DNA of 64,000 nucleotides, taken from assembly GCA_963841905.1 (NCBI GenBank), contig CAWJEM010000022.1, positions 92,835 to 156,834 of the forward strand. Reading direction: 5' to 3'. Every line of letters begins with the position of its first letter. The first letter of the stretch is position 1. The notes under the pieces were generated by a model, which saw only the letters and a program-made list of their open reading frames with translations, ran no database searches and was not told the origin of the DNA. Origin of the DNA: an uncultured Acidobacteriota bacterium. Lineage in GTDB: Bacteria; Acidobacteriota; Vicinamibacteria; Vicinamibacterales; UBA2999. The position numbers were made by a program, and so were the translations under genes. This document shows positions 1 through 64,000 of this stretch, piece after piece.

Positions 1-1198
1 GCTTTCGGTGAGCATCTGACGTACGAGCCGTCCCCGCCGCGCGCCAAGCGCCCCACGCATCCCGACCTCTCGCGTGCGCGCGGCGCTCCGCGCGAGCAGC
101 AGATTCGCGACGTTGACGCAGGCCACCACGAGGACGAGCGCCACCGCACCCGCGAGCGTGAGCAGGGCGGGCCGAATCTCTCCGACCATCTGATCCTGCA
201 GGCGGAAGAGCATCACGGAGCGTCCCGCATTCCGCTGCGGTTCCTCCCGCTCGAGCGCGGCGTAGATCGCCCGCATCTCGGTGGAGGCGTCGTCGAACGA
301 CAGACCGTCACGCAGGCGCGCGATGGCGTACGAGCCCCCGCGCCCCAGGTACCGCGCGAAGCTGTTCCGTCGTGAGGCCATACGGCATCAGGAAATCGGC
401 GTGCTGCCCGGCGATCGTGAAGCGCGGCGGCATGATGCCGATCACCGTGCGGCGCTCTCCGTCCGTGGTCAGCGTCAGGTCGAGCACGTCGGGCCTGCCG
501 CCCAACGCTCGCTGCCAGAATTCGTGACTGAGCACCATCACGGAGGTGCCGCCGTCTTCCGCGGCGGTGTAGGCGCGTCCGCGTGCCGGCGCAACACCCA
601 AGGCGCGAAACACCTCGGACGAGGCACTGAGCCCGGCAATCTGGAGCGGCTCGCCATTCAGCGTGATGGCGACAGACCGCGACCCCACCATCGCGAGATG
701 CTCGAGGGTCTGAACGCGCTCTCGCCAGGCGACGAAGTTGGCTGGCGCGATCGAATTGCGATTGACGCCGCCGCGAGTCGTTTCCCAGACGGCCACGATT
801 CGCTCGGGCTCGCGATAGGGCAACGGCTCGAGCATCACCGTGCGGATCACACTGAACATCGCGGCGGTCGCGCCGACGCCGAGTGCGAGCGTCAGCAACG
901 CCGGAACCGTGAACCCTGGGGTGCGGAGGAACGACCGCACGCCGAACCGCAGATCCTGCACCACGCTATCGATGTGTGCTTCCCACCCGACATCGCGCAC
1001 GCGGTCTTTAATCGCCTCGACGCTGCCGACCTCGACGCGTGCCGTTCGCGTCGCCACTTCGCGCGGCAATCCCGAGGAGATCTTCTGTTCGATGGCCATG
1101 TCCAGATAGGCGCGCAGCTCCTCGTCGAGTTCGCGTTCGACGCGGTTTTTCCAAACGAGCGCACGAAGACCCGACACAAGGCGATTAAGACGCCTCAT
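1..1198 (-). pseudogene. ADOP-family (MacB/FtsX-like, duplicated) ABC permease; 3' end lies beyond the window; frame broken near 350-365
   Basis: From ATG 1196-1198 (ATGA overlap with the padR stop), ORF 308..1345 reads MRRLNRLVSGLRALVWKNRVERELDEELRAYLD...LALGVGATAAMFSVIRTVMLEPLPY, a canonical ADOP N-terminus, and stops at 308. My translation of another minus frame of 1..360 continues YLGRGGSYAIARLRDGLSFDDASTEMRAIYAALE...VACVNVANLLLARSAARTREVGMRGALGA (FtsX TM region). Confidence 0.85.
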
Positions 1199-1545
1199 CA
1201 CAGTTCCCCTGGTGCAGCTCTTAGAATGCGCGCGATGGCCGAAGTCTGCAGTTCCCAGTCGCGCGTCTCCCGTTTCAGACCGGCACGTCCCTCGGCGGTG
1301 AGCGTGTAGTACTTCGCGCGGCGATTGTTCTCGCTGGTCCGCCACTCACCGACAATCAGACCGTCACGCTCCAGGCGCCGCAGGGCTGGAAAAAGCGAGC
1401 CCGCGTTGACATGAAAGACGCCCCTGCTGATCTGCTCCAGGCGCACACCGATGCCGTAGCCGTGCATCGGCTCCAGCGCGAGCGTCTTGAGAATAAGCAT
1501 GTGCAGCGTTCCCTGCACGAGGTCCCGCTGTTCTCCTCTAGTCAA
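1198..1545 (-). CDS. PadR family transcriptional regulator
   Basis: 115 aa: LVQGTLHMLILKTLALEPMHGYGIGVRLEQISRGVFHVNAGSLFPALRRLERDGLIVGEWRTSENNRRAKYYTLTAEG is a typical PadR winged helix. TTG start. Its stop overlaps the permease ATG. Confidence 0.95.
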   Translation of the reverse strand: MTRGEQRDLVQGTLHMLILKTLALEPMHGYGIGVRLEQISRGVFHVNAGSLFPALRRLERDGLIVGEWRTSENNRRAKYYTLTAEGRAGLKRETRDWELQTSAIARILRAAPGEL

Positions 1546-1580
1546 TCTAGATGGGAAGCATATAATACTTCTCTAGATTG
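1543..1580. promoter_or_regulatory. Inverted repeat CAATCTAGA-N20-TCTAGATTG around a TATAAT hexamer; candidate PadR operator/promoter
   Basis: 9-bp perfect arms at 1543-1551 and 1572-1580, with TATAAT at 1561-1566. AT-rich island in GC-rich DNA directly upstream of (and overlapping) the padR start. Confidence 0.5.
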
Positions 1581-1642
1581 TCAAGAGGAGCGTTCCCGAC
1601 CGAGTCGTGTTGGTTTGGACCGCCACCGCCCACCGGCCAGTG

Positions 1643-2949
1643 TCAGGCACGAGTGAACAGCACGATGCGATTGGTGTTCGTGCCGCGGCGGTTGTTCGCC
1701 ACTCCCCAGATGTTCGCGGTCTTGGTAAACACCTGCTCATTCACCAGCACCGCGACCGGCGCCAACCCCGCGGCCAGGCCGGCAGGAACGACGATGTCCT
1801 CGAGGCGCAGGGTGCCGTTTCGCACTTCACCGACCTCGAACGCGACATACGCGCCAGGACTCAGCAGCCGCGCAATCTGTCGAAACGCGGCCTCGATGAA
1901 CCGGTGCCACGCGTCAACTGTTGCGTGAACGTTGATGCGCGCCGTTGGAGTCCACGCCGCAGAACCAGCAGCGCAGCCAGTTGTCGGCCGCGTAGTTGAC
2001 GACGTCCAGGAACGGCGGCGACGTGACCACCAACTGGACGCTTCCCGGGCGCCAGAACCGGCCGGTACACGATCCCGTGTGAAACCGGCTGCGCGACCCG
2101 AGGCGCGTCAGAGTCTGTCGCGTCGGTTCGTCGACGTCCGCGAGTAGCGACGCGCTCTTGCGATTGACGACGGCCCGCAAGTCCCGCCGCGGCGGCGTCT
2201 GGCGTCGCCGCGTATTGATCTTCAGCTGCGACGCGATGCTGACGGCCTGATTGGGTGGCAGGGTATAGACGGAAAGGAAACCCGTCGAGTGGCCGGTCAG
2301 GCGGTTGACAACGACCATCCGGATCCAGCGGTCGAGGTCGTCCATGCGGCCGTCCTGCTCACGTCCCATCAAGTAGGTACGGAGGGCGCAGATCTCGATC
2401 AGCGTCTCGGGATGGTAGAACGCCAGAAGTTCGTCGGGAACCTCGCTGGCGCGGGACAGGTCGAGGCGATCCAGGCGCGCGCGTACCTGATCACCCTGTG
2501 GCGGCCGCAGACGCGGGCCAGAGCAGGGCCTGAGCCAACGGGTTGATGTCACAGCCCGCGGGCACGCGGCCTCGGAGGGCCGCTTCGAGCAAGGTCGTAC
2601 CGCGTCCGGCAAAGGGGTCGTAGACGGTGTCGCCGGGACTGGTCAGCCGATCGATGAAGAACGCCGGCAGCTGCGGCTTGAAACAGGCCCGATACGAGAT
2701 CTCGTGCAGGCTGTTCGCGGCACGCTGACGGCTGGTCCAGTACTCATTCGTGAAAACCGGTACGCTCACCCCCGCCGTTACGTGTGCGCTAATCCGCGTC
2801 CGTCGTCTCTTCCACTTGAAGTCCGCCAGCGCTCCGAGCACATGGTCTGGTGAAACGCCACCGCGACTGGTCGGCGTTGATACGGGCTGCGGTTGCGGAA
2901 GCGACATGCTTGCGACGTCGATTGTAACAACGTCGGTGAGCGGTCCCAT
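1643..2949 (-). pseudogene. DNA methyltransferase (N4/N6 family; motif I DPFAGRGTT precedes motif IV TSPPF), split over three frames
   Basis: ORF 2491..3099 gives ...NEYWTSRQRAANSLHEISYRACFKPQLPAFFIDRLTSPGDTVYDPFAGRGTTLLEAALRGRVPAGCDINPLAQ. ORF 1914..2612 gives RLRPPQGDQVRARLDRL...VQLVVTSPPFLDVVNYAADNWLRCWF. ORF 1643..1825 plus my upstream translation gives INVHATVDAWHRFIEAAFRQIARLLSPGAYVAFEVGEVRNGTLRLEDIV...NEQVFTKTANIWGVANNRRGTNTNRIVLF. Frame breaks near 2510 and 1950. Start at ATG 2949 or 2907. Confidence 0.8.
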
Positions 2950-2979
2950 GCCGATTAGACTGGTCGGTGGAGAATCGCC

Positions 2980-3297
2980 GTGCCTCAAGCCGTCATCGTC
3001 CTCACTACGTTTCCCTCCGACGGGGATGCCGACGCGCTCGCGCGCAGCCTGGTGTCGGAGCGACTCGCCGCCTGCGTCAACATCCTGCCGCAGATGCACT
3101 CCATCTATCGATGGGAAGGCGCGGTCGAGACGGCGTCTGAGCGACAGCTAATCATCAAGACCGAAGAGTCTCAGCTCGAGTCGCTCAAGAAGCGGCTGAC
3201 CGCACTGCACCCGTACGACGTGCCAGAGATGTTGGTTCTCGCGGTCGCTGATGGCGGGGTCAGCTATTTGCAGTGGATCTCGGACTCGGTCGGATAG
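2980..3297 (+). CDS. cutA: Divalent-cation tolerance protein CutA
   Basis: 105 aa, VIVLTTFPSDGDADALARSLVSERLAACVNILPQMHSIYRWEGAVETASERQLIIKT...LHPYDVPEMLVL. GTG start preceded by GGTGGAGA. Confidence 0.9.
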   Translation: MPQAVIVLTTFPSDGDADALARSLVSERLAACVNILPQMHSIYRWEGAVETASERQLIIKTEESQLESLKKRLTALHPYDVPEMLVLAVADGGVSYLQWISDSVG

Positions 3298-3300
3298 ATC

Positions 3301-3383
3301 CAGCACCCACGGCACCCGCGCACCTTGAGCACAGTTGGCACCAGCACCCAGGCACCCGAGGCAGCTGAGGCACGTAAGGCACC
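3301..3383. repeat. Degenerate direct repeats of GGCACC(C)/AGCACCC
   Basis: cagcaccc acggcaccc gcgcacc ... ggcacc agcaccc aggcaccc ... aaggcacc fills the gap between convergent cutA and the PLP enzyme gene. I found no complementary arm. Confidence 0.8.
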
Positions 3384-3386
3384 TTG

Positions 3387-4538
3387 CTACGCGAGCGCCT
3401 GGTCCACATCCTCCTTGAGATCCTCGATGTCCTCGATGCCCACCGAGATGCGAATCATCCCGTCGGTGATGCCGATGGCGCCGCGACGCTCGGGCGGGAC
3501 GGAGGCGTGGGTCATGATGGCCGGGTGCGAAATGAGGGTTTCGACGCCGCCGAGGCTCTCGGCGAGTGACATCAGCTTGAAACGAGGCAGCACCGTTCTG
3601 GCGGCGTCGATCGACCCCACGTCGAACGTGATCAGGCCGCCGAATCCCCGCATCTGCTTTTTCGCCAGGCCGTGGTGCGGGTGATCGGGAAGACCCGGAT
3701 AGATCACGGATTTCACCTTGGGGTGCTTCGCCAGATGTTCCGCGAGCGCCTGGGCATTGGCGTTGGTGCGCTCAATCCGGATCGGCAAGGTCTTGGTGCC
3801 GCGCAGCACCAACCATGAATCCATCGGTCCCAGAATCGCGCCGGCGGCGTTCTGAACGAATTTCATCCACTCCACGTCATCGGCATGCTTCAGCACGTTG
3901 ATGCCGCCGACGCTGTCGCTGTGCCCGTTCAGGAACTTGGTGGTGCTGTGAGTGACGAGGTCGGCGCCGAGCTCGAGCGGGCGCTGAATGTACGGGCTCG
4001 CGAACGTGTTGTCGACGATGACGCGGACACCATGGCGATGCGCAATGGCGCAGGCGGCCGGGAGGTCGGTAATCCGAAGCATCGGATTGGTTGGTGTTTC
4101 GATGAACAAATACCTGGTCTTCTTGGTAATTGCCGGCTCGATCAAGTCGAGGCGCGAGGTATCCACGTAGGTGAAGTCGAGGCCGAACTTGCGGCGCACC
4201 CGTTCGAAGAGACGGAAGGTGCCGCCGTAGGTGTTGTCGCTGACCACGAGATGGTCACCGGCTTCGAGCCTGGTCAGGATGGCATCAATCGCGGCCATGC
4301 CCGAGGCGAAGGCAAACGCGGCGGCGCCCGACTCGATCGCTGCCAGGTTTGCTTCGAGCGCCATGCGAGTGGGGTTCTGGGTGCGGCCGTACTCGAACCC
4401 TTTATGCTGCCCGAGACCCTCCTGCACGTAGGTCGAGGTTTGATAAATCGGGGTGATGATGGCGCCGGTCGTCGGATCGGGTACCTGACCGGCATGAATG
4501 CACACGGTGTTGAAGCGCGCGGTGTCCTTGAGTTTCAC
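3387..4538 (-). CDS. Cys/Met-metabolism PLP-dependent enzyme (cystathionine gamma-lyase / gamma-synthase family)
   Basis: FNTVCIHAGQ...YQTSTY...GFEYGRTQNPTR...THSTTKFLNGHSD...ESLGGVETLISHPAIMTHASVP. Likely GTG start at 4538 behind AAGAGGGA; the track ORF extends to 4640. Confidence 0.9.
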   Translation of the reverse strand: MKLKDTARFNTVCIHAGQVPDPTTGAIITPIYQTSTYVQEGLGQHKGFEYGRTQNPTRMALEANLAAIESGAAAFAFASGMAAIDAILTRLEAGDHLVVSDNTYGGTFRLFERVRRKFGLDFTYVDTSRLDLIEPAITKKTRYLFIETPTNPMLRITDLPAACAIAHRHGVRVIVDNTFASPYIQRPLELGADLVTHSTTKFLNGHSDSVGGINVLKHADDVEWMKFVQNAAGAILGPMDSWLVLRGTKTLPIRIERTNANAQALAEHLAKHPKVKSVIYPGLPDHPHHGLAKKQMRGFGGLITFDVGSIDAARTVLPRFKLMSLAESLGGVETLISHPAIMTHASVPPERRGAIGITDGMIRISVGIEDIEDLKEDVDQALA

Positions 4539-4606
4539 GGTCCCTCTTTTTACTCTGTTATCATTTTGCGAGCAATTCAGCCGCCGCCAATAACGCCTTC
4601 CATGAG

Positions 4607-6769
4607 ATGACGTCCACCCGTCTGACGCTGCCCGGTGCAACGCCGTCCCGCGCGCAGCTGTGGCGGCGCCAACTGTTCGGCAGTGTTCCTGGACGCGCCG
4701 CGTTGATTGGTGCGGCCGTCAAGGCGGTCACCACAATCCTCGGGTGGATCACGCCGGGCGCGTCGGTGGTGGAGGCCCTCGACGCCTTTGGCAGCCTTGC
4801 CCTGCTGTTTGCCGGTGGCTACGCGCTGACCCGCGGCATCATCTGGGCCAAGCGCCGGTTGTTGTGGCGGGTGCGCCGCAAACTCATCCTCTCGTACATC
4901 TTCGTTGGGTTGGTGCCCGGCCTGTTGATCATCGCGTTCTTTCTGATCGCTGGCCTGATCCTCTTTTTCAACGTCAGCACCTACTTGCTGCAGTCGCGGG
5001 TGCGAACGCTGGTCGACCAGGCGGACTTCCTCGCCGAGTCGGTGGCGCTGCAAGCCGCGCACGGCGACCCGGTCGATACGCTCCGCCGGACGCTCGTGCG
5101 GCGGCAGGCGAGCGCCGCTGAACGCTTCCCGTACACCTCGATTGCCATCGTGCCGGTGGAGAAGCTCCAATGCCCCTCCGAGGGTCTAACCAACGTCACG
5201 GTGCCACCGGTTCAGCCGATGACTGTCGGGCCGTGGCAGCACCTCGATCCGCCCGCTCGGGTGCCAGGGTGGGTTCCGTGTGATGGGTTCACTGGAATCA
5301 TCGCTTACGAAGGGTCCAACGGCCAGTCGATGGAAACGCGGCTGGTCATGCGGGCGGTTGCGCTGCCACAAAGCGCCTCGCCCCAGTGGGCGGTCATCGT
5401 CGATCTGCCGTTCACGGTGACGATCGAGGAGCGCTTGCGCGAGGAAACGGGCATCCGTCTGGGGGCAGCCACGGCCCTCCCGTCACAAGACGCGCGCATC
5501 GCGATCCCGCGTGGCCGGCTGCTCGAGAATCGACTCAACCCCGAAGCCGATGCGACTTCCGCGTTTGGTGAAGGCTGGGTGGCGTTCTTCGACGTTCGCG
5601 ACTGGGCGAGGGGCGCCACCTACTTCGCCACCATCGCTATCCAACTGAATGTTCGGGAAATCTATGACCGGATGACTGCCCTTTCCGCGCAGCGGCAGTT
5701 CGGCCAGCTTCTGCTCTTGACGCTGGCGTTTCTCGGCGTGCTGTTCCTGACCATCCAGTTCGTCGCCTTCGTCATTGGATTCGTGCTGGCGCGACAGATT
5801 ACCGGCGCGGTTCACGATCTGTTCACCGGGACCGAGCACCTGCGGAATCGGAACTTCATGCACCAGATTCCGGTACGCGCGCGCGACCAGCTCGGCGAGC
5901 TGGCCGAATCGTTCAACGTCATGACGGGGGAGGTGACCAAGCTCCTCAAGGAGAACGCTGACAAGGCGCGGATGGAGCAGGAGATGCTCGCCGCCCGTGA
6001 GATTCAGCAGAGGCTGCTCCCGTCGGGTCCGCTGAGCGTGCCGGGGCTTTCGATCATGGCGTTCTGCGAACCGGCACGCGAAGTGGCAGGCGATTACTAC
6101 GACTTCCTCCATATCTCGGACACGAAGCTCGGCGTGCTGATCGCCGACGTGTCGGGGAAGGGTCTGCCGGCTGGCCTCTACATGGCGCAGCTCAAGGTGC
6201 TGGTCCATTTGCTGGCGCGCACGCATCCATCGCCACGCGACTTCCTCAAGGCAATCAACCGTGTGGTTGCCGACAACATCGACTCGAAGAGTTTCATCAC
6301 CATGTCGTACGCCGTGCTCGATCTCGAACGCGGCGATATAGTGTTGGCGCGCGCCGGACACTGTCCCTTGATTCGCATCCCGGGCATCGCGCCGGCTGGA
6401 CTCCGCAAGGCCGAGGTCCATGCGCCTGATGGGCTCGTCCTGGGCTTGAAGATCGACAGCGGCGAGATGTTCGATGCGATGATTCAGGAGGTCTCTATCC
6501 CGCTGGCGGCCGATGACCTGATCGTCTTTTTCACCGACGGTATCAGCGAGACCATGAACGACGCGTTCGATTGTTACGGTGAGCCGCGGCTAGCCAAGGT
6601 GCTCGAACAGTACGCGCACCTGCCGTTCGAGCAGCTGCGGTCCTTCATCTTCGCCGATCTCCGGTCCTTCTCTGGAGAGGCGGATCAACATGACGACATG
6701 ACGATGATCCTGCTCAAAGTCGATTCGTCGATGGTGAGCCGACCGGTCGACCACGTGGCGCCAGTCTAG
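4607..6769 (+). CDS. Membrane-bound HAMP-domain PP2C/SpoIIE-family serine phosphatase
   Basis: 720 aa with N-terminal TM segments, a second TM followed by a HAMP-like region (ARQITGAVHDLFTGTEHLRNRNFMHQIPVRARDQLGELAESFNVM), then AREIQQRLLP...EVAGDYYDF...IADVSGKGLPAGLYM...FFTDGISE...DDMTMILLKV. Confidence 0.9.
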   Translation: MTSTRLTLPGATPSRAQLWRRQLFGSVPGRAALIGAAVKAVTTILGWITPGASVVEALDAFGSLALLFAGGYALTRGIIWAKRRLLWRVRRKLILSYIFVGLVPGLLIIAFFLIAGLILFFNVSTYLLQSRVRTLVDQADFLAESVALQAAHGDPVDTLRRTLVRRQASAAERFPYTSIAIVPVEKLQCPSEGLTNVTVPPVQPMTVGPWQHLDPPARVPGWVPCDGFTGIIAYEGSNGQSMETRLVMRAVALPQSASPQWAVIVDLPFTVTIEERLREETGIRLGAATALPSQDARIAIPRGRLLENRLNPEADATSAFGEGWVAFFDVRDWARGATYFATIAIQLNVREIYDRMTALSAQRQFGQLLLLTLAFLGVLFLTIQFVAFVIGFVLARQITGAVHDLFTGTEHLRNRNFMHQIPVRARDQLGELAESFNVMTGEVTKLLKENADKARMEQEMLAAREIQQRLLPSGPLSVPGLSIMAFCEPAREVAGDYYDFLHISDTKLGVLIADVSGKGLPAGLYMAQLKVLVHLLARTHPSPRDFLKAINRVVADNIDSKSFITMSYAVLDLERGDIVLARAGHCPLIRIPGIAPAGLRKAEVHAPDGLVLGLKIDSGEMFDAMIQEVSIPLAADDLIVFFTDGISETMNDAFDCYGEPRLAKVLEQYAHLPFEQLRSFIFADLRSFSGEADQHDDMTMILLKVDSSMVSRPVDHVAPV

Positions 6770-6772
6770 ACC

Positions 6773-7729
6773 ATGCCAGAACTGACGGTCATCTTTCGCA
6801 CCGCGTCCAACATCGAGGCCAGCATCGTGCAGGCCCTGCTCGACAGCCACGGCATCGAGTCGGTGCGCACCTCGGGTCCGCCGGCGTCGCTGTTTCCCTT
6901 CACCGTCAACCCGATGGGCGAGACGTGCGTCTCAGTGCGGGAAGACGACGGACCCGAGGCGGTGCGGATTATCGAGAGCCATCGCGAAGAGGTGAGTGGC
7001 GGTTTGGTGGTACCGCTCCCGCAGCAATTTGCCGCGCTCGAGCTGCGAATCGGGTATCGCTTTCGCGATCGCGGGCTGCTCGAACACGCTCTCACTCACA
7101 AGTCCAAGGCGCATGAAGATCCAAGCGGGGGAGTGATGGACAACGAGTCGCTCGAATTCCTGGGCGACGCGGTCCTGGGGTTGGTGATAGCCGACGCGCT
7201 GTGCCGGGTCTTCCCGCGGTCCACCGAAGGTCAGAAGTCGAAGATCAAGGCCACGATGGTGTCCACCGCGTCGCTGGCGGAGCTCGCGGAACGCTTGCAG
7301 CTCGGCGACCACATGATTCTGGGTCGCGGCGAGGAAAAGACCGGGGGGCGCCGCAAGCAGGCGCTGCTGGCCGACACCTGCGAGGCGCTCATCGCCGCGA
7401 TTTACATCGACGGGGGACTCGAACCGGCGCGTCAGTTCCTGATGCGCGAGATGGGCGAGGCGGTCGAAGCCGCTGGCCAACCCGACTACCTGGGCCGCGA
7501 CCACAAGTCGCGGCTACAGGAAGTGCTCCAGGCGCTTGGGCGTCCGCTCCCGATCTACCGCATCGCTGGTGAAGCAGGCCCCGAACACCGCAAGATGTTT
7601 CACGTCGAGGTCGTCGTGTCGGGCGAAGTCATCGCGCAGGGCGTTGGCCGCACCAAGAAGGACGCGGAGCAGGAAGCCGCGAAAACGGCCCTGCTCGGGC
7701 TGACGGGCAACGCTAACGACGCGGAGTGA
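6773..7729 (+). CDS. rnc: Ribonuclease III with an N-terminal DUF2007-like extension of about 85 aa
   Basis: C-terminal 230 aa: GYRFRDRGLLEHALTHKS...NESLEFLGDAVLGLVIAD...DTCEALIAAIYIDGG...KSRLQEVLQ...GPEHRKMFHVEVVV...GRTKKDAEQEAAKTAL. The N-terminus LTVIFRTASNIEASIVQALLDSHGIESV...CVSVREDDGPEAVRIIESH resembles DUF2007. Confidence 0.9.
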   Translation: MPELTVIFRTASNIEASIVQALLDSHGIESVRTSGPPASLFPFTVNPMGETCVSVREDDGPEAVRIIESHREEVSGGLVVPLPQQFAALELRIGYRFRDRGLLEHALTHKSKAHEDPSGGVMDNESLEFLGDAVLGLVIADALCRVFPRSTEGQKSKIKATMVSTASLAELAERLQLGDHMILGRGEEKTGGRRKQALLADTCEALIAAIYIDGGLEPARQFLMREMGEAVEAAGQPDYLGRDHKSRLQEVLQALGRPLPIYRIAGEAGPEHRKMFHVEVVVSGEVIAQGVGRTKKDAEQEAAKTALLGLTGNANDAE

Positions 7730-7736
7730 TTCGCAA

Positions 7737-7826
7737 CAGTTACAAGTTACAAGTTACGAGTTACAAGTTTGAGTTGTCAGTTTCAAGCGCTTTGAACCTG
7801 TAACTTGGAACTTGTAACTTGTAACT
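7737..7826. repeat. Heptamer array hairpin: (GTTACAA)n left arm, (TTGTAAC)n right arm
   Basis: gttacaa gttacaa gttacga gttacaa gtttgag... cgc ...ctgtaac ttggaac ttgtaac ttgtaac, between convergent rnc (stop 7729) and the ATPase gene (stop 7842). Confidence 0.9.
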
Positions 7827-7841
7827 ATCTCGAACCTCCCC

Positions 7842-8966
7842 TCAATCAATCTCGATAATGCCCCACCCTTTGCGTTCGGCGCCGGCGGTGACCATGGCGA
7901 GTGAGGGTTCTGGCTGCGGGAGGCGCGAGAGCGCGTAATTTTGAACCTCGCGCGCGACCTCGTCGACTCCGGGCGGGACGGGGCGGCAGTGGAGACGGAC
8001 CCACAGACGGAGCAGCGGGTCCGAGAAGCTGTATCGCTTTTGCCGCGACACGACGAGGTCGACGTCCTCCAGCCACGAGAGGTAGTCCTTGGTCGAACCC
8101 GGTGTGCGCTGCAGGCGCAGCGCGATCTCGGTCAGTGTCAGCGGTTCTTCCTCGGCGAGGATTTCCAGGATCGCTTTGAGCGCCCCGTAGCCGCGCGCGC
8201 GATGCAGGCGAATCTCGTAGCGATAGCCACACCATGCGGTGAGCGCGCCGTCCGAGGTCAGCAGGGCGGTGAGCGCAGAGATGGGATCGCCGGCCCGGCC
8301 GCTGACGCCGGCACTGGCTTCGCTGATCGCGTGCACGTAGGCAGCGCGGCCATCGGCCAGCGCTTGAATCGTTCGACTGAGGAACTCGCGATCCTCAACG
8401 CCCGCTTCGCCCATCGGCGGCAGCATGGCGGTCACTTCGCTCGGTGAAAGCGCCGGCAGATGAATCACCTCGAATCGGGGCGAGCCATCGCGCAAGAGGC
8501 GATGCGCACGGGCCACGTAGCGTGAGGTCAGGACGAACCGGTTGCCGCTCTCCGCCAGCGCCTGCAGCAGTTCGCGCAGCACGTGGCGCAGCCCGGGGAA
8601 GCTCTCGAACGTCCGCAGCTCGAGGACCTCGTCCAGCAGGATGGTGGCCGGGCGATTGGCACTCGTGGCATGCGACAAGTAGGACAGCGTGAGCTCGAAC
8701 GCCTCGCGCGCCGAGCGCGGACTCTCGGCGGCGAGGAGTGGAAACGGCGACACGGCCGTGACGGCGCGGAAGAAGCGCTCCGGGGTGCTGGCGGAGCGTT
8801 CGACATCGATGTACTGGCACTGGTCGCCGCCCAAGCGCTCGGCCAGTGAGTGCATCGCCGTGGTTCGACCCGTACCGCACCCACCCAGAACGACCGGAAT
8901 GCGAGGCGGCGTGGCCTCGAGTGCGGAGATGAGCCGCCGCTCGAGCCCGGCATGAGGCGCCATCAT
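7842..8966 (-). CDS. ATP-binding protein (archaeal-type AAA ATPase/DUF234-like) with a C-terminal winged-helix region
   Basis: 374 aa. The P-loop [17 protein letters not shown] has Arg where the Walker A Lys is usual. Walker B-like ATILLDEV. C-terminal [38 protein letters not shown] overlap with the hutU stop. Confidence 0.6.
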
Positions 8967-10629
8967 CGTCGTGTCTCCACCATCGGAATACGTACAGCCC
9001 GCTCACCTGCCGTGCGCAGCGCGTCTGCATATCCAGCGTCCGCGTGACGTGCAACGCCCAGCCCAGGATCGCACGTCAGCACTCGCTCCAGGCGCTCATC
9101 GGCTTCGCGCGAACCATCGGCAACAATCACCATCCCGGCATGAATGGAATAACCAATCCCGACGCCGCCGCCATGATGCACGGACACCCAGGTGGCTCCG
9201 GCGGAGGCGTTGAGCAGCGCGTTGAGGATTGGCCAGTCGGCAATCGCATCGCTCCCGTCACGCATCCCCTCGGTTTCGCGGTTGGGCGACGCAACGGATC
9301 CCGCATCCAGGTGATCGCGACCGATGACAATCGGCGCCTTGACCTCGCCACGTCGAACCAGCTCGTTGATCCGCAGTCCGAAACGAGCGCGGTCGCCATA
9401 CCCTAACCAGAAGATTCTGGCCGGCAGGCCCTGGAACGCGACCCGCTCACCGGCAAGGCGAATCCAGCGGCAGAGGGCCTCGTCATGGGCGAACATCTCC
9501 AGGGCCGCACGATCGGTCACGAAAATGTCTTCGGGGTCGCCTGACAATGCCGCCCACCGGAACGGTCCTTTCCCCTCGCAGAACAGCGGGCGGATGTATT
9601 CGGGCACGAATCCTGGGATTGCAAAGGCGTCTGCGACGCCGGCACGAGCCGCCTGGGCTCGAAGATTGTTCCCGTAGTCGAACGCCACCGCGCCACGCCG
9701 CTTCATCTCCAACATCGCCGTCACGTGAACGCCCATGGCGGCGACGGAGCGTCGTTCGTACTCCGCCGGGTTCGACGCGCGCAGCGCATCGGCGGCCGCG
9801 AGTGACAACCGATCCGGCACGTAACCCGTGAGCGCATCATGGGCCGACGTCTGATCGGTGACGATGTCAGGCGTCACTCCGCGACGTACAGCTCCGGGAG
9901 GACTTCGGCGGCGTTGCCCAGGAGTCCAATCGATCGCGCTTCTCGGGCCTGTTGCCAGGCGCGCACCCGTTCCAACGCGATCTCGATGTCTGTCGTCCAC
10001 TCATCCAAGTAGCGCGAGGCCACACGACGCTCGATACGCTTGGGGTCGATTTCGACGATCAGCGCGACGCCCTCGTTCATCGTGACGGCGAGCGGCTGGG
10101 CCCCGCCCATCCCACCCAGCCCGGCGGTCACCGTGAGCGTTCCCGCGAGGCTCCCGCCAAAGTGGCGGCGGGCGATGGCCGCCAGGGTCTCGTAAGTGCC
10201 CTGGAGGATGCCCTGCGTGCCGATATAAATCCAGCTGCCGGCCGTCATCTGGCCGTACATCGTGAGGCCACGGTCTTCGAGGTCTCGAAACGTTTCCCAG
10301 GTCGCCCACTTGGGAACCAGATTGGCGTTGGCGATCAGGACGCGGGGCGCATGGGCGTGGGTCCGGAACACCCCGACGGGCTTGCCGGACTGCACCACCA
10401 GCGTCTGGTCATCGGCGAGATGCCGCAGCTCGTGAACGATCGCGTCGAAGGCGGGCCAACTGCGCGCCGCCCGCCCCGTGCCGCCGTACACCACCAGATC
10501 ATCCGGACGTTCGGCCACCTCGGGGTCGAGGTTGTTCATCAACATTCGGAGCGCCGCTTCCTGGAGCCATCCCTTACACGTCAGCGACGTGCCACGGGGT
10601 GCGCGGACCAGACGAGCGGCAGTCGTCAT
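8963..10629 (-). pseudogene. hutU: Urocanate hydratase, frame broken by one missing base near 9889
   Basis: ORF 9874..10629 ([40 protein letters not shown]...[12 protein letters not shown]) and ORF 8963..10000 ([17 protein letters not shown]...[15 protein letters not shown]...) together make a full HutU. Reading gagctg[g]tacgtcgcggagtgacgcct restores ELVRRGVTP. Confidence 0.9.
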
Positions 10630-10724
10630 CGAAGGAGTCGTACGGAGGGCGAACGTGAAGCTAAGAAACTAAGCAGCGTGCCTCGCCTTGTCAATCGAAA
10701 TTGCAATCGACGATGATCACTAAA

Positions 10725-12239
10725 TCAGTTGACAACGACGCCGGAGGCGTACTCAAGTGTGCGGGACTGAATCATCTCAGCGATTCGATCGAGATCAGGA
10801 GCCGGCGGCCGATCATCCCCCAGCATCGCGACGTGTTGACGCACCGCCGCATGCACCTGCATCAGTGAATCGGATGATGCGAGCGGCGACAGCAAGTCGA
10901 TCGCCTGGCACGCACACAAGACCTCGACGGCGATCACGTTGATCGCCAGCTGCAAGGCGCGTTCCGCCTTCAGGGCCGCGGCCATGCTCATGCTGACATG
11001 ATCTTCCTTGTTCGCCGACGTCGGAATCGTGTCGACGCTGGCGGGATGGGCCAGTGTCTTGAGCTCGGAGGTGAGCGCGGCGGCCGTCACCTGGGCGATC
11101 ATCAAGCCCGAGTGCAGCCCGCCGTGCCGAGTGAGGAAGGCTGGCAGGCCGCTCAGCGCCGGGTTGACGAGGCGTTCGGAGCGTCGTTCGCTGATCGTCG
11201 CCAGCTGGGTGAGTGCGATCACCAGCAGATCGGATGCCACGGCCACTGGCGCGCCGTGAAAGTTGCCGCCCGAGACGATTTCGCCGGCCTCGGCGAAGAC
11301 CATCGGATTGTCGGTCGCTGAATTCATCTCGATGCGGATGACGTTGTGAACCCACGTGAGCGCGTCGCGCGCCGCACCATGGACCTGAGGCGCACATCGC
11401 ATCGAATAGGCATCTTGAACCCGACCGCAATTGGCGTGCGCCCGATTGATGCCGCTGCCGGTAATGAGCCGGGTAAGGTTGTCCGCGACCGTCCGTTGTC
11501 CCGCGAACGGTCGAGCCTCGTGAATCCGCCCTTCGAACGGCCGAACCGAGCCCTGAAGGGCATCGATGGAGAGGGCAGCGGCGACGTCGGCCGCCCGAGC
11601 GAGCCGTTCGGTGCCGGCGACGGCCAGCGCCGCGACCGCCGTGGACACTTGCGTGCCGTTGATGAGCGCGAGCCCTTCTTTCGGGCCCAGCACGACCGGC
11701 TCAATCCCCGCCTCGTCGAGCGCCTGTTTCGCGGGACGGGTCTCGTGACCGTCCCACACCTCGCCTTCGCCAATCAACACGAGCGCCATGTGTGCGAGCG
11801 GCGCGAGGTCGCCGCTGGCGCCGACCGATCCGCGACTGGGCACGCGAGGATGCACGCCGCGGTTCAACGCCGTGACGAGCGTGTCGAGCGTCTCGAGTCG
11901 GATGCCTGAAAAACCTTTGGCGAGGACGTTGGCGCGCAGGGCCATGGCCGCCCGCACGGCACGAATCGGCAGGGGCTTGCCGACACCGGCAGAGTGACTG
12001 CGGAGCAAGTTGATTTGGAGCTGCGCCACGTCCTCGCGCGGGATTCGTGTTTCAGCGAAAGAGCCAAACCCGGTGTTGACTCCATAGATCGGACGGTCGC
12101 CATCGGCCAGTGCATCGACGACGCGGCGAGCGGCTTGCACTTGCGCGCGCGCGTCCGGCGTGATGGCGATCGGCTCGCGCCCATCGGCGATGGCCACGAG
12201 TTGGTCGATGGTCAGGTCGTGGCCGTTCAATTCGATCAT
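10725..12239 (-). CDS. hutH: Histidine ammonia-lyase
   Basis: 504 aa, PIYGVNTGFGSFA...SRGSVGASGDLAPLAHMAL (ASG MIO motif)...NGTQVSTA...DAYSMRCAPQVHGA. Confidence 0.95.
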   Translation of the reverse strand: MIELNGHDLTIDQLVAIADGREPIAITPDARAQVQAARRVVDALADGDRPIYGVNTGFGSFAETRIPREDVAQLQINLLRSHSAGVGKPLPIRAVRAAMALRANVLAKGFSGIRLETLDTLVTALNRGVHPRVPSRGSVGASGDLAPLAHMALVLIGEGEVWDGHETRPAKQALDEAGIEPVVLGPKEGLALINGTQVSTAVAALAVAGTERLARAADVAAALSIDALQGSVRPFEGRIHEARPFAGQRTVADNLTRLITGSGINRAHANCGRVQDAYSMRCAPQVHGAARDALTWVHNVIRIEMNSATDNPMVFAEAGEIVSGGNFHGAPVAVASDLLVIALTQLATISERRSERLVNPALSGLPAFLTRHGGLHSGLMIAQVTAAALTSELKTLAHPASVDTIPTSANKEDHVSMSMAAALKAERALQLAINVIAVEVLCACQAIDLLSPLASSDSLMQVHAAVRQHVAMLGDDRPPAPDLDRIAEMIQSRTLEYASGVVVN

Positions 12240-12257
12240 GTCACGACAATGATAATG

Positions 12258-13822
<1,565 letters not shown>

Positions 13823-13827
13823 CGCGC

Positions 13828-13937
13828 GAAGTTACAAGTTACAAGTTACAAGTTCAAAGTTCAATTGAAGGAGACTACCGCAGCGCGAGCCAACTCGCGA
13901 GCGCTGTTTGGAACTTGTCACTTGTCACTTGTAACTC
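13828..13937. repeat. Heptamer array hairpin of the GTTACAA family
   Basis: gttacaa x3, gttcaaa, gttcaat ... inner small hairpin cgcgag-ccaa-ctcgcg ... ttggaac ttgtcac ttgtcac ttgtaac. Lies between the purA stop and the ABC ATPase start. Confidence 0.9.
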
Positions 13938-13979
13938 TGCCTTCTGATCTCGCGTCGTCAAACGCAGTAGGATCGACAG

Positions 13980-14918
13980 GTGTCGCTCGAGTCGCTTGCC
14001 GTGCGTTGTCGCGGCGTCATCAAACGCTACGGCGACGTGACCGCCGTCGACGGCCTCGACCTCGATGTGGAGCGGGGCGAGTGCTTCGGCTTGCTGGGAC
14101 CGAACGGCGCCGGGAAGACAACGTCGATCGAAATTCTCGAAGGGCTGCTGGCCGCCGATTCCGGCGATGTCCAGGTCCTGGGTCGCAGCTGGCAGACCGA
14201 TCGCGCGTGGCTTCGTGCCCGCCTCGGTATTCAATTGCAGGAGACCCAACTCGCCGACAAGCTGACCGTCGCCGAAACGTTGTCTCTATTCCGTTCGTTC
14301 TATCCAGACGGCCCGACGGTCGATGAGCTGCTGGCGACCGTCGAACTCGGAACCAAACGAGACAGTTGGGTCGTCAAGCTCTCCGGCGGTCAGAAGCAGC
14401 GACTGTCGGTGGCGTGTGCCATGGCCGGCAAGCCCGATCTGTTGTTTCTCGACGAGCCGACAACCGGACTGGATCCGCAGTCGCGGCGTCAGCTCTGGGG
14501 CGTGCTCGAGCGGTTCAGCGAGACGGGCGGGACGATTCTGATTACAACGCATTACATGGACGAAGCGCACGCGCTGTGCGATCGCGTGGGAATCATGGAT
14601 CTCGGAAAGTTGATCGCGCTCGGCACTCCGACAGCCCTTGTTGCCGGCCTTGGCGCCCAGCACGTCGTCGACTTTGCCGTGGCCGACCCGACGCGCCTGC
14701 CGGCTGATGACCGGTTGCGGGCGTTGCCTGGCGTGACCGAAGTGCGGCACAACGACGAGGCGGTGTCGCTGGCGACCGCGGAGGTGCATCGCGCGTTGCC
14801 GGCATTGCTCGACCTGGTGCGCGAGCATCAGGTTGACCTCAGTCTCTTGACGACGCATAGCGCGACGCTCGAAGACGTGTTCGTGGCGCTCACCGGCCGT
14901 CACCTTCGCGAAGCCTAG
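13980..14918 (+). CDS. ABC transporter ATP-binding protein (ABC-2/DrrA-like exporter)
   Basis: GLLGPNGAGKTTSIEIL (Walker A), LSGGQKQRLSVACAM (signature), LLFLDEPTTGLD (Walker B). GTG start. Confidence 0.9.
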   Translation: MSLESLAVRCRGVIKRYGDVTAVDGLDLDVERGECFGLLGPNGAGKTTSIEILEGLLAADSGDVQVLGRSWQTDRAWLRARLGIQLQETQLADKLTVAETLSLFRSFYPDGPTVDELLATVELGTKRDSWVVKLSGGQKQRLSVACAMAGKPDLLFLDEPTTGLDPQSRRQLWGVLERFSETGGTILITTHYMDEAHALCDRVGIMDLGKLIALGTPTALVAGLGAQHVVDFAVADPTRLPADDRLRALPGVTEVRHNDEAVSLATAEVHRALPALLDLVREHQVDLSLLTTHSATLEDVFVALTGRHLREA

Positions 14919-14967
14919 CGAGGCTTCGCCTCAGACCGCTGAGCACGTTCTACTGAAGCCGCCCAAG

Positions 14968-15999
14968 ATGCCTAGACATCCGCTCATCGAGCTCACGCTG
15001 GCGCGCTTCCGCGAGTTCGTTCGCGAACCGGAAGCGGTGTTCTGGTCGTTCGCGTTTCCGATCATCATGACGTGCGCGCTGGGTGTTGCGTTTCGATCGA
15101 GCACCGACGCGCCAATCATCGTCGGGGTGGCGCAGACGCAAGGTGCGGACGCCGTCACCCGTTCGCTCGAGCGCGCCGGGGGGTTCGTCGTGCGGACGAT
15201 TCCCGCTCCGGAGATTGAGCGTGCCGTCCGCGATGGCCGCGCAGCGGTCGTTGTCGAAGCCGGGCAGCCGCCCGTGTACCACTTCGATGCGGCGCGCGCA
15301 GAAAGCCAGGCGGCGCGCCTCGCCGTCGACGAAGCGCTTCAACGCGCGGCAGGCCGATCGGATGTCTTCGTGGCCGAACGTCGTCCGGTCGCGCAAATTG
15401 GTTCGCGCTACATCGACTGGCTGGTCCCGGGGTTGCTCGGGATGGGCATCATGAGCACCGGTATGTGGTCGGTGAGCTTCTCGATCGTGACCGCGCGGAC
15501 GCGCAAGCTGCTCAAGCGTCTGGTGGCAACGCCGATGTCCCGCACGCATTACCTCGCGTCGTTCGTGCTGAGCCGTCTCGTGTTTCTCGCGCTCGAGTCC
15601 GTTGTCCTTGTCGGCTTCAGCTGGCTGGTGTTCGGCGTGGCCGTGCGAGGGTCGCTCGGGACGCTCGCCGCCGTCTGCATGACTGGCGCTCTGGCGTTCG
15701 GCGGAATGGCGTTGCTGGTGTGCAGTCGCGCTCGGACCATCGAAGCCGTGTCCGGCCTGTTGAACCTCGTGATGTTGCCGATGTGGGTGCTGTCGGGAGT
15801 CTTTTTCGCGTCGACGAACTTTCCTGACGTGATGCAGCCATTCATCCAGGCGCTTCCGCTGACGGCACTCATCGACGCACTCCGCGTCATCGTGAACGAA
15901 GGATTATCGATTGCCAGCGTTGCGGGTGAGTTGGCGATTCTGTCGATCTGGGGCAGCGTGTCCTTCGTGTTGTCCTTGAAGTTGTTTCGCTGGCAATGA
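14968..15999 (+). CDS. ABC-2 type transporter permease
   Basis: 343 aa with a REPEAVFWSFAFPIIM N-terminus, a large loop, then 5 C-terminal TM segments. Follows the ATPase gene. Confidence 0.8.
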   Translation: MPRHPLIELTLARFREFVREPEAVFWSFAFPIIMTCALGVAFRSSTDAPIIVGVAQTQGADAVTRSLERAGGFVVRTIPAPEIERAVRDGRAAVVVEAGQPPVYHFDAARAESQAARLAVDEALQRAAGRSDVFVAERRPVAQIGSRYIDWLVPGLLGMGIMSTGMWSVSFSIVTARTRKLLKRLVATPMSRTHYLASFVLSRLVFLALESVVLVGFSWLVFGVAVRGSLGTLAAVCMTGALAFGGMALLVCSRARTIEAVSGLLNLVMLPMWVLSGVFFASTNFPDVMQPFIQALPLTALIDALRVIVNEGLSIASVAGELAILSIWGSVSFVLSLKLFRWQ

Positions 16000-16000
16000 C

Positions 16001-16065
16001 TGGCAGTCAGCAGCCAGCAGCCAGCAGGCAGCAGCTGGCGACCGGCAGCCGGCTGCCGGCAGCTA
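16001..16065. repeat. CAGCAGC-type heptamer array containing an 18-nt perfect palindrome
   Basis: cagcagc cagcagc cagcagg cagcagc tggcgac cggcagc cggctgc cggcagc, with ccggcagccggctgccgg at 16042-16059. It occupies the whole 66-nt gap between two convergent stop codons. Confidence 0.85.
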
Positions 16066-17322
16066 CTAGCGAAGCCCACAGAAGCGCATCGCCGTAAGTG
16101 CGAGAACTCTGGCGGTGGTCATCAGGTCGTCGATCCGGACGAATTCGTCGGGACGATGAGCGTGCCGCACGTTGCCTGGCCCGAAGAGCACTGTGGGGAC
16201 GCCGCCCTGGTTGACCAGTAGCCGCATGTCCGCGCCGTAGGTCATGGCTTCGAGTCGAGGAGGCCGGGTGGTCACGTCCGAGATTGCGCCGGCGGTCGTG
16301 GAAACGATGAGCGCCCGTTCGTCTGTCTCGGCCGGCAGGAACTGACCGCCCCACCATTCGACGGTCGGTGGATGCTCCTCGAGGTGTGGGTTTCGATGGG
16401 CGGCGCCGGACACGATCCGCTCGAACGCGATCTTGGCGTCGGCGGCATTCTCGCCCGGTGCGATTCCGAATCGCCCTTCGCAGACCAGCCGATCCGGGAC
16501 CGACGAAGGCCAGTCACCCGCACTCATCCGTCCGACCGAGAGCGCGAATGGGAGCCGGTAGCGCTCGAAGCGCGGGCTTCGCAACCGCGCGTTGCGCTCC
16601 GTTTCAAAGGCGAGCAGCGCATCGTGAATCGGCCGAAATAGCTCGATCGCGCTCACGCCCTCTTCGCGCACGCAGCCGTGTGCGGATCGACCCTGAATCC
16701 GAATACGAAATGTCAGCGCGCCGGCGTGTGACGTGGCCAGCATCAGCTCGGTCGGCTCCATCGACACGGCGCCATCACCACCGTGACCGCGAAGGAGCGT
16801 TGCCAGTGTGCCCGCACCCCCGTCTTCCTCGGCCACCACCGACTGCAGCGCGACGCGCCCGCGCAGCCTGATGCCGCACACGGCCAACGCGCGCAGTGCG
16901 GCGATTGCCGCCGCGAGCCCGCCCTTCATATCGCAGGCGCCTCGCCCAAACACGCAGCCGTCGCGTACCGTCGCCTCCCACGGGTTGGTTGTCCATTGAT
17001 CGTGATCGCCGACCGGCACGACGTCGACGTGACCGTTGAGGATCAGCGTCGCCCCGTCGCCTTCGCCGAGCGTGCCGACGACGCCGAGTCCAGTTGTGCG
17101 TGGCACCTCCATCGCAAACGCCGGATGAGTCCGAATGGCGTCGAAATCGATGGTCCAGCAGTCGAGCGTCATGCCGAGAGAGCGGAGGCAACCGGCCATC
17201 CACTCCTGAGCCGGCGATTCATCCCCGCCGAGGCTGCGGATGCCAATCAGTGCGGCGAGATCGCTCAGGAGTTGCGGCCATTCGATCGCCTCGAGGACGT
17301 GAGCTTCCAGTGCCGTCGGCAT
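16066..17322 (-). CDS. M20 family metallopeptidase (ArgE/DapE/acetylornithine deacetylase-like)
   Basis: 418 aa, LILNGHVDVVPVGDHDQWTTNPWEATVRDGCVFGRGACDMKGGLAAAIAAL...VVAEEDGGAGT...FGPGNVRHAHRPDEFV. Confidence 0.85.
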   Translation of the reverse strand: MPTALEAHVLEAIEWPQLLSDLAALIGIRSLGGDESPAQEWMAGCLRSLGMTLDCWTIDFDAIRTHPAFAMEVPRTTGLGVVGTLGEGDGATLILNGHVDVVPVGDHDQWTTNPWEATVRDGCVFGRGACDMKGGLAAAIAALRALAVCGIRLRGRVALQSVVAEEDGGAGTLATLLRGHGGDGAVSMEPTELMLATSHAGALTFRIRIQGRSAHGCVREEGVSAIELFRPIHDALLAFETERNARLRSPRFERYRLPFALSVGRMSAGDWPSSVPDRLVCEGRFGIAPGENAADAKIAFERIVSGAAHRNPHLEEHPPTVEWWGGQFLPAETDERALIVSTTAGAISDVTTRPPRLEAMTYGADMRLLVNQGGVPTVLFGPGNVRHAHRPDEFVRIDDLMTTARVLALTAMRFCGLR

Positions 17323-17373
17323 GGCTGAGATTGAACCTTATTTCGGGCGCGTGCGTCTCATGCCTAGTAGCCA

Positions 17374-17389
17374 TGCTAAATAATTAGCA
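17374..17389. promoter_or_regulatory. AT-rich near-palindrome TGCTAAATAATTAGCA upstream of the ADOP permease RBS
   Basis: 14 of 16 positions self-complementary, 5 nt before AGGAGG and 15 nt before ATG 17404. It stands out in GC-rich DNA. Confidence 0.35.
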
Positions 17390-17403
17390 ATGCAGGAGGA
17401 CCG

Positions 17404-19788
17404 ATGCGTTTGGACATTCTGACCGCGTGGCGACAACTACGTCGGGCGCCGGGCACGGCCGTAGCTGCGATTGCCACCCTGGCGGTCGGTATCGGCGCCA
17501 CGACGGCTGTTTTCTCGTTCGTCACCGCGGTCATGTCAGCGGCGTCTCCCGCGCCTGATATGGAAGGCGTGGTTGCTGTGTGGTCACATAATCGCAACGA
17601 ATCCGAAACCAAAGGGCTGGTTTCGCCAGCCGATTTTCTCGACTGGGGGAGACGCTCCACCTCCTTCGATGCAGTGGCCGCATGGCGCGGGACGCAGATC
17701 AACGTCAGCGGAACGACGACTGCAGTCCGTACGGACGCCATGGTGGTGACGCCCTCATACCTGCAGATCTTTGACTGGCGCCCAATGCTTGGCAGGCCAT
17801 TCACGGATCAGGATGCGCTGAGCGGTGCGCCTCGAACCGCGATTGCGTCCTATCCGTTCTGGCAGAACACGCTCAACGGCCGGCCAGACGTGATCGGCCA
17901 CACGATCAGACTGGATGGCGCGCCCGCGACCATCATCGGCGTGCTGCCGCGGCTGCCGGCGCTGACCGGACTCCTGCTGCCGTTGTCGCTGGACGCACAG
18001 CAGTCGGAGCGCAGCGCGCGTACGCTCTTCGTGTTCGCGCGGCTGCGCTCAGGTGTGTCAATCGAGGCCGCTCGCGCGGAGATGGAGTCCATCGGCCAGG
18101 CGCTCGAGCGCGACTTTCCCGACACCAATCGCGGATGGTCGGTCAACACGCGGCCCGCCCAGGAGGAGTTCGTCGGCCCGCAAGCGCGTCTCGTGTTTGC
18201 GCTGCTCGTGGGGCTCGTCACCGCAGTGCTGTTGATTGGGTGTGTCAACGTCGCCAACCTCCTGCTCGCGCGAGGGGCCTCGCGTCGTGGCGAATTGGCA
18301 GTGCGACTGGCGCTCGGCGCAGGCGGGTGGAGGGTCGCGCGCCAACTGTTGATCGAGTGCGCGGTATTGGCGGTGCTTGGCGGTGTGCTGTCGCTCGTCG
18401 TGTCGCGGTGGACGCTCAACCTGCTGATGACCTTGGGCTCGATCGATTCGCCCTGGGTCGCCAACGGCGGCATCAATCCTCGCGCGTTGCTCCTCACCGC
18501 GCTCGCCAGCCTTGCCGCAACCGTGCTTGCCGGTCTGGCGCCTGCGCTGTCGGCGCGCCGGGCGAACCTCGTGTCCGGTTTGCACGACTCAGGTCGCTCC
18601 GGAGGAAGGGGTACACGCCGCACGACACGAATCCTGGTGACCGCCCAGGTCGCCATGGCCGTCGCCTTGCTGGTTGTCGCGGGCCTCGCGACTCGCACAC
18701 TCATCGCACTCGAGCGGTTGGAGCCGGGGTTCGAGATGGAGAATGTCCTGACCGCGTCGGTCACCTTGCCGGACTCGATGCCGCCCGACGTGGCCCATCG
18801 CTGGATTGAGGAGTCGATCGATCGGGCGCGGCGACTGCCGGGCGTCGTCGCCGCGGGCGCCACGTCACGTCTGCCGTTTGCCGGCGGGCGCTGGAACGCG
18901 AATCGTGGGCTCGAGATCGAAGGGCAGTCGGCCACGACGTCGGAGGGACGCTGGGCCGTTGACTATGTGATCACCCCGGGACTCTTCGAGTCGCTCCGCG
19001 TCCCGCTGGTTGACGGCCGGCTGTTCGCGCCCAGCGACGGCGCGGAGACGCAGCCGGTTGCAATCGTGAACCAAGCAATGGCGCGACGATTCTGGCCCAA
19101 CCGGTCGCCGATCGGCGCGCGGCTCCGCCAAGGAGGGACAGACAGCGTTTGGCGAACCGTCGTGGGTGTCGTCGCCGATATCCGCAATGACGATGCCGAC
19201 CAGCCACCGTTGCCGTATCTCTATGTACCGCTGGCTCAGGAACCCATTCGAACGGTGTCGATCGCCATCCGCACAGCGAACGATCCCGCGAGGCTCGCCG
19301 ACCCGCTGCGACAAGCGATCGCGGCATTTGATCCCGATCAGCCACTCTATGACGTTCGGACGATGGTCGACCTGTGGGCAGCGGATCTTCAGGGCTCTCG
19401 CATCCTCATCCAGGTGATGAGCGCGCTCGCGCTGATCGCGCTGGGCCTGGCCGGCCTTGGTGTCTGGGGGGTTGCCGCCCAAGCCGTCGGGCAGCGCACC
19501 CGCGAGATCGGCGTCCGGGTTGCGCTGGGCGCAAGCGCTGCTCAAGTCGGCCGATTGATTGCGTGGCAGGGGTTCGTGCCGATTGCGATTGGCCTTGCGA
19601 TTGGACTGGTTGTGGGACTGGGCCTCGGTCGCGTGATGCGCAGCATCCTGTTCCAGGTCACGCCAACCGATTCGCTCACGCTCGCCGGCACGCTGACGCT
19701 GCTCGCGCTAGTCGGACTCGCGGCAACTCTCGGCCCCGCCCTGCGAGCCGCTCGCCTCGACCCGCTGGCGGCGCTAAGGACGGAGTAA
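17404..19788 (+). CDS. ADOP-family (MacB/FtsX-like, duplicated) ABC permease
   Basis: 794 aa in one frame. MRLDILTAWRQLRRAPGTAVAAIATLAVGIGATTAVFSFV...CVNVANLLLARGASRRGELAVRLALGAG...REIGVRVALGASAAQV (two FtsX modules). Confidence 0.9.
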   Translation: MRLDILTAWRQLRRAPGTAVAAIATLAVGIGATTAVFSFVTAVMSAASPAPDMEGVVAVWSHNRNESETKGLVSPADFLDWGRRSTSFDAVAAWRGTQINVSGTTTAVRTDAMVVTPSYLQIFDWRPMLGRPFTDQDALSGAPRTAIASYPFWQNTLNGRPDVIGHTIRLDGAPATIIGVLPRLPALTGLLLPLSLDAQQSERSARTLFVFARLRSGVSIEAARAEMESIGQALERDFPDTNRGWSVNTRPAQEEFVGPQARLVFALLVGLVTAVLLIGCVNVANLLLARGASRRGELAVRLALGAGGWRVARQLLIECAVLAVLGGVLSLVVSRWTLNLLMTLGSIDSPWVANGGINPRALLLTALASLAATVLAGLAPALSARRANLVSGLHDSGRSGGRGTRRTTRILVTAQVAMAVALLVVAGLATRTLIALERLEPGFEMENVLTASVTLPDSMPPDVAHRWIEESIDRARRLPGVVAAGATSRLPFAGGRWNANRGLEIEGQSATTSEGRWAVDYVITPGLFESLRVPLVDGRLFAPSDGAETQPVAIVNQAMARRFWPNRSPIGARLRQGGTDSVWRTVVGVVADIRNDDADQPPLPYLYVPLAQEPIRTVSIAIRTANDPARLADPLRQAIAAFDPDQPLYDVRTMVDLWAADLQGSRILIQVMSALALIALGLAGLGVWGVAAQAVGQRTREIGVRVALGASAAQVGRLIAWQGFVPIAIGLAIGLVVGLGLGRVMRSILFQVTPTDSLTLAGTLTLLALVGLAATLGPALRAARLDPLAALRTE

Positions 19789-19789
19789 A

Positions 19790-19884
19790 GCAGGGCACAG
19801 GGCGTAGGGCGTAGGGCGTAGGCGGCAGGGGATAGGGTCCCTAAGCCCCTCCCTATGCCCTACGCCCTATGCCCCATGCCCTAG
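19790..19884. repeat. Heptamer array hairpin: (GGGCGTA/GGGCACA)n and (TACGCCC/TATGCCC)n
   Basis: gcagggc acagggc gtagggc gtagggc gtaggcg gcagggg atagggt ccc | taagccc ctcccta tgcccta cgcccta tgcccca tgcccta g. The ppk stop codon (19881-19883) lies in the right arm. Confidence 0.9.
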
Positions 19885-21965
19885 TCCTGCAGTGTCGCGT
19901 TCTTCGAGTACCACTCGAGCAGGAAGCGCTGCGAATCGACGGGCTCGATGCCTTCGGGTGGGCGAACCGGTTGATAACGGCCGTCGGTCTGCAGCTCCCA
20001 CGCGCGATGCGAGTCGCTGAGCAGGGCTTCGAGGACGGTGTCTCGCAAGTGGCGCTTGAGCGTCGGATCCTGGATGGGACACACGACCTCGACCCGGCGA
20101 TCCAGGTTGCGTTCCATCAAGTCGGCGCTCCCGATGTAGAGCTCCTCCTCGCCACCGTTCAGGAAGTAGTAGATGCGTGAGTGTTCGAGGAACCGGCCGA
20201 CGATCGATCGCACCTGGATCCGGTCGCTGATACCCGGAATGCCTGGCCGCAGGCAGCACACTCCTCGAACGACCATGTCCACCTTGACGCCGGTCTGCGA
20301 CGCCCGGTAGAGCGTCTTGATCATCCCCTGATCGGCAACCGCATTGTTCTTGATGATGATGCGCGCCGGGCGTCCGGCCTGCGCATGCTCGATCTCGCGG
20401 TCGATCAGCGCCTTGAACCCTTGGCGCAGACCGACCGGCGCGACCAGCAGCGCGTTGTACGAGCGCTTGTTCGAGTATCCAGTGAGGAAATTGAACACCT
20501 CCGTCACATCGTCGACAAGCGCCTGATCGCCCGTGAGTAGCCCAATGTCGGTATAGACCTGCGTGGTGACGCGGTTGTAGTTTCCGGTCGCGACATGTGC
20601 GTAGCGGCGAATGCCGTCCGCTTCCTGCCGAACCACGAGTGTCAACTTGCAGTGGACCTTCAGGTTCACCAGGCCGTAGACGACGTGGATGCCGGCCGAC
20701 TCCAACCGGGTGGCCCACGCGATGTTGTTCCGCTCGTCGAAACGCGCCTTGAGCTCGACCAGCACGGCGACCTGCTTGCCCTGCTCGGCCGCTTCGATCA
20801 GGAGGTCGACGAGGGGCGAGTTCGCGCCGATGCGGTAGAGCGTCATCTTGATCGCGACGACTTGCGGGTCGTTCACCGCGGCAAGCAGGAATGTCTCGAT
20901 CGTCGTGAACGAATCAAAGGGGTGATGAATCAAGAAGTCCTGATCGGCAATCTCTTCGAACACCTTGTCGGATTGATCGGGCGGCCAGAGGAGGCGCGGG
21001 TGAAAGACCGGATCTTTCAAGGCCGGCCGATGCAGGCGCGTGAGCATCGACCAGTCGGCAAACCCCATGCGCTCTGCCGTGCGCACGACGATGTCATCGC
21101 CGACCTCGAAGTTTTCGACCAGAATGTTGAGGACACGGCGCGGCATATCCTCCTCGACCTGTAACAGCGACAGCGCGCCGTAGCGCAGCTGCTTGAGGCC
21201 ACGATCCACGGTCTCGAGCAGGTCATCCGCCTCGTCCTCCTGGATCACCATGTCGGTGTCGCGGATGATGCGGAACAAGTGCGCGCCTTCGACCTGAGTT
21301 CCTGGAAACAGCTCCTGGATGTTGCGGCGAATGGCGTCCTCGAGAAAGACGTACGACGTTCCGGCACCCGGACGCGGTGACAGAGCCTCGGGAATCGCGA
21401 CAAACCGCGGCAGCATCCCGGGCACCTTCACGCGGGCGAACTTGGTGCGGCCGCTGTGCTTGACTCGCACGGCCAGGTTCATGCTGAGGTTCGAGATGTA
21501 CGGAAACGGGTGGCCCGGATCAAAGGCCAGCGGCGTCAGGACCGGGAAGATATGGGTGCCGAAGTATTGCGTGAGCCACTGGTCCATCGCCGGCGTGTAT
21601 TCACCAGGGTCGATGAAGTGGATGCCTTCGGCGGCGAGCAGCGGCCGCAACGACGTCGACCAGCACGCGGACTGGAGGTCCATTTGCTCGAGGGCCCGCT
21701 GCCGAATCACAGCCAGCTCCTGTTCGGTGTTGAGCCCGTCGATCGACACATCGTCGATATCGGCGCGGAACTTCTTCAAGATGGTCGCTACCCGCACCAT
21801 GAAAAACTCGTCGAGGTTGGACCCCGTGATCGCGAGGAACTTGACGCGCTCGAGGAGTGGGTGATAGGCGTCTTGCGCCTGGGCCAGCACGCGGTGATTG
21901 AATTCGAGCCAACTCAGCTCTCTATTTATATAGAGAGCGGGCGACCCGAGGTCTGCGCTGTCCAT
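19881..21965 (-). CDS. ppk1: Polyphosphate kinase 1
   Basis: YINRELSWLEFNHRVLAQAQD...FMVRVA...HCKLTLVVRQE...TGNYN...HSRIYYF. I prefer the ATG at 21965 (MDSADLG...) over the track start at 22109, because PPK1 proteins begin just before the YxNRELSWL motif. Confidence 0.93.
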   Translation of the reverse strand: MDSADLGSPALYINRELSWLEFNHRVLAQAQDAYHPLLERVKFLAITGSNLDEFFMVRVATILKKFRADIDDVSIDGLNTEQELAVIRQRALEQMDLQSACWSTSLRPLLAAEGIHFIDPGEYTPAMDQWLTQYFGTHIFPVLTPLAFDPGHPFPYISNLSMNLAVRVKHSGRTKFARVKVPGMLPRFVAIPEALSPRPGAGTSYVFLEDAIRRNIQELFPGTQVEGAHLFRIIRDTDMVIQEDEADDLLETVDRGLKQLRYGALSLLQVEEDMPRRVLNILVENFEVGDDIVVRTAERMGFADWSMLTRLHRPALKDPVFHPRLLWPPDQSDKVFEEIADQDFLIHHPFDSFTTIETFLLAAVNDPQVVAIKMTLYRIGANSPLVDLLIEAAEQGKQVAVLVELKARFDERNNIAWATRLESAGIHVVYGLVNLKVHCKLTLVVRQEADGIRRYAHVATGNYNRVTTQVYTDIGLLTGDQALVDDVTEVFNFLTGYSNKRSYNALLVAPVGLRQGFKALIDREIEHAQAGRPARIIIKNNAVADQGMIKTLYRASQTGVKVDMVVRGVCCLRPGIPGISDRIQVRSIVGRFLEHSRIYYFLNGGEEELYIGSADLMERNLDRRVEVVCPIQDPTLKRHLRDTVLEALLSDSHRAWELQTDGRYQPVRPPEGIEPVDSQRFLLEWYSKNATLQD

Positions 21966-22155
21966 TGACGACCAGTCGACGGCGGGCGTGGGCTGTGGAC
22001 GGCTTTCGCCGGTTCGTCGGGCGCGGGTCCGTCTCAGTGTTGGACCTAGCAGTGGCGGGGACGGGACCGGAAGTAAGTTGACGGTACGACGCGAGCGCGG
22101 ATCTGTCATGCGGGTTCAACTGAGCATAGCAAACTGCGGTGACTCGAGCCCGGCC

Positions 22156-23637
22156 TTACGGAAAGCACACGCGAATCGATGGCGGCCCACTCAGCCCATC
22201 ACGAGCCACGCCGCGCACCTGCACGCACTCGCCGGTCGTGCCTACGACTTCGGCCGCATTCTCGACGAGAGGCGTCCGGTCCGTCACGAGGCCGTTCCGA
22301 ACGCGCTCCAAGGCGTAAGAGATGGGCGCCACGCCCTCCGTGTCCGGCGTCCAAGCCGCAAACAGCCGGGTATCGTCGAATTCGGCCGTCAGCTGCGGCG
22401 GTCGCGGGACGGCTGAGAAGTCGGGCACGATTCGAACGATGCTTCCTCGCGCGTAATTCAGCACCAACAGTTCGCCATCGTGATCGGCGCCAAACGAGCT
22501 GATCAAGCCCAGTTGCGCGTCGCCCCCAAGGCTTTCGGTGTGTTCACGCACGTCGACCACACTGGCTTCGCCACTGGTTGAATCCAGCTGCAACCCAAGC
22601 GAAAACAGTCGGCCGCTGGCGAAGTCCCCGTAAAAATAGCGGCCGTTCAGGCTCGGATCGAGCCCCTCCCCTCGGTAGATCAGTCCGCCGGTTATCGCGG
22701 CGCCGATGTCCCGACCGTAGTCGTGGATGGGCTCGGTCAGCGGCAGGTACGCCGGCCGCGTCCGCATATCGAACGGCTCATGGCCCTCACGCAGGCGCCA
22801 GCCGTAGTTTCGTCCGCCTCGCCCGGATGGTTCGAAATTCACCTCTTCGCGCGAGTTTTGGCCAACGTCGGCGATCATCAACGCTGACGTCCCCCCGCGG
22901 GTCCAGTCATCGAAGCTGTAGCGCCACGGGTTGCGGAGACCAAACGCCCAGATCTCGGCCAACGCACGGACCGGCCGGCCATCGACGAATGGATTGTCGT
23001 CCGGCACGCGATAACCACGCGAATCATCGTCCGGCACGTTGACATCGATGCGCAGCATCTTGCCGAGCAGCGAGTCCAGGCCCTGGGCATGGTTCATGGG
23101 GTCGCCGCCGCTGCCGCCATCACCGAGACCGATGTACAGATAGCCCTCCGGGCCGAACGCAAGATGACCGCCGTTATGATTCGAGAACGGCTGATCGATG
23201 ACCCGACGACCGTTTGGCCACTGCAGATCGAACCGCGACTCGGGATCTGCGCGTAGGGAATCCTCGGCGTCACGCCGAAAGCGCGCGACAACGGTGTCAC
23301 CGTTTCGATTGGTGAAGTTGACGAAGAAGCGTCGGGACTCGGCATAGTCCGGGGCCAGGGCAAGACCCAGCAGCCCGCGTTCGCCCCCGCTCGCGACGTC
23401 ACGTTGGAGATCGAGGAACGGCTGCTCGCGCACCATGCCGTCGCGCACGACGCGGACCAACCCGCCCTGCTCGACAACGATGAAGGTGGCGGGCTGAGTG
23501 GGATCGGCCACGACTGCAACCGGGTCCTGCAGGCCGGTCGCTACGACCTGGCTGGCGATCTGCGGCGCGCACGGGCTGGCAGTCGCGAGGCTCGCGAGAA
23601 GTGCCAGAACAGCGCTCCGACCCATACGAAGGAGCAT
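22156..23637 (-). CDS. PQQ-dependent sugar (glucose/sorbosone) dehydrogenase family protein, secreted, with a C-terminal extra domain
   Basis: Signal peptide MLLRMGRSAVLALLASLATA. GERGLLGLALAPDY...NHNGGHLAFGPEGYLYIGLGDGGSGGDP...GKMLRIDV...IWAFGLRNPWRYSFD...DVGQNSREEVN...NYGW. Confidence 0.8.
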   Translation of the reverse strand: MLLRMGRSAVLALLASLATASPCAPQIASQVVATGLQDPVAVVADPTQPATFIVVEQGGLVRVVRDGMVREQPFLDLQRDVASGGERGLLGLALAPDYAESRRFFVNFTNRNGDTVVARFRRDAEDSLRADPESRFDLQWPNGRRVIDQPFSNHNGGHLAFGPEGYLYIGLGDGGSGGDPMNHAQGLDSLLGKMLRIDVNVPDDDSRGYRVPDDNPFVDGRPVRALAEIWAFGLRNPWRYSFDDWTRGGTSALMIADVGQNSREEVNFEPSGRGGRNYGWRLREGHEPFDMRTRPAYLPLTEPIHDYGRDIGAAITGGLIYRGEGLDPSLNGRYFYGDFASGRLFSLGLQLDSTSGEASVVDVREHTESLGGDAQLGLISSFGADHDGELLVLNYARGSIVRIVPDFSAVPRPPQLTAEFDDTRLFAAWTPDTEGVAPISYALERVRNGLVTDRTPLVENAAEVVGTTGECVQVRGVARDGLSGPPSIRVCFP

Positions 23638-23704
23638 ATCCCGCGAGCGGTACGCTGACAGTGCGAATCCGCGGCGTGGCCCGGTGGAGAACAGCTCGGG
23701 CTAG

Positions 23705-23749
23705 TTAACATTGTTAAGATCAACAACATGATAATCTTAACAACGTTAA
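23705..23749. promoter_or_regulatory. Candidate TetR operator: 16-nt inverted repeat TTAACATTGTTAAGAT / ATCTTAACAACGTTAA
   Basis: 15 of 16 complementary arms at 23705-23720 and 23734-23749. AT-rich island ending 1 nt before the TetR ATG (23751). Confidence 0.6.
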
Positions 23750-23750
23750 T

Positions 23751-24386
23751 ATGAGGCGCCCGAAAAGCCACTACCATCATGGATCGCTCCGCGCCGCCCT
23801 GATTGAGTCGACGGCGCGTCTGGTAGCAGAGAAGGGGCCGAGCGGTGTCACCCTGCGCGAGGCCGCGCGACGCGTCGGCGTGTCGGAAGCGGCGCCGTAT
23901 CAGCACTTCGCCGATAAGTCAGCGCTGCTGACCGGAGTGGCAGACGCCGGCTTCGAATTGCTTCAATTGTCGATTTCCGCAGCTCTCGAAACTGCGCCCT
24001 CCGATCCGGTGGATCGCCTCGAGGCGCTGAGCCTCGCCTATCTGCGATTCGCTCTCGATCGACCGCACTATTTCCGGCTGATGTTCGGTCGGCTGAGTGA
24101 TGCTCGTACCACGACGGCCGCCCCTGCCGTTCCGCTCTTCGACCACTTCGTCGAATCCGTTCGTGCCGCGCGTCTGAGTCACGGCCATGACGATGAGGAT
24201 TCGCTGAACGCGGCGGCGTTGCTCTGGTCCGTGCCGCACGGCTTGGCCTTGCTCTATCTCGACGGGTCGATTGACGCGGGGATTGGACCGCGCGCGCTCG
24301 AGGATCTGATACGAGCTGGCGTTCGTGCGCTGGTGGCGGCGCCGTTGCCCGAGGTCGGGAACAGCGAACCGACGTGGGGAATCTAA
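23751..24386 (+). CDS. TetR/AcrR family transcriptional regulator
   Basis: HHGSLRAALIESTARLVAEKGPSGVTLREAARRVGVSEAAPYQHFADKSALL is the TetR HTH signature. Confidence 0.9.
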   Translation: MRRPKSHYHHGSLRAALIESTARLVAEKGPSGVTLREAARRVGVSEAAPYQHFADKSALLTGVADAGFELLQLSISAALETAPSDPVDRLEALSLAYLRFALDRPHYFRLMFGRLSDARTTTAAPAVPLFDHFVESVRAARLSHGHDDEDSLNAAALLWSVPHGLALLYLDGSIDAGIGPRALEDLIRAGVRALVAAPLPEVGNSEPTWGI

Positions 24387-24455
24387 AGCACGGAAACACG
24401 GAACATCGGAAGTGTCGTTTTGTGCCTACTGTGGCTTCCGCCTTAAGGCGGAAGC
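24387..24455. repeat. CACGGAA heptamer array followed by the hairpin GCTTCCGCC-TTAA-GGCGGAAGC
   Basis: agcacggaa acacggaa catcggaag directly after the TetR stop, then a 9-bp perfect stem at 24434-24455 whose arms match the unit (CGGAAG/CTTCCG). Confidence 0.8.
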
Positions 24456-24618
24456 TACGCGTGGTTCGCTTTGCGGCCCAGGTGGCTCCGCGATCGCAAT
24501 TTTGAAGTAGCGGCGCTGCACTCGCGTGCGACAAAGGCGAATGATCAAACCCAGGGTTTCGGACGAAGCCGTACAGCGCGCAACTGGACGGGCTTGGGCT
24601 GAATGGTGCCGGCTGCTT

Positions 24619-24806
24619 TAGTCAGTGATCAGTGATCGGTGATCCGGTGATCCGTGATCAGTTAACGACTGACCACGGACCACCGACCACCGACCGGACC
24701 ACGACCGACCACTGACCACCGACCACCTGACCACGGACCACCGACCACTGACCACCGGACCACGGACCACTGACCACTGACCAGGGACCACCGACCTAGT
24801 CAGTGA
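24619..24806. repeat. GTGATCA/GACCAC(C/T/G) array: about 42-nt left arm and about 130-nt right arm
   Basis: gtcagtgatcagtgatcggtgatccggtgatccgtgatcag ttaac gactgaccacggaccaccgaccaccgacc...(about 18 units). TAGTCAGTGA occurs at both ends (24619-24628 and 24797-24806, the latter overlapping the TauE stop). Confidence 0.85.
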
Positions 24807-25542
24807 GCCACAAAAGGACCGCGAATACGATCACCGTCACGGTGACGACGCCTTCGAGCCATTTGTGTCCGCGGAGGACCGCGAGTCGGACACCCACCAC
24901 ACCTCCGACAAGGTTGCCAACTCCCAGCGCGATGCCAGTCGGCCAGTCGACGTTGCCGGTACCGGCAAAGACGGCCAGAGACAAGAGCGTCAGCAGCGAC
25001 ATCGCGAAGACCTTGACCGCATTGCCTCGCACGAGGTCGAGACCCGCGAGGTTGGTCATCGCCAGGGTGAGAAAGCCTACACCTGCCTGAAGGAAACCAC
25101 CGTAGAGCCCGACCACGAAAAATCCCAGGACCATCGTCCAGTGCCAGGGACTGCGGGTCGGTGACGGCTTCTCGGCAGAGATCGAGTGCCGGAAGAGCGT
25201 CGAGAGGGTCATTGCCAGCATAACGATCGACAGGATGCGACGAAACGCGATGTCCGGCACTCTCAGTGCGCCCCACACACCGATGCCAGCGCCCAACAAC
25301 GCCGGCGTGCTGACCGCCAGCGCCCATCGCCAATCGAGAACGCGGTGTCGATGAAAGCCCCAGGCGGCTGCGACGTTCTGGGTCACGATGCCCACGCGGT
25401 TGGTGCCGTTTGCGACCGATGCCGGCAATCCGAGAAAGAGCAGGAGCGGCAGGGTCAGAAAGGAACCGCCGGCAGCGAGAACGTTGATCACGCCGGCGAT
25501 GAATCCAATCACGACACAGGCAAGAAACGCGACGGGTGACAC
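24796..25542 (-). CDS. TauE/SafE (DUF81) family sulfite/anion exporter
   Basis: 248 aa, polytopic. VINVLAAGGSFLTLPLLLFLGLPASVANGTNRVGIV... and a second repeat half. Confidence 0.85.
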   Translation of the reverse strand: MSPVAFLACVVIGFIAGVINVLAAGGSFLTLPLLLFLGLPASVANGTNRVGIVTQNVAAAWGFHRHRVLDWRWALAVSTPALLGAGIGVWGALRVPDIAFRRILSIVMLAMTLSTLFRHSISAEKPSPTRSPWHWTMVLGFFVVGLYGGFLQAGVGFLTLAMTNLAGLDLVRGNAVKVFAMSLLTLLSLAVFAGTGNVDWPTGIALGVGNLVGGVVGVRLAVLRGHKWLEGVVTVTVIVFAVLLWLTD

Positions 25543-25670
25543 TAGCGACGCTCCGCCGCGAGTTGTTCAGAAGCGATGCGGAAGGCGTCCCAGAAGGGTG
25601 GTTTGATTCTCACGACAGCGGCTTGGATTGGAAGATGTCTGGAGCTTATCGCTTCCTGTAGAGTACGCGT

Positions 25671-27665
25671 GTGACGCCCCACGGCATCCTGCAGGAGCTC
25701 GTCCTCGTGTACGCGCTCGCGGTCCTGCTTCTGATGCTGGGCGCACGCCTGCGAGTGCCATCGATTGTGGCCCTCATCGTTGCCGGTGTGATCGCCGGTC
25801 CCGCCGGCGTCGGACTGATGAAGTCGCAGGAAGATGTTGACCTCCTCGCGGAAGTCGGGGTCGCGCTGCTGCTGTTTACCGCCGGGCTCGAATTCTCGCT
25901 GAGCGATCTGCGGCGCACCTGGCGGAGCATCGTGCCAGGAGGACTCGCCCAGGTGCTCCTCACGGTCGTTGCGACGGGTGGCTTGATCGCACTCTTCGCT
26001 GGCGGATCGTTCAATCGTCTGTGGATTGTGGGCCTGTTCGTCGCGCTCTCGAGCACGGCGGTCGTGCTCAAGGAGCTCGCGCGCCGCAATCACCTCCACT
26101 CGCCACACGGAAAGATCACGGTTGGCGTCCTGCTCCTGCAGGACTTCGTCGTGATCGCGCTCCTGGCCACCGTACCCACGCTGCTGGGCAAGGGCCCCGC
26201 ACGTGGCGGTGTCGCCGCGGCGTTGCTCAACCTGCTCATGGTCAGCGGAAGCGTCCTCCTGGTCGGACGCGTGTTGCTGCCACGCTTGCTCCGCGCTGCT
26301 GCGGCGCTCTCACGCGAAGCGTTCGCGCTGTCGGTGCTGCTCGCCAGCGTCGGTACGGCCTACCTCGCACAGTTGCTGGGCCTTTCCATGGCGGCCGGCG
26401 CGTTTCTGGGCGGCCTGATTCTCGCAGAGGGTGAATTCAGCCATCAGGTCCACGCCGATGTCCGACCGCTGCGCGACCTGCTGGCCAGCCTCTTCTTCGT
26501 CTCGGTCGGCATGCTGATCGACGTACGAGCAATGGCGCCCGTACTGCCAGTGGTGCTGGTCGTAGCCGTGGGAGTCGTGACACTCAAAGTCGCGGTCGCT
26601 TTTGGCGCCTTGGCGGTCGCATGCGCCCCGCCGCGGGTGGCGCTGGCATCGGCGGTGGCACTGGCGCAGGTCGGTGAGTTCTCATTCTTGCTGGGACGCG
26701 CGGCGCTCGATGGCGGCGTGATCACGCAGGAATGGTGGCAAGTTCTGTTGGGGGCCAGCGTCCTGACGATGGCCGCCACGCCGTTTCTCATTGGTGCGGC
26801 GCCCGATCTTGCCGCGTGGACGATGCGCGGGCGCGCCGGCGCGCCACTCACGTTGGACACGCAACGCGACACGCTCAAGGATCACGTCGTCATTCTCGGG
26901 TACGGGATTGGCGGACAGCTGGTTGCGCAGTCACTCGCGGAGTTGTCGGTGCCGTACGTCGTGCTCGAACTGAATGGTGCGACCGTCCGCAACGCGCTCG
27001 CGCGCGGCGTGAATATCCACTATGCCGACGTGACGGCGCCGGAGCCGCTCGAGGCGGCTGGGGTCGCGCGAGCCGCTGCTGTCGTGGCGCTTCTCAGCGA
27101 TCCCGACGCCTCGGAGCGCGCAATCAAAGCCGTACGCGCCCTCAATCCGCACGTTCCCGTGATCGCGAGAACACGATACCGGCTCGAAGCGGAGCGGCTG
27201 GCCGCTGCGGGCGCGACGCTGGCGGTAGCCGAGGAGCTCGAGGCATCGCTGGAAGTGCTGTCGCAGTTGATGATGCGCCTTCACATTCCGGGGAACGTTG
27301 TCGAGACCCTCGTCGACAATTACCGTCGTGTGCTCGGCACGCCGACGGGACGCGCGACCCGCGCGCCGGCGGTGCCGTACGATCAGATGCCAAAGGAGAT
27401 TCTCGATGCGCCGGTGTCGAGCTTCCGCCTTGGTGCGGACGCGTGGGCGGCTGGACGTTCGCTGCAGGAATTGAATCTGCGCGCGCAGACGGGCGCGACG
27501 GTGCTGGCGATCAGACGTGGTGGCTCGACCATTACGAGCCCCGTTGGATCTTTCCGGCTTCAGGCACATGACGACGTGTTTCTGCTGGGGGATGACAGCG
27601 ACGTGCTGCTGGCCCGCAGTTTTTTGAGTGATGGACCGCGTGCCCGGGGTCTGGCCCCCCAGTGA
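25671..27665 (+). CDS. Kef-type (CPA2) cation:proton antiporter with RCK (TrkA-N and TrkA-C) domains
   Basis: 664 aa. About 12 TM segments, then HVVILGYGIGGQLVAQSL (Rossmann fold) and a C-terminal RCK_C-like region (LRAQTGATVLAIRRGGSTITSP...DDVFLLG). GTG start. Confidence 0.85.
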   Translation: MTPHGILQELVLVYALAVLLLMLGARLRVPSIVALIVAGVIAGPAGVGLMKSQEDVDLLAEVGVALLLFTAGLEFSLSDLRRTWRSIVPGGLAQVLLTVVATGGLIALFAGGSFNRLWIVGLFVALSSTAVVLKELARRNHLHSPHGKITVGVLLLQDFVVIALLATVPTLLGKGPARGGVAAALLNLLMVSGSVLLVGRVLLPRLLRAAAALSREAFALSVLLASVGTAYLAQLLGLSMAAGAFLGGLILAEGEFSHQVHADVRPLRDLLASLFFVSVGMLIDVRAMAPVLPVVLVVAVGVVTLKVAVAFGALAVACAPPRVALASAVALAQVGEFSFLLGRAALDGGVITQEWWQVLLGASVLTMAATPFLIGAAPDLAAWTMRGRAGAPLTLDTQRDTLKDHVVILGYGIGGQLVAQSLAELSVPYVVLELNGATVRNALARGVNIHYADVTAPEPLEAAGVARAAAVVALLSDPDASERAIKAVRALNPHVPVIARTRYRLEAERLAAAGATLAVAEELEASLEVLSQLMMRLHIPGNVVETLVDNYRRVLGTPTGRATRAPAVPYDQMPKEILDAPVSSFRLGADAWAAGRSLQELNLRAQTGATVLAIRRGGSTITSPVGSFRLQAHDDVFLLGDDSDVLLARSFLSDGPRARGLAPQ

Positions 27666-27817
27666 CATTCGGAGACAAGCTGCGCATCGGTGCGCGCAGA
27701 GCATGTAGTCGATTTGTTTCCCGCATTCCAACGCAACCGTGTAAAATTCTCCGCGTTATATAGTCCGTGCGGTGCCGCTGAGGTCGCGGCACTACCAATT
27801 AGGTAAGGAGGAAGCCC

Positions 27818-29008
27818 ATGTCGCTGTCCCGTCGGCGACTGTTTCAACGGTTCGGCTCGGCGCCCCTCAATGGAGAGTGGATCGCCGCGCGTGGCCGTGA
27901 GGCAGCCGTAGCCGAAGGTTCCCTGGAGTTCGCGCAGCAACAGCGCGCGGCCGCCAGTTCGAACGTCATTCGCATCGCCAGCAACGAGAACCCACTCGGC
28001 CCCGGGCAGCACGTGGTCGACATCATTGTCGGCAAGTTTCCCGAGGCTGGCCGTTATCCGTTCAATGCCCAGCAGCGCGAACCCGTGCTGGTCAAGGCGC
28101 TGGCCAGCAAATACAGTGTGAGCGACAACCAGATTGCGTTGGGCCCGGGCTCCGGTGAGATTCTCTCGAATTCGGTACGTGCCTTCACCTCGCCGAGCAA
28201 ACCGCTGGCGACGGCTTGGCCGACCTTCGAGAACCCGCGCGACACGGCCCGCAAGATTGGGACCGAAGTGCGTGCGATAGACCTCGATGCCAACTTGCGA
28301 ATCAACATCGACAAGCTCGTCGAGGCATCCAAGGGTGCGGGTCTCGTTTTCTTCTGCAACCCCAACAACCCGACTGCAACGGTTCACGGTGCGCCGGCAG
28401 TTGCCGATTTCGTCAAGCGGGTGCGTGCCGCGTCACCGGAGACGGTCATTCTGATCGACGAGGCGTATCACGACTACGTCACGGATCCGGCGTACAAGAC
28501 GGCAATGGACATCGCCAAGAGCACGCCCAACGTCTTCGTGGCCCGAACCTTCTCGAAGGCGTACGGCATGGCGGGTCTGCGAGTGGGCTACGCCGTTGGC
28601 GATGCCGAAGTGATCAAACGGCTGAACGAGTTCCGGATGCCGTACGCGGTGAACCTGCCAGCAATTGCTGCCGCGACCGGCGCGCTCGCCAATCAGAAGC
28701 ACATCGACGAGGAGCGCGGTCGCAACACGTCGGTGAAAACGTTCACCATCAAGGCATTCGAACAGATGGGGTTCAAGGCGACCGATTCGCAGACCAACTT
28801 CATCTTCGTCAACATCAACCGTCCCGCCGCGGCCTTCCGCGACGCTTGCCGTGAGGCGGGCGTAATGGTCGGACGCGACTTCCCGCCCTACGAGAAGACC
28901 CACTGCCGCATCTCCATCGGCACCCAGCAGGAGATGGAGCGCGCGGTCGGCGTCTTCAAGAAGGTCCTGGCAGCCAGCACGAGCACGGCCAACCAGGGGC
29001 GGCAGTAA
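27818..29008 (+). CDS. HisC-like class-II PLP aminotransferase with an N-terminal RR motif
   Basis: MSLSRRRLFQRFGS...IRIASNENPLGPG...FFCNPNNPTATV...LIDEAYHDY...RTFSKAYGMAGLRVGYA. AAGGAGGA RBS. Confidence 0.85.
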   Translation: MSLSRRRLFQRFGSAPLNGEWIAARGREAAVAEGSLEFAQQQRAAASSNVIRIASNENPLGPGQHVVDIIVGKFPEAGRYPFNAQQREPVLVKALASKYSVSDNQIALGPGSGEILSNSVRAFTSPSKPLATAWPTFENPRDTARKIGTEVRAIDLDANLRINIDKLVEASKGAGLVFFCNPNNPTATVHGAPAVADFVKRVRAASPETVILIDEAYHDYVTDPAYKTAMDIAKSTPNVFVARTFSKAYGMAGLRVGYAVGDAEVIKRLNEFRMPYAVNLPAIAAATGALANQKHIDEERGRNTSVKTFTIKAFEQMGFKATDSQTNFIFVNINRPAAAFRDACREAGVMVGRDFPPYEKTHCRISIGTQQEMERAVGVFKKVLAASTSTANQGRQ

Positions 29009-29041
29009 CAGGGATTTGAGAAGGTGAAGGAGGATTCCGTT

Positions 29042-30202
29042 ATGTCGCTGTCGCGACGTCGATTCGTTCAAACTGTGGGCGCGGGCGCTGCCGGGTTCTG
29101 GGTGGCGGGCCGCGGTCGCGAAGCCGGTCTCTTCGACCTGGGCTTCGACGCGCTGCACGCGCAGACCAGCTCGCCGATCATCCTGGCGAGCAACGAGAAC
29201 CCGCTCGGCCCCGGCCGGGCGGTGCTCGACGCCGTGCGCGCCGGATTCGGTGAGCTCGGCCGGTATCAGTTCGCCACGGCCGCCGAAGTCACCGAGCTCG
29301 TGGCCAAGAAGCACGGCATCAAGCCGGAAAACGTTTTGCTTGGCTCGGGCTCGACCCAGATCCTCCGCAGCACGACCCACGTGTTCTGCTCCAAGACCGC
29401 ACCGCTCATCGCGCCGATTCCGGCCTACGAAGAGTGTGCGGGGTATGCGGCGCTCATGGGCTATCCGGTCCGCACCGTGAAGCTCACCCCGCCGCCCGAG
29501 CTCAAGATGGATGTGGCCGCCATTCTCGACGCCGCCAAGGGCGGCGGAATGGTGTTCGCCTGCAACCCGAACAACCCGGTCGCCACGGCCGTCGATGGCA
29601 AGACGTCCCGGGACTTCATCGCCGCGCTCGCCAAGGTCTCGCCGAACACGACCACGCTCGTCGACGAAGCCTACTTCGAATACGCGACGATGCCTGGTTA
29701 CGAGACGATGATCCCGCTGGCGGTCGAGAACCCGCGCGTGGTCGTCGCCCGCACGTTCTCCAAGGCTTTCGGTATGGCCGGCTTGCGCATTGGCTACGCC
29801 ATCGGCCATCGCGACTCAATCGCGAAGCTCCGTGCGTGGGATGCCGACGGCGCCATCAACGTCCTCGGGCTCAGCGCGGCTCGTGCCGCGTTGACTCAGG
29901 ATCCCAACATCCTGAAGAACGAGAGCAAGCGCAACACCGAGGCTCGTGCGTTTACCGCCAAGTGGTTCAAGGATCACGGCTACACGCCGACCGATTCGCA
30001 GACCAACTTCCTGTTCGTGGACATCAAGCGTCCGGCGCGCGGCTTCCGTGAAGCCTGTGCCAAGCAGGGCATCCTCGTGGGCCGCGACTTCCCGCCCTAC
30101 GAGAAGACGCACTGCCGCATCTCCATCAGCACGATGGAGGACATGCAGAAGGCCGTGAAGGTGTTCGAAGCTGCGCTCGCCGTCCCCGCGCAGGCGGCGT
30201 AG
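29042..30202 (+). CDS. HisC-like class-II PLP aminotransferase with a twin-arginine signal (paralogue of the upstream gene)
   Basis: MSLSRRRFVQTVGAGAAGFWVAG...ILASNENPLGPG...FACNPNNPVAT...LVDEAYFEY...RTFSKAFGMAGLRIGYA. ATG 29042 sits behind AAGGAGGA; the track ORF starts at 29024. Confidence 0.85.
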   Translation: MSLSRRRFVQTVGAGAAGFWVAGRGREAGLFDLGFDALHAQTSSPIILASNENPLGPGRAVLDAVRAGFGELGRYQFATAAEVTELVAKKHGIKPENVLLGSGSTQILRSTTHVFCSKTAPLIAPIPAYEECAGYAALMGYPVRTVKLTPPPELKMDVAAILDAAKGGGMVFACNPNNPVATAVDGKTSRDFIAALAKVSPNTTTLVDEAYFEYATMPGYETMIPLAVENPRVVVARTFSKAFGMAGLRIGYAIGHRDSIAKLRAWDADGAINVLGLSAARAALTQDPNILKNESKRNTEARAFTAKWFKDHGYTPTDSQTNFLFVDIKRPARGFREACAKQGILVGRDFPPYEKTHCRISISTMEDMQKAVKVFEAALAVPAQAA

Positions 30203-30218
30203 ACGACGAACGGTGTTA

Positions 30219-30261
30219 GAAACGGGCCTCAGCCTCATGACAAGCGGCTGAGGCCCGTTTC
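30219..30261 (+). terminator. Intrinsic terminator-like hairpin (16-bp perfect stem) followed by GTTT
   Basis: gaaacgggcctcagcc-tcatgacaagc-ggctgaggcccgtttc gttt, 17 nt after the aminotransferase stop. Confidence 0.75.
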
Positions 30262-30270
30262 GTTTAGGTG

Positions 30271-30366
30271 AGGCCCACGGCCTACGGTCCACGGTCGACG
30301 GCCCACGGTGCTGGCGAGGTTCGCTGAGGCTCTTCCGTGGACCGTGGACTGTGGACCGTGGACCTC
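30271..30366. repeat. Heptamer array hairpin of the GGTCCAC/GGCCCAC family
   Basis: ggcccac ggcctac ggtccac ggtcgac ggcccac ggtg ... ccgtgga ccgtgga ctgtgga ccgtgga cc. Confidence 0.9.
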
Positions 30367-30390
30367 AACTCTCTGGTGCAGGAGTCGCAA

Positions 30391-31362
<972 letters not shown>

Positions 31363-31367
31363 CTACG

Positions 31368-32693
31368 ATGTCATCCACCACTCTGACCCGAGCCATCGGT
31401 CTCCCTCAGGCCACCGCGATCGTCGTCGGCATCATCATCGGTGCCTCGGTCTTCGTGCAGGCGTCCGAGATCACGGCGCGCGTGCCGTCGTTGTGGGGCG
31501 TCACGCTGGCGTGGGTCACCGCGGGACTGCTGACGATGGGCGGGGCGCTCGTCTGTGCTGAGCTGTCATCGGCGATGCCACGAACCGGCGGCGTCTATGT
31601 GTTCCTGAAAGAGGCGTTTTCGCCGGCGCTCGGCTTCCTGTGGGGCTGGGCGATGTTCTGGAGCATGCACACCGGCATCGCAGCGGCGATCGCCACGGTG
31701 TTTGCGCGCTACGCCGGCTACTTCGTGCCGATGGGCGATGCCGCGCTGCGAGCGACGGCGGCGGGAGCGATCGTCGTCCTCTCGGTTGTCAACTATCTCG
31801 GTGTCCGGTTCGGCAGCGGAGTGCAGACGGCCTTCACGATCGTGAAAGTCGTTGCGGTGGCGGCCATCATCGCTGCCGGAGCGCTCCTTGATCCCGCCGG
31901 GACATCGCCGGTTGGCGCGGCTGCGGGGCCGCCCGACTACGGCGGCGGTGACTTCCTGCTTGCGGTTGGCGCCGGGCTGTTTGCCTTTGGCGGTTGGCAC
32001 ATGGTCACCTACACCGCCGAAGAGACCAAGGATCCAGAACGTACGATTCCCAGGTCTCTGGTGTACGGCACCATCATCGTGACGCTCTGCTATGTCGGAT
32101 TGAATATCGTTTATCTGTCGGTGCTGTCGATTGAGCGCGTGATCGCGTCCTCGCGCGTGGCCGCGGATACGTTCGAGGCGCTCGTGGGTCCCGTCGGTGG
32201 GAGCCTGGTGTCGGGACTGGTCATGTTCTCGGCGTTCGGGGCGCTGAACGGCGTCATCCTGGCCGGCCCGCGCGTCTACTACTCGATGGCGCAGGATGGC
32301 CTGCTGTTCAAGTGGGCGGCGGCGATTCACCCGACGTATCGAACACCTGGCCGCGCCATCCTGTTGCAAGGGTTGTGGGCGGTGGTCCTCGTCTTGACCG
32401 GCACTTATCGCGAGCTGTTCACACGGGTGATCTACACCGAGTGGATCTTCTTCGGCATGCTCGCACTCGGGGTCGTGGCCCTGCGCCGGCGGGCCGATTA
32501 CCGGCCGGCATGGCGGATGCCGGGAGTTCCCGTCATTCCCATCGTGTTTGCGTTGGTCTCGTTCGCAATTGCCGCGAACCAGATCCGCGTTGATCCGATC
32601 AACAGTGCCATCGGGCTGGTCCTGGTGATAATCGGGCTGCCGGTCTATTGGTGGTGGGTACGCGCGCGCCGCGTACCGCTTGGAGTGGCGTGA
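31368..32693 (+). CDS. APC-superfamily amino acid permease
   Basis: 441 aa, 12 TM. IVVGIIIGASVFVQ...CAELSSAMPRTGGVYVFLKEAF...GGWHMVTYTAEETKDPERTIPRSL. Confidence 0.9.
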   Translation: MSSTTLTRAIGLPQATAIVVGIIIGASVFVQASEITARVPSLWGVTLAWVTAGLLTMGGALVCAELSSAMPRTGGVYVFLKEAFSPALGFLWGWAMFWSMHTGIAAAIATVFARYAGYFVPMGDAALRATAAGAIVVLSVVNYLGVRFGSGVQTAFTIVKVVAVAAIIAAGALLDPAGTSPVGAAAGPPDYGGGDFLLAVGAGLFAFGGWHMVTYTAEETKDPERTIPRSLVYGTIIVTLCYVGLNIVYLSVLSIERVIASSRVAADTFEALVGPVGGSLVSGLVMFSAFGALNGVILAGPRVYYSMAQDGLLFKWAAAIHPTYRTPGRAILLQGLWAVVLVLTGTYRELFTRVIYTEWIFFGMLALGVVALRRRADYRPAWRMPGVPVIPIVFALVSFAIAANQIRVDPINSAIGLVLVIIGLPVYWWWVRARRVPLGVA

Positions 32694-32723
32694 CAAGGTC
32701 CGGCGACTGGCAGGGAGGTTCGA

Positions 32724-33068
32724 GTGAGACACGAGACCGCCGAACAGGCCATTCTGGCGCAGGAGCGCCGTGCGCTGGACCAATGGTCACAGGGCAAACC
32801 ACTGGGGTATGTAGCGAACGTCGCCGAGGATGTCACGTACTTCGACGACATTGGCGCGCACTCGCGAGTCGTCGGTCGTGAAGCCGTCACGACCTACTTC
32901 GCTTCACTCCAAGGAAAGATCGGAATCCTGACCCTGCACTATCTCACGTTCGCGCCAGACGGATCTCCGCTGACGCCGTGGAAAGCCACGCTGGTCTATC
33001 GTTTGATTGCCGGAGAGTGGCGCACGGTCCACGCGCACTGGTCGATTCTCAGGCAGCCCTCGCCATGA
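32724..33068 (+). CDS. NTF2-like / DUF4440 (SnoaL-like) small protein
   Basis: 114 aa. ERRALDQWSQGKPLGYVANVAEDVTYFDD...WKATLVYRLIAGEWRTVHAHWS. GTG start behind AGGGAGG. ATGA overlap with the next gene. Confidence 0.6.
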   Translation: MRHETAEQAILAQERRALDQWSQGKPLGYVANVAEDVTYFDDIGAHSRVVGREAVTTYFASLQGKIGILTLHYLTFAPDGSPLTPWKATLVYRLIAGEWRTVHAHWSILRQPSP

Positions 33069-34502
33069 CCCGCTCGCGCGTGCAGCTGTGTCGACTTGGA
33101 GCGTTGCTCGTGGCCACGCTTCTGTGCCTGCCGACCTCGGCGCAGGGGCAACCGCAGGCCTCACTTGCCGATCGCGCACTTGCGCGCGACATCTTCCGCG
33201 AGCTAGTCGCGATCGATACGTCGGAGCCCAACGGCAACCCGCGCGCGGCATCCGAGGTGCTGGCGAAGCGACTCGCCGCGTCGGGCTTCACGCCAGAAGA
33301 GGTTCAGATCGTCGGCGCCGCGCCGCGACTTGGTAACCTGGTCGTCCGGCTTCGTTCGACGTCGAAGCCCGACTCGACCGCGACTGCAGGTGCCAACGGG
33401 CCAGGTACTCTTGATGGCGCATCTCGACGTGGTACCTGCACGTCGCGATGACTGGTCCATCGAGCCCTTTGTACTCAGTGAAAAGGACGGCTACTTCTAC
33501 GGCCGTGGCACACACGACAACAAGGCGGGCGCGGCCATCTTGATCGCGAACCTGATTCGGCTGAAGCGCGACGGACTTGCGCCACGCCGCGACATCATCG
33601 TGGCCCTGACCACAGACGAGGAGACGACCGGGAATGCGATTCGCTGGCTCCTGGCCAATAACGCCGACGTCAAGCGAGCGACGCTCGCGCTCAACAGCGA
33701 CGGCGGTGACGGCATCCTGCGCGGCGAGCGACGGGTTGTGTTGGGCGTTCAGGCGAGCGAAAAAGTGTATCTGAGCTACCAGCTCGAGGTTCGCAACCCA
33801 GGCGGGCACAGTTCGGTCCCGCGTTCTGACAACGCCATCTATCAGCTCGCCAATGCGTTGAGCCGGCTGTCGAAACACCAGTTTCCATTGCGGCTGAACG
33901 AGGTCACACGCGCCTATCTGGCCCGCACCAGCGAGCTTGGCGGACCTGATGCCGCCGACATGCGACGCGCTGCATCGACTCCTCCCGATCGACTGGCGGT
34001 CGAACGGCTGGCGCAGAATCCGTCGTACGCCTCGAGCATGCGGACTACATGTGTGGCCACGACCCTGGAAGCGGGTCATGCGGAGAATGCCTTGCCGCAG
34101 ACCGCACGTGCGGTCATCAACTGTCGCATCCTGCCAGACGAAGATCCCAATGACATCGATCGCATCCTCGAAAAGGTCGTTGGTGACCGGGAAGTGACGA
34201 TTCGCCGTCTCGGCGAGCCGACGCCGAGCCCGCCGTCGCCATTGACCAAAGAAGTAATGGGCGCGATCGAGAGCGTGGCCGGGCGGCATTTCGAGGGAGC
34301 TCGCGTGATTCCAGAGATGTCGGCTGGCGCGACCGATGGGCTTTATGTGCGCAACGCAGGCATCCCGGTGTACGGCGTCTCCGCGATCTTCTCGGATCCT
34401 GACGACGTCCGGGCGCACGGCCGCGACGAACGCGTCCCAGTGCGCAGCTTCTATGATGCGCTCGACTTTTGGTACGATCTGGTGCGCGCCTTTGCCCAGT
34501 GA
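33065..34502 (+). pseudogene. Secreted M20 family metallopeptidase, frame broken near 33365-33405
   Basis: ORF 32978..33451 from ATG 33065 gives MTRSRVQLCRLGALLVATLLCLPTSAQG...FRELVAIDTSEPNGNPRAASEVLAKRLAASGFTPEEVQIVGAAPRLGNLVVRLRS. ORF 33330..34502 gives VLLMAHLDVVPARRDDWSIEPF...GYFYGRGTHDNKAGAAILIANL...TTDEETTG. Confidence 0.8.
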
Positions 34503-34540
34503 CGAGCGAGGGCTCCGCCTCGCTCGTCGACTATTTTGTT
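34501..34540 (+). terminator. Intrinsic terminator: 11-bp stem plus T-rich tail
   Basis: gacgagcgagg-gctccg-cctcgctcgtc followed by gactattttgttt. It starts at the M20 stop codon. Confidence 0.75.
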
Positions 34541-34640
34541 TGCCCCGCCTCCGCCACCCCGTCACGCAGAAAACGCGTGGCGGGGGCCCCGGGGTCCCCA
34601 CCGCGCGGACTTTGCGCGGTGGGGTGGTTCCGGCGGGGCA
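34541..34640. other. GC-rich nested-hairpin element (possible structured RNA or repeat)
   Basis: The outer pair tgccccgcc (34541-49) / ggcggggca (34632-40) encloses ccgccac...gtggcgg, ggggcccc and ccaccgcgc-ggacttt-gcgcggtgg. Confidence 0.5.
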
Positions 34641-34661
34641 GTCGCCTTGACGGAGCAAAAT

Positions 34662-35342
34662 GTGACTCATATATCTAGATATGAGGCCGTCAAGGCTTCT
34701 AAAGCCATTCTTGCAGCGGCAATCGGTACGGCGGTCGCCATCTACGCTGTCCTCTCGTGGCGTGCGCAGGACCATATCTCGCACGCCGGGTTCTGGTTCG
34801 AGGACGTCTCGTTCGAGTCGCCACATTTCGTCACGGCAGGGTACGGCGAACCGCTGACTGAGTCGGAAGCGAAGCTCATTCAAGAGGTGGCATGGTGGGA
34901 GGTCCGAGCGGCCTTCGCGGGTCTTCGGATTCGCTTCTCAGAGGATCGCGAAGCCTTCTACCGCGTGCGCGTGGTCCAGGAATTCGGGCCTGGCATCAGA
35001 GGCGCTGCAGGGGCGACCCGAGTGCTGCCGCCCCTCGGTGGCAACGGCTCGGTCAACTTTCTCATGCTGGCCAGCCAGGCCGTGTCGCACGCGCCGGACG
35101 GAGCCGATCGCGCCACCGTGGTACAAGCGATCGGGAGAGGTGTCGGACGGGCTGCAGTCCACGAGTTCTTGCATCAGCTGCTGCCGCGGCTGAACATTCA
35201 CGAGAGCAAGGACGACCGCAGTTACGAGTTTGCGTACTCGTCGCGGCCGGCGCAGTACGATGGAGACATGCGCTGGGACATTGCCAGACCGGCGCTGGTG
35301 GAGAGATTCGGAGATGTGCAGAAACATCAAGACGCTCGCTAA
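34662..35342 (+). CDS. Hypothetical membrane-anchored protein with an HExxH motif
   Basis: Track ORF 34536..35342, but its first 40 codons lie in the structured repeat. GTG 34662 gives VTHISRYEAVKASKAILAAAIGTAVAIYAVL (TM)...AAVHEFLHQLLP. I recognised no family. Confidence 0.4.
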   Translation: MTHISRYEAVKASKAILAAAIGTAVAIYAVLSWRAQDHISHAGFWFEDVSFESPHFVTAGYGEPLTESEAKLIQEVAWWEVRAAFAGLRIRFSEDREAFYRVRVVQEFGPGIRGAAGATRVLPPLGGNGSVNFLMLASQAVSHAPDGADRATVVQAIGRGVGRAAVHEFLHQLLPRLNIHESKDDRSYEFAYSSRPAQYDGDMRWDIARPALVERFGDVQKHQDAR

Positions 35343-35580
35343 CTTCGCCCCGCCCGCGACTGACGATGAGATTCGGGCGTCGGCACTGCAGTTCGTGCGG
35401 AAGCTGAGCGGGACCTCGAGGCCATCGCGGGCTAATGAGGATGTGTTCAACCGCGCTGTCGATGAGGTCACGTCAGCCGCGCAACGACTGATCCACTCGT
35501 TGACGACCAGCGCCGCGCCCCGCAATCGCGAAGAGGAAGTGCGAAAGGCGCGTGAGCGTTCGGAACGTCGTTTCGCCTGA
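35314..35580 (+). CDS. DUF2277 family protein
   Basis: MCRNIKTLANFAPPATDDEIRASALQFVRKLSGTSRPSRANEDVFNRAV matches the conserved DUF2277 N-terminus; this is an internal ATG of track ORF 35230..35580. Confidence 0.7.
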   Translation: MCRNIKTLANFAPPATDDEIRASALQFVRKLSGTSRPSRANEDVFNRAVDEVTSAAQRLIHSLTTSAAPRNREEEVRKARERSERRFA

Positions 35581-36133
35581 ATCGGTGGCCGCGCCCCATC
35601 TGGCCACGCGGCGGACCACCTTGCGGCCTCTCACCGCTGACGACCTGGCGGCGACGCACGCGCTCTGGACCGATCCGGGTGTCCGAAAATACCTGTGGGA
35701 CGACGTCGTCATCCATGAGGACCAGGCGGCCGAAGTCATCGCAGCCAGCGAACGTCACTTTCAGCAGTTTGGATACGGGTTGTGGGCGGTATCGGAGCGC
35801 ACAGGTGATCCTCGGCTCATGGGGGTTTGCGGGTTTCGTCCGTCCGAAGCCAAGGAGCCGGAGCTCCTGTTCGGGTTCTGGCCGCGATACTGGAAGCAGG
35901 GGCTTGCCAACGAGTCTGCGTGTGCGCTGCTGGCTTACGTATTCGAGATCCTCCAGTGTTCCTCGGTCGTCGCCGCCACTGACGTTCCGAACGACTCATC
36001 GATTCGAGCGTTGAGACGATTGGGAATGACGCTCGAGCGACGGGGCGTGTTGAACGGTTTGGACACACTCTTCTTCCGGCTTTCCCGCGAGGAGTTCGCT
36101 GCGTCGACGGGTGCGAGCGAACCGGCGTGCTAG
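35552..36133 (+). CDS. GNAT family N-acetyltransferase (RimJ/RimL-like)
   Basis: LRPLTADDLAATHALWTDPGVRKYLWDD...GYGLWAV...MGVCGF...LFGFWPRYWKQGLANESACALLAYVFE...ATDVPNDSSIRALRRLGM. The start may be GTG 35585 rather than 35552. Confidence 0.8.
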   Translation: MSVRNVVSPESVAAPHLATRRTTLRPLTADDLAATHALWTDPGVRKYLWDDVVIHEDQAAEVIAASERHFQQFGYGLWAVSERTGDPRLMGVCGFRPSEAKEPELLFGFWPRYWKQGLANESACALLAYVFEILQCSSVVAATDVPNDSSIRALRRLGMTLERRGVLNGLDTLFFRLSREEFAASTGASEPAC

Positions 36134-36145
36134 CATGGCCGCGAG

Positions 36146-36208
36146 CTGACCACTGATCACGGACCACGGACCACGGATCACGGATCACTGATCACGTGAT
36201 CACTGACC
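36146..36208. repeat. GATCACG/GACCACG heptamer array ending in the palindrome TGATCACGTGATCA
   Basis: ctgaccactgatcac ggaccac ggaccac ggatcac ggatcac tgatcac gtgatcac tgacc, 13 nt after the GNAT stop. Confidence 0.85.
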
Positions 36209-36419
36209 TTCATGAACACACTCGCGCGCACGGCGGCACCCGACTATCGTGCCTCGATGGCATCGCCCACGACCGCCGAGCAAACGATCGCCCGCTTTCG
36301 GGACAAGCCGCTCGACTTCGTCCACCAAGCGCTAGCGAGGCTCCGCCTCGGACCGTCAAGCATGTGCGATGCGGCTCCGCCTCGCTAGGGCAGTGTTTGC
36401 TTGCCCGCCTCCGGCGGGC

Positions 36420-36485
36420 AGACGTCTTGAAGGCAGTGCGGAGAAGCTTGACTCGTTTGCACGGGTTATGGTCTTCAAGACGTCT
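36420..36485. promoter_or_regulatory. 13-bp perfect inverted repeat AGACGTCTTGAAG-N40-CTTCAAGACGTCT upstream of the amidase gene
   Basis: Arms at 36420-36432 and 36473-36485; the amidase ATG is at 36527. Confidence 0.4.
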
Positions 36486-36526
36486 AGAACGTCAGTGGGC
36501 GTGTGCTTCACGTAAGATAGGGCGCG

Positions 36527-38242
36527 ATGATTCGCGCCCTCGTAGTGAGCGGCCTGGCGCTTGGGTTCCTCTCCCTTCACGCCAGCGGCCGGAGCCAGCC
36601 TTCGCCTAACGGCAGCTTCTCGGTCGTCGAGGCGACGATTCCCCAGATGGCGGCGGCGATGGCCGAAAAGCGAGTCACCTCGCGCGAGATCGTTCGCCAG
36701 TACCTCGTCCGGCTCGCCATCTACGAGGATCGCCTGAACGCGGCGCTGGCGGTCAACCCGCGCGCGCTCGAGGAGGCCGACGCGCTCGATCGCGAGCGAG
36801 CCGCCGGCAAGGTCCGTGGGCCACTGCACGGCATTCCCGTGGCGCTCAAAGACAACATTCACACCACGCATCTTCCGACCACCGGGGGAGCCCTCGCGTT
36901 TGTGGGATATGTGCCGCCATATGAGGCGACGCTGACGAAGAATCTTCGCGAGGCCGGCGCGATCATCATCGCGAAGGCGGGACTGACCGAGCTGGCGAAC
37001 TGGGTTGCCGGGGCGCCCAACCCAATGCCTGGCAACTACAACGCCGTCGGCGGGTTCGCGTTCAATCCGTACGACCCGCGTATGGACCCTCGAGAAGCGT
37101 CGTTCGATGGCCGTCCCGCGCTCGCGACCGGCGGCTCCAGCTCTGGTATCGGGACCGCGGCCAACCTGTGGGCGGCAAGCGTTGGGTCGGACACGGGCGG
37201 CTCTGTGATCAGCCCCTCGAACGCCAACATGCTGGTCGGCATTCGTCCGACCATCGGACGCATCAGCCGTTACGGGGTCATCCCGATCACCGCCGATCAC
37301 GATACGGCGGGCCCGATGACGCGCACCGTCACCGACGCGGCGGTGCTGTTCGGGGCGCTCGAGGGCGCGACCGCCGATCCCAACGATCCCGCGACCAAAA
37401 CGTGCACGCCGCCGCCCGCCCGCGACTATACGAAGTTTCTGAACACGAGTGGCCTGAAGGGCGCGCGCATCGGGATTCCACGAGCGTTTTACTACGAGCG
37501 GATCACGGTGGCGGGCGAGGAGCGCCCGCGCGGTGGTCTCAATGCCGAACAGGCCAAGCTCATGGCCGACGCCATTGCCGTCCTCAAGCAGCACGGTGCG
37601 GTCCTGGTCGATCCGGCCGACGTGCCGAGCTTCGTCGAGAAGGATCCGGCGTCGAACTTTCTGCGCTGGGATTACTGTTCCGGCGGCGATCAAGCCAAAG
37701 GGATGGATGCCGGGTGTTCGGTTGCCTTCAAGTACGGCATGAAGCGTGACTTCGACAAATGGCTTTCAAGCCTTGGGCCTTCAGCGCCCGTAAAAACGTT
37801 GACCGAGCTTCGCCAGTGGAACCTGACGCACACAAAGGCTGGCGCGATTCGCTTCGGGCAGTCGCGTCTCGACATTTCTGACGAGATGAATGTCGACACT
37901 GACAAGGCGCGGTTCGACGCGGACCACGTCAAGGACTGGAAGCTCAGTCGCGAACGGGGCATCGACGGGGTCATCGACGCGCACAAGCTCGATGCCCTTC
38001 TGACGCCAGGCGGTTCGGGTGCCGGGCTCGCGGCCCGAGCCGGCTATCCGATCATCGTGGTGCCGTTGGGGTTGGTGCCGAACGCACCAACGCCTGCCTT
38101 TCCGGCCGGTTTCGACGCCAAGCCCGCGCCCTATGGCGTCGGCTTCACCGGCAAGGCCTGCAGCGAGCCGCGCCTGATCGAACTCGCCTATGCCTTCGAG
38201 CAGGCGACGAAACGGCGCGTGCCGCCGCCGCTGATGCCCTGA
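36527..38242 (+). CDS. Secreted amidase (amidase-signature family)
   Basis: Signal MIRALVVSGLALGFLSLHA. GPLHGIPVALKDNIHT...GGSSSGIGTAANLWAASVGSDTGGSVISPS. Confidence 0.9.
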   Translation: MIRALVVSGLALGFLSLHASGRSQPSPNGSFSVVEATIPQMAAAMAEKRVTSREIVRQYLVRLAIYEDRLNAALAVNPRALEEADALDRERAAGKVRGPLHGIPVALKDNIHTTHLPTTGGALAFVGYVPPYEATLTKNLREAGAIIIAKAGLTELANWVAGAPNPMPGNYNAVGGFAFNPYDPRMDPREASFDGRPALATGGSSSGIGTAANLWAASVGSDTGGSVISPSNANMLVGIRPTIGRISRYGVIPITADHDTAGPMTRTVTDAAVLFGALEGATADPNDPATKTCTPPPARDYTKFLNTSGLKGARIGIPRAFYYERITVAGEERPRGGLNAEQAKLMADAIAVLKQHGAVLVDPADVPSFVEKDPASNFLRWDYCSGGDQAKGMDAGCSVAFKYGMKRDFDKWLSSLGPSAPVKTLTELRQWNLTHTKAGAIRFGQSRLDISDEMNVDTDKARFDADHVKDWKLSRERGIDGVIDAHKLDALLTPGGSGAGLAARAGYPIIVVPLGLVPNAPTPAFPAGFDAKPAPYGVGFTGKACSEPRLIELAYAFEQATKRRVPPPLMP

Positions 38243-38266
38243 ACGCGCGCCGTCGCTGCGCACGCC

Positions 38267-39253
38267 TTGCCGCCGCTCATGATCATCGACTTTCACAATC
38301 ATTACTACCCGCCCGAGTATCTCGATGTGGTGAAGAAGGGCGGGGCTCGCGTCAAGGTCGACTACGACGCGCAGCAGAATCCTCGGCTGCACTATCCGGG
38401 CGACTACAACGTCCTGGTGCCGGGTCATCGCGATCTCGACTACCGCGAGGGCGTGCTGCAGGCACATGGAGTCGACAAACAGCTCATTACCTTTACGACA
38501 CCAGGCGTTCATTTCGAGGATGCCGGCGCGGCCGTCACCATGGCGCGCGCCGTCAATGACGCGTATGCCAAAGAGGTTCGGCGCCGCAAGCACTTCGTCG
38601 CGCTGGCGACGCTGCCGCTCAACGACCCGGCCGAGTCGGTGCGCGAACTCGAGCGAGCGATGAAAGGGCTCGGGCTGCCGGGCGCCATGGTGTTCAGTAA
38701 CATCAACGGGACGCCGCTGGCAGATGCAGTCTACGAGCCGTTGTGGAAGAAGGCCAACGAGCTCAACGCCGTGATCTACATTCATCCCGCGCACCCGGCG
38801 AGCGTGCAGGGCATGGAGGACTACTGGCTGACCGCGCTCGTGGGCTTCCTGTTCGATACGACGCTGGCAGCCGCGCACCTCGTGTTTGCCGGCGTTCCGG
38901 AGCGCTATCCGAACATCAAGTGGGCGTTGACCCACATGGGCGGCGCGCTGCCATACTTGGCCGAGCGATCGGACCGAGGTTATGAAGCCTTTGCTGACTG
39001 CCGGCGCAACATCTCGAGGCCGCCGACCGAGTACTTCAAGCAGTTCTACTACGACACGGTGAACTTCAACCCGGACGCGATCGAGTTTGCGATCACGTTT
39101 GCGGGAGCCGATCGCATCCTGGCGGGAAGCGACTACCCCCACCAGATCGGCAGCATCCCCAAGATGCTGGATTCGCTGCAGCGCATCGACGTCACGGATG
39201 AGGAGCGGCGGATGATTCTCGGCGGCAATGCCGCGAGGCTGCTAGGTCTCTAA
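38267..39253 (+). CDS. Amidohydrolase-2 family protein (ACMSD-like metal-dependent hydrolase/decarboxylase)
   Basis: MIIDFHNHYYPPEY...IYIHPAHP...THMGGALPY...AGSDYPHQ. Confidence 0.8.
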   Translation: MPPLMIIDFHNHYYPPEYLDVVKKGGARVKVDYDAQQNPRLHYPGDYNVLVPGHRDLDYREGVLQAHGVDKQLITFTTPGVHFEDAGAAVTMARAVNDAYAKEVRRRKHFVALATLPLNDPAESVRELERAMKGLGLPGAMVFSNINGTPLADAVYEPLWKKANELNAVIYIHPAHPASVQGMEDYWLTALVGFLFDTTLAAAHLVFAGVPERYPNIKWALTHMGGALPYLAERSDRGYEAFADCRRNISRPPTEYFKQFYYDTVNFNPDAIEFAITFAGADRILAGSDYPHQIGSIPKMLDSLQRIDVTDEERRMILGGNAARLLGL

Positions 39254-39302
39254 AGGGATAGACGTACAGGCCTCAGAGACTCAGGGACACAGAGAAGACT
39301 TG

Positions 39303-39377
39303 GCACGGAAGCACGGGAACACGGAAGCACGGAACGGTGCCGCGCGGAGGATCCGTTCTTCCGGCTGAAGGCGGAAG
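39303..39377. repeat. CACGGAA heptamer array plus a CTTCCG...CGGAAG hairpin
   Basis: gcacggaa gcacggga acacggaa gcacggaa cgg ... ccgtt cttccg gctgaagg cggaag. Same architecture as 24387-24455. Confidence 0.8.
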
Positions 39378-39392
39378 AGTTGGAGGATAGGA

Positions 39393-39767
39393 ATGCAATC
39401 GAAGTGGGTGACAGCTGGAATCATCGCGGCGGTGTTTGCGGCCGGCGTGGGGGTCGGGGCGCTGCAGCAGCAGGCTCAAACGCGACGCGAGCCGCAGTTC
39501 GAAAACGAGCACGTCAGCGTCTGGAAGTCGATCATCCTGCCCAATCAGCCGCTGGCGCTGCATCGACACGACCTCGGCCGCACGATCGTCGCGCTCAAGG
39601 GCGGCACGCTCGACGTCGTCGACGCCGCCGGCAAGACGATGAAGCAGATGACATGGGAGTCGGGCAAGGCCTATTGGCTCGGGCCGGATTCGGCCGGCGA
39701 GCAGCACGGTGACATGAACCGGGGCAAGGAGCCGATCGAAGTCATCGTTGTTCAGATGAAGAAGTAG
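39393..39767 (+). CDS. Small cupin-like protein with an N-terminal signal/anchor
   Basis: 124 aa. MQSKWVTAGIIAAVFAAGVGVGA...VSVWKSIILPNQPLALHRHDLGRTIVALKGGTL...EVIVVQMK. GGAGGA RBS. Confidence 0.5.
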   Translation: MQSKWVTAGIIAAVFAAGVGVGALQQQAQTRREPQFENEHVSVWKSIILPNQPLALHRHDLGRTIVALKGGTLDVVDAAGKTMKQMTWESGKAYWLGPDSAGEQHGDMNRGKEPIEVIVVQMKK

Positions 39768-40603
39768 GACGCGCCTCGGACAGCGACCCGGTGAACTGTC
39801 GAACGGCGCGCCAGTACAGCCTCCGCGTCGGGCGGCACGGGCTCGTTGTGCTCACCGCCCGGAAGCGTGACGAAGGTCTTGGGACCGGGGAGTGCGGCAT
39901 ACAGGCGCTGCCCCAGACGATGGGGAATGACGCTGTCACGGTCGCCGTGCAGCACGAGCGTGGGTTGTCGGACGCCGGCCATCCAGTCGACCGTCGGCAT
40001 TCGATAGCTCGATCCCCAGGACAGCACCCACATCACCGGATTCGTTTCGAGCACCGAGCGCATGGACGGAAAGCCCGATTCGAGCACGATTCCGTCAGGT
40101 GCGCGCCGACTGGCCGCATACGCGGCCATTACCGTGCCCAGCGAACGCCCCCAATAAATGAGGGGTCGTGACCTGTCGTGCGGTCGCTCGTCGACGAATC
40201 GAAGCGTGGCATCGACGTCGCGATAGAGTCCCTGCTCCGAAGGCGTGCCCGTGCTCAGGCCGTAGCCCCGATAGTCGATGGCCAGGACGTCGAAACCCTG
40301 GCGCCAGAGTTCGACGAGCACATCGCTCCACACCGACAGGTTGCCGCCGTTGCCATGAAAGTACACGACATCAGCGTGCGCGTCTGGTCGCGCGAGATGC
40401 CACGCATGGAGACGCTCGCCATCGTCGGTCGTCAACGTCAGGGGTTGGTACTCGACACCCGACGAACGCGGGGTCGCTGTTTCGCCCGCGAACGGAAAGA
40501 AGGCGAGTCGAGGTTCGAGCCACCGTACCAGCCACACCACAAGCGCGAGCACCACGAGAACTACGAGGGGAGTCGTTGCCCAATTTCTCAACGAAGGTTC
40601 CAT
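39752..40603 (-). CDS. Alpha/beta hydrolase (S33/BAAT-like)
   Basis: VVYFHGNGGNLSVWSD...LAIDYRGYGLSTG...IYWGRSLGTVMAAYAA...VLHGDRDSVIP. The track start at 40627 (TTG) lies in the 8-mer repeat; ATG 40603 (MEPSLRN...) is the alternative. Confidence 0.8.
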   Translation of the reverse strand: MEPSLRNWATTPLVVLVVLALVVWLVRWLEPRLAFFPFAGETATPRSSGVEYQPLTLTTDDGERLHAWHLARPDAHADVVYFHGNGGNLSVWSDVLVELWRQGFDVLAIDYRGYGLSTGTPSEQGLYRDVDATLRFVDERPHDRSRPLIYWGRSLGTVMAAYAASRRAPDGIVLESGFPSMRSVLETNPVMWVLSWGSSYRMPTVDWMAGVRQPTLVLHGDRDSVIPHRLGQRLYAALPGPKTFVTLPGGEHNEPVPPDAEAVLARRSTVHRVAVRGASYFFI

Positions 40604-40668
40604 GGTTCCATGGTTCCATAGTTCCAAGGTTCGAAGTACAGAACCCTGGAACCCTGGAACCCTGGAAC
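40596..40668. repeat. 8-nt unit array hairpin: (GGTTCCAT)n and (GAACCCTG)n
   Basis: ggttccat ggttccat ggttccat agttccaa ggttcg aagtaca gaaccctg gaaccctg gaaccctg gaac, lying between or over two divergent start codons. Confidence 0.9.
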
Positions 40669-40671
40669 TGT

Positions 40672-42582
40672 ATGCTGTGGCGCATGTCGTTGTCTCGTGG
40701 CGTTCTGACGATCACCGTCTGCGCAATGACGCTCACGCCGGAGATCTTGGGCCAGTCCCGACCACGCGTGCCGAATGCTCCGTCCATTGCGGCTTACGAT
40801 CCAACCGAGCGATCGATCGATGATCTGCAACGAGCGATGCAGACCGGGGTGGTCACGTCACGCCAGCTCGTTGACAGCTACCTGGCACGAATCGACGCTT
40901 ACGATCAACAGGGCCCGGCGCTGAACGCCATCGTTGCCGTCAATCCTCGCGCGCGCGAGATTGCGGATGGACTGGACGGCGAACGACGCAGCAAGGGCGC
41001 CCGGGGACCGCTGCACGGCATCCCGGTGCTGGTCAAGGACAACTATGAAACCGTGGAGATGCCGACCAGTGCCGGCTCGATCGCGCTGGCCACGTTTCAT
41101 CCGGCGCGCGACGCGCATCTCGTCAAGCGACTCAGGGAGGCGGGGGCGGTCATTCTCGGCAAGACCAACATGCACGAGCTCGCGGCCGGGATCACGACCG
41201 TTGGGTCACGTTTCGGGCAGACCCTGAACCCTTACGACCTCGACCGCAATGCCGGCGGTTCGAGTGGTGGAACAGGCGCCGCGGTCGCCGCCAGCTTCGC
41301 GGCCGGGGGCATGGGCAGTGACACTTGTGGATCGATTCGAAACCCCGCCTCGCACAACAATCTCGTCGGGCTGCGCGGCACGCAAGGCCTCTCCAGTCGG
41401 GCTGGCATCGTCCCGCTGTCGAGCACGCAGGATATCGGCGGACCGATTGCGCGCTCGATCGACGACCTGGCAATCATGCTGGATGCAACGGTCGGCGCCG
41501 ATCCGTCGGATCCGCAGACGGCGATCGGTGCCGGGCACATTCCGGCGTCATATCGCGCGCTTCTTCGTGCTGACGCATTGAAGGGCGCCCGCATTGGTGT
41601 CGTTCGTAGCCTCTTTGGGTCCGCCACCGAAGATCAGGAGGTGACTCGCGTCGTCCAGGGCGCGCTCGATGCGCTCAAGAAGGCGGGCGTCGAGGTCATC
41701 GACACGCCAATTCCTGGCCTCGACGATTTGTTGCGGGACAGCTCGATGATCAATTCGGACTTCAAGTTCGATCTCGCCGAGTATCTCGGCCGCGATCCGT
41801 CAGCGCCAGTGAAGTCCCTGGGTGAGATTCTCGATCGCGGGCTGTATCACACCGCGCTGGAGGCCAATTTTCGCACTCGCAACGCCGTCGAACACCGGGA
41901 GAGCGATCTATCACGCCGGGCGAGGATCAAACGAACGGCGATACGTGGCGCTGTCGAAGCCGTCTTGGACGAGCATCAGCTCACGGCGGTCGTGTATCCC
42001 ACGCTACGTCGTAAACCAGCGCGGATAGGCGATGGGCAAGGGGGAACGAATTGCCAGGTCAGTTCCCACTCCGGTTTGCCGGCGCTCGGATTGCCGGCGG
42101 GGTTCAGCGAAGACGGCCTGCCGGTTGGCATGGACCTGCTCGGCCGGACGTTTGGCGAAGCCGACTTGCTTGCGCTTGGCTTTGCGATCGAGCAGACGGT
42201 GAAGCTCCGGCGGCCGCCGTTCAGCACGCCGCCCTTGATTGACGGCAAGGCGCCGGCAATTCGGATAACGAACATTACCTCCCAGGGTGCGACCGTCAAC
42301 CTGTCGTTCAACGACACGACATCCAGGTTGCACTACGTGATCAAGCTCGAAGATCCCGTACGGGAGAGGCTGGCGGCCATTTGGCTTCACACCGGGAGTC
42401 CGGACAAGCCCGGTGCCGCCAGACATCAACTGTTTGCGGTCGGCCGCCCTCAGGATGGCGTCGTCACGCTGTCGGCGCAGGATCGCCGCGATCTCGCCGA
42501 GGGTCGATTGCTCGTTCGCTTTTACGTCGACAGCGTGAAGGGGAGTAGCGGCGATGTGCCGGTGCGATTTGAATGGCGATAA
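40672..42582 (+). CDS. Secreted amidase (amidase-signature family) with a C-terminal extension of about 130 aa
   Basis: MLWRMSLSRGVLTITVCAMT (signal). GPLHGIPVLVKDNYET...GGSSGGTGAAVAASFAAGGMGSDTCGSIRNPA. The track ORF 40168.. has a spurious 5' extension antisense to the hydrolase. Confidence 0.9.
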   Translation: MLWRMSLSRGVLTITVCAMTLTPEILGQSRPRVPNAPSIAAYDPTERSIDDLQRAMQTGVVTSRQLVDSYLARIDAYDQQGPALNAIVAVNPRAREIADGLDGERRSKGARGPLHGIPVLVKDNYETVEMPTSAGSIALATFHPARDAHLVKRLREAGAVILGKTNMHELAAGITTVGSRFGQTLNPYDLDRNAGGSSGGTGAAVAASFAAGGMGSDTCGSIRNPASHNNLVGLRGTQGLSSRAGIVPLSSTQDIGGPIARSIDDLAIMLDATVGADPSDPQTAIGAGHIPASYRALLRADALKGARIGVVRSLFGSATEDQEVTRVVQGALDALKKAGVEVIDTPIPGLDDLLRDSSMINSDFKFDLAEYLGRDPSAPVKSLGEILDRGLYHTALEANFRTRNAVEHRESDLSRRARIKRTAIRGAVEAVLDEHQLTAVVYPTLRRKPARIGDGQGGTNCQVSSHSGLPALGLPAGFSEDGLPVGMDLLGRTFGEADLLALGFAIEQTVKLRRPPFSTPPLIDGKAPAIRITNITSQGATVNLSFNDTTSRLHYVIKLEDPVRERLAAIWLHTGSPDKPGAARHQLFAVGRPQDGVVTLSAQDRRDLAEGRLLVRFYVDSVKGSSGDVPVRFEWR

Positions 42583-42583
42583 C

Positions 42584-42700
42584 GGTTACAAGGGCGCAGG
42601 GCGTAGGGCATAGGGCACAGGGAGGGCGTAGGGCACAGGCGAAGGCCCATTTCCCCCCTCCCGCCCGGTGTTCTGTTCCCTGTTCCCTGTATCTGTAACT
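42584..42700. repeat. Heptamer array, chimeric GTTACA + GGGCNNA units, with a partly complementary right arm
   Basis: ggttaca agggcgc agggcgt agggcat agggcac agggagg gcgtagg gcacagg ... ctgttcc ctgttcc ctgtatc tgtaact. Confidence 0.85.
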
Positions 42701-42717
42701 CTCAGAGGAGACCCAGC

Positions 42718-45700
42718 ATGCTGCTGCGTCATACGTTCGCGTTTATCGTCGTGCTCATCGCCGCGGTCGGCGTTCGTCCGTCAGCGGACGTCAATGTGCG
42801 CGATACGCGATTGCTGCATCAGCCGGCCACCAGTGGCACCATGTCGCGTTCATTTATGCCGATGATCTGTGGGTGGCGACGGCTCGACGGCCGTGATCTT
42901 CGACGCCTGACCACTGACTATGGCGTCGAATCGAGCCCGGCGTTCTCGCCAGACGGGGCGCTGATTGCCTTCACGGCCCAATACGACGGCAACCGCGACG
43001 TCTATACCGTGCCGGTGGATGGCGGCGTGCCCAAGCGTCTCACCTGGCACCCCGGCGCCGACGAGGTGCAAGGCTTTACGCCGGACGGGCGTCGTGTGCT
43101 GTTCACCTCGCCGCGATCCGTCTTCACAACGCGCTACACGCAGTTGTTCACGGTCGCGCTCGACGGCGGCATGCCCGACCTTCTCCCGATTCCCAACGCC
43201 GCCAGCGGGACCTACTCGCCCGACGCCCGCCGAATCGCTTACAACCCCATCGCGCCTCGATTCGAACAGTGGAAGCAATATCGAGGTGGCACGGTCTCTC
43301 GGATTTGGCTTTATGACACGTCCAGCCATGCCATCGAGAAAATCCCGCAGCCTGCGTCTCGTGCCAACGACGTCGACGCCATGTGGATTGGCGACCTCGT
43401 CTACTTCCGGTCGGATCGGGACGGCGAGTTCAATCTCTACTGCGTACGAATCGGGATCGCAGCGCGTTCAGCGGCTGACGAATCACCAGGACTTTCCGAT
43501 TCTGAACGCCGCGACGGGTGGTGGACAGATTGTGTACGAGCAGGCCGGCTACCTGCATCACTTCGACCCGTCGACCAAGACCTCTCGCAAGCTCACGTTT
43601 GGCGTGTCGTCCGATCTTCGCGAAACGCGCGAGCGGTTCGTCAAAGGTGCCAACTGGATCAGGGCAGCGGCCATTTCGCCAACGGGCGCTCGAGCCGTGT
43701 TCGAGTTCCGCGGTGAGATCCTGACGGTGCCGGCGGAGAAGGGTGATGCGCGCAACCTGACGAACACGCCGGGCGCGCACGAGCGCGCGCCGTCATGGTC
43801 GCCTGATGGCACGCGGATCGCCTACGTATCTGACGCGTCTGGGGAGTATCTCCTGCACGTCGTAGGCCAGGACGGGAAGGGCGAGACGACCAAGCATCGG
43901 CTCGAAGGCGCCGGCTTCTACACCAACCTTCGATGGTCGCCAGACAGCAAGCAGATTGCCTACACCGACAACGCCCAAGCGCTGTTCGTATTCGACGTTC
44001 AGAAAGGGACGACGAGGAAGGTAGCCGCTGCCAAGGTCTATGGTCCGTTCAACAGCATCACGTTACGGCTGGTCGCCGGACTCGCGGTGGCTCGCTTACA
44101 CCGCCAACACGCATCCGCTGACGATGACTCTGTCGGTCTACTCGGTCGATCAGGACAAATCGTTTCCCATCAGCGATGGACTCGCCGAGGTGAGTGAACC
44201 CGTCTTCGATCGCAGCGGCAAGTATCTGTACCTGTTTGGATCCACGGATGCGGGACCTGTCCTCGACTGGTTCGCGCAATCGACGTCTGACAACCGTCGA
44301 ACGCGGAATATCTATCTCGTCGTGCTGCGGAATGACCTTCCGTCGCCGTTGGCGAGAGAGAGCGACGAGGAGAAGCCCAAAGCGGCTTCGCCGAGCACAT
44401 CTGCCGCCGGAGAGAAGCCTCCCGCGGAACCGCCGGCTGAGCCTGTCCGCATCGACTTCGAGGGGATCGAATACCGCATCCTCGATCTCCCCGGAGTTGG
44501 GGGCGAGTTGTCCAACCTCCAAGCGGCCGCGACGGGGCAGCTGTATTACCTCAGCGCCAGCGCTGAATTACCACCACCACCGCCACCAGGGGCGCCACCC
44601 ACCCCGCCGCGTGGGGCGCGCCTGTTCCGTTTCGACCTCGCGAAGCGTCAGACCGAACAAGTGCTGGACGATGTTCGAGACTATCGAATCTCGAGTGACA
44701 CCAAGAAGCTTCTGTATTCGACTCGCGACAACTGGTTCATCACGTCGCTGTCGCCGAAGGTCGTAGCGGCCGAGGGTCGCCTCGCAACCGCCGACCTCGA
44801 AGTCCGCATCGACCCGCGAGCGGAATGGGCACAGATATTCGACGAGGCGTGGCGCATCAACCGCGATTACTTTTATGCGCCCAACATGCACGGCGTGGAC
44901 TGGCCGGCGCTGAAGACCAAGTACAAGGTGTTGCTATCCGACGTCGCCGTCCGTGGCGACCTCAACCGCGTGATTCAGTGGATGTCGAGCGAGTTGGCGG
45001 TCGGCCATCACACCGGCGGCGGCGGTGACCGCCTGGACACCCCGAAAACAGTGCCAGGTGGTCTTCTCGGCGCCGACTACTCGGTCGAGAACGGGCGGTA
45101 TCGCTTCAAGAAAGTCTACGGCGGCCTCAACTGGAACCCGCAGCTGCGTGCGCCGCTCACTGAGCCCGGCGTCAATGTTCGCACGGGCGAATACTTGCTC
45201 GCCGTCGGCGGCCGCGACGTGCGGCCACCCGCGAACATCTACAGTTTCTTCGAGAACACGGCAGGGAAGATCGTCGAGATCACCGTTGGCCCCAACGCGG
45301 ATGGCAGCGGCTCGCGCACCGTGCACGTCGTTCCGATTGGCAACGAAGCGGCGCTTCGCAATCGGGACTGGGTGGAGGGCAATCTGAAGAAGGTCAACTC
45401 GGCCACCGGCGGGCGCGTCGCATATGTCTATGTGCCCAACACTGCCGAGCCTGGCTATACCTACTTCAAGCGGTATTTCTACCCGCAAACGCACAAGGAC
45501 GCCGTCATCATCGACGAGCGCTTCAACGGCGGTGGCCAGATTGCGGATTACTACATCGATATTCTCAGGAGGCCCCTCATCAGCTACTGGGCTATGCGCT
45601 ACGGCGACGATCTCCGCACACCGGTGGCGGCGATCCAGGGTCCCAAAGTGATGATCATCGATGAGACGGCAGGGTCGGGCGGAGACCTGCTGCCGTGGAT

Positions 45701-46045
45701 GTTCCGCAAGTTCAAGGTTGGCACCCTGGTCGGGCAGCGCACCTGGGGCGGCTTGGTGGGTGTGTTGGGATTCCCCATCCTGATGGACGGTGGATCGATT
45801 ACCGCTCCGAATCTGGCGATCTGGACGCCCGAGGAAGGATGGGTGGTTGAAAACGAGGGCGTTCCGCCTGACGTGGAAGTCGAGCAGACACCGAAGGACG
45901 TGATTGCCGGTCGCGATCCGCAACTCGAGCGCGCCATCGCGATTGCGCTCGAAGACCTGAAGAAGAGCCCGCCGACGCGCCCGGCACGACCAGCGTTTCC
46001 CGTGCGCGGAAAGACACTACGGGGAACGGCGCCGACGGGAGGTGA
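42718..46045 (+). pseudogene. Tricorn-type protease (TolB-like beta-propellers + S41 peptidase), at least 4 frame breaks; 3' end uncertain
   Basis: Three overlapping track ORFs (42718..43716, 42965..44197, 44040..46292) join into one tricorn-like protein: ...YSPDARRIAYNP...QWKQYRGGTVSRIWLYD...FRSDRDGEFNLY / YESGSQRVQRLTNH...SWSPDGTRIAYVSD...RWSPDSKQIAYTDN / YGWSPDSRWLAYT...FNGGGQIADYYID...TAGSGGDLLPWMFR. A hidden frame at 42840-42881 encodes HVAFIYADDLWVAT. Confidence 0.85.
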
Positions 46046-46047
46046 GT

Positions 46048-46119
46048 GCAGGGCACAGGGCACGGGGCGCAGGGCGGGGGCCGCAGTCCTACGCCCTGGG
46101 CCCCAGGCCCTATGCCCTG
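46048..46119. repeat. Heptamer array hairpin of the GGGCACA/GGGCGCA family
   Basis: gcagggc acagggc acggggc gcagggc ggggg ccgcagt cctacgc cctgggc cccaggc cctatgc cctg, between the tricorn 3' end and the peroxiredoxin stop (46127). Confidence 0.9.
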
Positions 46120-46126
46120 TCGCGCT

Positions 46127-46813
46127 TCACCCTCTAGGCTGCGGCACGATCCGCAGGTACGGCTTCGGCGCTTTCCAGCCGTTGGGATATTTCTCCTTGG
46201 CTTCCGCATCGCTGACTGCCGTCAGGATGATCACATCGTCGCCATCCTTCCAGTTCACCGGTGTGGCCACCTTGTGCTTTGCAGTCAGCTGAATCGAATC
46301 GATGACCCGCAGGACTTCATCGAAGTTGCGCCCCGTACTCATCGGATACGAGATGACGAGCTTGACCTTCTTGTCCGGACCGATCACGTAGACGTTGCGA
46401 ACGGTCGCGTTGTCGACGGCGGTCCGACCTTCGGAGCTGTCTCCCGCCGTGGCGGGCAGCATTCCGTACAGCTTGGAGATCTTCAGCTCGGGATCGCCAA
46501 TCATCGGATAGTTGGGCGCAGTCCCCTGCGTTTCGGCAATGTCCTTGGACCAGCCCTCGTGCTTGTCGACCGGATCGACGCTGAGCCCGATGACTTTGAC
46601 GTTGCGCTTGTCGAATTCCGGCTTGATCCGCGCCATGTAGCCGAGCTCGGTTGTACAGACGGGCGTGAAGTCTTTCGGATGCGAAAACAGAACGCCCCAG
46701 GAATTGCCGAGCCATTCGTGAAAACGAATCGGACCCTGGGTGGTGTTGGCTTCGAAGTCTGGCGCGTCGGCGCCTATGGCGAGCGGGCCATTCGTTGCGA
46801 GCGAGGGGGCCAT
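46127..46813 (-). CDS. 1-Cys peroxiredoxin (Prx6 family)
   Basis: APDFEANTTQGPIRFHEWLGNSWGVLFSHPKDFTPVCTTELG...GLSVDPVDKHEGW...NYPMIGD...RNFDEVLRVIDSLQ-like region. Confidence 0.95.
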   Translation of the reverse strand: MAPSLATNGPLAIGADAPDFEANTTQGPIRFHEWLGNSWGVLFSHPKDFTPVCTTELGYMARIKPEFDKRNVKVIGLSVDPVDKHEGWSKDIAETQGTAPNYPMIGDPELKISKLYGMLPATAGDSSEGRTAVDNATVRNVYVIGPDKKVKLVISYPMSTGRNFDEVLRVIDSIQLTAKHKVATPVNWKDGDDVIILTAVSDAEAKEKYPNGWKAPKPYLRIVPQPRG

Positions 46814-46859
46814 GCGATCTCTCCTGCCTGAATGTTGAGGTAGTGAAACCTCGATGATA

Positions 46860-48386
46860 TCAAACGCTCGTGTCGTCCATCGGACGGTTCGCGAGCGCGT
46901 TGCGATCGACCTTGCCTAGATGGGTGCGCGGCAGCGTGTCGAGGAAAATCACCTCACGCGGGTATTTGTAAGGCTCCAGCCGCGCTTTGGCAAACGCTTG
47001 CAGCTCAGCCGCAAGCCCCGAGGATGCTTCGCTACAGACCACAAACGCACAAGGCTTGACGAGTCCGTCTGCGTTTTTCACTCCAACGACGGCGACCTCG
47101 CGAACGGCCTCGTGTTGAAGGAGGCAATTCTCCAATTCGCCGGGGGACAACCATTTGCCGCTGATCTTGAGCATGTCGTCCACGCGGCCACAGTAGGTGA
47201 ACGTCCCATCCGCGTTTTGTCGCAGCATGTCGCCCGAGACGTACCATTCGCCGCGAAACGCGTGCATCGTGTCGTCATGCCGTTGCCAGTATCCGATGGC
47301 GCGCGAATCGCCCTTGACCCACAGCATGCCGGCGTCACCTCGCGGGACCTCGCGCCCTTCGTCGTCGCACAGCTTGATGTCGAACCCTTCAACGGCGTGG
47401 CCGAGCGTGCCGGGCACGACGGCGCCTGGCCGATTGGAGAGGAAGATGTGCCACATCTCGGCCGTGCCGAGGCCATCGAGCAATTCCACGCTGAAGGTGG
47501 TCTGCCACCGCTCGTACAACTCCGCTGGAAGCGCTTCGCCGGCGGATGTGGCCAGCCGAAGGCATCGAAGATCGCGGTCCGCTGCCGTGGGATGCGCAAC
47601 CATTTGTTGCACCATCGTTGGCACGTTGATCAGGATGGTCGGCCGGTGGTGCTCGATCTGCGCGAAGACGGTTTCGGGAGTGCTCCGCTCGGGAAACAGC
47701 ACGCAGGACGCGCCCACCGAGAACGGAAACAGCACGTTTGAACCCAGGGCGTACCCGAAGAACAATTTCGGCACCGCCATCGTCACGTCGTTCGAGGTGA
47801 GGCCAAGCACCCCCTGGCCGTAGCGCTCGGTGGTGTTCACATACGATCGGTTGGTTTGCACGACGGCCTTGGGTCGTCCGGTTGTCCCGCCGCTGAAGAG
47901 CCAGATCGCGGCGTCATCACGGTGCGAGTGGAATGGTGCGGAGGTCGGACCAGTCGAGTCCAACAGCTGCGGCTCCAGGCTCGGGTCGTCCACAACGAAA
48001 ACGTGAGGCGTCGGGTCGAGCGCACTCGTGGCGGCTTCGATTGCAGCTTTGTGCGCGCGGTCCGCGAAGGCGGCACGGGCGCGGGTGTACTCGAAGAAGT
48101 ATGCGAGCAGGTCCGGCGGCGAGTCCGGGTTCACCATCACGACCGCAGCGCCGCGCCTCAGAATCCCGAAGAGCGCGGCCACGAAAGGCACGCCGTCCGG
48201 GAGTGCGATGATGACGCGCTCTTCCGGCCGAACGTCAGCCTGAGCGAGGAGTCGCGCGACCTGGCCGGCCATGGCCGAAATCTCGCGGTAGCGCCACGTG
48301 CGATGAGCGGTCCGGATCGCCACCGCGTCGCCCCGGCCCTCCCGCACGCGAGCATCGACGAAGTACGTCGCGAGATTGAGCGTCAT
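46860..48386 (-). CDS. Benzoate-CoA ligase family aryl-CoA ligase (AMP-forming)
   Basis: 508 aa. NLATYFVDARVREGRGDAVAIRT...WLFSGGTTGRPKAVVQT...YVSGDMLRQNADGTFTYCGRVDDMLKISGKWLSPGELE...LPRTHLGKVDR. Confidence 0.85.
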   Translation of the reverse strand: MTLNLATYFVDARVREGRGDAVAIRTAHRTWRYREISAMAGQVARLLAQADVRPEERVIIALPDGVPFVAALFGILRRGAAVVMVNPDSPPDLLAYFFEYTRARAAFADRAHKAAIEAATSALDPTPHVFVVDDPSLEPQLLDSTGPTSAPFHSHRDDAAIWLFSGGTTGRPKAVVQTNRSYVNTTERYGQGVLGLTSNDVTMAVPKLFFGYALGSNVLFPFSVGASCVLFPERSTPETVFAQIEHHRPTILINVPTMVQQMVAHPTAADRDLRCLRLATSAGEALPAELYERWQTTFSVELLDGLGTAEMWHIFLSNRPGAVVPGTLGHAVEGFDIKLCDDEGREVPRGDAGMLWVKGDSRAIGYWQRHDDTMHAFRGEWYVSGDMLRQNADGTFTYCGRVDDMLKISGKWLSPGELENCLLQHEAVREVAVVGVKNADGLVKPCAFVVCSEASSGLAAELQAFAKARLEPYKYPREVIFLDTLPRTHLGKVDRNALANRPMDDTSV

Positions 48387-48500
48387 TGGGGGTGACCAAC
48401 AGCGGAGTCAGTATACATAGCGAGCCTGCGCCTCAGACCTGATCAGTCGCCCCGCAGATGTCGCCACGCCACGAGTTTACGTTAGGCTTGCACGGCAGGC

Positions 48501-49706
48501 ATGCCGGTTCACCAATGGCTTTCGCTGTCGTGGCCCGCATTCGAGCGCGTGGGGAGTGAGCGCACGGTGGCGGTGCTACCGGTTGGCGCTCTCGAAGCGC
48601 ATGGCCCGCATTTGCCGTTGGGCACCGATGTCGTCATCGCCGACGCGATGGCGCGAGCGGGCGCAGAGCGACTTGCCGGTCGTGGATTCGAAGTCGTGTT
48701 GCTCCCTGCGCTAACAGTCGCGCCCGCGCCGTTTGCTTCGGCGTTCGCTGGGACGATCGATACCCCGGCGGCCGCGACGACATTGCTCATTGCCGGCGTG
48801 GCCGGCAGTGTCGGTCGGCACGGCGTCCGGGTCATGGCGATCGCCAACGCGCACCATGACCCAGCGAACGTTGCTGCCATCCGTGAAGCCGCAGCGCAGG
48901 AAGTCGATGGGTGCACGATAGTGTTTCCCGACCTGACACGACGTCGTTGGGCGAGCCGATTAGGACCCGAGTTTCAAAGCGGCGCCTGCCATGCCGGGCG
49001 CTACGAGGGCTCCATCGTCCTGGCTGAACATCCCTCCTGGGTGGACGTCGAAACCATGAGCGGCTTGCCTCCCAATCCCGCCTCGTTGGTTGACGCGATT
49101 CGTCGCGGCGATCGGTCGTTCGCCGCTGCGGGTGGGGCCCGCGCCTATTTCGGCTGGCCCGCAGCGGCCACCGCCAATGAGGGACGACAGAGCATCGAGA
49201 CGCTGGGGGCAATACTAGAAGAGTCAGTGCTGGAGGCGCTCGCCGCCAATCCGCCTCTCCGAGACAACCGCATGCCCAAACATGACTCACCGCAAGCTGT
49301 TCACGTCAATCCACCGTCTCGTGGGCGGCCGCGCGGCTTTTCACATGGTGTCCTCACACCTGCAGGGTGGCGCACCTTGCACGTGGCTGGCCAGACGGCA
49401 GCCGACGACGAGAGCGGTGTCGCGGTCGGTGATTTTGCGACACAGTTCGAGTTGGCCCTCGTCAGAACCTTGGAAGTGGTGAGGACCGCCGGCGGGGATC
49501 CGAAGCATGTCGTTCGAATGACGATCTACGTCACGGACCTCGACGAATATCGCGGGGCGCGCGGCAGCTTGGCGGACGTCTGGAAACGACACTTGGGAAC
49601 CCACTACCCGGCGATGGCCCTCATCGGTGTGACTGGGCTGGTGGATCGCGATGCGGTCGTCGAGATCGAAGCGGATGCTGTGTTACCCATCAAGGAGCGG
49701 TCGTGA
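48501..49706 (+). CDS. Creatininase-family amidohydrolase fused in frame to a RidA/YjgF-family domain
   Basis: N-terminal 250 aa: VAVLPVGALEAHGPHLPLGTDVVIAD...IANAHHDPAN...GACHAGRYEGS. C-terminal 140 aa: GFSHGVLTPAGWRTLHVAGQTA...VVRMTIYVTDLDEY...YPAMALIGVTGLVDRDAVVEIEA. No stop between the two halves; there is an internal Met at about 49270. Confidence 0.7.
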   Translation: MPVHQWLSLSWPAFERVGSERTVAVLPVGALEAHGPHLPLGTDVVIADAMARAGAERLAGRGFEVVLLPALTVAPAPFASAFAGTIDTPAAATTLLIAGVAGSVGRHGVRVMAIANAHHDPANVAAIREAAAQEVDGCTIVFPDLTRRRWASRLGPEFQSGACHAGRYEGSIVLAEHPSWVDVETMSGLPPNPASLVDAIRRGDRSFAAAGGARAYFGWPAAATANEGRQSIETLGAILEESVLEALAANPPLRDNRMPKHDSPQAVHVNPPSRGRPRGFSHGVLTPAGWRTLHVAGQTAADDESGVAVGDFATQFELALVRTLEVVRTAGGDPKHVVRMTIYVTDLDEYRGARGSLADVWKRHLGTHYPAMALIGVTGLVDRDAVVEIEADAVLPIKERS

Positions 49707-50500
49707 CGGCGCCAGCGTCTTTCCTCGTCGCCCACGAGGAGTCGACGGGTGTCACGACGATCACCCTCAACCGGCCGCAGCGCCTCAACGCGCTCACGTT
49801 CGAGGTCTACGGGGAGCTCAGGTCCACATTCGATGCGTTGAGCGGCACGCCGGAGGTTCGTGCGATTGTCCTGACGGGTAAGGGCCAGGCGTTTTGCTCG
49901 GGCGGCGACGTTCACGACATTATCGGGCCCCTTCTGTCACGCGACTTTCAGGGGTTGCTCGCGTTCACGCGCTTGACTGGCGATCTCGTTCGAAGCATCC
50001 GCGCGTGCCGCCAGCCAGTGGTCGCGGCGCTCAATGGCACCGTCGCCGGTGCCGGGGCGGTTATTGCCACCGCGTGTGACATCAGGATTGCGGCGTCATC
50101 GGCAAAGATCGCGTTTCTGTTCACGAAGGTCGGGCTCTCTGGTGCAGACATGGGCGCCGCCTGGCTGCTGCCGCGCATCGTCGGTACTGGTCGAGCAGCC
50201 GAGCTGCTCATGATGGGCGACTTCATCAGCGCGGCGGAAGCTCTCCGAATCGGTCTCTACAATCGCGTGGTCGAAGACGACGCGCTGGCGGTGACCGCTC
50301 GAGAGTTTGCGGAGCGGTTGGCACGCGGGCCGTCGTTCGCTCTCGAGATCACGAAGGACGCCATGAATCGGGAGGCTGCGATGGATCTGCCATCGGCGCT
50401 CGAAGCGGAGGCGCAGATTCAGGCGGCCCTCATGCTGCATCCGGACTTCCGCGAAGCGTACGAAGCGTTTCGCGACAAACGAGAGCCAAGGTTCAAGTGA
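49703..50500 (+). CDS. Enoyl-CoA hydratase/isomerase (crotonase) family
   Basis: ITLNRPQRLNALT...VLTGKGQAFCSGGDV...AALNGTVAGAGAVIATACDIRIA...FTKVGLSGADMGAAWLLPR. 4-nt overlaps with both neighbours. Confidence 0.9.
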   Translation: MTAPASFLVAHEESTGVTTITLNRPQRLNALTFEVYGELRSTFDALSGTPEVRAIVLTGKGQAFCSGGDVHDIIGPLLSRDFQGLLAFTRLTGDLVRSIRACRQPVVAALNGTVAGAGAVIATACDIRIAASSAKIAFLFTKVGLSGADMGAAWLLPRIVGTGRAAELLMMGDFISAAEALRIGLYNRVVEDDALAVTAREFAERLARGPSFALEITKDAMNREAAMDLPSALEAEAQIQAALMLHPDFREAYEAFRDKREPRFK

Positions 50501-51639
50501 AGGCTGTGACGGCGTTGCTCGAACCAGCACACCAGGAGCTCTGGCGTCGTGTGTCGGAATGGGCGCGGCGTGTTCTGCGGCCCAAGCGTGAGCCTGCGAC
50601 AGACGACGAAGCTCGGCGTGAGGCGCGCGCGCTGCTTCGTGAGATTGGCGGTGGTGGGTGGCTTCAGGCGCTGGCGTCGCAGGACCTCCGGGGCATCTGC
50701 CTCGTGCGCGAAGCAGTGGCCGCGCAGAGCCCGCTGGCGGATGCAGTGGTCGCGATTCAGGGACTCGGTGCCACCGCGTTGATCCTCGGGGGCACGGCCG
50801 AACAGCGGTCGCGCTGGGTGCCGGGGATCATCGCCGGCGATGTGATGGCCGCCTTTGCGATGACCGAACCAGATGCCGGCTCGGACGTTGCGGCGCTAAC
50901 CACGACGGCTCGACATGACGACGACGGTTGGATTCTCGAGGGCGAGAAGCACCTCATTTCGAACGCCGGACTCGCGGACATTTATCTCGTCTTCGCAAAG
51001 ACGTCACCCGAACAGGGGAGTCGTGGTATCTCGGTGTTCCTCGTGCCATCGGACACCTCTGGCTTGTCGTTCGAAGGCGCGCAGGTGCTCGCGGCCGCCC
51101 ATCCCCTGGGCCGGATCCGCTTTCGCAATTGCCGGGTTCTCGACTCGGCACTGGTGGGAGAGCGCGATCGGGGGTTCAAGCTCGGAATGCAAACGCTCGA
51201 TCGACTGCGGCCGACGGTCGGCGCCGCCGCATGCGGCCTGGCAGCTCGCGCGTTGGACGAAGCCATTGCCCACGCCCTTCAGCGACGGCAGTTCGGCCAG
51301 GCCCTCGCCGACATGCCGGTCATACGAGCAAAGGTCGGCCAAATGGCAACCGATCTCGATGCCGCACGGATGCTGGTGTATCGCGCGGCGTGGGAACAGG
51401 CGCATGGCGCCCAGCGAAATTCGGCGTCAGCCGCGATGGCCAAGCTGTTCGCGACCGAAATGGCGCAACGCGTGGTCGATGAGGCAGTGCAGATCGTCGG
51501 AGGCATAGGCGTACTCGTTGGCCATCCCGTCGAAAGGCTGTATCGAGCCGTCCGCGCCTTGCGAATTTACGAAGGCGCCTCTGATATTCAGCGGCTGATC
51601 GTCGCCGGCGGTGTTTTCGACGAGGCCACGAACGCGTGA
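50497..51639 (+). CDS. Acyl-CoA dehydrogenase
   Basis: 380 aa. AAFAMTEPDAGSDVAAL...EGEKHLISNAG...ATEMAQRVVDEAVQIVGGIG...RALRIYEGASDIQRLIV. Confidence 0.9.
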   Translation: MKAVTALLEPAHQELWRRVSEWARRVLRPKREPATDDEARREARALLREIGGGGWLQALASQDLRGICLVREAVAAQSPLADAVVAIQGLGATALILGGTAEQRSRWVPGIIAGDVMAAFAMTEPDAGSDVAALTTTARHDDDGWILEGEKHLISNAGLADIYLVFAKTSPEQGSRGISVFLVPSDTSGLSFEGAQVLAAAHPLGRIRFRNCRVLDSALVGERDRGFKLGMQTLDRLRPTVGAAACGLAARALDEAIAHALQRRQFGQALADMPVIRAKVGQMATDLDAARMLVYRAAWEQAHGAQRNSASAAMAKLFATEMAQRVVDEAVQIVGGIGVLVGHPVERLYRAVRALRIYEGASDIQRLIVAGGVFDEATNA

Positions 51640-53971
51640 CGCGCGGCCTGCGGATCGTCTGCGTCGGCGGCGGGCCGGGAGGTCTTTATTTCGCTCTCTT
51701 GATGAAGCGCGCGGCCCCCCAGAACGACATCTGTGTCGTCGAACGCAACCGTCCTGACGACACGTTCGGTTTCGGCGTGGTGTTTTCGGACGCGACGATG
51801 GCTGGGATTGCCGAGGCGGACACCGAAGCGTTCGCGGCGATCTCGAACGGCCTGGTTCACTGGGACGACATCGCCATTCACCATGGTGGCGAGACGATTG
51901 TCTCAACCGGACACGGTTTCAGCGGCATGAGCCGTCACACGCTGCTGGCGACGCTGCAGCAACAAGCGGCCGCTGCGGGCGTGCGCCTCGAGTTCGAGCG
52001 AGAGATCGACACGCTGGATCAATTCGCCGACGCTGACTTGATCGTGGGCGCCGATGGCGTCAACAGCACCGTTCGGCGACTGCTGGGCGATCGCCTCGAG
52101 ACCACGATCGACCATGGACCGAATCGCTTCGTGTGGCTGGGCACGACGAAGCCGTTTGCCGAGTTCACCTTCTACTTCAAACGGAACGGGCACGGCCTGT
52201 GGCGAGTCCATGCCTATCAGTACGGGCCGAATCGCTCGACGTTCATCGTGGAGTGCCGCGACGAGACCTGGCGTGCGGCCGGGATGCATCGCGCGAGTGA
52301 AGAAGAAACGGCCGCGTTTCTCGAGGCGCTGTTCAGCGAAGAGCTCGCCGGTCATCGGCTGATCACGAACCGTTCTCTGTGGCGCCAGTTTCCGACCGTC
52401 AGCGTGAGACCCTGGTCGAGCGGCAACGTCGTGTTGTTGGGTGATGCGGCGCACACCGCCCACTTCTCCGTCGGTTCCGGCACGCGGATGGCAATGGAGG
52501 ATGCGGTCGCGCTGGTCGAACAGTTAGGGCAGGTAGGGCAGGTAGGGCAGGTAGGGCGGAGTGGGTCGGGTAGGGCAGGTTGGGGAGGCACTGGAGGCGT
52601 ACGAAGCAGCGCGGCGGCCGGCGGTTGAGAGCTTGCAGCGCGCTGCGCAGGCCTCGCTGCAATGGTTTGAAGACACCGAGCGCTACCTGCGGCTGCCCTG
52701 GTTGCAGTTTGCGTTCACGCTGCTGACGCGATCGCTCCGGATCACTCACGAGGATCTGCGAAAGCGCGACCCCGCCTTTCTCGGTCGAGTTGACCGTGCG
52801 GTGTCCGAGGCCGCGACGCGTCAAACGCGACTCGAAGCCCCAGCCGGCAAGACATCTGGGGCAGTGCCGCCACCGATGTTCACCCCGTTCCGGCTCAGAG
52901 ATCTCATCGTGCCGAATCGGATCGTGGTCTCACCGATGTGTCAGTACGTGGCTGACGATGGGACGGTGGGCGACTGGCACATCGTGCATCTTGGCAGTCG
53001 TGCGATTGGCGGCGCGGGGCTCGTGATGGCCGAAATGACCGACGTGAGCCGCGACGCGCGGATCTCCACGGCGTGTGCGGGTCTTTACCAGCCCGAGCAC
53101 GCGGTGGCGTGGCGGCGAGTGGTTGACTTCATTCATCGCGAGACACCCGCCAAGGTCGGCATCCAGTTGGGGCACGCAGGCCGCAAGGGAGCCACGAAAA
53201 AGCTGTGGGAAGGCGACAGCGAACCCATGGACGGTCCCGCATGGCCTCTCCTCTCGCCGTCTCCCATTCCTTATTTCGCCGACCGATCGCCAATTCCGCG
53301 AGAGATGACTCGCGACGACATGAACGTCGTTCGAGAAGACTTCATTCGGGCGACGTATCTTGCGCTCGACGCTGGATTCGATCTCCTCGAAGTACACATG
53401 GCGCACGGATATCTCCTGGCCTCGTTCATCTCACCCCTGACCAACCGCCGAGAGGACGAATATGGTGGCGTGCTGGCCAACCGCATGCGGTTCCCGCTCG
53501 AGATCTTCGCAGCGTGTCGTAAGGTATGGCCGGCGGAGCGACCAATGAGCGTGCGGATCAGCGCGGTCGACTGGGTGCCCGGTGGGCTGGAGCCCGCCGA
53601 CGCCGTCGAGGTGGCGCGACTACTCAAGTCGCGTGGCTGCGACGTCGTGGACGTCTCGGCTGGGCAAACGGTGCCGGAACAGCGTCCACAGGTACGGTCG
53701 ATTGTTCCAGACGCCCTTTGCCGACCGCATCCGGCACGAAGTGGGGATGCCGACGATGGCGGTTGGCAACATCTCGTCCTACATGGACGTCAACACAATC
53801 ATTGCGGCCGGCAGAGCGGACTTGTGTCTGCTCGCGCGCGCGCATTTGTTCGACCCCTACTGGGCACGCCATGCCGCCTACATGCAGGGCTACGTCATAC
53901 CGTGGCCCGATCCGTACAAGTCGGTCGAGCGATATACGCCTCGATTTGAATTCCGTTTCGGGGGAGACTGA
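51636..53971 (+). pseudogene. Bifunctional FAD monooxygenase / Old-Yellow-Enzyme reductase (2-aminobenzoyl-CoA monooxygenase/reductase or salicylyl-CoA 5-hydroxylase type), two frame breaks
   Basis: ORF 51636..52628 gives RIVCVGGGPGGLYFALLMK...VLLGDAAHTAHFSVGSGTRMAMEDAVAL. ORF 52561..53949 gives [15 protein letters not shown]...IVVSPMCQY...HAGRKG...[31 protein letters not shown] 53582..53971 gives [27 protein letters not shown]...[10 protein letters not shown]. Breaks at about 52566 and 53691. Confidence 0.8.
52524..52585 (+). repeat. Intragenic 9-nt tandem array GGGCAGGTA encoding (G-Q-V)n
   Basis: gggcaggta x3, gggcggagt, gggtcgggta (10 nt), gggcaggtt. Reads [23 protein letters not shown] inside the monooxygenase gene. 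Confidence 0.9.
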
Positions 53972-53975
53972 TGCC

Positions 53976-55467
53976 GTGGTTTCTGTGAACCCCGCCGATC
54001 CCTGCACCATTGTCATTTTTGGCGCGAGCGGTGACTTGACCCACCGACTCTTGATCCCATCGCTGTACAACCTCGCCGAAATGGGACTGCTGTCCGACCG
54101 GGTGGCCATCATCGGCCTCGCCCGATCGGAATCAACCGTGGAGCAGCTCAAGGAAAAGTTCCGGGAAGCAATCGAGAGCGCCGAAGGCCATCCGGTCGAT
54201 GCCGCTCTCTTTGATCGCACGAATGCAGCACCTCTCGTACATCGCGGCTGATTTCAACGACGAATCGGCATGGCAGCGGCTGGCTGACGAACTGGATGCG
54301 ATGGCGGAGGCGATCGAGACACGGAACGTCCTCTTCTATCTCGCGATCGCCCCCGAACAGTTTCTGAACGTGTGCGAACGGCTGGCGCGGCGAGGACTCC
54401 TCGACGAACGCGACGGTTGGCGGCGGGTGATTGTCGAAAAACCATTCGGCACCGATTTGGCGTCGGCGCGTGAGCTCAATCGACGACTCCGGATCGTCAT
54501 GAAGGAGCATCAGATCTATCGGATTGATCACTACCTCGGGAAGGAAAGCGTTCAAAACATCCTGGTCTTTCGCTTCGGCAACGGCATCTTCGAGCCGATC
54601 TGGAATCGTCGTTACGTCGACCATGTGCAAATCACGGTGGCCGAAACGCTGGGCGTCGAGATGCGCGGCAGCTATTACGATCAGGCAGGCGCGCTGCGCG
54701 ATATGGTTCCGAATCATCTGTTTCAGATTCTGACGCTGACAGCGATGGAGCCGCCCAGCTCGCTCGAGGCCAACGCGCTGCACAACGAACAGGTGAAGGT
54801 TCTCGAAGCGATCGAGCCCTTGAGCCTGCGCGAGTGCAGCGCGACGAGCGTGCGAGCCCAATACACCGGCGGGACGGTCGGCGGTTCGACCGTGCCGCCG
54901 TACCGGGTCGAGCCGCGCGTCAATCCGGCCTCGAAGACCGAAACGTATGTGGCATTCCGCATCGCGGTCGACAACTGGCGGTGGGCCGGCGTGCCCTTCT
55001 ACCTCCGCACCGGCAAGCGACTGGCGAAGAGGAAGAGCGAGGTCGTGATCCAGTACAAACAGCCGCCGTTGGCGCTCTTCCGCCAGGCCTCGATGGCGGC
55101 CCCGGAACCCAACCTGCTGGTCATCTCGATTCAGCCAGAGGAGACGATCAGGTGGCGTTTTGCGGCCAAACTGCCCGGGGCGGAATTGACGACGAGCCCG
55201 GTCGACATGCGGTTCAACTACGACGACTATTTTGGCGTCGAACGCCACACGGGTTACGAGACGCTGCTCTACGACGCGATGACCGGCGACCGCATGCTCT
55301 ACAAACGGGCCGATATCGTCGAAGAGGGTTGGGCCGTTGTCGAACCCATCTTGAAGGCGTGGACGAGCGGTGAATGCGGGCTGGCGTCGTATCCCGCAGG
55401 CAGCGACGGGCCTCGGGAAGCTGATGAACTCCTCTCGCGCGAAGGGCGGCGGTGGAGACGGTTGTGA
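53976..55467 (+). pseudogene. zwf: Glucose-6-phosphate dehydrogenase, frame broken near 54210
   Basis: The tail of ORF 53526..54251 gives [30 protein letters not shown]...[11 protein letters not shown] 54199..55467 gives [15 protein letters not shown]...[11 protein letters not shown]...[23 protein letters not shown]...[19 protein letters not shown] 53976 sits behind GGGGAGA. Confidence 0.9.
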
Positions 55468-55593
<126 letters not shown>

Positions 55594-56535
55594 TCATGAT
55601 TCCCTGTGCCCTCCAAACTGTGCACGCATGGCTGACAGCATCCGGTTGGCGAAATCGTCCTGGCCGCGCGAGCTGAAGCGTCCGAAGAGCGCGGCGGCGA
55701 GCACGGGAACAGGAACTGCGGCATCGATGGCGACATGCGCCGTCCAGCGCCCTTCGCCCGAGTCGCCGACGCGGCCCTCGAAGGCTCCCAAAGCAGGGTC
55801 TTCGGCCAGGGCGCGCGCCGTCAGGTCCAACAGCCACGAGCCGATGACGCTGCCTCGCCGCCACAATTCAGCAACCTCGGGGAGATCGAACTCGTATTCG
55901 GGCGCGTGCTCCAGCAGGTTGAAGCCCTCCGCGTAGGCGGCCATCAGGCCGTACTCGATCGCGTTGTGAACCATCTTGACGAAGTGGCCGGCGCCATGGC
56001 TGCCGCAGTGCAAGTAGCCGTACTCGGCCGGCGTGGGCTCGCCGTCGTCGGCCAGTCGAGGCGCCGCATCGATCCCGGGGGCGAGGGCGCGAAAAATCGG
56101 GTCGAGACGTCCGACCACGTCGGGGTTCCCACCAATCATCAGGCAGTAGCCGCGCTCAGCTCCCCAGATTCCGCCGCTCGTGCCGACATCGACGTATTCA
56201 ATCTGACGAGCGCCCAGACGCGCGGCTCGCGCCGTATCGAGCTTGTAGTGAGAGTTCCCGCCATCGATGACCACGTCACCCGCCGACAGCAGCGGCTGCA
56301 ACGCATCGATCGTCGCGTCGACGACGGTGTCGGGCACCATGATCCAGACGGCGCGCGGTGTGCGCAGTTGATGGATCAGTTCCACCAGGCTTGTCGCCGG
56401 CGCGACCCCCTCGCGTAATAGCGCGGCAGCAGTGTCGGGGCTGCGGTCGTAGGCGATGACCTGATGACCACCCTTCACGAGTCGGCGCGACATGTTGGCA
56501 CCCATGCGGCCGAGGCCGATCATTCCGATTTGCAT
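55594..56535 (-). CDS. gnd: 6-phosphogluconate dehydrogenase, decarboxylating (short Gnd/YqeC type)
   Basis: MQIGMIGLGRMGANMSRRLVKGGHQVIAYDR...VIDGGNSHY...VDVGTSGGIWGAERGYCLMIGG...GAGHFVKMVHNAIEYGLM. ATG 56535; the track ORF extends to 56646. Confidence 0.9.
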   Translation of the reverse strand: MQIGMIGLGRMGANMSRRLVKGGHQVIAYDRSPDTAAALLREGVAPATSLVELIHQLRTPRAVWIMVPDTVVDATIDALQPLLSAGDVVIDGGNSHYKLDTARAARLGARQIEYVDVGTSGGIWGAERGYCLMIGGNPDVVGRLDPIFRALAPGIDAAPRLADDGEPTPAEYGYLHCGSHGAGHFVKMVHNAIEYGLMAAYAEGFNLLEHAPEYEFDLPEVAELWRRGSVIGSWLLDLTARALAEDPALGAFEGRVGDSGEGRWTAHVAIDAAVPVPVLAAALFGRFSSRGQDDFANRMLSAMRAQFGGHRES

Positions 56536-56596
56536 TCCAGCATTATCCGCGGATCGAGCGCCGCCACTTCGGAGCAGATCGTTGGCCTGGCAGCGA

Positions 56597-57010
56597 ATGA
56601 CAACACGCGTACAATTCGGAGCGGTGAAGCGCTTCAAAGATCTCACCGAACGCGAGTTGGTGGCTCTGGCGATCTCGCTCGAGGAAGAGGACGAGCGGGT
56701 CTACGCCGACTTTGCCGAGGGCTTTCGCGAGCACTATCCGGCGACGGCGCAGGTCTTCGCTGCGATGCAAAGCGAAGAATCAGAGCATCGACGCGCGCTC
56801 ACGGAGCTGTTTCGCGAACGGTTCGGCGAGCACGTCCCGCTGATTCGCCGTCAGGACGTCAAGGGCTTCGTGGCGCGACGTCCGCTGTGGCTGACTAGTC
56901 CACTCCGCGTCGAGGCGGCGCGTGCGCAGGTGTCGGCGATGGAGCTCGAGAGGCGACTCGCCATCGGCTCTTCGTACTGCAGGTCGTTCAGCCGGCGCTC
57001 GCCGGGTTGA
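56597..57010 (+). CDS. Ferritin-like (erythrin/CCC1-N type) domain protein; possibly the N-terminal part of the VIT1 gene that follows
   Basis: MTTRVQFGAVKRFKDLTERELVALAISLEEEDERVYADFAE...MQSEESEHRRAL...VSAMELE gives one E...ExxH pair plus a third-helix E. The tail RRLAIGSSYCRSFSRRSPG looks out of frame. Confidence 0.55.
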   Translation: MTTRVQFGAVKRFKDLTERELVALAISLEEEDERVYADFAEGFREHYPATAQVFAAMQSEESEHRRALTELFRERFGEHVPLIRRQDVKGFVARRPLWLTSPLRVEAARAQVSAMELERRLAIGSSYCRSFSRRSPG

Positions 57011-57426
57011 TGGACGGATCGGTTTCGACACTGGCGCCGCTTTTCGCGGCGGCATTTGCGACACGAGATTCGTGGGATGCGTTTCTCGTCGGCATGGCCG
57101 CTTCAGTGGGGGCAGGCATTTCCATGGGGTTTGCTGAAGCGCTGTCGGACGATGGCTCCATGACCGGCCGCGGGCAACCGGCGCTGCGTGGAACGATCTG
57201 CGGCGTGACGACCACCGTTGGCGGGATTGGTCACACATTGCCGTATCTCATACCAAGCTTTCATGTCGCCACGCTGGTCGCGGTGCTCGTCGTCGCGGTC
57301 GAGTTGGTCGCTATCTCGTGGATACGCTTTCGATTCATGGACACGCCGTTCTTGCAGGCGACGTTTCAGGTGGTGTTGGGGGGATTCCTCGTTTTTCTGT
57401 CCGGCATTCTGATCGGCAGCGCCTGA
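57007..57426 (+). CDS. VIT1/CCC1-family iron/manganese transporter membrane domain
   Basis: LMDGSVSTLAPLFAAAFATRDSWDAFLVGMAASVGAGISMGFAEALSDDG... with 5 TM segments. Its frame stays open upstream to 56899 (...HRLFVLQVVQPALAG). Confidence 0.7.
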   Translation: MMDGSVSTLAPLFAAAFATRDSWDAFLVGMAASVGAGISMGFAEALSDDGSMTGRGQPALRGTICGVTTTVGGIGHTLPYLIPSFHVATLVAVLVVAVELVAISWIRFRFMDTPFLQATFQVVLGGFLVFLSGILIGSA

Positions 57427-57474
57427 ATCCGCGGAAGTCGTCCGCGGAAGGCACGGAAGGAGAACGGCGGGCCA

Positions 57475-58212
57475 CTACAGCGACGACGCGCTGCGAAACA
57501 CGAACGTTGCGAACGCGCTCCACGTGGACGTCAGCGCGAGCGGCTCGCTCCAGACACGAAATGCAAACGCCACAAGACCGGCAACATACACCGGATGCAC
57601 GGCGCGAATGTGGCGCCAGTCGTACACGACGGCCAGCAGCACCGGCGACGACCAGACGAGATACATGCCGGCAAGACCGGCGGGTGGTGCCGGCAGAAAC
57701 GACATCCGGCCCGCCGCGGCTACCAGCAGCGCGGTCGCGGCGACGGTCATTAGTTTCTTGTGCACGTCGGGTCGCCGCCGGAACCGGACAGCCGCACCGA
57801 AGAAGCTCGCGAACAACAGCATGTCGACCAAGGCAACATACAGCAGCCCTTCGGCCTGCCCTCCACGCGGCAGCTGCGCTGATCGCAAGACTCCCGTTGT
57901 CAGTCCTACGATGACGAGTAGCACGCCGTAGGCGATGCCGATGCGGCCGAGCCGCAGATGCCATCGGAGTCGTCCATTCGCCGCGAGCAGTGCTTGCGCC
58001 GCGAACAGCGCCAGCCATCCAGTAAACACGATCGCGTGAACGTGGATGAGTGGTGGCTGTGCGATCGTCAGGCGAACAAGCGGCCCGTAGTACGTCGGCC
58101 AGAACCCCACAGCAGCGATCACGGTCATGAGCGCGCTCAACGCGATGTAGAGCGGACGTCGCTGTGGGATCGCGCCCGTCAGAGTAACGGTGGTTTTCTC
58201 ATCAAGCAACAA
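57475..58212 (-). CDS. Hypothetical polytopic membrane protein
   Basis: 245 aa, 6-7 hydrophobic segments, last gene of a minus-strand overlapping gene string. No family recognised. Confidence 0.4.
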   Translation of the reverse strand: MLLDEKTTVTLTGAIPQRRPLYIALSALMTVIAAVGFWPTYYGPLVRLTIAQPPLIHVHAIVFTGWLALFAAQALLAANGRLRWHLRLGRIGIAYGVLLVIVGLTTGVLRSAQLPRGGQAEGLLYVALVDMLLFASFFGAAVRFRRRPDVHKKLMTVAATALLVAAAGRMSFLPAPPAGLAGMYLVWSSPVLLAVVYDWRHIRAVHPVYVAGLVAFAFRVWSEPLALTSTWSAFATFVFRSASSL

Positions 58213-59407
58213 CGCGTCGCGGCAGATGCCCGCCCAGGTGCATCAACAAGTCGTAGACCGACGCACCACACGCCACCGCGACATCCTCGGGACGCGATCC
58301 TTCCTCCCAATCCCACAGGGTGACGACATCACCGATTCGCACCGTCGGCTCAGCGCCGATCTCGACGATGGTGTGGCTGGCTGAGACGGACGCGATGACG
58401 GGATAGAGCGCGCCGTTGATGCGGACGCGCGCCCCTTTGGCGGCAACCCGCGGCCAGCCGTCGGCGTGACCGACCGGCAGCGTGGCAACCCAGGTATCGG
58501 TCTTCGCAAGATAAGCGCGGTTGTAGCCCGCGCTCTCGCCGGCGGCCAACTTCTTCACGTAGGCCACGCGCGCACGCAGCGCCCCTGCAGGTGCCAGCGA
58601 CATGCGATTGGCCTTGCGAAACGCTGGCTCGGGATAGACGCCAAACAGGGCCATGCCCGGTCGCACCATGTCGAGGACGATGTCGGGATGTTGAAAGAAG
58701 GTGTAGCTCGAAGCGGCATGGCGGAGGCCGGTGGTGAGACCAACCGCGCGCAGCTCCGCGTTCAACGCCTCGAAGCGGCGAAGCTGTTCGCGGTCGAACG
58801 CTTCGTCCTCGCTGAACGTCATCATGACACCGTCAATCGTGACGCCCGTCTGACCCGCGAGCTGCTTCACGAGGGTGAATGCTTCGCGGTAGGGGACACC
58901 GACACGCCCAAGACCGGTATCGATGCAGACGTGAATCTTGATGGAGCGGCCGCCGCGTGCGGCCACCCGCGACAGATCCGCACCGATTGGCGTATAGACC
59001 ATCGGCATGATGTCGCGGGCATGGAGGTCGGGCAGATCACCGGGCTCGAACGGTCCCATCAGCAGCACGGGAGTGGTAATGCCAGCGTCCCGAATCGCAA
59101 ACGCCTCTTGCAGCTTGATGACCGCGAGTCCGTGCACTTGCTTGAGCGGCGCCAGAATCCTGGCAATCGGGACAACTCCGAATCCGTACCCGTTGTTCTT
59201 GATGACGGCAAGGATGGGACGGTCACCGATGGTTGCTGCGACGGCCGCCACGTTCCGGCGAAGGTGCTCGGGTTTGATCTCGATCCACGGATCGAAGGCG
59301 GAATCTCGCGATGTCGGCTGTGGTTCGACTCCAACACCTTGCCACGGTCCGATCGACATGGCGGCAGCGGTCGCGCTAAGAAATGATCGACGATTCATCG
59401 CGAACAT
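58202..59407 (-). CDS. Alanine racemase family PLP enzyme with a twin-arginine signal
   Basis: MFAMNRRSFLSATAAAMSIG (RR signal). ILAVIKNNGYGFG (PLP-Lys region)...HVCIDTGLGRVG...GVMMTFSEDE...AGESAGYNRAY...ATLPVGHADGW...SASHTIVE. Confidence 0.8.
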   Translation of the reverse strand: MFAMNRRSFLSATAAAMSIGPWQGVGVEPQPTSRDSAFDPWIEIKPEHLRRNVAAVAATIGDRPILAVIKNNGYGFGVVPIARILAPLKQVHGLAVIKLQEAFAIRDAGITTPVLLMGPFEPGDLPDLHARDIMPMVYTPIGADLSRVAARGGRSIKIHVCIDTGLGRVGVPYREAFTLVKQLAGQTGVTIDGVMMTFSEDEAFDREQLRRFEALNAELRAVGLTTGLRHAASSYTFFQHPDIVLDMVRPGMALFGVYPEPAFRKANRMSLAPAGALRARVAYVKKLAAGESAGYNRAYLAKTDTWVATLPVGHADGWPRVAAKGARVRINGALYPVIASVSASHTIVEIGAEPTVRIGDVVTLWDWEEGSRPEDVAVACGASVYDLLMHLGGHLPRRVVA

Positions 59408-60086
59408 CCCGTTTGGATAGCTGGCGCGGTTCTTCGGTGGTCACCAGTGGTGGGTTTTCAGCATTCGGGCTCCGCACCATCTGCCACGTTGCGGCGGGCA
59501 GAAGCGCGATGCCTACCAGGTAGAGTGCCAGCGTTCCAAACGCGACGTATCCCTCCAGCGCATGGGGCGGGCGCTGCGCGATGCTGCCGAGCGTCAGTCC
59601 GTCGAAGAGCATTTGCAGGGCACGCGACAGGCGGCCTTGCGCAGGTGCCGACATCGCGGCGAGGACGATGAACTTCAGCGTGAAGACAGCGCCGAACGTC
59701 ACGAGCAAGCCACGAAGCAAGCGAGGCCGATCGGGACCAATCGCGAACGCTTGCAGCACGAGACTCACGAGCACAATCCACACAATGAGGGCTGGGACCC
59801 CGGATTCAGGAAGCACCAGTGTCGTCACCTGCGCCGACGCGGCGAATGCGGTTGCCAGGACGGCGAAGCCATTCAGATTGGCGATCGTTGACCGGGCGCC
59901 GTTCATCAGGCGCTCGGGCGCAAGGGTACCGCTGCGGACGTAGAGCACCAGCAGCACCGTAGCCATCACCAGCGAGGCCAGCGAGGGCGGCATCATGGTG
60001 ACGTCGCCTTCCGGACGCAGCGCGCCGGCAAGCACGACGGTCAAGAAGAGCGCCGGCAGCAACCACGCCTCGAGAAACGGCGTCAT
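59376..60086 (-). CDS. Hypothetical membrane protein
   Basis: 236 aa, about 6 TM segments. Overlaps neighbours on both sides (operon-like). Confidence 0.4.
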   Translation of the reverse strand: MTPFLEAWLLPALFLTVVLAGALRPEGDVTMMPPSLASLVMATVLLVLYVRSGTLAPERLMNGARSTIANLNGFAVLATAFAASAQVTTLVLPESGVPALIVWIVLVSLVLQAFAIGPDRPRLLRGLLVTFGAVFTLKFIVLAAMSAPAQGRLSRALQMLFDGLTLGSIAQRPPHALEGYVAFGTLALYLVGIALLPAATWQMVRSPNAENPPLVTTEEPRQLSKRDVRDESSIIS

Positions 60087-60595
60087 TTTCGCTCCTGCAG
60101 CAGACGAAGTGGATTCAGATCGGAAGCGTCGCGAGTCAGACCCGCCTCCAGTTCTGCCCGAAGCTCGTCGGCCGATCGCATCTGCAACGTCTCGTCGTTC
60201 ACAACCAGCCGACCACCGGGCGCCAACGCAATGGCCTGATCGATGTGCTTCAGTCCCTCTCGATACAGCACATCGTCTCGGTGTGTGCGATACCAGCCCT
60301 GACGATAGCAGGAGTATGCGATGTAGAACTGCGTCCGTGCGTCGCGAGACGCGGGATCCGCGCGTGAAAAGGCGGCCCGCGACTCGATGAACTGATCTCT
60401 CCGGAAGAACGCGAGGCCGTCCGCGAACGCTTGCGCATCGATATCGTAGGTGCCCACGGTGGCTGACAAACCACCGACCGCTTCAGCAACGCTCCGCGGT
60501 TGCGAGGCCAGAAGCCAGGCAATCACCGCCGCGTACGCGATGGTTGCCGCCAACCCCAGACTGCGTGTCACGGGTTCCGTCAGGCGCGTGGTCAT
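60083..60595 (-). CDS. Hypothetical membrane-anchored protein
   Basis: 170 aa with one N-terminal TM segment (LGLAATIAYAAVIAWLLA). 4-nt overlaps with both neighbours. Confidence 0.35.
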   Translation of the reverse strand: MTTRLTEPVTRSLGLAATIAYAAVIAWLLASQPRSVAEAVGGLSATVGTYDIDAQAFADGLAFFRRDQFIESRAAFSRADPASRDARTQFYIAYSCYRQGWYRTHRDDVLYREGLKHIDQAIALAPGGRLVVNDETLQMRSADELRAELEAGLTRDASDLNPLRLLQERK

Positions 60596-61677
60596 GGCGA
60601 CACTTGTCGCGGGGCGAGCCGTCCAATGACCGGGTGATGGTCCGAGCCGTACTTTGCCCCAACCCGAGTCGTGCTGCCTGTCCAGCCGTCCTGCAGGCGG
60701 AAGAACAGGTAATCGAGCCGTCCCATGAGATGCGTTCGGCGTGGGTCCTCGCTCACGAGACTTCGCGACCAGGCGCGAGCGATCGAGTACGCCTCCTCAC
60801 CGGCGCCAGCCTGGATCGTATTGAAGTCGCCACCAAGCACGGTGCCTGACGATCGCACAGCCTGTGAAGGGCGGGACGTTCGAAGCACATTGAGCAACGC
60901 CACGACCTGGCGCGGTCGCGGGCTGCTGAAAATCCAAAGCGTCGCCGCGGAACTCACTGGTTCGAGGTGCGCGCTCACGACGTCGAGGCGATCCGGGCCG
61001 TCGATTGTGCGCACATCAATCGCGGCGCCAACGGCGACCCGACGCTGCCGCTCGAGCGGCAGCTCCACCGCGAACGGCGCGTGCAGCCTTTCCGTTGAGA
61101 CAATCGCGTTGCCGCGGTCTTCAAAGGCGTTGGCGCCGTTTCTCATCGAGGGAACATACAACATCGAGAGTCCCAACGTTGTGGCGTGGTCATGAGCGTC
61201 GCCGCCACGCCCATCGCGTCTCGTAATTGCGAAGGCACTCCGACCGTCGGCCGGGAACGGCGGTACGTCGCTACCTCGCCGATAGAGCTCCTGAAGCAGC
61301 AGCACGAAGTGCTTCACGGGTTGACCACCGGTCAAGCGACCGGCTCGCAGGTCGGCGATGAGGGCCCCGAGATCGCCCTCGAACATGTGGGCATTCCACG
61401 TCAGCACGACCAAGTCGTCCGGCCCAGGTATCTCGTCGACTCCACCCGGCGGCGATGGCACGATGACGGGCCTTCCAACCGCGCGACACCATCGATCGAG
61501 CTGGCCCAGATCTTCGTGCGAACTCACGTGCCACGTCACGGGAACAGGGCTACCGGTCCCAGCCCGAGCCGCGCAGGTGTCGAGCACGCTCGGCGGATGG
61601 CCTCGGCCATTCACTGGCCAACACATCGCGAGCGCTGCCAGGATGCACCACGCGATCAGCAGAACCGAGGACCGCAT
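60592..61677 (-). CDS. Endonuclease/exonuclease/phosphatase (EEP) family protein, secreted
   Basis: Signal MRSSVLLIAWCILAALA. VLTWNAHMF...LLLQE...EDRGNAIVS...LGGDFN...LDYLFF...GSDHHPV. Confidence 0.7.
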   Translation of the reverse strand: MRSSVLLIAWCILAALAMCWPVNGRGHPPSVLDTCAARAGTGSPVPVTWHVSSHEDLGQLDRWCRAVGRPVIVPSPPGGVDEIPGPDDLVVLTWNAHMFEGDLGALIADLRAGRLTGGQPVKHFVLLLQELYRRGSDVPPFPADGRSAFAITRRDGRGGDAHDHATTLGLSMLYVPSMRNGANAFEDRGNAIVSTERLHAPFAVELPLERQRRVAVGAAIDVRTIDGPDRLDVVSAHLEPVSSAATLWIFSSPRPRQVVALLNVLRTSRPSQAVRSSGTVLGGDFNTIQAGAGEEAYSIARAWSRSLVSEDPRRTHLMGRLDYLFFRLQDGWTGSTTRVGAKYGSDHHPVIGRLAPRQVSP

Positions 61678-61711
61678 TCATTCAGGATAGCGCCGCGCAT
61701 ATACTGCGCGC

Positions 61712-62614
61712 ATGGTCCGTGTGATGGTTTTCGCCGGCGTGGTGACACTCGCGGGCCAGCAACCGACGGCACCGCCGGCGGGCGGCGCTCAGACACCGCC
61801 GGGCACCGACATCTACGAGCTCGCGTTCAGCGGCCGGCTCGAGACGCTCAAGGAAGCAACCCCGCAACCCATCAGCGTTGCGCCGGGCTACGACAATCAA
61901 CCCTTCTACACGCCCGACGGCGCAGCCGTGTTGTTTACGGCCAATCGTGACGGTAAGCAGACGGACATCTACGAATTCGATCGCGCGGCGCGGCGCGTCC
62001 GGCAACTGGTTGCGACCCCCGAAGGCGAGTATTCGGCAACCATCACGCCGGATGGCAAAGGCTTCAGCGTGATCCGCGTCGAAGCCGACGGGACACAACG
62101 CCTGTGGCGCTTCGACCGCAACGGCAGCAACCCGAAGGTCGTGCTTTCCGAGATCAAGCCAGTCGGTTATCACGCCTGGGTGGATGCGGATCGATTGGTC
62201 CTCTTCATCCTCGGCAAGCCGTCAACGCTTCAGACCGCACCGGTGTCAACCGGCAAAGGTACTGTCGTGGCCAGCAACGTCGGCCGTTCGATCCTGCGCA
62301 TGCCGGGCGGCAACTCCATCAGCTTCGTCGAGCGCCTGGAGAACGGTGAACACTGGGTGAAAGAGCTGAATCCCACGACCGGCGTGAGCACGCCGCTGGT
62401 GATGGCGCCCGCCGGCTCGACCGAGCGGGATTGCGCGTGGCTGCCGGATGGTACGCTCCTCATGTCGGCCGGCGCACGAATCGTGGCGTGGCGGCGAGGT
62501 CAGGGATGGCGTGACGTCTACGATGTGGCCATCCACAAACTGGGCGCCGTGACACGGATGGCGGTGGCGCCGGATGGGCGGAGTATGGCCATCGTGGTGA
62601 ACGAGGGAAAATAG
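61712..62614 (+). CDS. TolB-like (PD40/WD40-like) beta-propeller protein, secreted
   Basis: GYDNQPFYTPDGAAVLFTANRDGKQTDIYEFD...EGEYSATITPDGKGFSVIR...MAVAPDGRSMAIVVNE. Confidence 0.6.
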   Translation: MVRVMVFAGVVTLAGQQPTAPPAGGAQTPPGTDIYELAFSGRLETLKEATPQPISVAPGYDNQPFYTPDGAAVLFTANRDGKQTDIYEFDRAARRVRQLVATPEGEYSATITPDGKGFSVIRVEADGTQRLWRFDRNGSNPKVVLSEIKPVGYHAWVDADRLVLFILGKPSTLQTAPVSTGKGTVVASNVGRSILRMPGGNSISFVERLENGEHWVKELNPTTGVSTPLVMAPAGSTERDCAWLPDGTLLMSAGARIVAWRRGQGWRDVYDVAIHKLGAVTRMAVAPDGRSMAIVVNEGK

Positions 62615-62618
62615 ACCC

Positions 62619-62825
62619 ATGAGCTTCTGCGAACACTGCCAGGGACAACGTTTCGACCGGGCCCGCGTCCTCCGGGCGCTGCGGCAGATCCGCAAGGACC
62701 TGCGTGCCCCCGATCGCGGGGGACCGCTCGACCATGCGATTTTCACCGCGCTCGAGACGGTGCGAGCCCTCGACATCCCACACCTCGAGCCTGAAGAGGT
62801 CGAGGAGAATCAAGTGATTCACTAA
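62619..62825 (+). CDS. Small hypothetical protein (68 aa, CxxC near the N-terminus)
   Basis: MSFCEHCQGQRFDRARVLRALRQIRKDL... Starts 4 nt after the previous stop, behind GAGGGA. No family recognised. Confidence 0.3.
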   Translation: MSFCEHCQGQRFDRARVLRALRQIRKDLRAPDRGGPLDHAIFTALETVRALDIPHLEPEEVEENQVIH

Positions 62826-63070
62826 CGTCGGTTCTTGACGGGGGTTCTTCACGGAGGTTCTTGACGAGGGTTCGACAAAGGTTCTTTGACGACAGTTCAT
62901 CGGCGAACGAACCATCGTGAAGAACCGTCTCGTGAAGAACCTTCGTCAAGAACCTTCGTCAAGAACCTTCGTCAAGAACCTTCGTGAAGAACCCTCGTGA
63001 AGAACCCTCGTGGAGAACCCTCGGCGAACCATCTTTGAGAACCTTCGTAGAGAACCGTTGTGGAGAACCT
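62826..63070. repeat. 13-nt unit array: about 5 GGTTCTTSAC-type units, then about 12 GTSAAGAACCYTC units up to the next start codon
   Basis: cggttcttgac gggggttcttcac ggaggttcttgac ... gtgaagaaccttc (gtcaagaaccttc)x3 (gtgaagaaccctc)x2 gtggagaaccctc ... gtggagaacct gATG. The last unit supplies GGAGA as the RBS. Confidence 0.9.
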
Positions 63071-63071
63071 G

Positions 63072-64000
63072 ATGGATCGCCTTCTTCAAGATCTCAGAGT
63101 CGCCATCCGCACCCTCGCCCGCCAGCGGACGTTCTCGCTCATCGCCATTCTCACGCTCGCCCTCGGCGTGGGCGCGACGACCGCGATCTTCAGCGTGGTG
63201 TACGGCATTCTGCTGCGTCCGCTCCCATACGCCGAATCCAGCCGGCTCGTCACGCTGGGGCAGACTGCCAAGAGTGATCCGCAGGAGCCGGTCGATGGGT
63301 CCAGCTCGCACGTGAACTTCCTCGACTGGAAGCAGTCGAGCAAGACGATCCCCTCGATGGCGATGTACTCAGGGGGTCGGGCGGTCATCAGCAACCAGGG
63401 TGCAGCCGACGTCGTTCGGATCGGCAGCGTCACGCCGGGCTTTTTCGACGTGTTCCGCGCGACTCCCATCTCGGGGCGCGAATTCACGGCGGAAGAGAAC
63501 CAACCGACTGGCCCGCGCGCGGTCGTCGTCAGCTATGGCTTCTGGCAGGACCGGCTTGGAGCCAGGCTCGACGTGCTGTCGCAGACGGTCGAGATCAGCG
63601 GCGTGCCGTGGCCCATTGTGGGCGTTGCGCCGCGCGGCTTCGACTTTCCGAACGGCGCGCGTCTTTGGATGCCCGTCCGCAACAACGACGAGCAGTGTGG
63701 TCGTGGGTGCGTGTATCTGAACGGGATCGGTCGCCTCGCGAACGGCGCGACGGTGGAGGCGGCGCAGGATGAAATGACGGCCGTTGCTTCCGCCCTCGAA
63801 CGCGATTTTCAAGGCGACAATGCCAACGTCACGGTCATGGTGCAAAGCCTCCACGATCGCACGGTCGGGAGCGTCCAGCTGGCGCTCGTCGTGTTGCTGG
63901 CCGCCGTCACCATGGTGCTGCTGATTGCGTGTGCGAACGTGGCCAATCTCTTGTTGGTCCGTGGCGCGGCGCGCCAGAGTGAGATCGCAGTTCGAACCGC
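63072..64000 (+). CDS. ADOP-family (MacB/FtsX-like) ABC permease, 5' part (runs off the window)
   Basis: Not in the track because it is open-ended. My translation from ATG 63072: MDRLLQDLRVAIRTLARQRTFSLIAILTLALGVGATTAIFSVVYGILLRPLPYAESSRLV...ACANVANLLLVRGAARQSEIAVRT, in one frame for 929 nt. Confidence 0.9.
   Translation, partial: MDRLLQDLRVAIRTLARQRTFSLIAILTLALGVGATTAIFSVVYGILLRPLPYAESSRLVTLGQTAKSDPQEPVDGSSSHVNFLDWKQSSKTIPSMAMYSGGRAVISNQGAADVVRIGSVTPGFFDVFRATPISGREFTAEENQPTGPRAVVVSYGFWQDRLGARLDVLSQTVEISGVPWPIVGVAPRGFDFPNGARLWMPVRNNDEQCGRGCVYLNGIGRLANGATVEAAQDEMTAVASALERDFQGDNANVTVMVQSLHDRTVGSVQLALVVLLAAVTMVLLIACANVANLLLVRGAARQSEIAVRT

Follow-up and report, generated by a model that had tools for sequence, protein, structure and literature searches.

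What are the short tandem repeats that crowd the gaps between genes in this 64-kb stretch of DNA (the window), how did they come about, and do they do anything for the genes beside them? A search with TRF (period 6-14, at least three copies, score at least 40) recovers 24 merged arrays, as compared to 0-1 (mean 0.15) in each of 20 dinucleotide shuffles. Twenty-one of the 24 lie within non-coding DNA, which makes up 9.3% of the window (binomial p = 3e-19), and the arrays account for 19% of its non-coding bases. Most units are 7 nt long and sometimes 8 or 13 (range 7-13), and at least eight unit families occur within the 64 kb, several of the GC-rich ones with a CACGG core in common. TRF and a reading of the sequence find arrays at all 17 coordinates where the initial annotation had placed them, and its claim that unit families recur at unlinked loci holds up, with 10 locus pairs matching within one mismatch versus 1.96 expected (P = 0.0004). 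It had recognised one intragenic array with a 9-nt unit; the array at 52521 is indeed coding (GQV repeats), but a second coding 9-nt array lies at 11871. Several genes in the window are split by frameshifts, which makes indel errors likely, and the exact number of copies may be wrong. The split genes could also suggest that the arrays are an assembly artefact of a long-read metagenome-assembled genome, yet assemblies made independently from at least seven ENA samples, as well as 80 JGI or other metagenome contigs, show this architecture too, leaving an artefact with next to no probability.

At 12 of the 17 loci (7737, 12258, 13828, 19790, 24619, 30271, 31203, 40596, 42584, 46048, 55468 and 62826), an inverted-repeat finder and folding recover an array, a spacer and an array of the reverse complement, with about 4 units in a typical arm; the same layout had been claimed for the other five (3301, 16001, 24387, 36146 and 39303), but there it is absent, one-armed or weak. 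Spacers measure 8-71 nt rather than the 3-50 nt first given. Folding of entire intergenic gaps, compared with shuffles (46048 by minimum free energy, MFE, only), gave z-scores between -4 and -11 for one or both strands in gaps with eight of the 12 layout loci, and -2.7 to -3.9 in the gaps of three more. With the gene map corrected by orthologues, arrays occupy 7/9 convergent and 2/10 divergent gaps, in agreement with the seven and two originally reported as filled, and 7 of about 21 co-directional gaps. The arrays were also said to abut or contain stop codons and in some cases to reach the downstream ribosome-binding site, and they do: the distance to the stop codon is 0-14 nt, stop bases are included at 19883, 24796, 31203 and 55468/55593, and the last 13-mer unit of the array at 62830-63070 supplies the GGAG ribosome-binding site.

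The window comes from a Vicinamibacteria-like acidobacterium, and the architecture is common across this clade, as judged from 10 syntenic loci on seven relative contigs and 80 metagenome loci (L numbers below). Array density is 2.43 per 10 kb over 544 kb of related loci, versus 0.34 in unrelated bacteria; the period is 7 in 64% of arrays from related loci, and a tandem reverse-complement partner lies within 300 nt of 69/130 arrays, versus 1/130 for reversed or complemented control units. In one orthologous convergent gap followed through 80 metagenome relatives, arrays begin inside the stop codon and belong to dozens of unrelated unit families. Such diversity bears on the idea that the arrays bind an abundant protein at the DNA level (a nucleoid-associated or IHF/HU-like protein or a global regulator), which is how the same layout has been read in Geobacter metallireducens (PMC2700814). 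The arm size of about 4 units, as in Xanthomonas and Geobacter, the CACGG core linking several GC-rich families, and the presence of two arrays in divergent promoter regions would all suit such a protein. However, sequence-specific binding is hard to square with dozens of unrelated units in one orthologous gap and with tolerated family swaps, a 7-nt period is out of helix phase, most arrays sit at 3' ends rather than promoters, and the Geobacter reading is itself a proposal only, making binding sites an improbable explanation.

Several of the hairpins stand between convergent genes. That at 7738-7826 (AGTTACA x4.6, 25-nt spacer, AACTTGT x4.6; TRF, inverted-repeat finder) separates RNase III from a NACHT-like gene and folds with an MFE of -45 kcal/mol (z -7.9/-8.4); L081-L083 carry orthologous hairpins of other unit variants, and L084 carries none. 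Between a MacB-like gene and polyphosphate kinase, the hairpin at 19792-19883 (TRF, inverted-repeat finder, fold) consists of about five AGGGCRY units, a spacer and CCCTAYG x4.7, with the ppk stop codon inside the right arm, a fold of -75 kcal/mol (z -7.3/-6.6), and G3N4 runs in both arms that are potential G-quadruplexes. Since L081, L082 and L083 have the CAGTT family at this site, the AGGGCRY family is a derived replacement there. The hairpin at 46049-46118 (CAGGGCA x3.9, CCTAGGC-type x4.4; TRF, fold, -75 kcal/mol) is intergenic and fills the convergent gap between AhpC (46127-46813, minus strand) and a tricorn-like protease gene that is frameshifted in the assembly and, by its orthologues, ends at the TGA at 46043-46045; L086-L088 have the GTTACAA family here. 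The zwf|gnd gap is spanned from stop to stop by 55468-55593 (TRF, inverted-repeat finder), in which degenerate GGYCNAC x8 and perfect ACCGTGG x7.4 flank a 13-nt loop (-102 kcal/mol, z -9.9/-11.0); L170 has the same family in about 8.5 perfect copies, and L169 a different, nested hairpin. The array at 16002-16063 (CAGCAGC/GGCAGCC x8.9, partly self-complementary; TRF, fold) occupies the ABC-2 permease|M20 peptidase gap, leaving at most 2 nt next to either stop codon, and folds weakly (z -1.9/-1.6), and relatives have TCAGTGA/CCGGTGG units at its site. CutA1 and Cys/Met-metabolism genes converge on a gap filled by a degenerate array at 3301-3386 (TRF 3344-3373), which has a single arm of GCACC-type units, 8-9 nt long, and folds into no hairpin (z +2.1/-0.8); the 98% relative L081 has there a 10-nt gap with a single GCACCTTG.

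Replacement of units is seen in some of the other gaps as well. Beginning 6 nt past the purA stop codon, the array at 13829-13936 (TRF, inverted-repeat finder, fold; z -4.2/-4.7) comprises AAGTTAC x3.7, a spacer with a GC-rich stem-loop, and ACTTGTC x3.4, of which L081 keeps just GAAGTTAC-TTGTAACTC, one unit each side. The array at 24622-24796 (TCAGTGA/GTGATC x5.7, 8-nt spacer, GACCACN x17.6; TRF, fold) touches the stop codon of a minus-strand TauE-family gene. The array at 30272-30364 (GGCCYAC x5.3, spacer, CCGTGGA x4.3; TRF, inverted-repeat finder, fold) lies directly downstream of a GC-rich hairpin that, with its T-run, looks like a conventional terminator (30219-30262); L086 has the window's family, and because L087, L088 and the outgroup L171 have the CAGTT family, the GGCCYAC family is derived at this site. 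At 31203-31361 (ACGGTCC x11.7, 47-nt spacer, GCCGTAG x4.4; TRF, fold; z -3.3/-2.9), the first base of the array is the last base of a stop codon and it stops 7 nt short of the next ATG. Within the spacer is a remnant CAGTT-family right arm, a nested structure also present in the outgroup, and relatives have 3 to about 12 copies, with another family in L087. The array at 42585-42700 (AGGGCRY x6.7 left, GTTCCCT-type units right; TRF, fold; z -3.9/-1.6) has one outer GTTACAA...TGTAACT unit pair left over; L086 has the same family (197 nt, -137 kcal/mol), L087 and L088 have a pure GTTACAA hairpin, and in the outgroup the gap is 51 nt and lacks an array. The one-armed CACKGAY array at 36148-36208 (about 8 units; TRF, fold) is 19 nt longer in L085 despite 100% identical flanks (gap of 412 versus 393 nt in the window), and L087/L088 have a single GACCACTGACC. 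Finally, two short CACGGAA arrays each lie beside a separate REP-like palindrome, CTTCCGCC-N4-GGCGGAAG, distinct from the arrays: at 24388-24458, CACGGAA x3 is followed by CTTCCGCCTTAAGGCGGAAG (24435-24454; sequence reading), and at 39303-39377, a site hypervariable among relatives with no z-score signal on folding, GCACGGAA x4 (TRF) and a partial complement are followed by CTTCCGGCTGAAGGCGGAAG (39358-39377). This palindrome is also present in L087, L088, L153 and L170.

Replacement of one family by another raises the possibility that the arrays are non-autonomous mobile palindromes of the REP/BIME or MITE kind, spread from one gene end to another by a transposase (such as a RAYT) from some other part of the genome or by copy-and-paste template switching, with the tandem units secondary. 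Unit families occur at unlinked loci far above chance; replacements are derived relative to the outgroup at 19790 and 30271, and at 42584 the outgroup has no array (for 55468 the comparisons do not include an outgroup); hairpins are nested in L083, L169 and the 31203 spacer; L081 at 13828 resembles an empty site; both CACGGAA arrays adjoin a REP-like palindrome that is conserved and occurs dispersed in relatives; and REPs likewise prefer convergent and co-directional gaps (PMC3733652). Copies of one family, however, have only the unit in common and differ in apex, spacer, length and ends, target-site duplications and terminal inverted repeats are not seen, and arrays expand from sequence present at the site beforehand. 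No transposase or RAYT appears among Pfam hits of the syntenic orthologues or among 20 scanned window proteins. Mobility of this sort is thus an unlikely source of the arrays.

The arrays next to start codons pose a different question. In the divergent hutH|purA gap, a 13-mer array at 12260-12516 (TRF, inverted-repeat finder; z -3.4/-5.1) has a left arm of TGGTTCTTCACGA x2.9 followed by degenerate units and a right arm of about 10-11 copies of GAACCNNCGTGAA, and ends 17 nt upstream of the purA ATG. It is 293 nt long in the window and 277 nt in L081, where the opposite (left) arm is expanded, and the 91% relatives L082 and L083 have a 92-93 nt gap with a minimal inverted repeat and two units only. 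The second 13-mer array, at 62830-63070 (TRF, inverted-repeat finder; z -10.9/-8.5), has GGTTCTTSACGRG x3.4 and then degenerate units on the left and GAACCYTCGTSAA x12.5 on the right, and extends from 4 nt past a stop codon up to the start of a MacB-like gene (ATG at 63072); in L169 the layout is the same, but another variant is amplified. The 8-mer hairpin at 40596-40668 (TRF, fold), in the divergent hydrolase|amidase gap, consists of GGTTCCAT x4.6, an 8-nt loop and GAACCCTG x3.5, with one constant U.C mismatch per unit (z -9.0/-7.1); L085-L088 retain it, arm-specific variant included, and the outgroup has 3 + 1 units. These arrays invite a reading as contingency (phase-variation) switches, in which gain or loss of units would alter promoter-RBS spacing or leader structure. 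Consistent with this, near-identical contigs differ in copy number, the units are of lengths not divisible by 3, and the 13-mer arrays extend to the purA and MacB-like starts, with the last unit supplying a ribosome-binding site. Against it, most arrays are downstream of genes, the neighbours (purA, zwf/gnd, ppk, RNase III) are housekeeping rather than surface or antigen genes, the lineage is free-living in soil, and the start-codon-proximal sequence is conserved and the inner units vary. Because unrelated units share an orthologous gap and the neighbours are housekeeping genes, contingency and protein-binding readings are both weakened, and contingency switching seems very improbable.

How, then, are the arrays made? 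Their turnover is fast, as expected from the initial suggestion that they are slippage-prone: copy number varies between contigs with 100% identical flanks, arrays have grown from seeds of one or two units, and the unit family at a given gap is swapped among relatives with 96-98% identical proteins. The arms behave independently, with arm-specific variants amplified at 40596, 24619, 55468 and 62826 and copy numbers that are often unequal (5.7 versus 17.6, 2.9 versus 9.8, 3.4 versus 12.5). On this comparative evidence, the explanation favoured here, though with only about an even chance of being right, is that the arrays are palindromic repeats built by slippage on hairpins at gene ends and probably serve as transcript-end stem-loops that need no U-tract. 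Arrays would have no fixed element sequence but would be made and remade in place. Growth would start from a small inverted repeat at the end of a gene, in many cases formed by the two gene termini or by a stem of the terminator type, and replication slippage would then add or remove whole units in each arm separately. Both arms being periodic, with units complementary to one another, they can pair in any register, and the stem outlasts separate copy-number changes with no compensatory mutation. Long palindromes would also be prone to central deletion, as in L081 at 13828, where one unit per side is left. Selection on coding sequence halts growth at stop and start codons, and gaps are therefore filled end to end. 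Local slippage alone does not explain the same heptamers at unlinked loci (P = 0.0004) or the family swaps at orthologous sites in 96-98% relatives; the unit type at a site is sometimes exchanged, probably by copying from another array through template switching or gene conversion. The preference for 7-nt units is left without account by slippage.

Most arrays are directly downstream of genes and would thus be transcribed into stem-loops of 30-50 bp, whose most likely role resembles that of REP/BIME or STRR hairpins, ending or insulating transcripts and protecting 3' ends, often in both directions and independently of a U-tract. A U-tract-free terminator or RNA-stability hairpin is the most plausible role, and earlier reports of the array/reverse-complement layout suggested transcript stability or termination (PMC2670836, PMC4692102). 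Canonical T-run terminators are no commoner in the window than in shuffles, and in several relatives the apex of the hairpin is a GC-rich stem-loop followed by TTTG or TTTTG. At 24622, a systematic A/G difference between the arms allows G:U pairs only in the minus-strand RNA (17 G:U), whose fold differs from that of the other strand (-107 versus -70.5 kcal/mol). Across 21 related hairpins the same test leans weakly to the sense strand (16/21; 140 versus 105 pairs), a lean confounded by plus-strand G-richness. Stems of 30-50 bp with few mismatches would be RNase III substrates, and they could destabilise mRNAs instead of protecting them. Two of the arrays lie in divergent promoter or leader regions, which does not suit a 3'-end role.

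It is also conceivable, although rather unlikely, that the arrays have no function and are a by-product of lineage-specific, expansion-prone slippage at palindromes, accumulating where selection is weakest, mainly after stop codons. The hairpin is dispensable, as the size of orthologous gaps varies between -17 nt, where genes overlap, and several hundred nt, and some relatives with gaps of -17 to 22 nt have none; unit sequence is free of constraint across the clade; arrays halt exactly at coding sequence; arms are often unequal; and the RNA-strand signal is not clear. Yet some hairpin returns at the same gene ends even after the unit family has been replaced, and with conventional terminators unenriched, something else must end transcripts. 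The convergent bias (7/9 versus 2/10 divergent) suits a 3'-end role, although weaker constraint there would fit too.

The initial annotation could not match this architecture to a described class, but the layout had been reported for GGGAATC pairs in Xanthomonas (PMC4692102), for paired arrays in Geobacter metallireducens (PMC2700814) and for STRR hairpins in cyanobacteria (PMC2670836), and the window's arrays are of the same kind as these. The GGGAATC heptamers of Xanthomonas are non-coding tandems of 2-26 units, typically about 4 (Rehm et al. 2015, PLoS One, PMC4692102), with 70-75 convergent pairs per genome on opposite strands as potential stem-loops or cruciforms; they lie near stop codons, are mostly transcribed, and vary in copy number by species while their single or paired type is kept (PMC4692102). 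The GGGCRYA family of the window is of the same G3N4 quadruplex-capable type, although GGGAATC itself is not found in the window. Xanthomonas has one dominant unit, as compared to at least eight in 64 kb here, and pairs are more than 10-fold denser in the window (12 per 64 kb versus about 70 per 5 Mb). Most window families, moreover, have no G-runs, and G-quadruplexes are thus not a general explanation.

In Geobacter metallireducens, paired arrays of 7-9 nt units fall into four classes (Aklujkar et al. 2009, BMC Microbiol, PMC2700814). They are intergenic and missing from the sister species, and classes 1-3, termed 'global regulator binding sites', consist of 3-5 tandem copies mostly in opposite-strand pairs at variable distance (PMC2700814). 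Several unit classes per genome and paired intergenic short-unit arrays are likenesses to the window, where no Geobacter consensus unit forms a tandem. Each Geobacter class, however, has a fixed consensus, similar copy number and 8-24 sites, read as IHF/HU sites (PMC2700814), whereas units and copy numbers vary freely in the window, and IS elements lie at a fixed distance from class 1 sites, whereas none is seen in the window. The STRR of heterocystous cyanobacteria are 7-bp intergenic tandems able to form hairpins, as between hupS and hupL, with transcript stability or termination suggested as their role (PMC2670836). The window likewise has hairpin-capable intergenic heptamer tandems, but STRR are few fixed heptamers, and the three tested are absent from the window. 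Nostoc is summarised in PMC4692102 as having 'only a few paired repeats', so that the array/reverse-complement array is the exception there and the rule in the window.

More distant parallels exist. Heptamers are the commonest long-unit repeat among LSSRs of 5-11 nt (Mrazek, Guo and Shah 2007), which, as summarised in PMC4679880 and PMC4692102, are enriched in non-pathogens with large GC-rich genomes, are excluded from genes when their units are not multiples of 3, and are proposed to originate by polymerase slippage. A 7-nt peak also appears here in control loci from unrelated bacteria, but LSSRs are a statistical category of direct repeats, and those two summaries do not describe inverted pairs as belonging to it. 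Intergenic palindromes of the REP/BIME type are numerous and mostly follow genes, in gaps of convergent or co-directional orientation (Di Nocera et al. 2013, PMC3733652); REPs, such as GTAG/CGTC-tagged ones, often form inverted pairs with larger folds, are presumed to form hairpins in transcribed RNA and vary between strains (PMC3733652). The window's palindromes are also mostly downstream and variable between relatives, but a REP family has one fixed, RAYT-linked palindrome of 20-40 nt, whereas the arms here are variable-length tandems with no whole-element consensus. TAACTGA heptamers recur as intergenic direct repeats across phyla, in Beggiatoaceae, cyanobacteria and Bacteroidetes (MacGregor 2015, PMC4679880). 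Exact TAACTGA tandems are not found in the window; the CAGTTAN units of the clade's oldest family do look like the heptamer's reverse complement, TCAGTTA, and an ATCAGTT/ACTGATA pair is present in a control locus from Parabeggiatoa (L060), but the Beggiatoa repeats are nearly all direct, just upstream of starts, with 1/170 inverted (PMC4679880).

The window, bacterial chromosome of 64% GC, carries housekeeping genes (purA, hutH, ppk, zwf/gnd, RNase III, MacB-type ABC permeases and amidases). Its PurA is at best 72% identical to those of Vicinamibacterales and Acidobacteriota MAGs among the GTDB species genome matches listed, and the nearest relatives in a larger protein collection, from ENA soil-type assemblies, are 88-98% identical. 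Scans of the window for tRNA and tmRNA genes found none, and Rfam covariance models run over its whole length gave no match at gathering score. Tandem arrays, defined as TRF reports with a period of 6-14 nt, at least 3 copies and a score of at least 40, number 24 in the window as compared to 0-1 (mean 0.15) in each of 20 dinucleotide shuffles. All except three fall in the 9.3% of the window called non-coding by the gene map (21/24, p = 3e-19), where they take up 19% of the sequence, at a spacing of about one array per 2.7 kb.

The initial annotation had described 17 intergenic loci at which a tandem array is followed by a spacer and a reverse-complement array. Arrays are reported by TRF at every one of these loci, and an inverted-repeat finder pairs them; when the sequences are read, the layout of paired inverted tandem-unit arrays stands for 12 of the 17. 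The remaining five comprise the one-armed arrays at 3301 and 36146, a CAGCAGC run at 16001 that is self-complementary in part, and short CACGGAA arrays at 24387 and 39303, each beside a separate palindrome. Folding of every intergenic gap on both strands, relative to shuffles, gave z-scores of -4 to -11 on at least one strand for the gaps at 7730, 12240, 13823, 19789, 24387, 40604, 55468 and 62826, of -2.7 to -4 for those at 30203, 31204, 36134 and 42583, and no signal for those at 3298, 16000 and 39254. The proposed recurrence of unit families at unlinked loci was also borne out, with 10 locus pairs within one mismatch of each other against 1.96 expected (P = 0.0004). Neighbouring loci of the same family (30271/31203 and 42584/46048) contribute 2 adjacent pairs against about 1.2 expected by a hand estimate, which is not significant.

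Position relative to genes is far from uniform. Of the convergent gaps, 7 of 9 contain arrays, and of the divergent ones 2 of 10, as originally stated; among co-directional gaps the figure is about 7 of 21. The distance from a stop codon to the start of an array is 0-14 nt, and several arrays take in stop-codon bases, in keeping with the claim that arrays abut or contain stops. The 46048 hairpin is intergenic to judge from orthologues, which place the end of the tricorn-like gene at TGA 46043 and show AhpC (46127-46813, minus strand) converging on that end. Three arrays were scored as coding by the gene map; two have 9-nt units, and for the third, at 30335, the true start codon is probably further downstream. 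Of the 9-nt arrays, the one at 52521-52588 (CAGGTAGGG x7.4) is coding, specifying Gly-Gln-Val repeats in the linker of an oxidoreductase, and there is a second, short 9-nt array within hutH at 11871-11897. The 52521-52588 array has fewer copies in the related locus L169, and a frameshift in the window falls inside it.

Several known classes of repeat were weighed and set aside. CRISPR arrays consist of 24-48 nt repeats with unique spacers of similar size; the units here are contiguous and 7-13 nt long, and the loci have a single spacer between two oppositely oriented arms. MITEs have a fixed length, terminal inverted repeats matching an IS element and a target-site duplication; the length of the arrays varies by unit steps among relatives, and comparison of filled and empty sites in relatives revealed no shared termini or duplications. 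No RAYT (IS200/IS605-type tyrosine transposase) was found among the scanned window proteins or the precomputed Pfam hits of syntenic orthologues. Fixed-sequence REP/BIME elements share one imperfect 20-40 nt palindrome across all copies of a family; here the apex, spacer, arm length and ends vary from copy to copy within a unit family. G-quadruplexes were rejected as a general explanation because only the GGGCRYA family has G-runs.

The only sequence here with a fixed palindrome is CTTCCGCC-N4-GGCGGAAG, which behaves like a classical REP. It occurs twice in the window, at 24435-24454 and 39358-39377 (0 expected by chance), each time 20-30 nt downstream of a CACGGAA array, of which it may be the seed. 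It is also present in L087, L088 and L170, from syntenic relatives, and in the clade locus L153, and in L087 and L088 it stands in tandem about 24 nt apart at the 39303 site.

Syntenic loci were drawn from relatives with three queries. PurA yielded L081 (98% identity to the window), L082 and L083 (both 91%) and L084 (88%); the amidase yielded L085 (100%), L086 (98%), L087 (97%), L088 (96%) and the outgroup L171 (87%); and Gnd yielded L169 and L170, of the same 90% cluster. To these were added 80 metagenome contigs that carry a NACHT-like gene converging on RNase III (61-83% identity), and purA loci of unrelated bacteria (1.3 Mb) served as the control set. Array density is 2.43 per 10 kb in 544 kb of the clade versus 0.34 in the 1.3 Mb of unrelated purA loci. 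The period is 7 nt in 85 of 132 clade arrays (64%) and 8 nt in 24 (18%). A reverse-complement partner of at least 2 tandem copies lies within 300 nt of 69 of 130 clade arrays, as compared to 1 of 130 for control units that were reversed or complemented. Strict pairs (n = 34) have spacers of 2-102 nt and arms typically of 3-5 units, and the two arms are within one unit of each other in 68% of pairs (permutation p = 0.057; Spearman rho = 0.11), a test of coupling limited by most arms having about 4 units.

The same architecture recurs in clade contigs from many samples and assemblers, and is therefore not an assembly artefact. Some window genes are split by frameshifts and intact in relatives: a tricorn-like protease (42718-46045) forms three ORFs in the window versus 1105-1108 aa in L086-L088 and L171, zwf (53526-55467) lacks its N-terminus from the main ORF versus 496 aa in L169 and L170, and an FMN-oxidoreductase/FAD-binding fusion (51636-53949) is split versus 771 aa in L169. 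Other genes are similarly split in L087, L088 and L170. Such splits point to long-read indel errors (or pseudogenes), so that exact array copy numbers need care.

A consistent picture of array turnover is suggested by the relatives. Copy number outpaces point substitution: at 36146 the flanks of the window and L085 are 100% identical, yet the gaps, 393 and 412 nt, differ in length by 19 nt, and in L087 and L088 the site holds a single GACCACTGACC. Arrays also start out from small seeds. In the 91% relatives the hutH/purA gap measures 92-93 nt and contains a minimal inverted repeat plus two units; its length is 293 nt in the window and 277 nt in L081, the two having expanded opposite arms; the outgroup version of the 40596 hairpin counts 3 + 1 units; the counterpart of the 3301 array in L081 is one GCACCTTG; and an outer hairpin of GGGTGATT units in L083 resembles its two flanking gene ends. 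The two arms, moreover, evolve independently, each amplifying a variant of its own. At 40596 every unit bears the same U.C mismatch, retained in five genomes, the arms at 24619 carry GTGATC and GTGGTC respectively, the right arm at 55468 is perfect and the left degenerate, and 62826 has TTCGTCAAGAACC in the window versus TTCGTGAGGAACC in L169. At 13828, a central deletion in L081 has left one unit per side only.

Whole unit families are replaced as well. Loci 19790, 42584 and 46048 are GGGCRYA in the window and AT-rich CAGTT or GTTACAA in relatives; 30271 is GGCCYAC in the window and L086 and CAGTT in L087, L088 and the outgroup; and 55468 is ACGGTCY in the window and L170 and a nested CCGGTSGCC/CAGTT hairpin in L169. 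Remnants of older families survive in the 31203 spacer and at the outer edge of 42584. The gap at 36134-36526 (393 nt) is the remnant of a site where L087, L088 and L171 carry a beta-lactamase-family gene of about 350 aa, and it retains two long, strongly paired segments (about 36300-36500) in common with L085 and L086; it was at the 5' edge of this deletion that the 36146 array grew.

Replication slippage in whole-unit steps, inside each arm of a pre-existing small inverted repeat, is the simplest account of copy-number change, growth from seeds, arm independence and central deletion. Periodic complementary arms would pair in any register, and because of this the stem could survive unequal expansion without compensatory changes; growth would halt at the start of coding sequence. 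Slippage does not explain family replacement or the occurrence of the same heptamers at unlinked loci, which would require either copying from one array to another, by gene conversion or template switching, or the passage of whole alleles from strain to strain. A more far-reaching alternative, which we regard as improbable, is that the clade has a dedicated process, independent of unit sequence, perhaps a polymerase or repair function that acts where forks stall or hairpins are cleaved. This process would actively assemble hairpins of heptamer units at gene ends and transfer unit types among them, and the resulting stem-loops would be the lineage's main factor-independent bidirectional terminators. 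If so, multi-register stem-loops would replace the canonical stem and U-tract, and the arrays would be a self-renewing class of terminator, not mutational debris.

The reading preferred here, with confidence about evenly poised for and against, is that slippage-built palindromic repeat arrays act as transcript-end hairpins. Most arrays lie immediately 3' of genes and so would be transcribed as stems of 30-50 bp. Across positions 1-60,000, stem and T-run terminators number 13, 13 and 16 versus 11.9, 12.0 and 14.8 in shuffles, sigma-70-type promoter-like sites show no excess over shuffles, and a consensus scan found no canonical intrinsic terminator in the array loci except a weak 5-pair stem at 12258-12271; the promoters and terminators of this organism may depart from the E. 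coli consensus. Hairpins of several relatives at the 42584 and 46048 sites enclose an apex GC-rich stem followed by TTTG or TTTTG, the 13828 hairpin in the window encloses a terminator-type stem at its apex, and a hairpin of some kind remains at the same gene ends through family replacement. The position downstream of genes, the lack of a terminator excess, the apex GC stems and this persistence point to a putative role in termination, insulation of convergent genes or 3' protection, of the type suggested for REP and STRR hairpins. Strand-specific G:U pairing leans weakly to the sense strand, a lean confounded by plus-strand G-richness and non-independent loci; at 24619, one case only, it fits the minus-strand gene that the array follows.

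A terminator-like hairpin with 16 perfect pairs followed by TTTCGTTT lies at 30219-30262, just upstream of the 30271 hairpin, and was missed by the consensus terminator scan. It is kept in L086, L087, L088 and L171, and the adjacent tandem-unit hairpin changes family.

The main rival to a transcript-end role is that the arrays do nothing, a reading we think unlikely; the persistence of hairpins at gene ends speaks against it, and in its favour is the 7737 site, where the hairpin is, judging from relatives, dispensable. There the gap is 13 nt in L084; in the metagenome set its length varies between -17 nt, where the genes overlap, and several hundred nt, and it is occupied by any of numerous unrelated unit families, by a plain GC hairpin or by neither; its arrays often begin inside the stop codon. 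In many of the metagenome relatives (L094, L096, L098, L101, L105, L107 and others), the convergent gap 3' of the NACHT-like gene is about 300 nt long and contains a small ORF, which begins MCRNIKTLFNF in L094 and L096; in L096 AGGAATC and CCTGATT arrays lie on either side of it, with the arms about 260 nt apart.

Stems of such length might just as well serve as substrates of RNase III. RNase III cleaves long double-stranded RNA, exactly the type of substrate that the hairpin RNAs would form, and its gene, with an extra N-terminal DUF2007-like domain, occupies 6773-7729, directly upstream of the 7737 hairpin. The adjacency of the RNase III gene is kept across the clade; the 7737 hairpin is not.

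Thus the arrays are a real, abundant and fast-evolving repeat architecture, an acidobacterial case of a kind seen before. To our knowledge, tandem-heptamer hairpins have been noted in passing in cyanobacteria, Xanthomonas and Geobacter, and never named, explained or tested. The clade is worth following up mainly because it offers material for both mechanism and function: orthologous sites can be compared through a graded series of relatives that displays seeds, expansion, central deletion, nesting and the replacement of families. Three questions become testable, namely what makes 7 nt the favoured step of slippage in bacteria, by what means long palindromes are tolerated and renewed, and whether high-GC bacteria lacking U-tract terminators end transcripts with such stems. 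Array loci are in addition hypervariable strain markers, and assemblers and gene callers err at them because ORFs run through arrays and start codons are called inside.

The initial annotation could match the architecture to no described repeat class, a claim that fails, as the same architecture exists in Xanthomonas (PMC4692102), Geobacter (PMC2700814) and the cyanobacterial STRR repeats (PMC2670836). In each Xanthomonas genome, Rehm et al. (2015) counted 70-75 instances of two GGGAATC arrays in convergent orientation, and they drew attention to the potential for stem-loops, the proximity to stop codons and the differing copy numbers among species (PMC4692102). Aklujkar et al. (2009) described several classes of 3-5 tandem 7-9 nt units in Geobacter metallireducens, "mostly found in pairs" on opposite strands, and guessed at IHF/HU sites (PMC2700814), and STRR heptamer hairpins between cyanobacterial genes have been called commonplace, with roles in stability or termination suggested (PMC2670836). 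Heptamers are the dominant long-unit repeat of large GC-rich genomes according to Mrazek et al. (2007), as relayed in PMC4679880 and PMC4692102. No publication on repeats of this type in Acidobacteria turned up in a literature search.

The STRR1-3 heptamers (CCCCAGT, TTGGTCA and CAACAGT) form no run of 3 or more tandem copies in the window and clade loci, and neither do GGGAATC, GTTGCTYN, TCTCCGTS[Y], MTYCTGA and GGACCGG in the window and the other clade loci; only the generic G3N4 type is present, in the window at 19793, 42592 and 46051. Since the published unit sequences are absent, membership by sequence fails, and membership by architecture holds. A CACGG core (CACGGTC, CACGGAC, CACGGAT, CACGGAA) is common to most GC-rich families, at 24387-24796, 30272-31361, 36148-36208, 39303-39334 and 55468-55593. 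In an unrelated subdivision-1 acidobacterial MAG (L072:3757-3930), an 8-mer pair CACGGAGA/CTCCGTGA agrees, in reverse complement, with TCTCCGTS, the class 2 unit of Geobacter. The core and this match may reflect chance, mutational bias or a shared binding motif.

Like long simple sequence repeats (LSSR), the window arrays are head-to-tail short units beyond chance, with heptamers commonest and units that are not multiples of 3 kept out of coding sequence. Their placement downstream of genes, in convergent and co-directional gaps, is that of REPs (PMC3733652), and their hairpin-forming heptamer layout matches the description of STRR (PMC2670836). Array density is more than 10 times higher than in Xanthomonas, and relative to the known systems there are at least 8 unit families in 64 kb, including 8-mers and 13-mers, as well as nesting and a documented turnover series; these differences are of degree.

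What the first reader, a model, noticed from the sequence alone, without database searches (positions are those of the whole stretch)
7737..7826. (GTTACAA)n / (TTGTAAC)n hairpin between convergent rnc and ATPase genes
About 7 left units and 4 right units surround a 3-4 nt centre (..ttcaag cgc tttgaa..). The structure starts 8 nt after the rnc stop and ends 16 nt before the opposing stop. It is AT-richer than its surroundings and has no U-tract. It looks like a bidirectional terminator made purely of a tandem heptamer.
Basis: seen in the sequence. Interest (0 to 1): 0.6.

Follow-up and report, generated by a model that had tools for sequence, protein, structure and literature searches.

The report
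Heptamer-repeat hairpin, one of many copies
The hairpin after the RNase III gene is real, but it is one copy of a fast-changing family of repeat-built hairpins that fill gaps between genes in this soil acidobacterium, a kind already described in Xanthomonas and cyanobacteria, and nothing shows it to be a purpose-built terminator.

Summary
Window 7738-7826 holds (AGTTACA)-type units facing (TTGTAAC)-type units. It folds as a roughly 36-bp stem on either strand (-45 and -49 kcal/mol, z = -7), is about 40% GC in a 63.5% GC genome, and has no U-tract.

It is not a one-off.
- **Family size.** The genome, an uncultured soil Vicinamibacterales MAG, has about 62 copies with the same architecture and about 270 inverted-array hairpins of other units.
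- **Occupancy.** Arrays of 6-14-nt units occupy 32% of convergent gaps, 16% of co-directional gaps and 17.5% of divergent gaps.
- **Relatives.** The rnc/ATPase arrangement is conserved in 11 genus members, but the gap is not. Three species have 13-22 nt and no hairpin, and others carry hairpins of different units.
- **Turnover.** Array-bearing gaps are 54% identical between two genomes whose array-free gaps are 95% identical.
- **Position.** Family members also sit in operon-like spacers a few bases before called start codons.

The best reading is a dispersed, hypervariable repeat whose RNA effects are at most incidental.

The same class is published for Xanthomonas, Nostoc and Beggiatoaceae. 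This scan had already noted it in this genome and in one other genome.

The parts
6773..7729 (+). rnc (RNase III: catalytic domain plus dsRNA-binding domain, with a weak DUF2007-like N-terminal extension)
   Evidence: Pfam PF14622 E 8.5e-34, PF00636 E 2.1e-22, PF00035 E 2.8e-18, PF09413 E 5.5e-05 which is below its cut-off. Orthologues at 78-98% identity in 10 other genus members, split or frameshifted in G010.
7730..7737 (.). 8-nt spacer between the rnc stop and the element
   Evidence: Together with 7827-7841 it leaves 23 nt, about the size of the hairpin-free gaps (13-22 nt) in G004, G009 and G011.
7738..7786 (.). Left arm: four clean AGTTACA-type units (7738-7765) plus three degenerate inner units (AGTTTGA, GTTGTCA, GTTTCAA)
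   Evidence: The inner stretch GTTGTCAGTTTCAAG matches GTTTTCAGTTCAAAG at the orthologous locus of G008.
7787..7790 (.). Centre of the palindrome (GCGC). In the minimum-energy fold the loop is shifted to about 7778-7786 because the arms are unequal.
7791..7826 (.). Right arm: TTTGAAC, CTGTAAC, TTGGAAC, TTGTAAC, TTGTAAC, T (five units)
7827..7841 (.). 15-nt spacer before the stop codon of the opposing gene
7842..8966 (-). Convergent P-loop NTPase gene (weak NACHT/AAA_22 hits plus a winged-helix hit)
   Evidence: Pfam PF05729 E 1.1e-05, PF13401 E 4.2e-04, PF13412 E 6e-04, all below their cut-offs. Syntenic and convergent with rnc in all 11 genus genomes that have rnc.
13829..13936 (.). Second copy of the same family in the window, downstream of the gene at 12533-13822, with a GC-rich inner hairpin as core
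   Evidence: In G005 the same site holds only AAGTTAC|TTGTAACT.

Best explanation
The element is one nearly core-less copy of a dispersed family of hairpin repeats. The family architecture is (AGTTACA)~4, AGTTCAAAG, a variable core, CTTTGAACT, (TGTAACT)~4. That family is one of many short-unit (6-14 nt) array hairpins that colonise intergenic gaps in this Vicinamibacterales genus.

Shown here:
- It is a family member with sharp ends and no target-site duplication.
- It lies in what is a 13-23-nt gap in relatives that lack it.
- The gap's content is replaced, resized or lost between close relatives far faster than ordinary intergenic DNA changes.
- Copies of the family are found in all three gap types, including operon-type spacers.

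Inferred:
- The family spreads and is homogenised at the DNA level. Whole hairpin units are copied or converted into short gene-end-proximal gaps, and replication slippage changes unit number.
- Copies survive best where insertion does least harm, which explains the two-fold excess in convergent gaps.
- When both convergent genes are transcribed, each mRNA would end in, or read into, a roughly 36-bp imperfect stem. That stem may slow RNA polymerase, block 3' exonucleases or be cut by RNase III. I regard those effects as incidental, not as the reason the element is there.
For: - **Family.** 271 inverted-array loci against 15 direct-direct pairs, and 62 with the AACTTGT-type unit sharing the same inner AGTTCAAAG/CTTTGAACT motif. 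The probe gives 124 hits in G000 against 0 for its reversed control. Arm length is fixed at 4.15 +/- 0.73 and 4.02 +/- 0.70 units. Cores of about 65 nt and a CTGCGGCGCC hairpin module recur at several loci in either orientation, which independent in-situ growth cannot produce.
- **Dispensable and hypervariable.** The orthologous rnc/ATPase gap has AGTTACA units in G000, CCAGTTR in G005 (rnc 98% identical), NNCAGTT in G008, an 8-mer ATCTGGTG in G001 and a CAGATCAC array in G003. G004, G009 and G011 have nothing in 13-22 nt. Between G000 and G005, array-bearing gaps have median identity 0.54 (n=11) against 0.95 for array-free gaps (n=21), p = 2e-4. Unit families were swapped outright at gaps 16000, 19789 and 42583, and the arrays at gaps 13823 and 3298 are collapsed in G005.
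- **Insertion into a short spacer.** In G010 a copy sits in the yggS-divIVA spacer. That spacer is 22 nt in G000, and 8 + 16 nt remain around the G010 element.
- **Position.** Element edges lie a median of 6 nt from stop codons. There are 21 convergent, 33 co-directional and 7 divergent copies. In co-directional gaps the residual gap has a median of 24 nt and the start codon lies a median of 14 nt downstream.
- **No copy-specific pairing.** Cognate and non-cognate arms pair equally well, -32.5 against -33.1 kcal/mol, and unit variants on one arm are not mirrored on the other.
- **Published parallels.** The same behaviour is reported for Xanthomonas (GGGANTN)n inverted pairs (PMC4692102) and for the Nostoc trnL P6b heptamer hairpin (PMC4476775).
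Against: - No enzyme or mechanism of spread was identified. The two Y1/RAYT genes have their own unrelated REPs, and no viral contig carries the unit.
- At one orthologous locus (G000 C24:116416 against G008) both arms stay nearly perfect although the flanks are only 81% identical. That needs either selection on the unit or continuing homogenisation.
- In co-directional gaps the sense-strand RNA fold of this family is slightly more stable than the antisense fold (21 against 10 copies, p = 0.026). This is a weak hint of RNA-level selection.
- Canonical intrinsic terminators are rare here, at 1.0% of genes, so some other 3'-end signal must exist. Convergent gaps are enriched two-fold for these arrays.
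- Gene starts come from my own crude caller.
Confidence: 0.78

Rival explanations
1. Bidirectional, U-tract-independent transcription terminator. The long stem forms in both convergent transcripts and releases or stalls RNA polymerase, insulating rnc and the ATPase gene from each other.
For: The element lies 8 and 15 nt beyond two convergent stop codons and folds strongly on both strands. Arrays are twice as common in convergent gaps as in others: 32% against 16-17.5%. Canonical terminators follow only 1.0% of genes, so another signal is needed. There is a marginal sense-strand bias of fold stability in the family. Five of 11 genus members have a significant hairpin in this gap, from at least two unrelated unit families.
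Against: There is no U-tract and the stem is AT-rich. G004, G009 and G011 manage with 13-22-nt gaps, and the G002 and G007 gaps fold no better than shuffles. 24 of 33 co-directional family copies lie within 18 nt of the called downstream start, with no room for a promoter, including a verified yggS-divIVA case in G010. Seven copies are in divergent gaps. GC-hairpin modules inside copies are not consistently oriented with the upstream gene. Arm mismatches are not compensated.
Confidence: 0.12
2. Array of binding sites for a sequence-specific DNA- or RNA-binding protein. The conserved AGTT (AACT) core is repeated every 7 nt, as was proposed for the TAACTGA repeats of Beggiatoaceae and as is known for REP/BIME binding of gyrase and IHF.
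For: Units keep a 4-nt core and vary at 3 positions: AGTTNNN in G000, G005 and G008 at the same locus. Xanthomonas shows the same pattern, (GGGANTN)n. TAACTGA read on the other strand is TCAGTTA, the CAGTTAT unit seen in G008. The same AGTTACA/AGTTCAA units occur in distant low-GC organisms. Arms stay perfect at one locus despite 19% flank divergence.
Against: The genome uses dozens of unrelated units, which would need many proteins or none. Unit families are exchanged at a locus with no change in the neighbouring genes. No candidate protein was found or tested.
Confidence: 0.06
3. rnc-specific autoregulation. The long double-stranded 3'-UTR stem is a substrate of the RNase III encoded immediately upstream, so the enzyme trims and destabilises its own mRNA.
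For: A stem of about 36 bp exceeds the length RNase III needs (established knowledge of the enzyme). It directly follows rnc. E. coli rnc is autoregulated through a stem in its own leader (established knowledge).
Against: The adjacency needs no special explanation, because a third of convergent gaps hold such arrays and 6 of 8 convergent gaps in this window do. The hairpin is absent downstream of rnc in G004, G009, G011 and G007.
Confidence: 0.03

Closest known systems
Inverted heptamer arrays of Xanthomonas, (GGGAATC)n/(GGGANTN)n, and the Nostoc GGGGAYT repeats (Rehm et al. 2015, PMC4692102)
   Same: Tandem 7-nt units with a conserved core and variable positions. About 180 loci per genome, 70-75 of them as closely spaced pairs on opposite strands able to form stem-loops. 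Intergenic and nearer to the upstream ORF. Extensive length and sequence variation between close species. Function unknown.
   Different: One G-rich, quadruplex-prone unit dominates there. Here there are dozens of unit families, the unit in question is AT-rich, and the host is a different phylum (Acidobacteriota). Here whole-family replacement at one locus and shared cores are documented.
P6b stem-loop of the Nostoc tRNA-Leu(UAA) intron (PMC4476775)
   Same: A hairpin whose two arms are built from degenerate 7-nt motifs (TDNGATT or NNTGAGT). It changes length by 7-nt indels, acquires nested side hairpins, and has repeatedly had one repeat class replaced by the other.
   Different: It is a single locus inside a structured intron, where the stem has a defined RNA context. 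Here there are hundreds of intergenic loci.
TAACTGA direct repeats of marine Beggiatoaceae, cyanobacteria and Bacteroidetes (MacGregor 2015, PMC4679880), and the STRR/long simple-sequence-repeat heptamers that paper cites (Mrazek 2007)
   Same: Heptamer arrays, intergenic, patchy across phyla, unexplained. TAACTGA is the complement of TCAGTTA, close to the CAGTTNN/AGTTACA units here. Low-GC metagenome contigs carry AGTTACA/AGTTCAA as direct arrays just upstream of a gene.
   Different: Those are almost all direct repeats (169 direct sets, 1 inverted) placed just before start codons. Here the arrays are mostly inverted pairs placed just after stop codons.
REP / BIME / REPIN elements (PMC3733652, PMC3116915, PMC2817692)
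   Same: High-copy extragenic palindromes, favoured at gene 3' ends and between convergent genes. Proposed roles are termination, mRNA stabilisation and protein binding. No target-site duplication.
   Different: REPs are 20-40-bp unique palindromes with a GTAG/CGTC tag, mobilised by a RAYT that they flank. Here the arms are tandem arrays, no tag is present, and the genome's two RAYT-like genes are flanked by other REPs.
Rho-independent (intrinsic) terminators, including bidirectional ones
   Same: A stem-loop just downstream of stop codons that folds on both strands.
   Different: No U-tract, an AT-rich stem three times the usual length, and not conserved at orthologous gene ends.

Membership tests
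Short-unit tandem-repeat hairpins (Xanthomonas/Nostoc heptamer arrays, STRR-type) | Head-to-tail 7-nt units with a conserved core and variable positions | tested here: met
   AGTTACA, AGTTACG, AGTTCCA and AGTTGCA variants occur. The orthologous loci use AGTTNNN.
Short-unit tandem-repeat hairpins (Xanthomonas/Nostoc heptamer arrays, STRR-type) | Many intergenic loci per genome, rare in coding sequence | tested here: met
   271 inverted-array loci. Arrays cover 7.3% of non-coding bases against 0.46% of coding bases.
Short-unit tandem-repeat hairpins (Xanthomonas/Nostoc heptamer arrays, STRR-type) | Closely spaced arrays on opposite strands that can form a stem-loop | tested here: met
   Folds with z = -7.1 on both strands. 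291 inverted against 15 direct pairs genome-wide.
Short-unit tandem-repeat hairpins (Xanthomonas/Nostoc heptamer arrays, STRR-type) | Length and sequence hypervariable between close relatives | tested here: met
   Median identity is 0.54 for array gaps against 0.95 for array-free gaps, G000 against G005. The rnc gap differs in every genus member.
Rho-independent terminator | Short GC-rich stem-loop | tested here: not met
   The stem is about 36 bp at about 40% GC.
Rho-independent terminator | U-tract immediately 3' of the stem | tested here: not met
   The tail is AUCUCGAACC on the + strand and GUUGCGAAUC on the - strand. No terminator-like call.
Rho-independent terminator | Structure conserved at orthologous gene ends | tested here: not met
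   Gaps of 13-22 nt without a hairpin in G004, G009 and G011. z is about 0.4 in G002 and G007.
Rho-independent terminator | Transcript 3' ends at the base of the stem | not testable with these tools
The organism is an uncultured MAG.
REP / REPIN | Cognate RAYT (Y1 transposase) flanked by the same repeat | tested here: not met
   Two PF01797 genes are present. They are flanked by GGGGACAGTCCCC and CTTCCGCCTAAAGGCGGAAG hairpins, not by heptamers.
REP / REPIN | Conserved GTAG or CGTC tag at one end of a 20-40-bp palindrome | tested here: not met
   Ends are (A)AGTTACA...TGTAACT(T). The flanks show only a weak symmetric G at -3 and C at +3. Elements are 66-136 nt long.
MITE | Target-site duplication flanking terminal inverted repeats | tested here: not met
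   44 of 62 copies have no flanking direct repeat. The rest have 1-3 nt, as chance would give.
MITE | Parent autonomous element with the same termini | tested here: inconclusive
   56 of 70 left arms pair within 200 nt. The four 'far' pairs were not examined in detail, and at least the C11 case looks like a solo arm next to a complete element. No transposase was seen between arms, but the intervals were not examined gene by gene.

The most novel reading that the evidence does not exclude
The array hairpins may be products of an as-yet unknown targeted DNA process, not passive slippage. Four things point that way. Whole units land within a few bases of stop codons without target duplication. 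Interiors are exchanged while the outermost unit pair is kept (gaps 13823 and 42583). Arms of different families can be joined in one gap. The same AGTT-core heptamers turn up in Acidobacteriota, in low-GC bacteria and, per the literature, in Beggiatoaceae, cyanobacteria and Bacteroidetes. If so, in a genome where only 1% of genes have canonical terminators, they might also serve as the general RNase III-processed 3'-end or insulator signal.
Probability: 0.12. Interest if true: 0.75.

Novelty: new member of a known kind. Interest (0 to 1): 0.35.

Why it matters
For this locus, it means rnc should not be annotated as having a special bidirectional terminator. The hairpin is a copy of a common repeat. 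For the class, the data add a new phylum and some sharp comparative facts to a phenomenon that has been described several times but never explained:
- about 54% against 95% identity at 5% genome divergence;
- a filled-versus-empty site in an operon spacer;
- interiors exchanged inside a retained outer unit pair;
- no RAYT link;
- no arm-to-arm compensation.

These repeats fill a third of convergent gaps and break alignments between close genomes. They therefore matter in practice for assembly, for strain typing, and for any attempt to define transcription-unit ends in Acidobacteriota.

Tried and rejected
- **Rfam.** No match at E <= 1 in 7000-14500.
- **Consensus scan.** No terminator or promoter call at the element.
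- **Copy-specific compensation.** Cognate and non-cognate arms pair equally. Variant units are not mirrored between arms, Fisher p 0.13-0.9. I therefore dropped the idea that each hairpin is individually maintained by selection or by arm-to-arm templating.
- **Embedded terminators.** The GC hairpin + TTTG modules inside copies are not consistently oriented with the upstream gene in the 5 co-directional cases detected.
- **Target-site duplication.** None.
- **RAYT link.** None.
- **Excision footprints.** G000 has no 1+1-unit palindromes like the one in G005, so a common excision cycle is not supported.
- **Nesting as a rule.** Only one strictly called nested case. The other examples are partial.
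- **Phage vector.** 0 hits in viral contigs.
- **rnc-specific role.** Rejected as the main reading because such arrays are very common in convergent gaps.

Full report
**Observation.**
- The window at 7738-7826 reads AGTTACA, AGTTACA, AGTTACG, AGTTACA, AGTTTGA, GTTGTCA, GTTTCAA, GCGC, TTTGAAC, CTGTAAC, TTGGAAC, TTGTAAC, TTGTAAC, T.
- TRF reports both arrays and the repeat finder reports the inverted pair.
- It starts 8 nt after the rnc stop and ends 15 nt before the stop of the convergent gene.
- As RNA it folds at -44.9 kcal/mol on the + strand and -48.8 on the - strand, z = -7.1 each.
- The 21-mer occurs 7 times in the window against 0.00 expected.
- GC drops to about 0.40 against about 0.65-0.70 in the flanks.
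- No T-run follows the stem, and the consensus scan calls nothing there.
- rnc is a bona fide RNase III gene. The opposing gene is a P-loop NTPase with weak NACHT/AAA and winged-helix hits.

**It is a family member.**
- The window lies in a 5.58-Mb, 63.5% GC, 24-contig genome. It is an uncultured soil Vicinamibacterales (Acidobacteriota) MAG, judged by the titles of its nearest relatives.
- Genome-wide, TRF finds 271 loci where a short-unit array (period mostly 7, 8, 9 or 13) is followed within 150 nt by the array of the complementary unit. Only 15 direct-direct pairs occur.
- The commonest unit is AACTTGT/AGTTACA. Its 62 loci share one architecture: (AGTTACA)3-5, AGTTCAAAG, a core of 5-70 nt, CTTTGAACT, (TGTAACT)3-5, with sharp outer ends.
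- Arm length is narrowly fixed, at 4.15 +/- 0.73 and 4.02 +/- 0.70 units.
- Cores recur at several loci in either orientation. Examples are a roughly 65-nt module and a CTGCGGCGCC-N4-GGCGCCGCAG hairpin. Whole elements have therefore been copied between loci and did not grow independently.
- The copy in the finding is a nearly core-less one. Its extra left-hand degenerate units match the inner layer of other copies.
- The second copy in the window (13829-13936) shares arms and inner motif with it but not flanks.

**Where the copies sit.**
- I made rough gene calls: 4,633 genes, 85.7% coding.
- The 62 copies split into 21 convergent, 33 co-directional, 7 divergent and 1 intragenic. All gaps in the genome split 741, 3,130 and 738.
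- Element edges lie a median of 6 nt from stop codons.
- Arrays of 6-14-nt units occupy 32% of all convergent gaps (46% of those of at least 40 nt), 16% of co-directional gaps and 17.5% of divergent gaps. They cover 7.3% of non-coding DNA against 0.46% of coding DNA.
- A hairpin after rnc therefore needs no special explanation.
- In the 33 co-directional cases the gap left after subtracting the element has a median of 24 nt (73% are 40 nt or less). The downstream start is called within 18 nt in 24 cases. There is no room for a promoter, so those genes must be transcribed through the element. The caveat is that my start calls are crude.
- One case is verified. In G010 a copy sits 16 nt upstream of the divIVA start in the yggS-divIVA spacer. 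That spacer is 22 nt and empty in G000.

**The orthologous gap.**
- rnc and the NTPase gene are convergent neighbours in all 11 genus genomes that have rnc. The gap between them differs in every one.

| Genome | Gap content |
|---|---|
| G000 | AGTTACA hairpin, 112 nt |
| G005 (rnc 98% identical) | 112-nt hairpin of CCAGTTR units with an added GC-rich outer stem |
| G008 | NNCAGTT units |
| G001 | 8-mer ATCTGGTG hairpin |
| G003 | short CAGATCAC form |
| G010 | roughly 400-nt GAACNNN element |
| G002 | GC-rich 40-nt tandem repeat |
| G007 | 50 nt, unstructured |
| G004, G009, G011 | only 13-22 nt |

- Folds are significant in G000, G005, G008, G001 and G003 (z from -4 to -11) and not in G002 or G007.
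- G000, G005 and G008 share the inner AGTTCAAAG...CTTTGAACT, so their common ancestor already had an element. The outer units have since changed in concert on both arms.
- The 8 + 15 nt of unique spacer in G000 match the size of the empty gaps.

**Rate and mode of change.**
- Across the window, G005 is about 95% identical to G000, and BLAST alignments break at the array loci.
- Array-bearing gaps have median identity 0.54 (n = 11). Array-free gaps have 0.95 (n = 21), p = 2e-4.
- Individual loci show several modes of change.
  - Collapse to a single outer unit pair: gap 13823, where G005 has AAGTTAC|TTGTAACT.
  - Replacement of the interior inside a retained outer pair: gap 42583, where G000 has GGTTACA[AGGGCRY array]TGTAACT and G005 has a full GTTACAA element.
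  - Outright exchange of unit family: gaps 16000 and 19789.
  - Change in copy number: gaps 40556 and 55468.
- Other loci are stable. C18:94005 is identical in G005, and C24:116416 keeps near-perfect arms in G008 despite 81% flank identity.
- Some gaps join arms of different, non-complementary families.
- Within G000, cognate arms pair no better than arms from different copies, and variant units are not mirrored. So there is no sign that each hairpin is individually kept paired.

**Distribution.**
- The 25-mer probe hits G000, G005, G006, G008 and G010. It hits none of the 7 other genus members or the 19 other family and order genomes searched.
- The exact 29-mer is in 44 soil and groundwater metagenome contigs and in no viral contig.
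- Most of those contigs are relatives, at 68-97% nucleotide identity.
- Three contigs (L054, L071, L075) have 35-42% GC and L076 has 54% GC. Their proteins are only 27-38% identical to the best G000 hits. One of them carries a direct array of 15 AGTTACA/AGTTCAA units just upstream of a gene.

**Mechanism of spread.**
- There is no target-site duplication.
- The two Y1/RAYT-type genes in the genome are flanked by their own unrelated REP hairpins.
- No parent element was seen.
- The mechanism of spread therefore remains inferred: copying or conversion of whole hairpin units, plus slippage.

**Terminator question.**
- Canonical GC-stem + T-tract terminators follow only 1.0% of genes, against 0.2% mid-gene. 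The genome must therefore end transcripts in other ways.
- That fact, the two-fold convergent enrichment, and a marginal sense-strand bias in fold stability (21 against 10 copies, p = 0.026; no bias in other families) keep a weak RNA-level role alive.
- The placement before start codons, the divergent-gap copies, the missing U-tract, and the hairpin-free orthologous gaps argue against an efficient or dedicated terminator.
Rfam has no match.

**Comparison with the literature.**
- The same kind of element is published.
  - Xanthomonas (GGGANTN)n arrays. There are 70-75 inverted pairs, nearer the upstream ORF and hypervariable between species (PMC4692102).
  - The Nostoc trnL P6b hairpin, built of 7-nt motifs. 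It shows 7-nt indels, nested side hairpins and repeated class replacement (PMC4476775).
  - TAACTGA repeats in Beggiatoaceae, cyanobacteria and Bacteroidetes. The complement of that unit resembles the units here. The paper cites heptamers as the commonest long simple repeats in bacteria (PMC4679880).
- I found no paper describing them in Acidobacteriota.
- Earlier notes of this scan had already recorded the class in this genome, and the GTTACAA unit in another genome. I treated them as leads and re-derived the points used here.

**Verdict.** This is a real, non-random hairpin, correctly described. It is a routine copy of a known but unexplained class of hypervariable repeat hairpins, not a bespoke bidirectional terminator.

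Noticed in passing
window 30219-30261: A classic bidirectional-type terminator: GAAACGGGCCTCAGCC, a loop, GGCTGAGGCCCGTTTC, then GTTT. It keeps its structure with different sequence in G008, directly beside a heptamer array (30272-30364) that is not conserved. It makes a useful internal contrast between a conserved terminator and a non-conserved array.
   Followed up: partly
window 34503-34646: A GC hairpin plus T-rich tail (CGAGCGAGG..CCTCGCTCG, then TATTTTGTTTG) is conserved in G000, G005 and G008. G000 alone has an extra GC-rich insertion of about 66 nt just after it.
   Followed up: no
G000 C24:224439-225053 and C4:161880-162389 (outside the window): Two Y1 (RAYT/IS200-type) transposase genes, each flanked by its own REP hairpins (GGGGACAGTCCCC; CTTCCGCCTAAAGGCGGAAG). 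The second REP family has expanded in G005 at the site orthologous to window gap 39254-39407.
   Followed up: partly
L071 (metagenome contig Ga0310695_10001970, 35% GC), positions about 224-348: A direct array of about 15 AGTTACA/AGTTCAA units (read on the complementary strand) lies just upstream of a gene whose N-terminus looks like a glycosyltransferase (judged by eye, not tested), in an organism unrelated to this genus. L054 and L075 (39-42% GC) carry an imperfect hairpin of AGTTACA against CTGCAAC units.
   Followed up: partly
window 6773-7729, residues 7-69 of RNase III: The RNase III has an N-terminal extension of about 90 residues with a sub-threshold DUF2007 match (E 5.5e-05, 23.7 bits against a cut-off of 25.7). 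The extension is conserved in length across the genus.
   Followed up: no
L015/L016 (G010:C34, about 183852-184779): The rnc orthologue of G010 matches in two pieces in different frames (residues 2-138 and 135-310). This suggests a frameshift or an assembly error. It is followed by a roughly 400-nt GAACNNN repeat hairpin.
   Followed up: no
window 24387-24795 and 36134-36526: Large composite array regions (409 and 393 nt) whose G005 counterparts are 926 and 1,130 nt. These are the largest size differences in the window.
   Followed up: no
G000 C11:624138, C21:132894, C24:628046, C16:335399, C11:405581: Gaps whose two arms belong to different, non-complementary unit families, for example GCACCNN on the left and TGTAACT on the right. 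Arms can therefore be gained or replaced one at a time.
   Followed up: partly
L091 (metagenome relative of G000 C16:242326-243817): A complete GTTACAA element lies in the centre of a CTCAGAGA/TCTCTGTG 8-mer hairpin. At the same site G000 has GTTTCCGT-type units in the centre. The outer layer is the same and the inner element differs.
   Followed up: partly

What the first reader, a model, noticed from the sequence alone, without database searches (positions are those of the whole stretch)
24619..24806. Strongly asymmetric GTGATCA / GACCACC array flanked by a 10-bp direct repeat
The left arm is about 42 nt and the right arm about 130 nt (about 18 units). The arms are complementary only if A-C positions are read as G-U on the minus-strand RNA, which is the strand of the adjacent TauE gene. 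TAGTCAGTGA occurs at both outer ends (24619-28 and 24797-806), and the second copy covers the TauE stop and last codons. This could be a target-site duplication of an inserted element, or the seed from which the array expanded.
Basis: partly seen in the sequence, partly recalled or inferred. Interest (0 to 1): 0.6.

Follow-up and report, generated by a model that had tools for sequence, protein, structure and literature searches.

The report
Lopsided heptamer-repeat hairpin after TauE
The lopsided repeat block behind the TauE gene is a real, gene-less copy of a repeat-armed hairpin element that fills hundreds of gene gaps in this soil acidobacterium, and its matching 10-base ends are a by-product of the nearly palindromic repeat unit and a nearby deletion, not the footprint of an insertion.

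Summary
The array has a 41-nt GTGATCN arm, a 5-nt loop and a 126-nt GACCACN arm. TAGTCAGTGA lies at both outer ends, and the minus-strand RNA folds much better than the plus strand (-124.5 against -83.6 kcal/mol).

The target-site-duplication reading fails for three reasons:
- A sister genome (G005, flanks 97.5% identical) has the same hairpin, short and nearly symmetric. Its left copy of the 10-mer matches only 9/10 and lies inside repeat units.
- In our genome the left copy sits on the junction of a ~450-bp deletion that removed the neighbouring gene.
- Across 299 such hairpins, flanking direct repeats are no longer than in mismatched controls.

The G-U strand preference is not a rule (89 against 68 hairpins, p=0.11).

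The array belongs to a GTGRTCN family of about 50 loci. These abut stop codons and always have the same arm order. A copy with the same arms encloses a four-helix-bundle (PF05635) gene, intact in G005 and decayed here. So this is a gene-less hairpin of the cassette type known from 23S rRNA intervening sequences.

The asymmetry reflects a net difference of about 88 nt in one arm between the two lineages.

This scan has already reported the same element class on other DNA.

The parts
24541..24621 (+). Remnant of a neighbouring AHSA1/SRPBCC-like gene: 26 codons (MIKPRVSDEAVQRATGRAWAEWCRLL) followed by a TAG stop
   Evidence: The gene is about 180 aa and intact in G008 and G001, and frameshifted in G005. 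About 450 bp of it is missing here. The G008 copy matches Pfam AHSA1.
24619..24628 (+). Left copy of TAGTCAGTGA. It consists of the TAG stop of the gene remnant plus the first repeat unit, and it lies on the deletion junction.
   Evidence: Here the sequence reads GGCTGCTT|TA|GTCAGTGA; in G005 it reads ...GTCAGTG|GTCAGTGA.
24622..24662 (.). Short arm: about 6 units of GTGATCN (TRF unit TCAGTGA)
24663..24667 (.). Loop TAACG, inside the palindrome TCAGT-TAACG-ACTGA (24658-24672). There is no room for a gene.
24668..24796 (.). Long arm: about 18 units of GACCACN, the complement of GTGGTC. Its last base is the first base of the TauE stop codon.
   Evidence: The arm is about 88 nt longer than in G005. 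TRF also reports 29-nt and 36-nt periods, which points to multi-unit duplications.
24797..24806 (+). Right copy of TAGTCAGTGA, lying in the native last codons of TauE (L-T-D) and two bases of its stop codon
   Evidence: The C-terminus is conserved in relatives that have no array.
24796..25542 (-). TauE/SafE-family membrane protein gene. The hairpin starts directly after its stop codon.
   Evidence: Pfam PF01925, 4.2e-41

Best explanation
What it is: a gene-less ('hairpin-only') copy of a dispersed element whose two arms are inverted tandem arrays of a 7-nt unit, here (G)TGATCA / (G)TGGTCA. Full copies of the same design enclose a small four-helix-bundle gene (PF05635, the '23S rRNA intervening-sequence protein', an Avd relative).

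History (inferred from comparisons):
- The element settled between the convergent stop codons of TauE and an AHSA1-like gene. This happened after the split from G001 and G008 and before the split from G005.
- Since then one arm has come to differ by about 88 nt between the two lineages, probably by slippage or unequal exchange of multi-unit blocks. That is the cause of the asymmetry.
- The already decaying neighbour gene lost about 450 bp up to the edge of the other arm.

The 10-mer: it is incidental. Eight bases are the repeat unit. That unit is almost its own reverse complement (TCA-N-TGA), so it happens to resemble TauE's last codons read in the same direction. The other two bases come from the deletion junction.

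The A/G difference between the arms is one transition that each arm has made uniform among its own units. It yields G-U pairs on TauE-sense RNA, but there is no evidence that this was selected.

Likely action (inferred, not shown): when transcribed as the TauE 3' tail, the stem of about 40 bp is a double-stranded RNA. It could act as a 3' barrier or as an RNase III substrate, as shown for intervening sequences. Equally, the element may be selfish and neutral.
For: Same element in G005:
- G005 has the hairpin at the same site with the same loop (TTAAC) and the same A/G arm difference, but about 6 + 4 units.
- G001 and G008 have no array at this site.

Family behaviour in this genome:
- 75 GTGRTC/GAYCAC arms lie at about 50 loci.
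- In 48 of 51 cases the arm next to a stop codon reads GTGRTC in gene sense, typically 'TGA TCAGTGATCAG'.
- The unit places stop codons in all three frames on both strands.
- Arm order is fixed within each family: 297 against 2 across all families, and 14 of 14 for this one.

Link to the four-helix-bundle gene:
- The genome has 13 PF05635 matches, and at least 7 are bracketed by inverted arrays of the main families.
- C20:57086-57611 has GTGATCA arms, lies between convergent stop codons and holds a decayed PF05635 gene.
- Its G005 orthologue is intact and resembles XCC0516, PDB 2GSC, at 1.8e-24.

Position and flanks:
- Array edges lie a median of 5 nt from gene 3' ends.
- There is no excess of flanking direct repeats.

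Published parallels:
- The Coxiella intervening sequence has a stem of inverted repeats, heptamer repeats of variable number and an S23p gene, and is cut by RNase III (PMC4990558).
- Xanthomonas GGGAATC heptamer pairs lie in convergent orientation at or over stop codons (PMC4692102).
- An rnc gene (RNase III) is present in this genome.
Against: - This copy has no gene, and no internal cassette sequence is left, so descent from a full cassette is inferred from shared arms, arm order and position only.
- The direction of the length change (growth here or shrinkage in G005) cannot be fixed without an outgroup that carries the array.
Transcription, RNase III cutting and any function are therefore untested.
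- There is no U-tract after the stem.
- Both genomes are metagenome assemblies. Repeat lengths, and the G005 frameshift, could contain assembly errors.
Confidence: 0.78

Rival explanations
1. The 10-mer is a target-site duplication made when a transposable hairpin element inserted into the end of TauE.
For: There is an exact 10/10 direct match at both outer ends. Matches this long were not seen in 5,963 mismatched control pairs. The array is absent from G001 and G008.
Against: - In G005 the left copy matches 9/10 and is part of the repeat units and of the neighbour gene's coding tail.
- In our genome it lies on a later ~450-bp deletion junction.
- The class shows no flanking repeats (4.08 against 4.05).
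- The only other 10-nt case also has a palindromic-core unit.
- For contrast, G005 carries a terminal-inverted-repeat (MITE-like) insert 400 bp away, bounded by CTAG on both sides. That is what an insertion footprint looks like here.
Confidence: 0.04
2. The array grew in place from a local seed, namely the small palindrome formed by the two convergent stop regions, without any mobile cassette. TauE's last codons are that seed.
For: - G001 has GACTGA-tg-TCAGTC exactly between the two stop codons.
- TauE's CACTGAC is the complement of the adjacent unit GTCNGTG.
- Other sites show a minimal state against an expanded state. The window has an expanded array at 13835-13924 where G005 has one unit per arm, and another at 36148-36208 where G005 has 1.5 units.
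- In G003, the array unit TTGGGTGA matches TauE codons TGGGTGA.
Against: - The same unit family with the same arm order occurs at about 50 unrelated loci. Independent local origins would be expected to give both arm orders.
- At several sites the two genomes carry entirely different families between flanks that are 95-97% identical, which in-place growth cannot produce.
- The minimal states may equally be collapsed arrays.
Confidence: 0.12
3. The hairpin is a strand-specific functional RNA in the TauE 3' untranslated region, and the G-U pairs are kept by selection on that transcript.
For: The minus strand folds 34-41 kcal/mol better than the plus strand, and the same bias is present in G005. 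The arm abuts the TauE stop codon.
Against: - The bias comes from one transition per arm that has spread through all units, so it is effectively a single event with a 50% chance of favouring either strand.
- Genome-wide, sense against antisense is 89:68 (p=0.11).
- In this family, same-direction loci with arm mismatches go 1 sense to 3 antisense.
- There is no Rfam match above threshold and no terminator tail.
Confidence: 0.1
4. The extreme arm asymmetry is an assembly error in a repeat region of a metagenome-assembled genome.
For: The genome is a 24-contig assembly. Repeats of 7-nt units spanning 126 nt are hard to assemble, and no reads could be examined.
Against: The long arm carries many distinct unit variants in a non-periodic order, which is not what a collapsed or inflated assembly gives. 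Nine other hairpins in the genome are at least as asymmetric.
Confidence: 0.06

Closest known systems
23S rRNA intervening sequences that carry an S23p/PF05635 gene (Coxiella burnetii, Leptospira; PMC4990558)
   Same: Both have terminal inverted repeats that form a long stem, heptamer direct repeats of variable copy number, and a small four-helix-bundle gene inside. In this genome the same gene family sits between arms of the same families, including GTGATCA arms at C20:57086-57611.
   Different: This copy lies between protein-coding genes, not in rRNA. It has no gene in its 5-nt loop, and its arms are far longer arrays. RNase III cutting is shown for the intervening sequences but is untested here.
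Xanthomonas GGGAATC and Nostoc GGGGAYT heptamer repeats (Rehm et al. 2015, PMC4692102)
   Same: Both are 7-nt tandem repeats, often as convergent (inverted) pairs. They lie within 50 bp of a stop codon or overlap it, with the G-rich arm first, and their length differs between related strains.
   Different: The unit is different and cannot form a G-quadruplex. That paper does not link the repeats to PF05635 genes.
TAACTGA direct repeats of Beggiatoaceae and cyanobacteria (PMC4679880), and cyanobacterial short tandemly repeated repetitive (STRR) heptamers
   Same: Both are 7-nt units that give stop codons in all three frames, so they can overlap a gene's end by only a few codons. Both are intergenic and numerous.
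   Different: Those repeats are mostly single direct arrays upstream of start codons. Here the arrays are inverted pairs that abut stop codons.
REP/REPIN elements with their RAYT transposase
   Same: Both are dispersed intergenic palindromes, and their non-autonomous copies far outnumber the gene-bearing ones.
   Different: This genome has a separate family of that kind (GGCTTCCGCC hairpins, 91 copies) next to a Y1-transposase-like gene. The present array does not share its sequence or its single-stem build.

Membership tests
Heptamer-armed hairpin cassette (PF05635 / intervening-sequence-like element) | Two inverted arms, each a tandem array of a 7-nt unit | tested here: met
   TRF finds 5.7 and 17.6 copies of complementary units.
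Heptamer-armed hairpin cassette (PF05635 / intervening-sequence-like element) | Fixed arm order for the family (5' arm GTGRTCN, 3' arm NGAYCAC) | tested here: met
   14 of 14 pairs of this family, and 297 against 2 over all families. This copy conforms.
Heptamer-armed hairpin cassette (PF05635 / intervening-sequence-like element) | Arms abut or overlap the stop codons of the flanking genes | tested here: met
   The long arm ends on the TauE stop codon. In G005 the other arm encodes the neighbour gene's last codons (VSGQ-stop). For the family, 48 of 51 arms follow this pattern.
Heptamer-armed hairpin cassette (PF05635 / intervening-sequence-like element) | A four-helix-bundle (PF05635) gene between the arms | tested here: not met
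   The loop is 5 nt. The gene is present in another copy with the same arms (own C20, decayed; G005, intact). This copy therefore ranks as a gene-less derivative, not a full member.
Heptamer-armed hairpin cassette (PF05635 / intervening-sequence-like element) | The RNA stem is cut by RNase III | not testable with these tools
   An rnc gene is present.
Transposon or MITE with target-site duplication | A direct duplication of the target flanks each copy, and the empty site holds one copy | tested here: not met
   The 10-mer here is explained by the unit plus a deletion junction. The class shows no excess of flanking repeats. The empty sites in G001 and G008 show abutting genes, but are too diverged to align base by base.
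Intrinsic (Rho-independent) terminator | A short G+C-rich stem followed by a run of U | tested here: not met
   No terminator-like site lies at the array on either strand. No T-run follows either arm.
REP/REPIN (RAYT-associated) | A conserved short palindrome shared with the copies that flank a RAYT gene | tested here: not met
   The RAYT-like gene at C4:161880-162389 is flanked by AGGCGGAAGCCAC repeats, a different family.
Any Rfam RNA family | A match at or above the family's gathering score | tested here: not met
   Only generic hairpin matches appear, far below threshold (best 32 bits against a gathering score of 95).

The most novel reading that the evidence does not exclude
The heptamer-armed hairpins, this one included, may be non-autonomous copies that are moved, exchanged or rebuilt by a mechanism depending on the Avd-like four-helix-bundle protein carried by the full cassettes. 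That mechanism would aim at the first base after a stop codon. This would explain three observations:
- Arm order is fixed within each family (297:2).
- Two genomes with 95-97% identical genes carry unrelated families at the same sites.
- A cassette interior is inverted between the two genomes.
Probability: 0.2. Interest if true: 0.75.

Novelty: new member of a known kind. Interest (0 to 1): 0.35.

Why it matters
By itself this locus is an ordinary copy of an abundant element, and the proposed insertion footprint is not real.

Its value lies in the comparison with G005, which catches the element at three stages at one site:
- absent (G001, G008);
- short and symmetric (G005);
- expanded on one arm, with an adjacent gene deletion (this genome).

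The same pair of genomes also shows whole-family replacement at other sites and inversion of a cassette interior. Together they form a natural series for asking how bacterial heptamer repeats arise and turn over, and what the S23p/Avd-like four-helix-bundle protein does. As far as the papers I could search show, both questions are still open.

Tried and rejected
- Target-site duplication: rejected from the G005 comparison and a genome-wide test of flanking repeats.
- Selection for G-U pairs on the sense RNA: the genome-wide test (89:68, p=0.11) and the family-level count give no support.
- Intrinsic terminator: no U-tract.
- Known RNA family: nothing above threshold.
- REP/RAYT membership: the RAYT-like gene goes with a different repeat family.
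- Closer relatives: the metagenome and genome-collection scans returned only relatives with 67-75% protein identity, plus G005 itself. No third near-identical allele was available to fix the direction of the arm-length change or the history of the TA dinucleotide at the junction.
- Stop-codon preference: TGA stops are modestly enriched next to family arms (32/48 against 52% genome-wide, p=0.04). Part of this arises from how open reading frames end inside the array, so I do not rely on it.
- Published link between heptamer arrays and PF05635: my literature searches found nothing beyond the Coxiella intervening sequence.

Full report
**1. The observation**

- Tandem Repeats Finder (TRF) reports a 7-nt array at 24622-24662 (unit TCAGTGA, that is GTGATCN; 5.7 copies). 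It reports a second at 24671-24796 (unit GACCACG, 17.6 copies).
- The two arrays meet at the palindrome TCAGT-TAACG-ACTGA (24658-24672).
- TAGTCAGTGA occurs exactly twice in the window, at 24619-24628 and 24797-24806.
- The open reading frame 24796..25542 on the minus strand is a TauE/SafE protein (PF01925, 4e-41). It ends W-L-T-D-TAG, so the right 10-mer lies in its last codons and stop codon.
- GTGATC against GACCAC leaves one A-C mismatch per unit on the plus strand and one G-U pair per unit on the minus strand. The minus-strand RNA folds to -124.5 kcal/mol (z -9.8) and the plus strand to -83.6 (z -5.6).

**2. The genome**

The window is contig C22:92835-156834 of a 5.58-Mb, 63.5% G+C assembly in 24 contigs. 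Relatives are labelled Vicinamibacterales / Acidobacteriota metagenome-assembled genomes. Earlier notes of this scan had already described hundreds of hypervariable 7-8-nt repeat hairpins in this same genome. I re-derived the class independently:
- A crude gene call gave 3,944 genes.
- TRF plus a test for complementary units gave 299 inverted array pairs.
- Within that set, this locus ranks 10th for arm asymmetry and sits at the 99th percentile for the energy difference between strands. It is unusual in shape but not in kind.

**3. The orthologous site in relatives**

G005 has a TauE 98% identical in protein and flanks 97.5% identical in DNA. It carries the same hairpin at the same place, with the same TTAAC loop and the same A/G difference between the arms, but it is short and nearly symmetric. 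Read in TauE sense:

...CTCACTGAC TAG GTCGGTG GTCGTG GTCGGTG GTCGGTG GTCCGTG GTCAGTGA TTAAC TGATCACC GATCACT GATCACT GACCACT GAC GAAGG...

- The arm next to TauE is about 43 nt in G005 and about 131 nt here. The far arm is about 32 nt in G005 and about 40 nt here.
- The part of our long arm nearest the loop aligns with the whole G005 arm. The excess is about 88 nt.
- TRF also detects 29-nt and 36-nt periods in our long arm, which suggests duplication of blocks of several units.
- G001 (73% protein identity) has no array. There the TauE stop codon is followed 6 nt later by the stop codon of a convergent gene of about 180 aa.
- In G008 (79%) the two genes overlap by about 11 nt.
- G003 and one metagenome contig carry unrelated arrays (ATTGGTG, AATGCCN) at the same TauE end.

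So an element entered this gap in the common ancestor of our genome and G005. Other lineages acquired other families at the same site.

**4. The 10-mer**

In G005 the far arm runs into the convergent gene, whose G008 copy is AHSA1/SRPBCC-like. Its last codons, V-S-G-Q-stop, are encoded by repeat units GTC AGT GGT CAG TGA. The counterpart of the left 10-mer there is TGGTCAGTGA, a 9/10 match that lies wholly inside units.

In our genome about 450 bp of that gene are missing (G005 locus L002, about 2326-2777). Homology resumes at AAGCAGCCGGCACC. Only 26 codons of the gene remain (24541-24621). The junction reads GGCTGCTT|TA|GTCAGTGA. The gene is frameshifted in G005, so it may already have been decaying, unless that frameshift is an assembly error.

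The left 10-mer is therefore eight bases of repeat unit plus two bases created at or after a lineage-specific deletion.

The right 10-mer is native coding sequence. The TauE C-terminus is W-[LVI]-[TG]-[DEG]-stop in every relative, with or without an array.

The two can match in direct orientation because the unit TCA-N-TGA is its own reverse complement except for the middle base. The only other hairpin in the genome with a 10-nt direct match at its ends also has a palindromic-core unit (TGGCCA).

Across all 299 hairpins, the longest direct match between the two ends averages 4.08 nt, against 4.05 nt for mismatched pairs. The class has no insertion footprint.

G005 offers a contrast only 400 bp away. 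It has an insert of about 165 bp with 25-bp terminal inverted repeats, bounded by CTAG on both sides, where our genome has a single TTAG.

**5. The G-U reading**

The strand bias is real and is shared with G005 (-63.0 against -38.7 kcal/mol). But it stems from a single transition that each arm has spread through its own units, so it counts as roughly one event.
- In gaps between same-direction genes, the sense strand is the more stable one in 89 hairpins and the antisense strand in 68 (p=0.11).
- In this unit family, loci with perfect, G-T and A-C arm combinations all occur. The few same-direction cases go 1 sense to 3 antisense.

I therefore do not treat the G-U pattern as evidence of selection on RNA.

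**6. The unit family**

Clusters of the hexamers GTG[AG]TC or GA[TC]CAC give 75 arms at about 50 loci.
- In 48 of the 51 arms that lie within 25 nt of a gene's 3' end, the gene-sense reading is GTGRTC. Usually the stop codon itself is the first unit ('TGA TCAGTGATCAG'). Sometimes one to three units are translated before an in-frame TGA.
- The unit puts a stop codon in every frame on both strands. The same point was made for TAACTGA repeats (PMC4679880).
- For all families, array edges lie a median of 5 nt from gene 3' ends.

**7. Arm order**

A hairpin with unit u in its 5' arm reads the same on the other strand, so 'u first' and 'complement of u first' are two distinct objects. Across all families the genome holds 297 of one order and 2 of the other. 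Examples are 64/64, 62/62, 33/33 and 18/18, and 14/14 for this family. The 5' arm tends to be the purine-rich or G-rich one (182 against 49; G>C in 133 against 37). Rehm et al. saw the same for Xanthomonas GGGAATC pairs (PMC4692102). Independent local births would be expected to give both orders, so the fixed order points to copying from founders or to a directional mechanism.

**8. The link to a gene**

Notes from other genomes in this scan claim that such hairpins are empty forms of a cassette carrying a PF05635 four-helix-bundle gene. I tested that claim here.
- The genome has 13 PF05635 matches, 10 of them above Pfam's cut-off.
- At least seven are bracketed by inverted arrays of the main families: AGGGCAT, AGGGCGT, AGTTACA, GGTTCCAA, the 13-mer GGTTCTTCACGAG, GCACNNGT and GATCAGT.
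- The GATCAGT case, C20:57086-57611, lies between convergent stop codons, just like the TauE locus. Its arms are TGA-TCAGTGATCAGTGATC... and ...GATCACTGATCACTGATTAG, and its gene is frameshifted.
- Its G005 orthologue is intact (128 aa) and matches Xanthomonas XCC0516 (PDB 2GSC) at 1.8e-24. That protein is the pentameric four-helix-bundle relative of the Avd protein of diversity-generating retroelements (PMC10053308).
- The interior of this cassette is inverted between the two genomes while the flanks stay collinear.

The TauE array shares unit, arm order and placement with this cassette but has only a 5-nt loop. I therefore file it as a gene-less derivative.

**9. Turnover**

I aligned the window with 80 kb of G005. 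Genes are 94-97% identical, and nearly every break in the alignment is at an array.
- Some sites keep the family but change length.
- Some are filled in one genome and minimal in the other. At 13835-13924, G005 has one unit per arm. At 36148-36208, where our genome has the same unit family as a single arm, G005 has 1.5 units. At 3299-3379, G005 has no array.
- At least five sites hold unrelated families in the two genomes (15995, 19794, 31206, 42581, 46039).
- Elsewhere, a full cassette in G005 is matched by a gene-less hairpin of a different family here.

These elements therefore change far faster than point substitution, and not only by slippage.

**10. Mechanism, and what is shown against what is inferred**

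Shown:
- The anatomy of the array.
- Family membership by unit, arm order and placement.
- Absence of the array from more distant relatives.
- The one-arm length difference and the adjacent deletion relative to G005.
- The absence of an insertion footprint across the class.

Inferred:
- Descent from a gene-bearing cassette.
- Slippage or unequal exchange as the cause of the long arm.

Inferred by analogy only: if transcribed with TauE, the stem of about 40 bp would be an RNase III substrate or a barrier to 3' exonucleases. RNase III cutting is demonstrated for the Coxiella intervening sequence (PMC4990558), and an rnc gene lies in this very window (about 7070-7453). There is no U-tract, so it is not a classical terminator, and no Rfam family matches.

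**11. Verdict**

However, the 10-mer is not an insertion footprint, the G-U bias is not a rule, and the element class is already described, both in part of the literature and repeatedly by this scan. It is a new member of a known kind, of moderate to low interest by itself. Its value lies in the own-versus-G005 comparison and in the fixed arm order I found across the genome.

Noticed in passing
whole genome G000 (for example window 7738-7826, 19799-19883, 55468-55593): Within each repeat family the order of the two hairpin arms is fixed: 297 against 2 over 299 hairpins. The 5' arm is usually the purine-rich or G-rich one (182 against 49).
   Followed up: partly
G000 C20:57086-57611 and G005 C1 (L045 1381-2060): A PF05635 cassette with GTGATCA arms lies between convergent genes. 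It is intact in G005 and frameshifted here. Its interior is inverted between the two genomes while the flanks stay collinear (87% identity on the opposite strand).
   Followed up: partly
window 15995-16079, 19794-19882, 31206-31368, 42581-42688, 46039-46137, compared with G005 C8: The same intergenic sites hold hairpins of entirely different unit families in two genomes whose flanking genes are 94-97% identical. At G000 C24:527774-528010, a gene-less GTGCCTN hairpin replaces a full GAGTTCN cassette of G005 (L050).
   Followed up: partly
window 36148-36208: A single-arm array of the same family, (GATCACN/GACCACN) x8, lies after a plus-strand gene. G005 has only GACCACTGACC (1.5 units) at this site. 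It is one of the 3 family arms in the unusual orientation.
   Followed up: partly
window 24434-24455: GCTTCCGCCTTAAGGCGGAAGC is one of 91 copies of a separate REP-like palindrome (CTTCCGCC...GGCGGAAG). A Y1-transposase (RAYT-like) gene at G000 C4:161880-162389 is flanked by AGGCGGAAGCCAC repeats.
   Followed up: partly
G005 L002 about 3010-3175 (between the TetR stop codon and the CACGGAA array); the empty site in the window is about 24386-24392: G005 has an insert of about 165 bp with 25-bp terminal inverted repeats (CTAGCAGCCCGTGRTGAAACGCCCG), bounded by CTAG on both sides. Our genome has a single TTAG there. It looks like a MITE with a 4-bp duplication.
   Followed up: no
window 32673-33066 and 36209-36495, compared with G005: There are larger gene-content differences close to arrays. 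Our genome has a 392-nt stretch where G005 has 47 nt. Our genome has 338 nt where G005 has 1,075 nt, and the G005 stretch appears to hold a coding sequence missing from our genome, which I did not identify.
   Followed up: no
L004 (G003), TauE 3' end: The ATTGGTG/TTGGGTGA array that follows TauE in G003 has a unit matching TauE's own codons TGG GTG A, 8 nt upstream of the array. This is a second case of a gene end resembling the adjacent unit.
   Followed up: no
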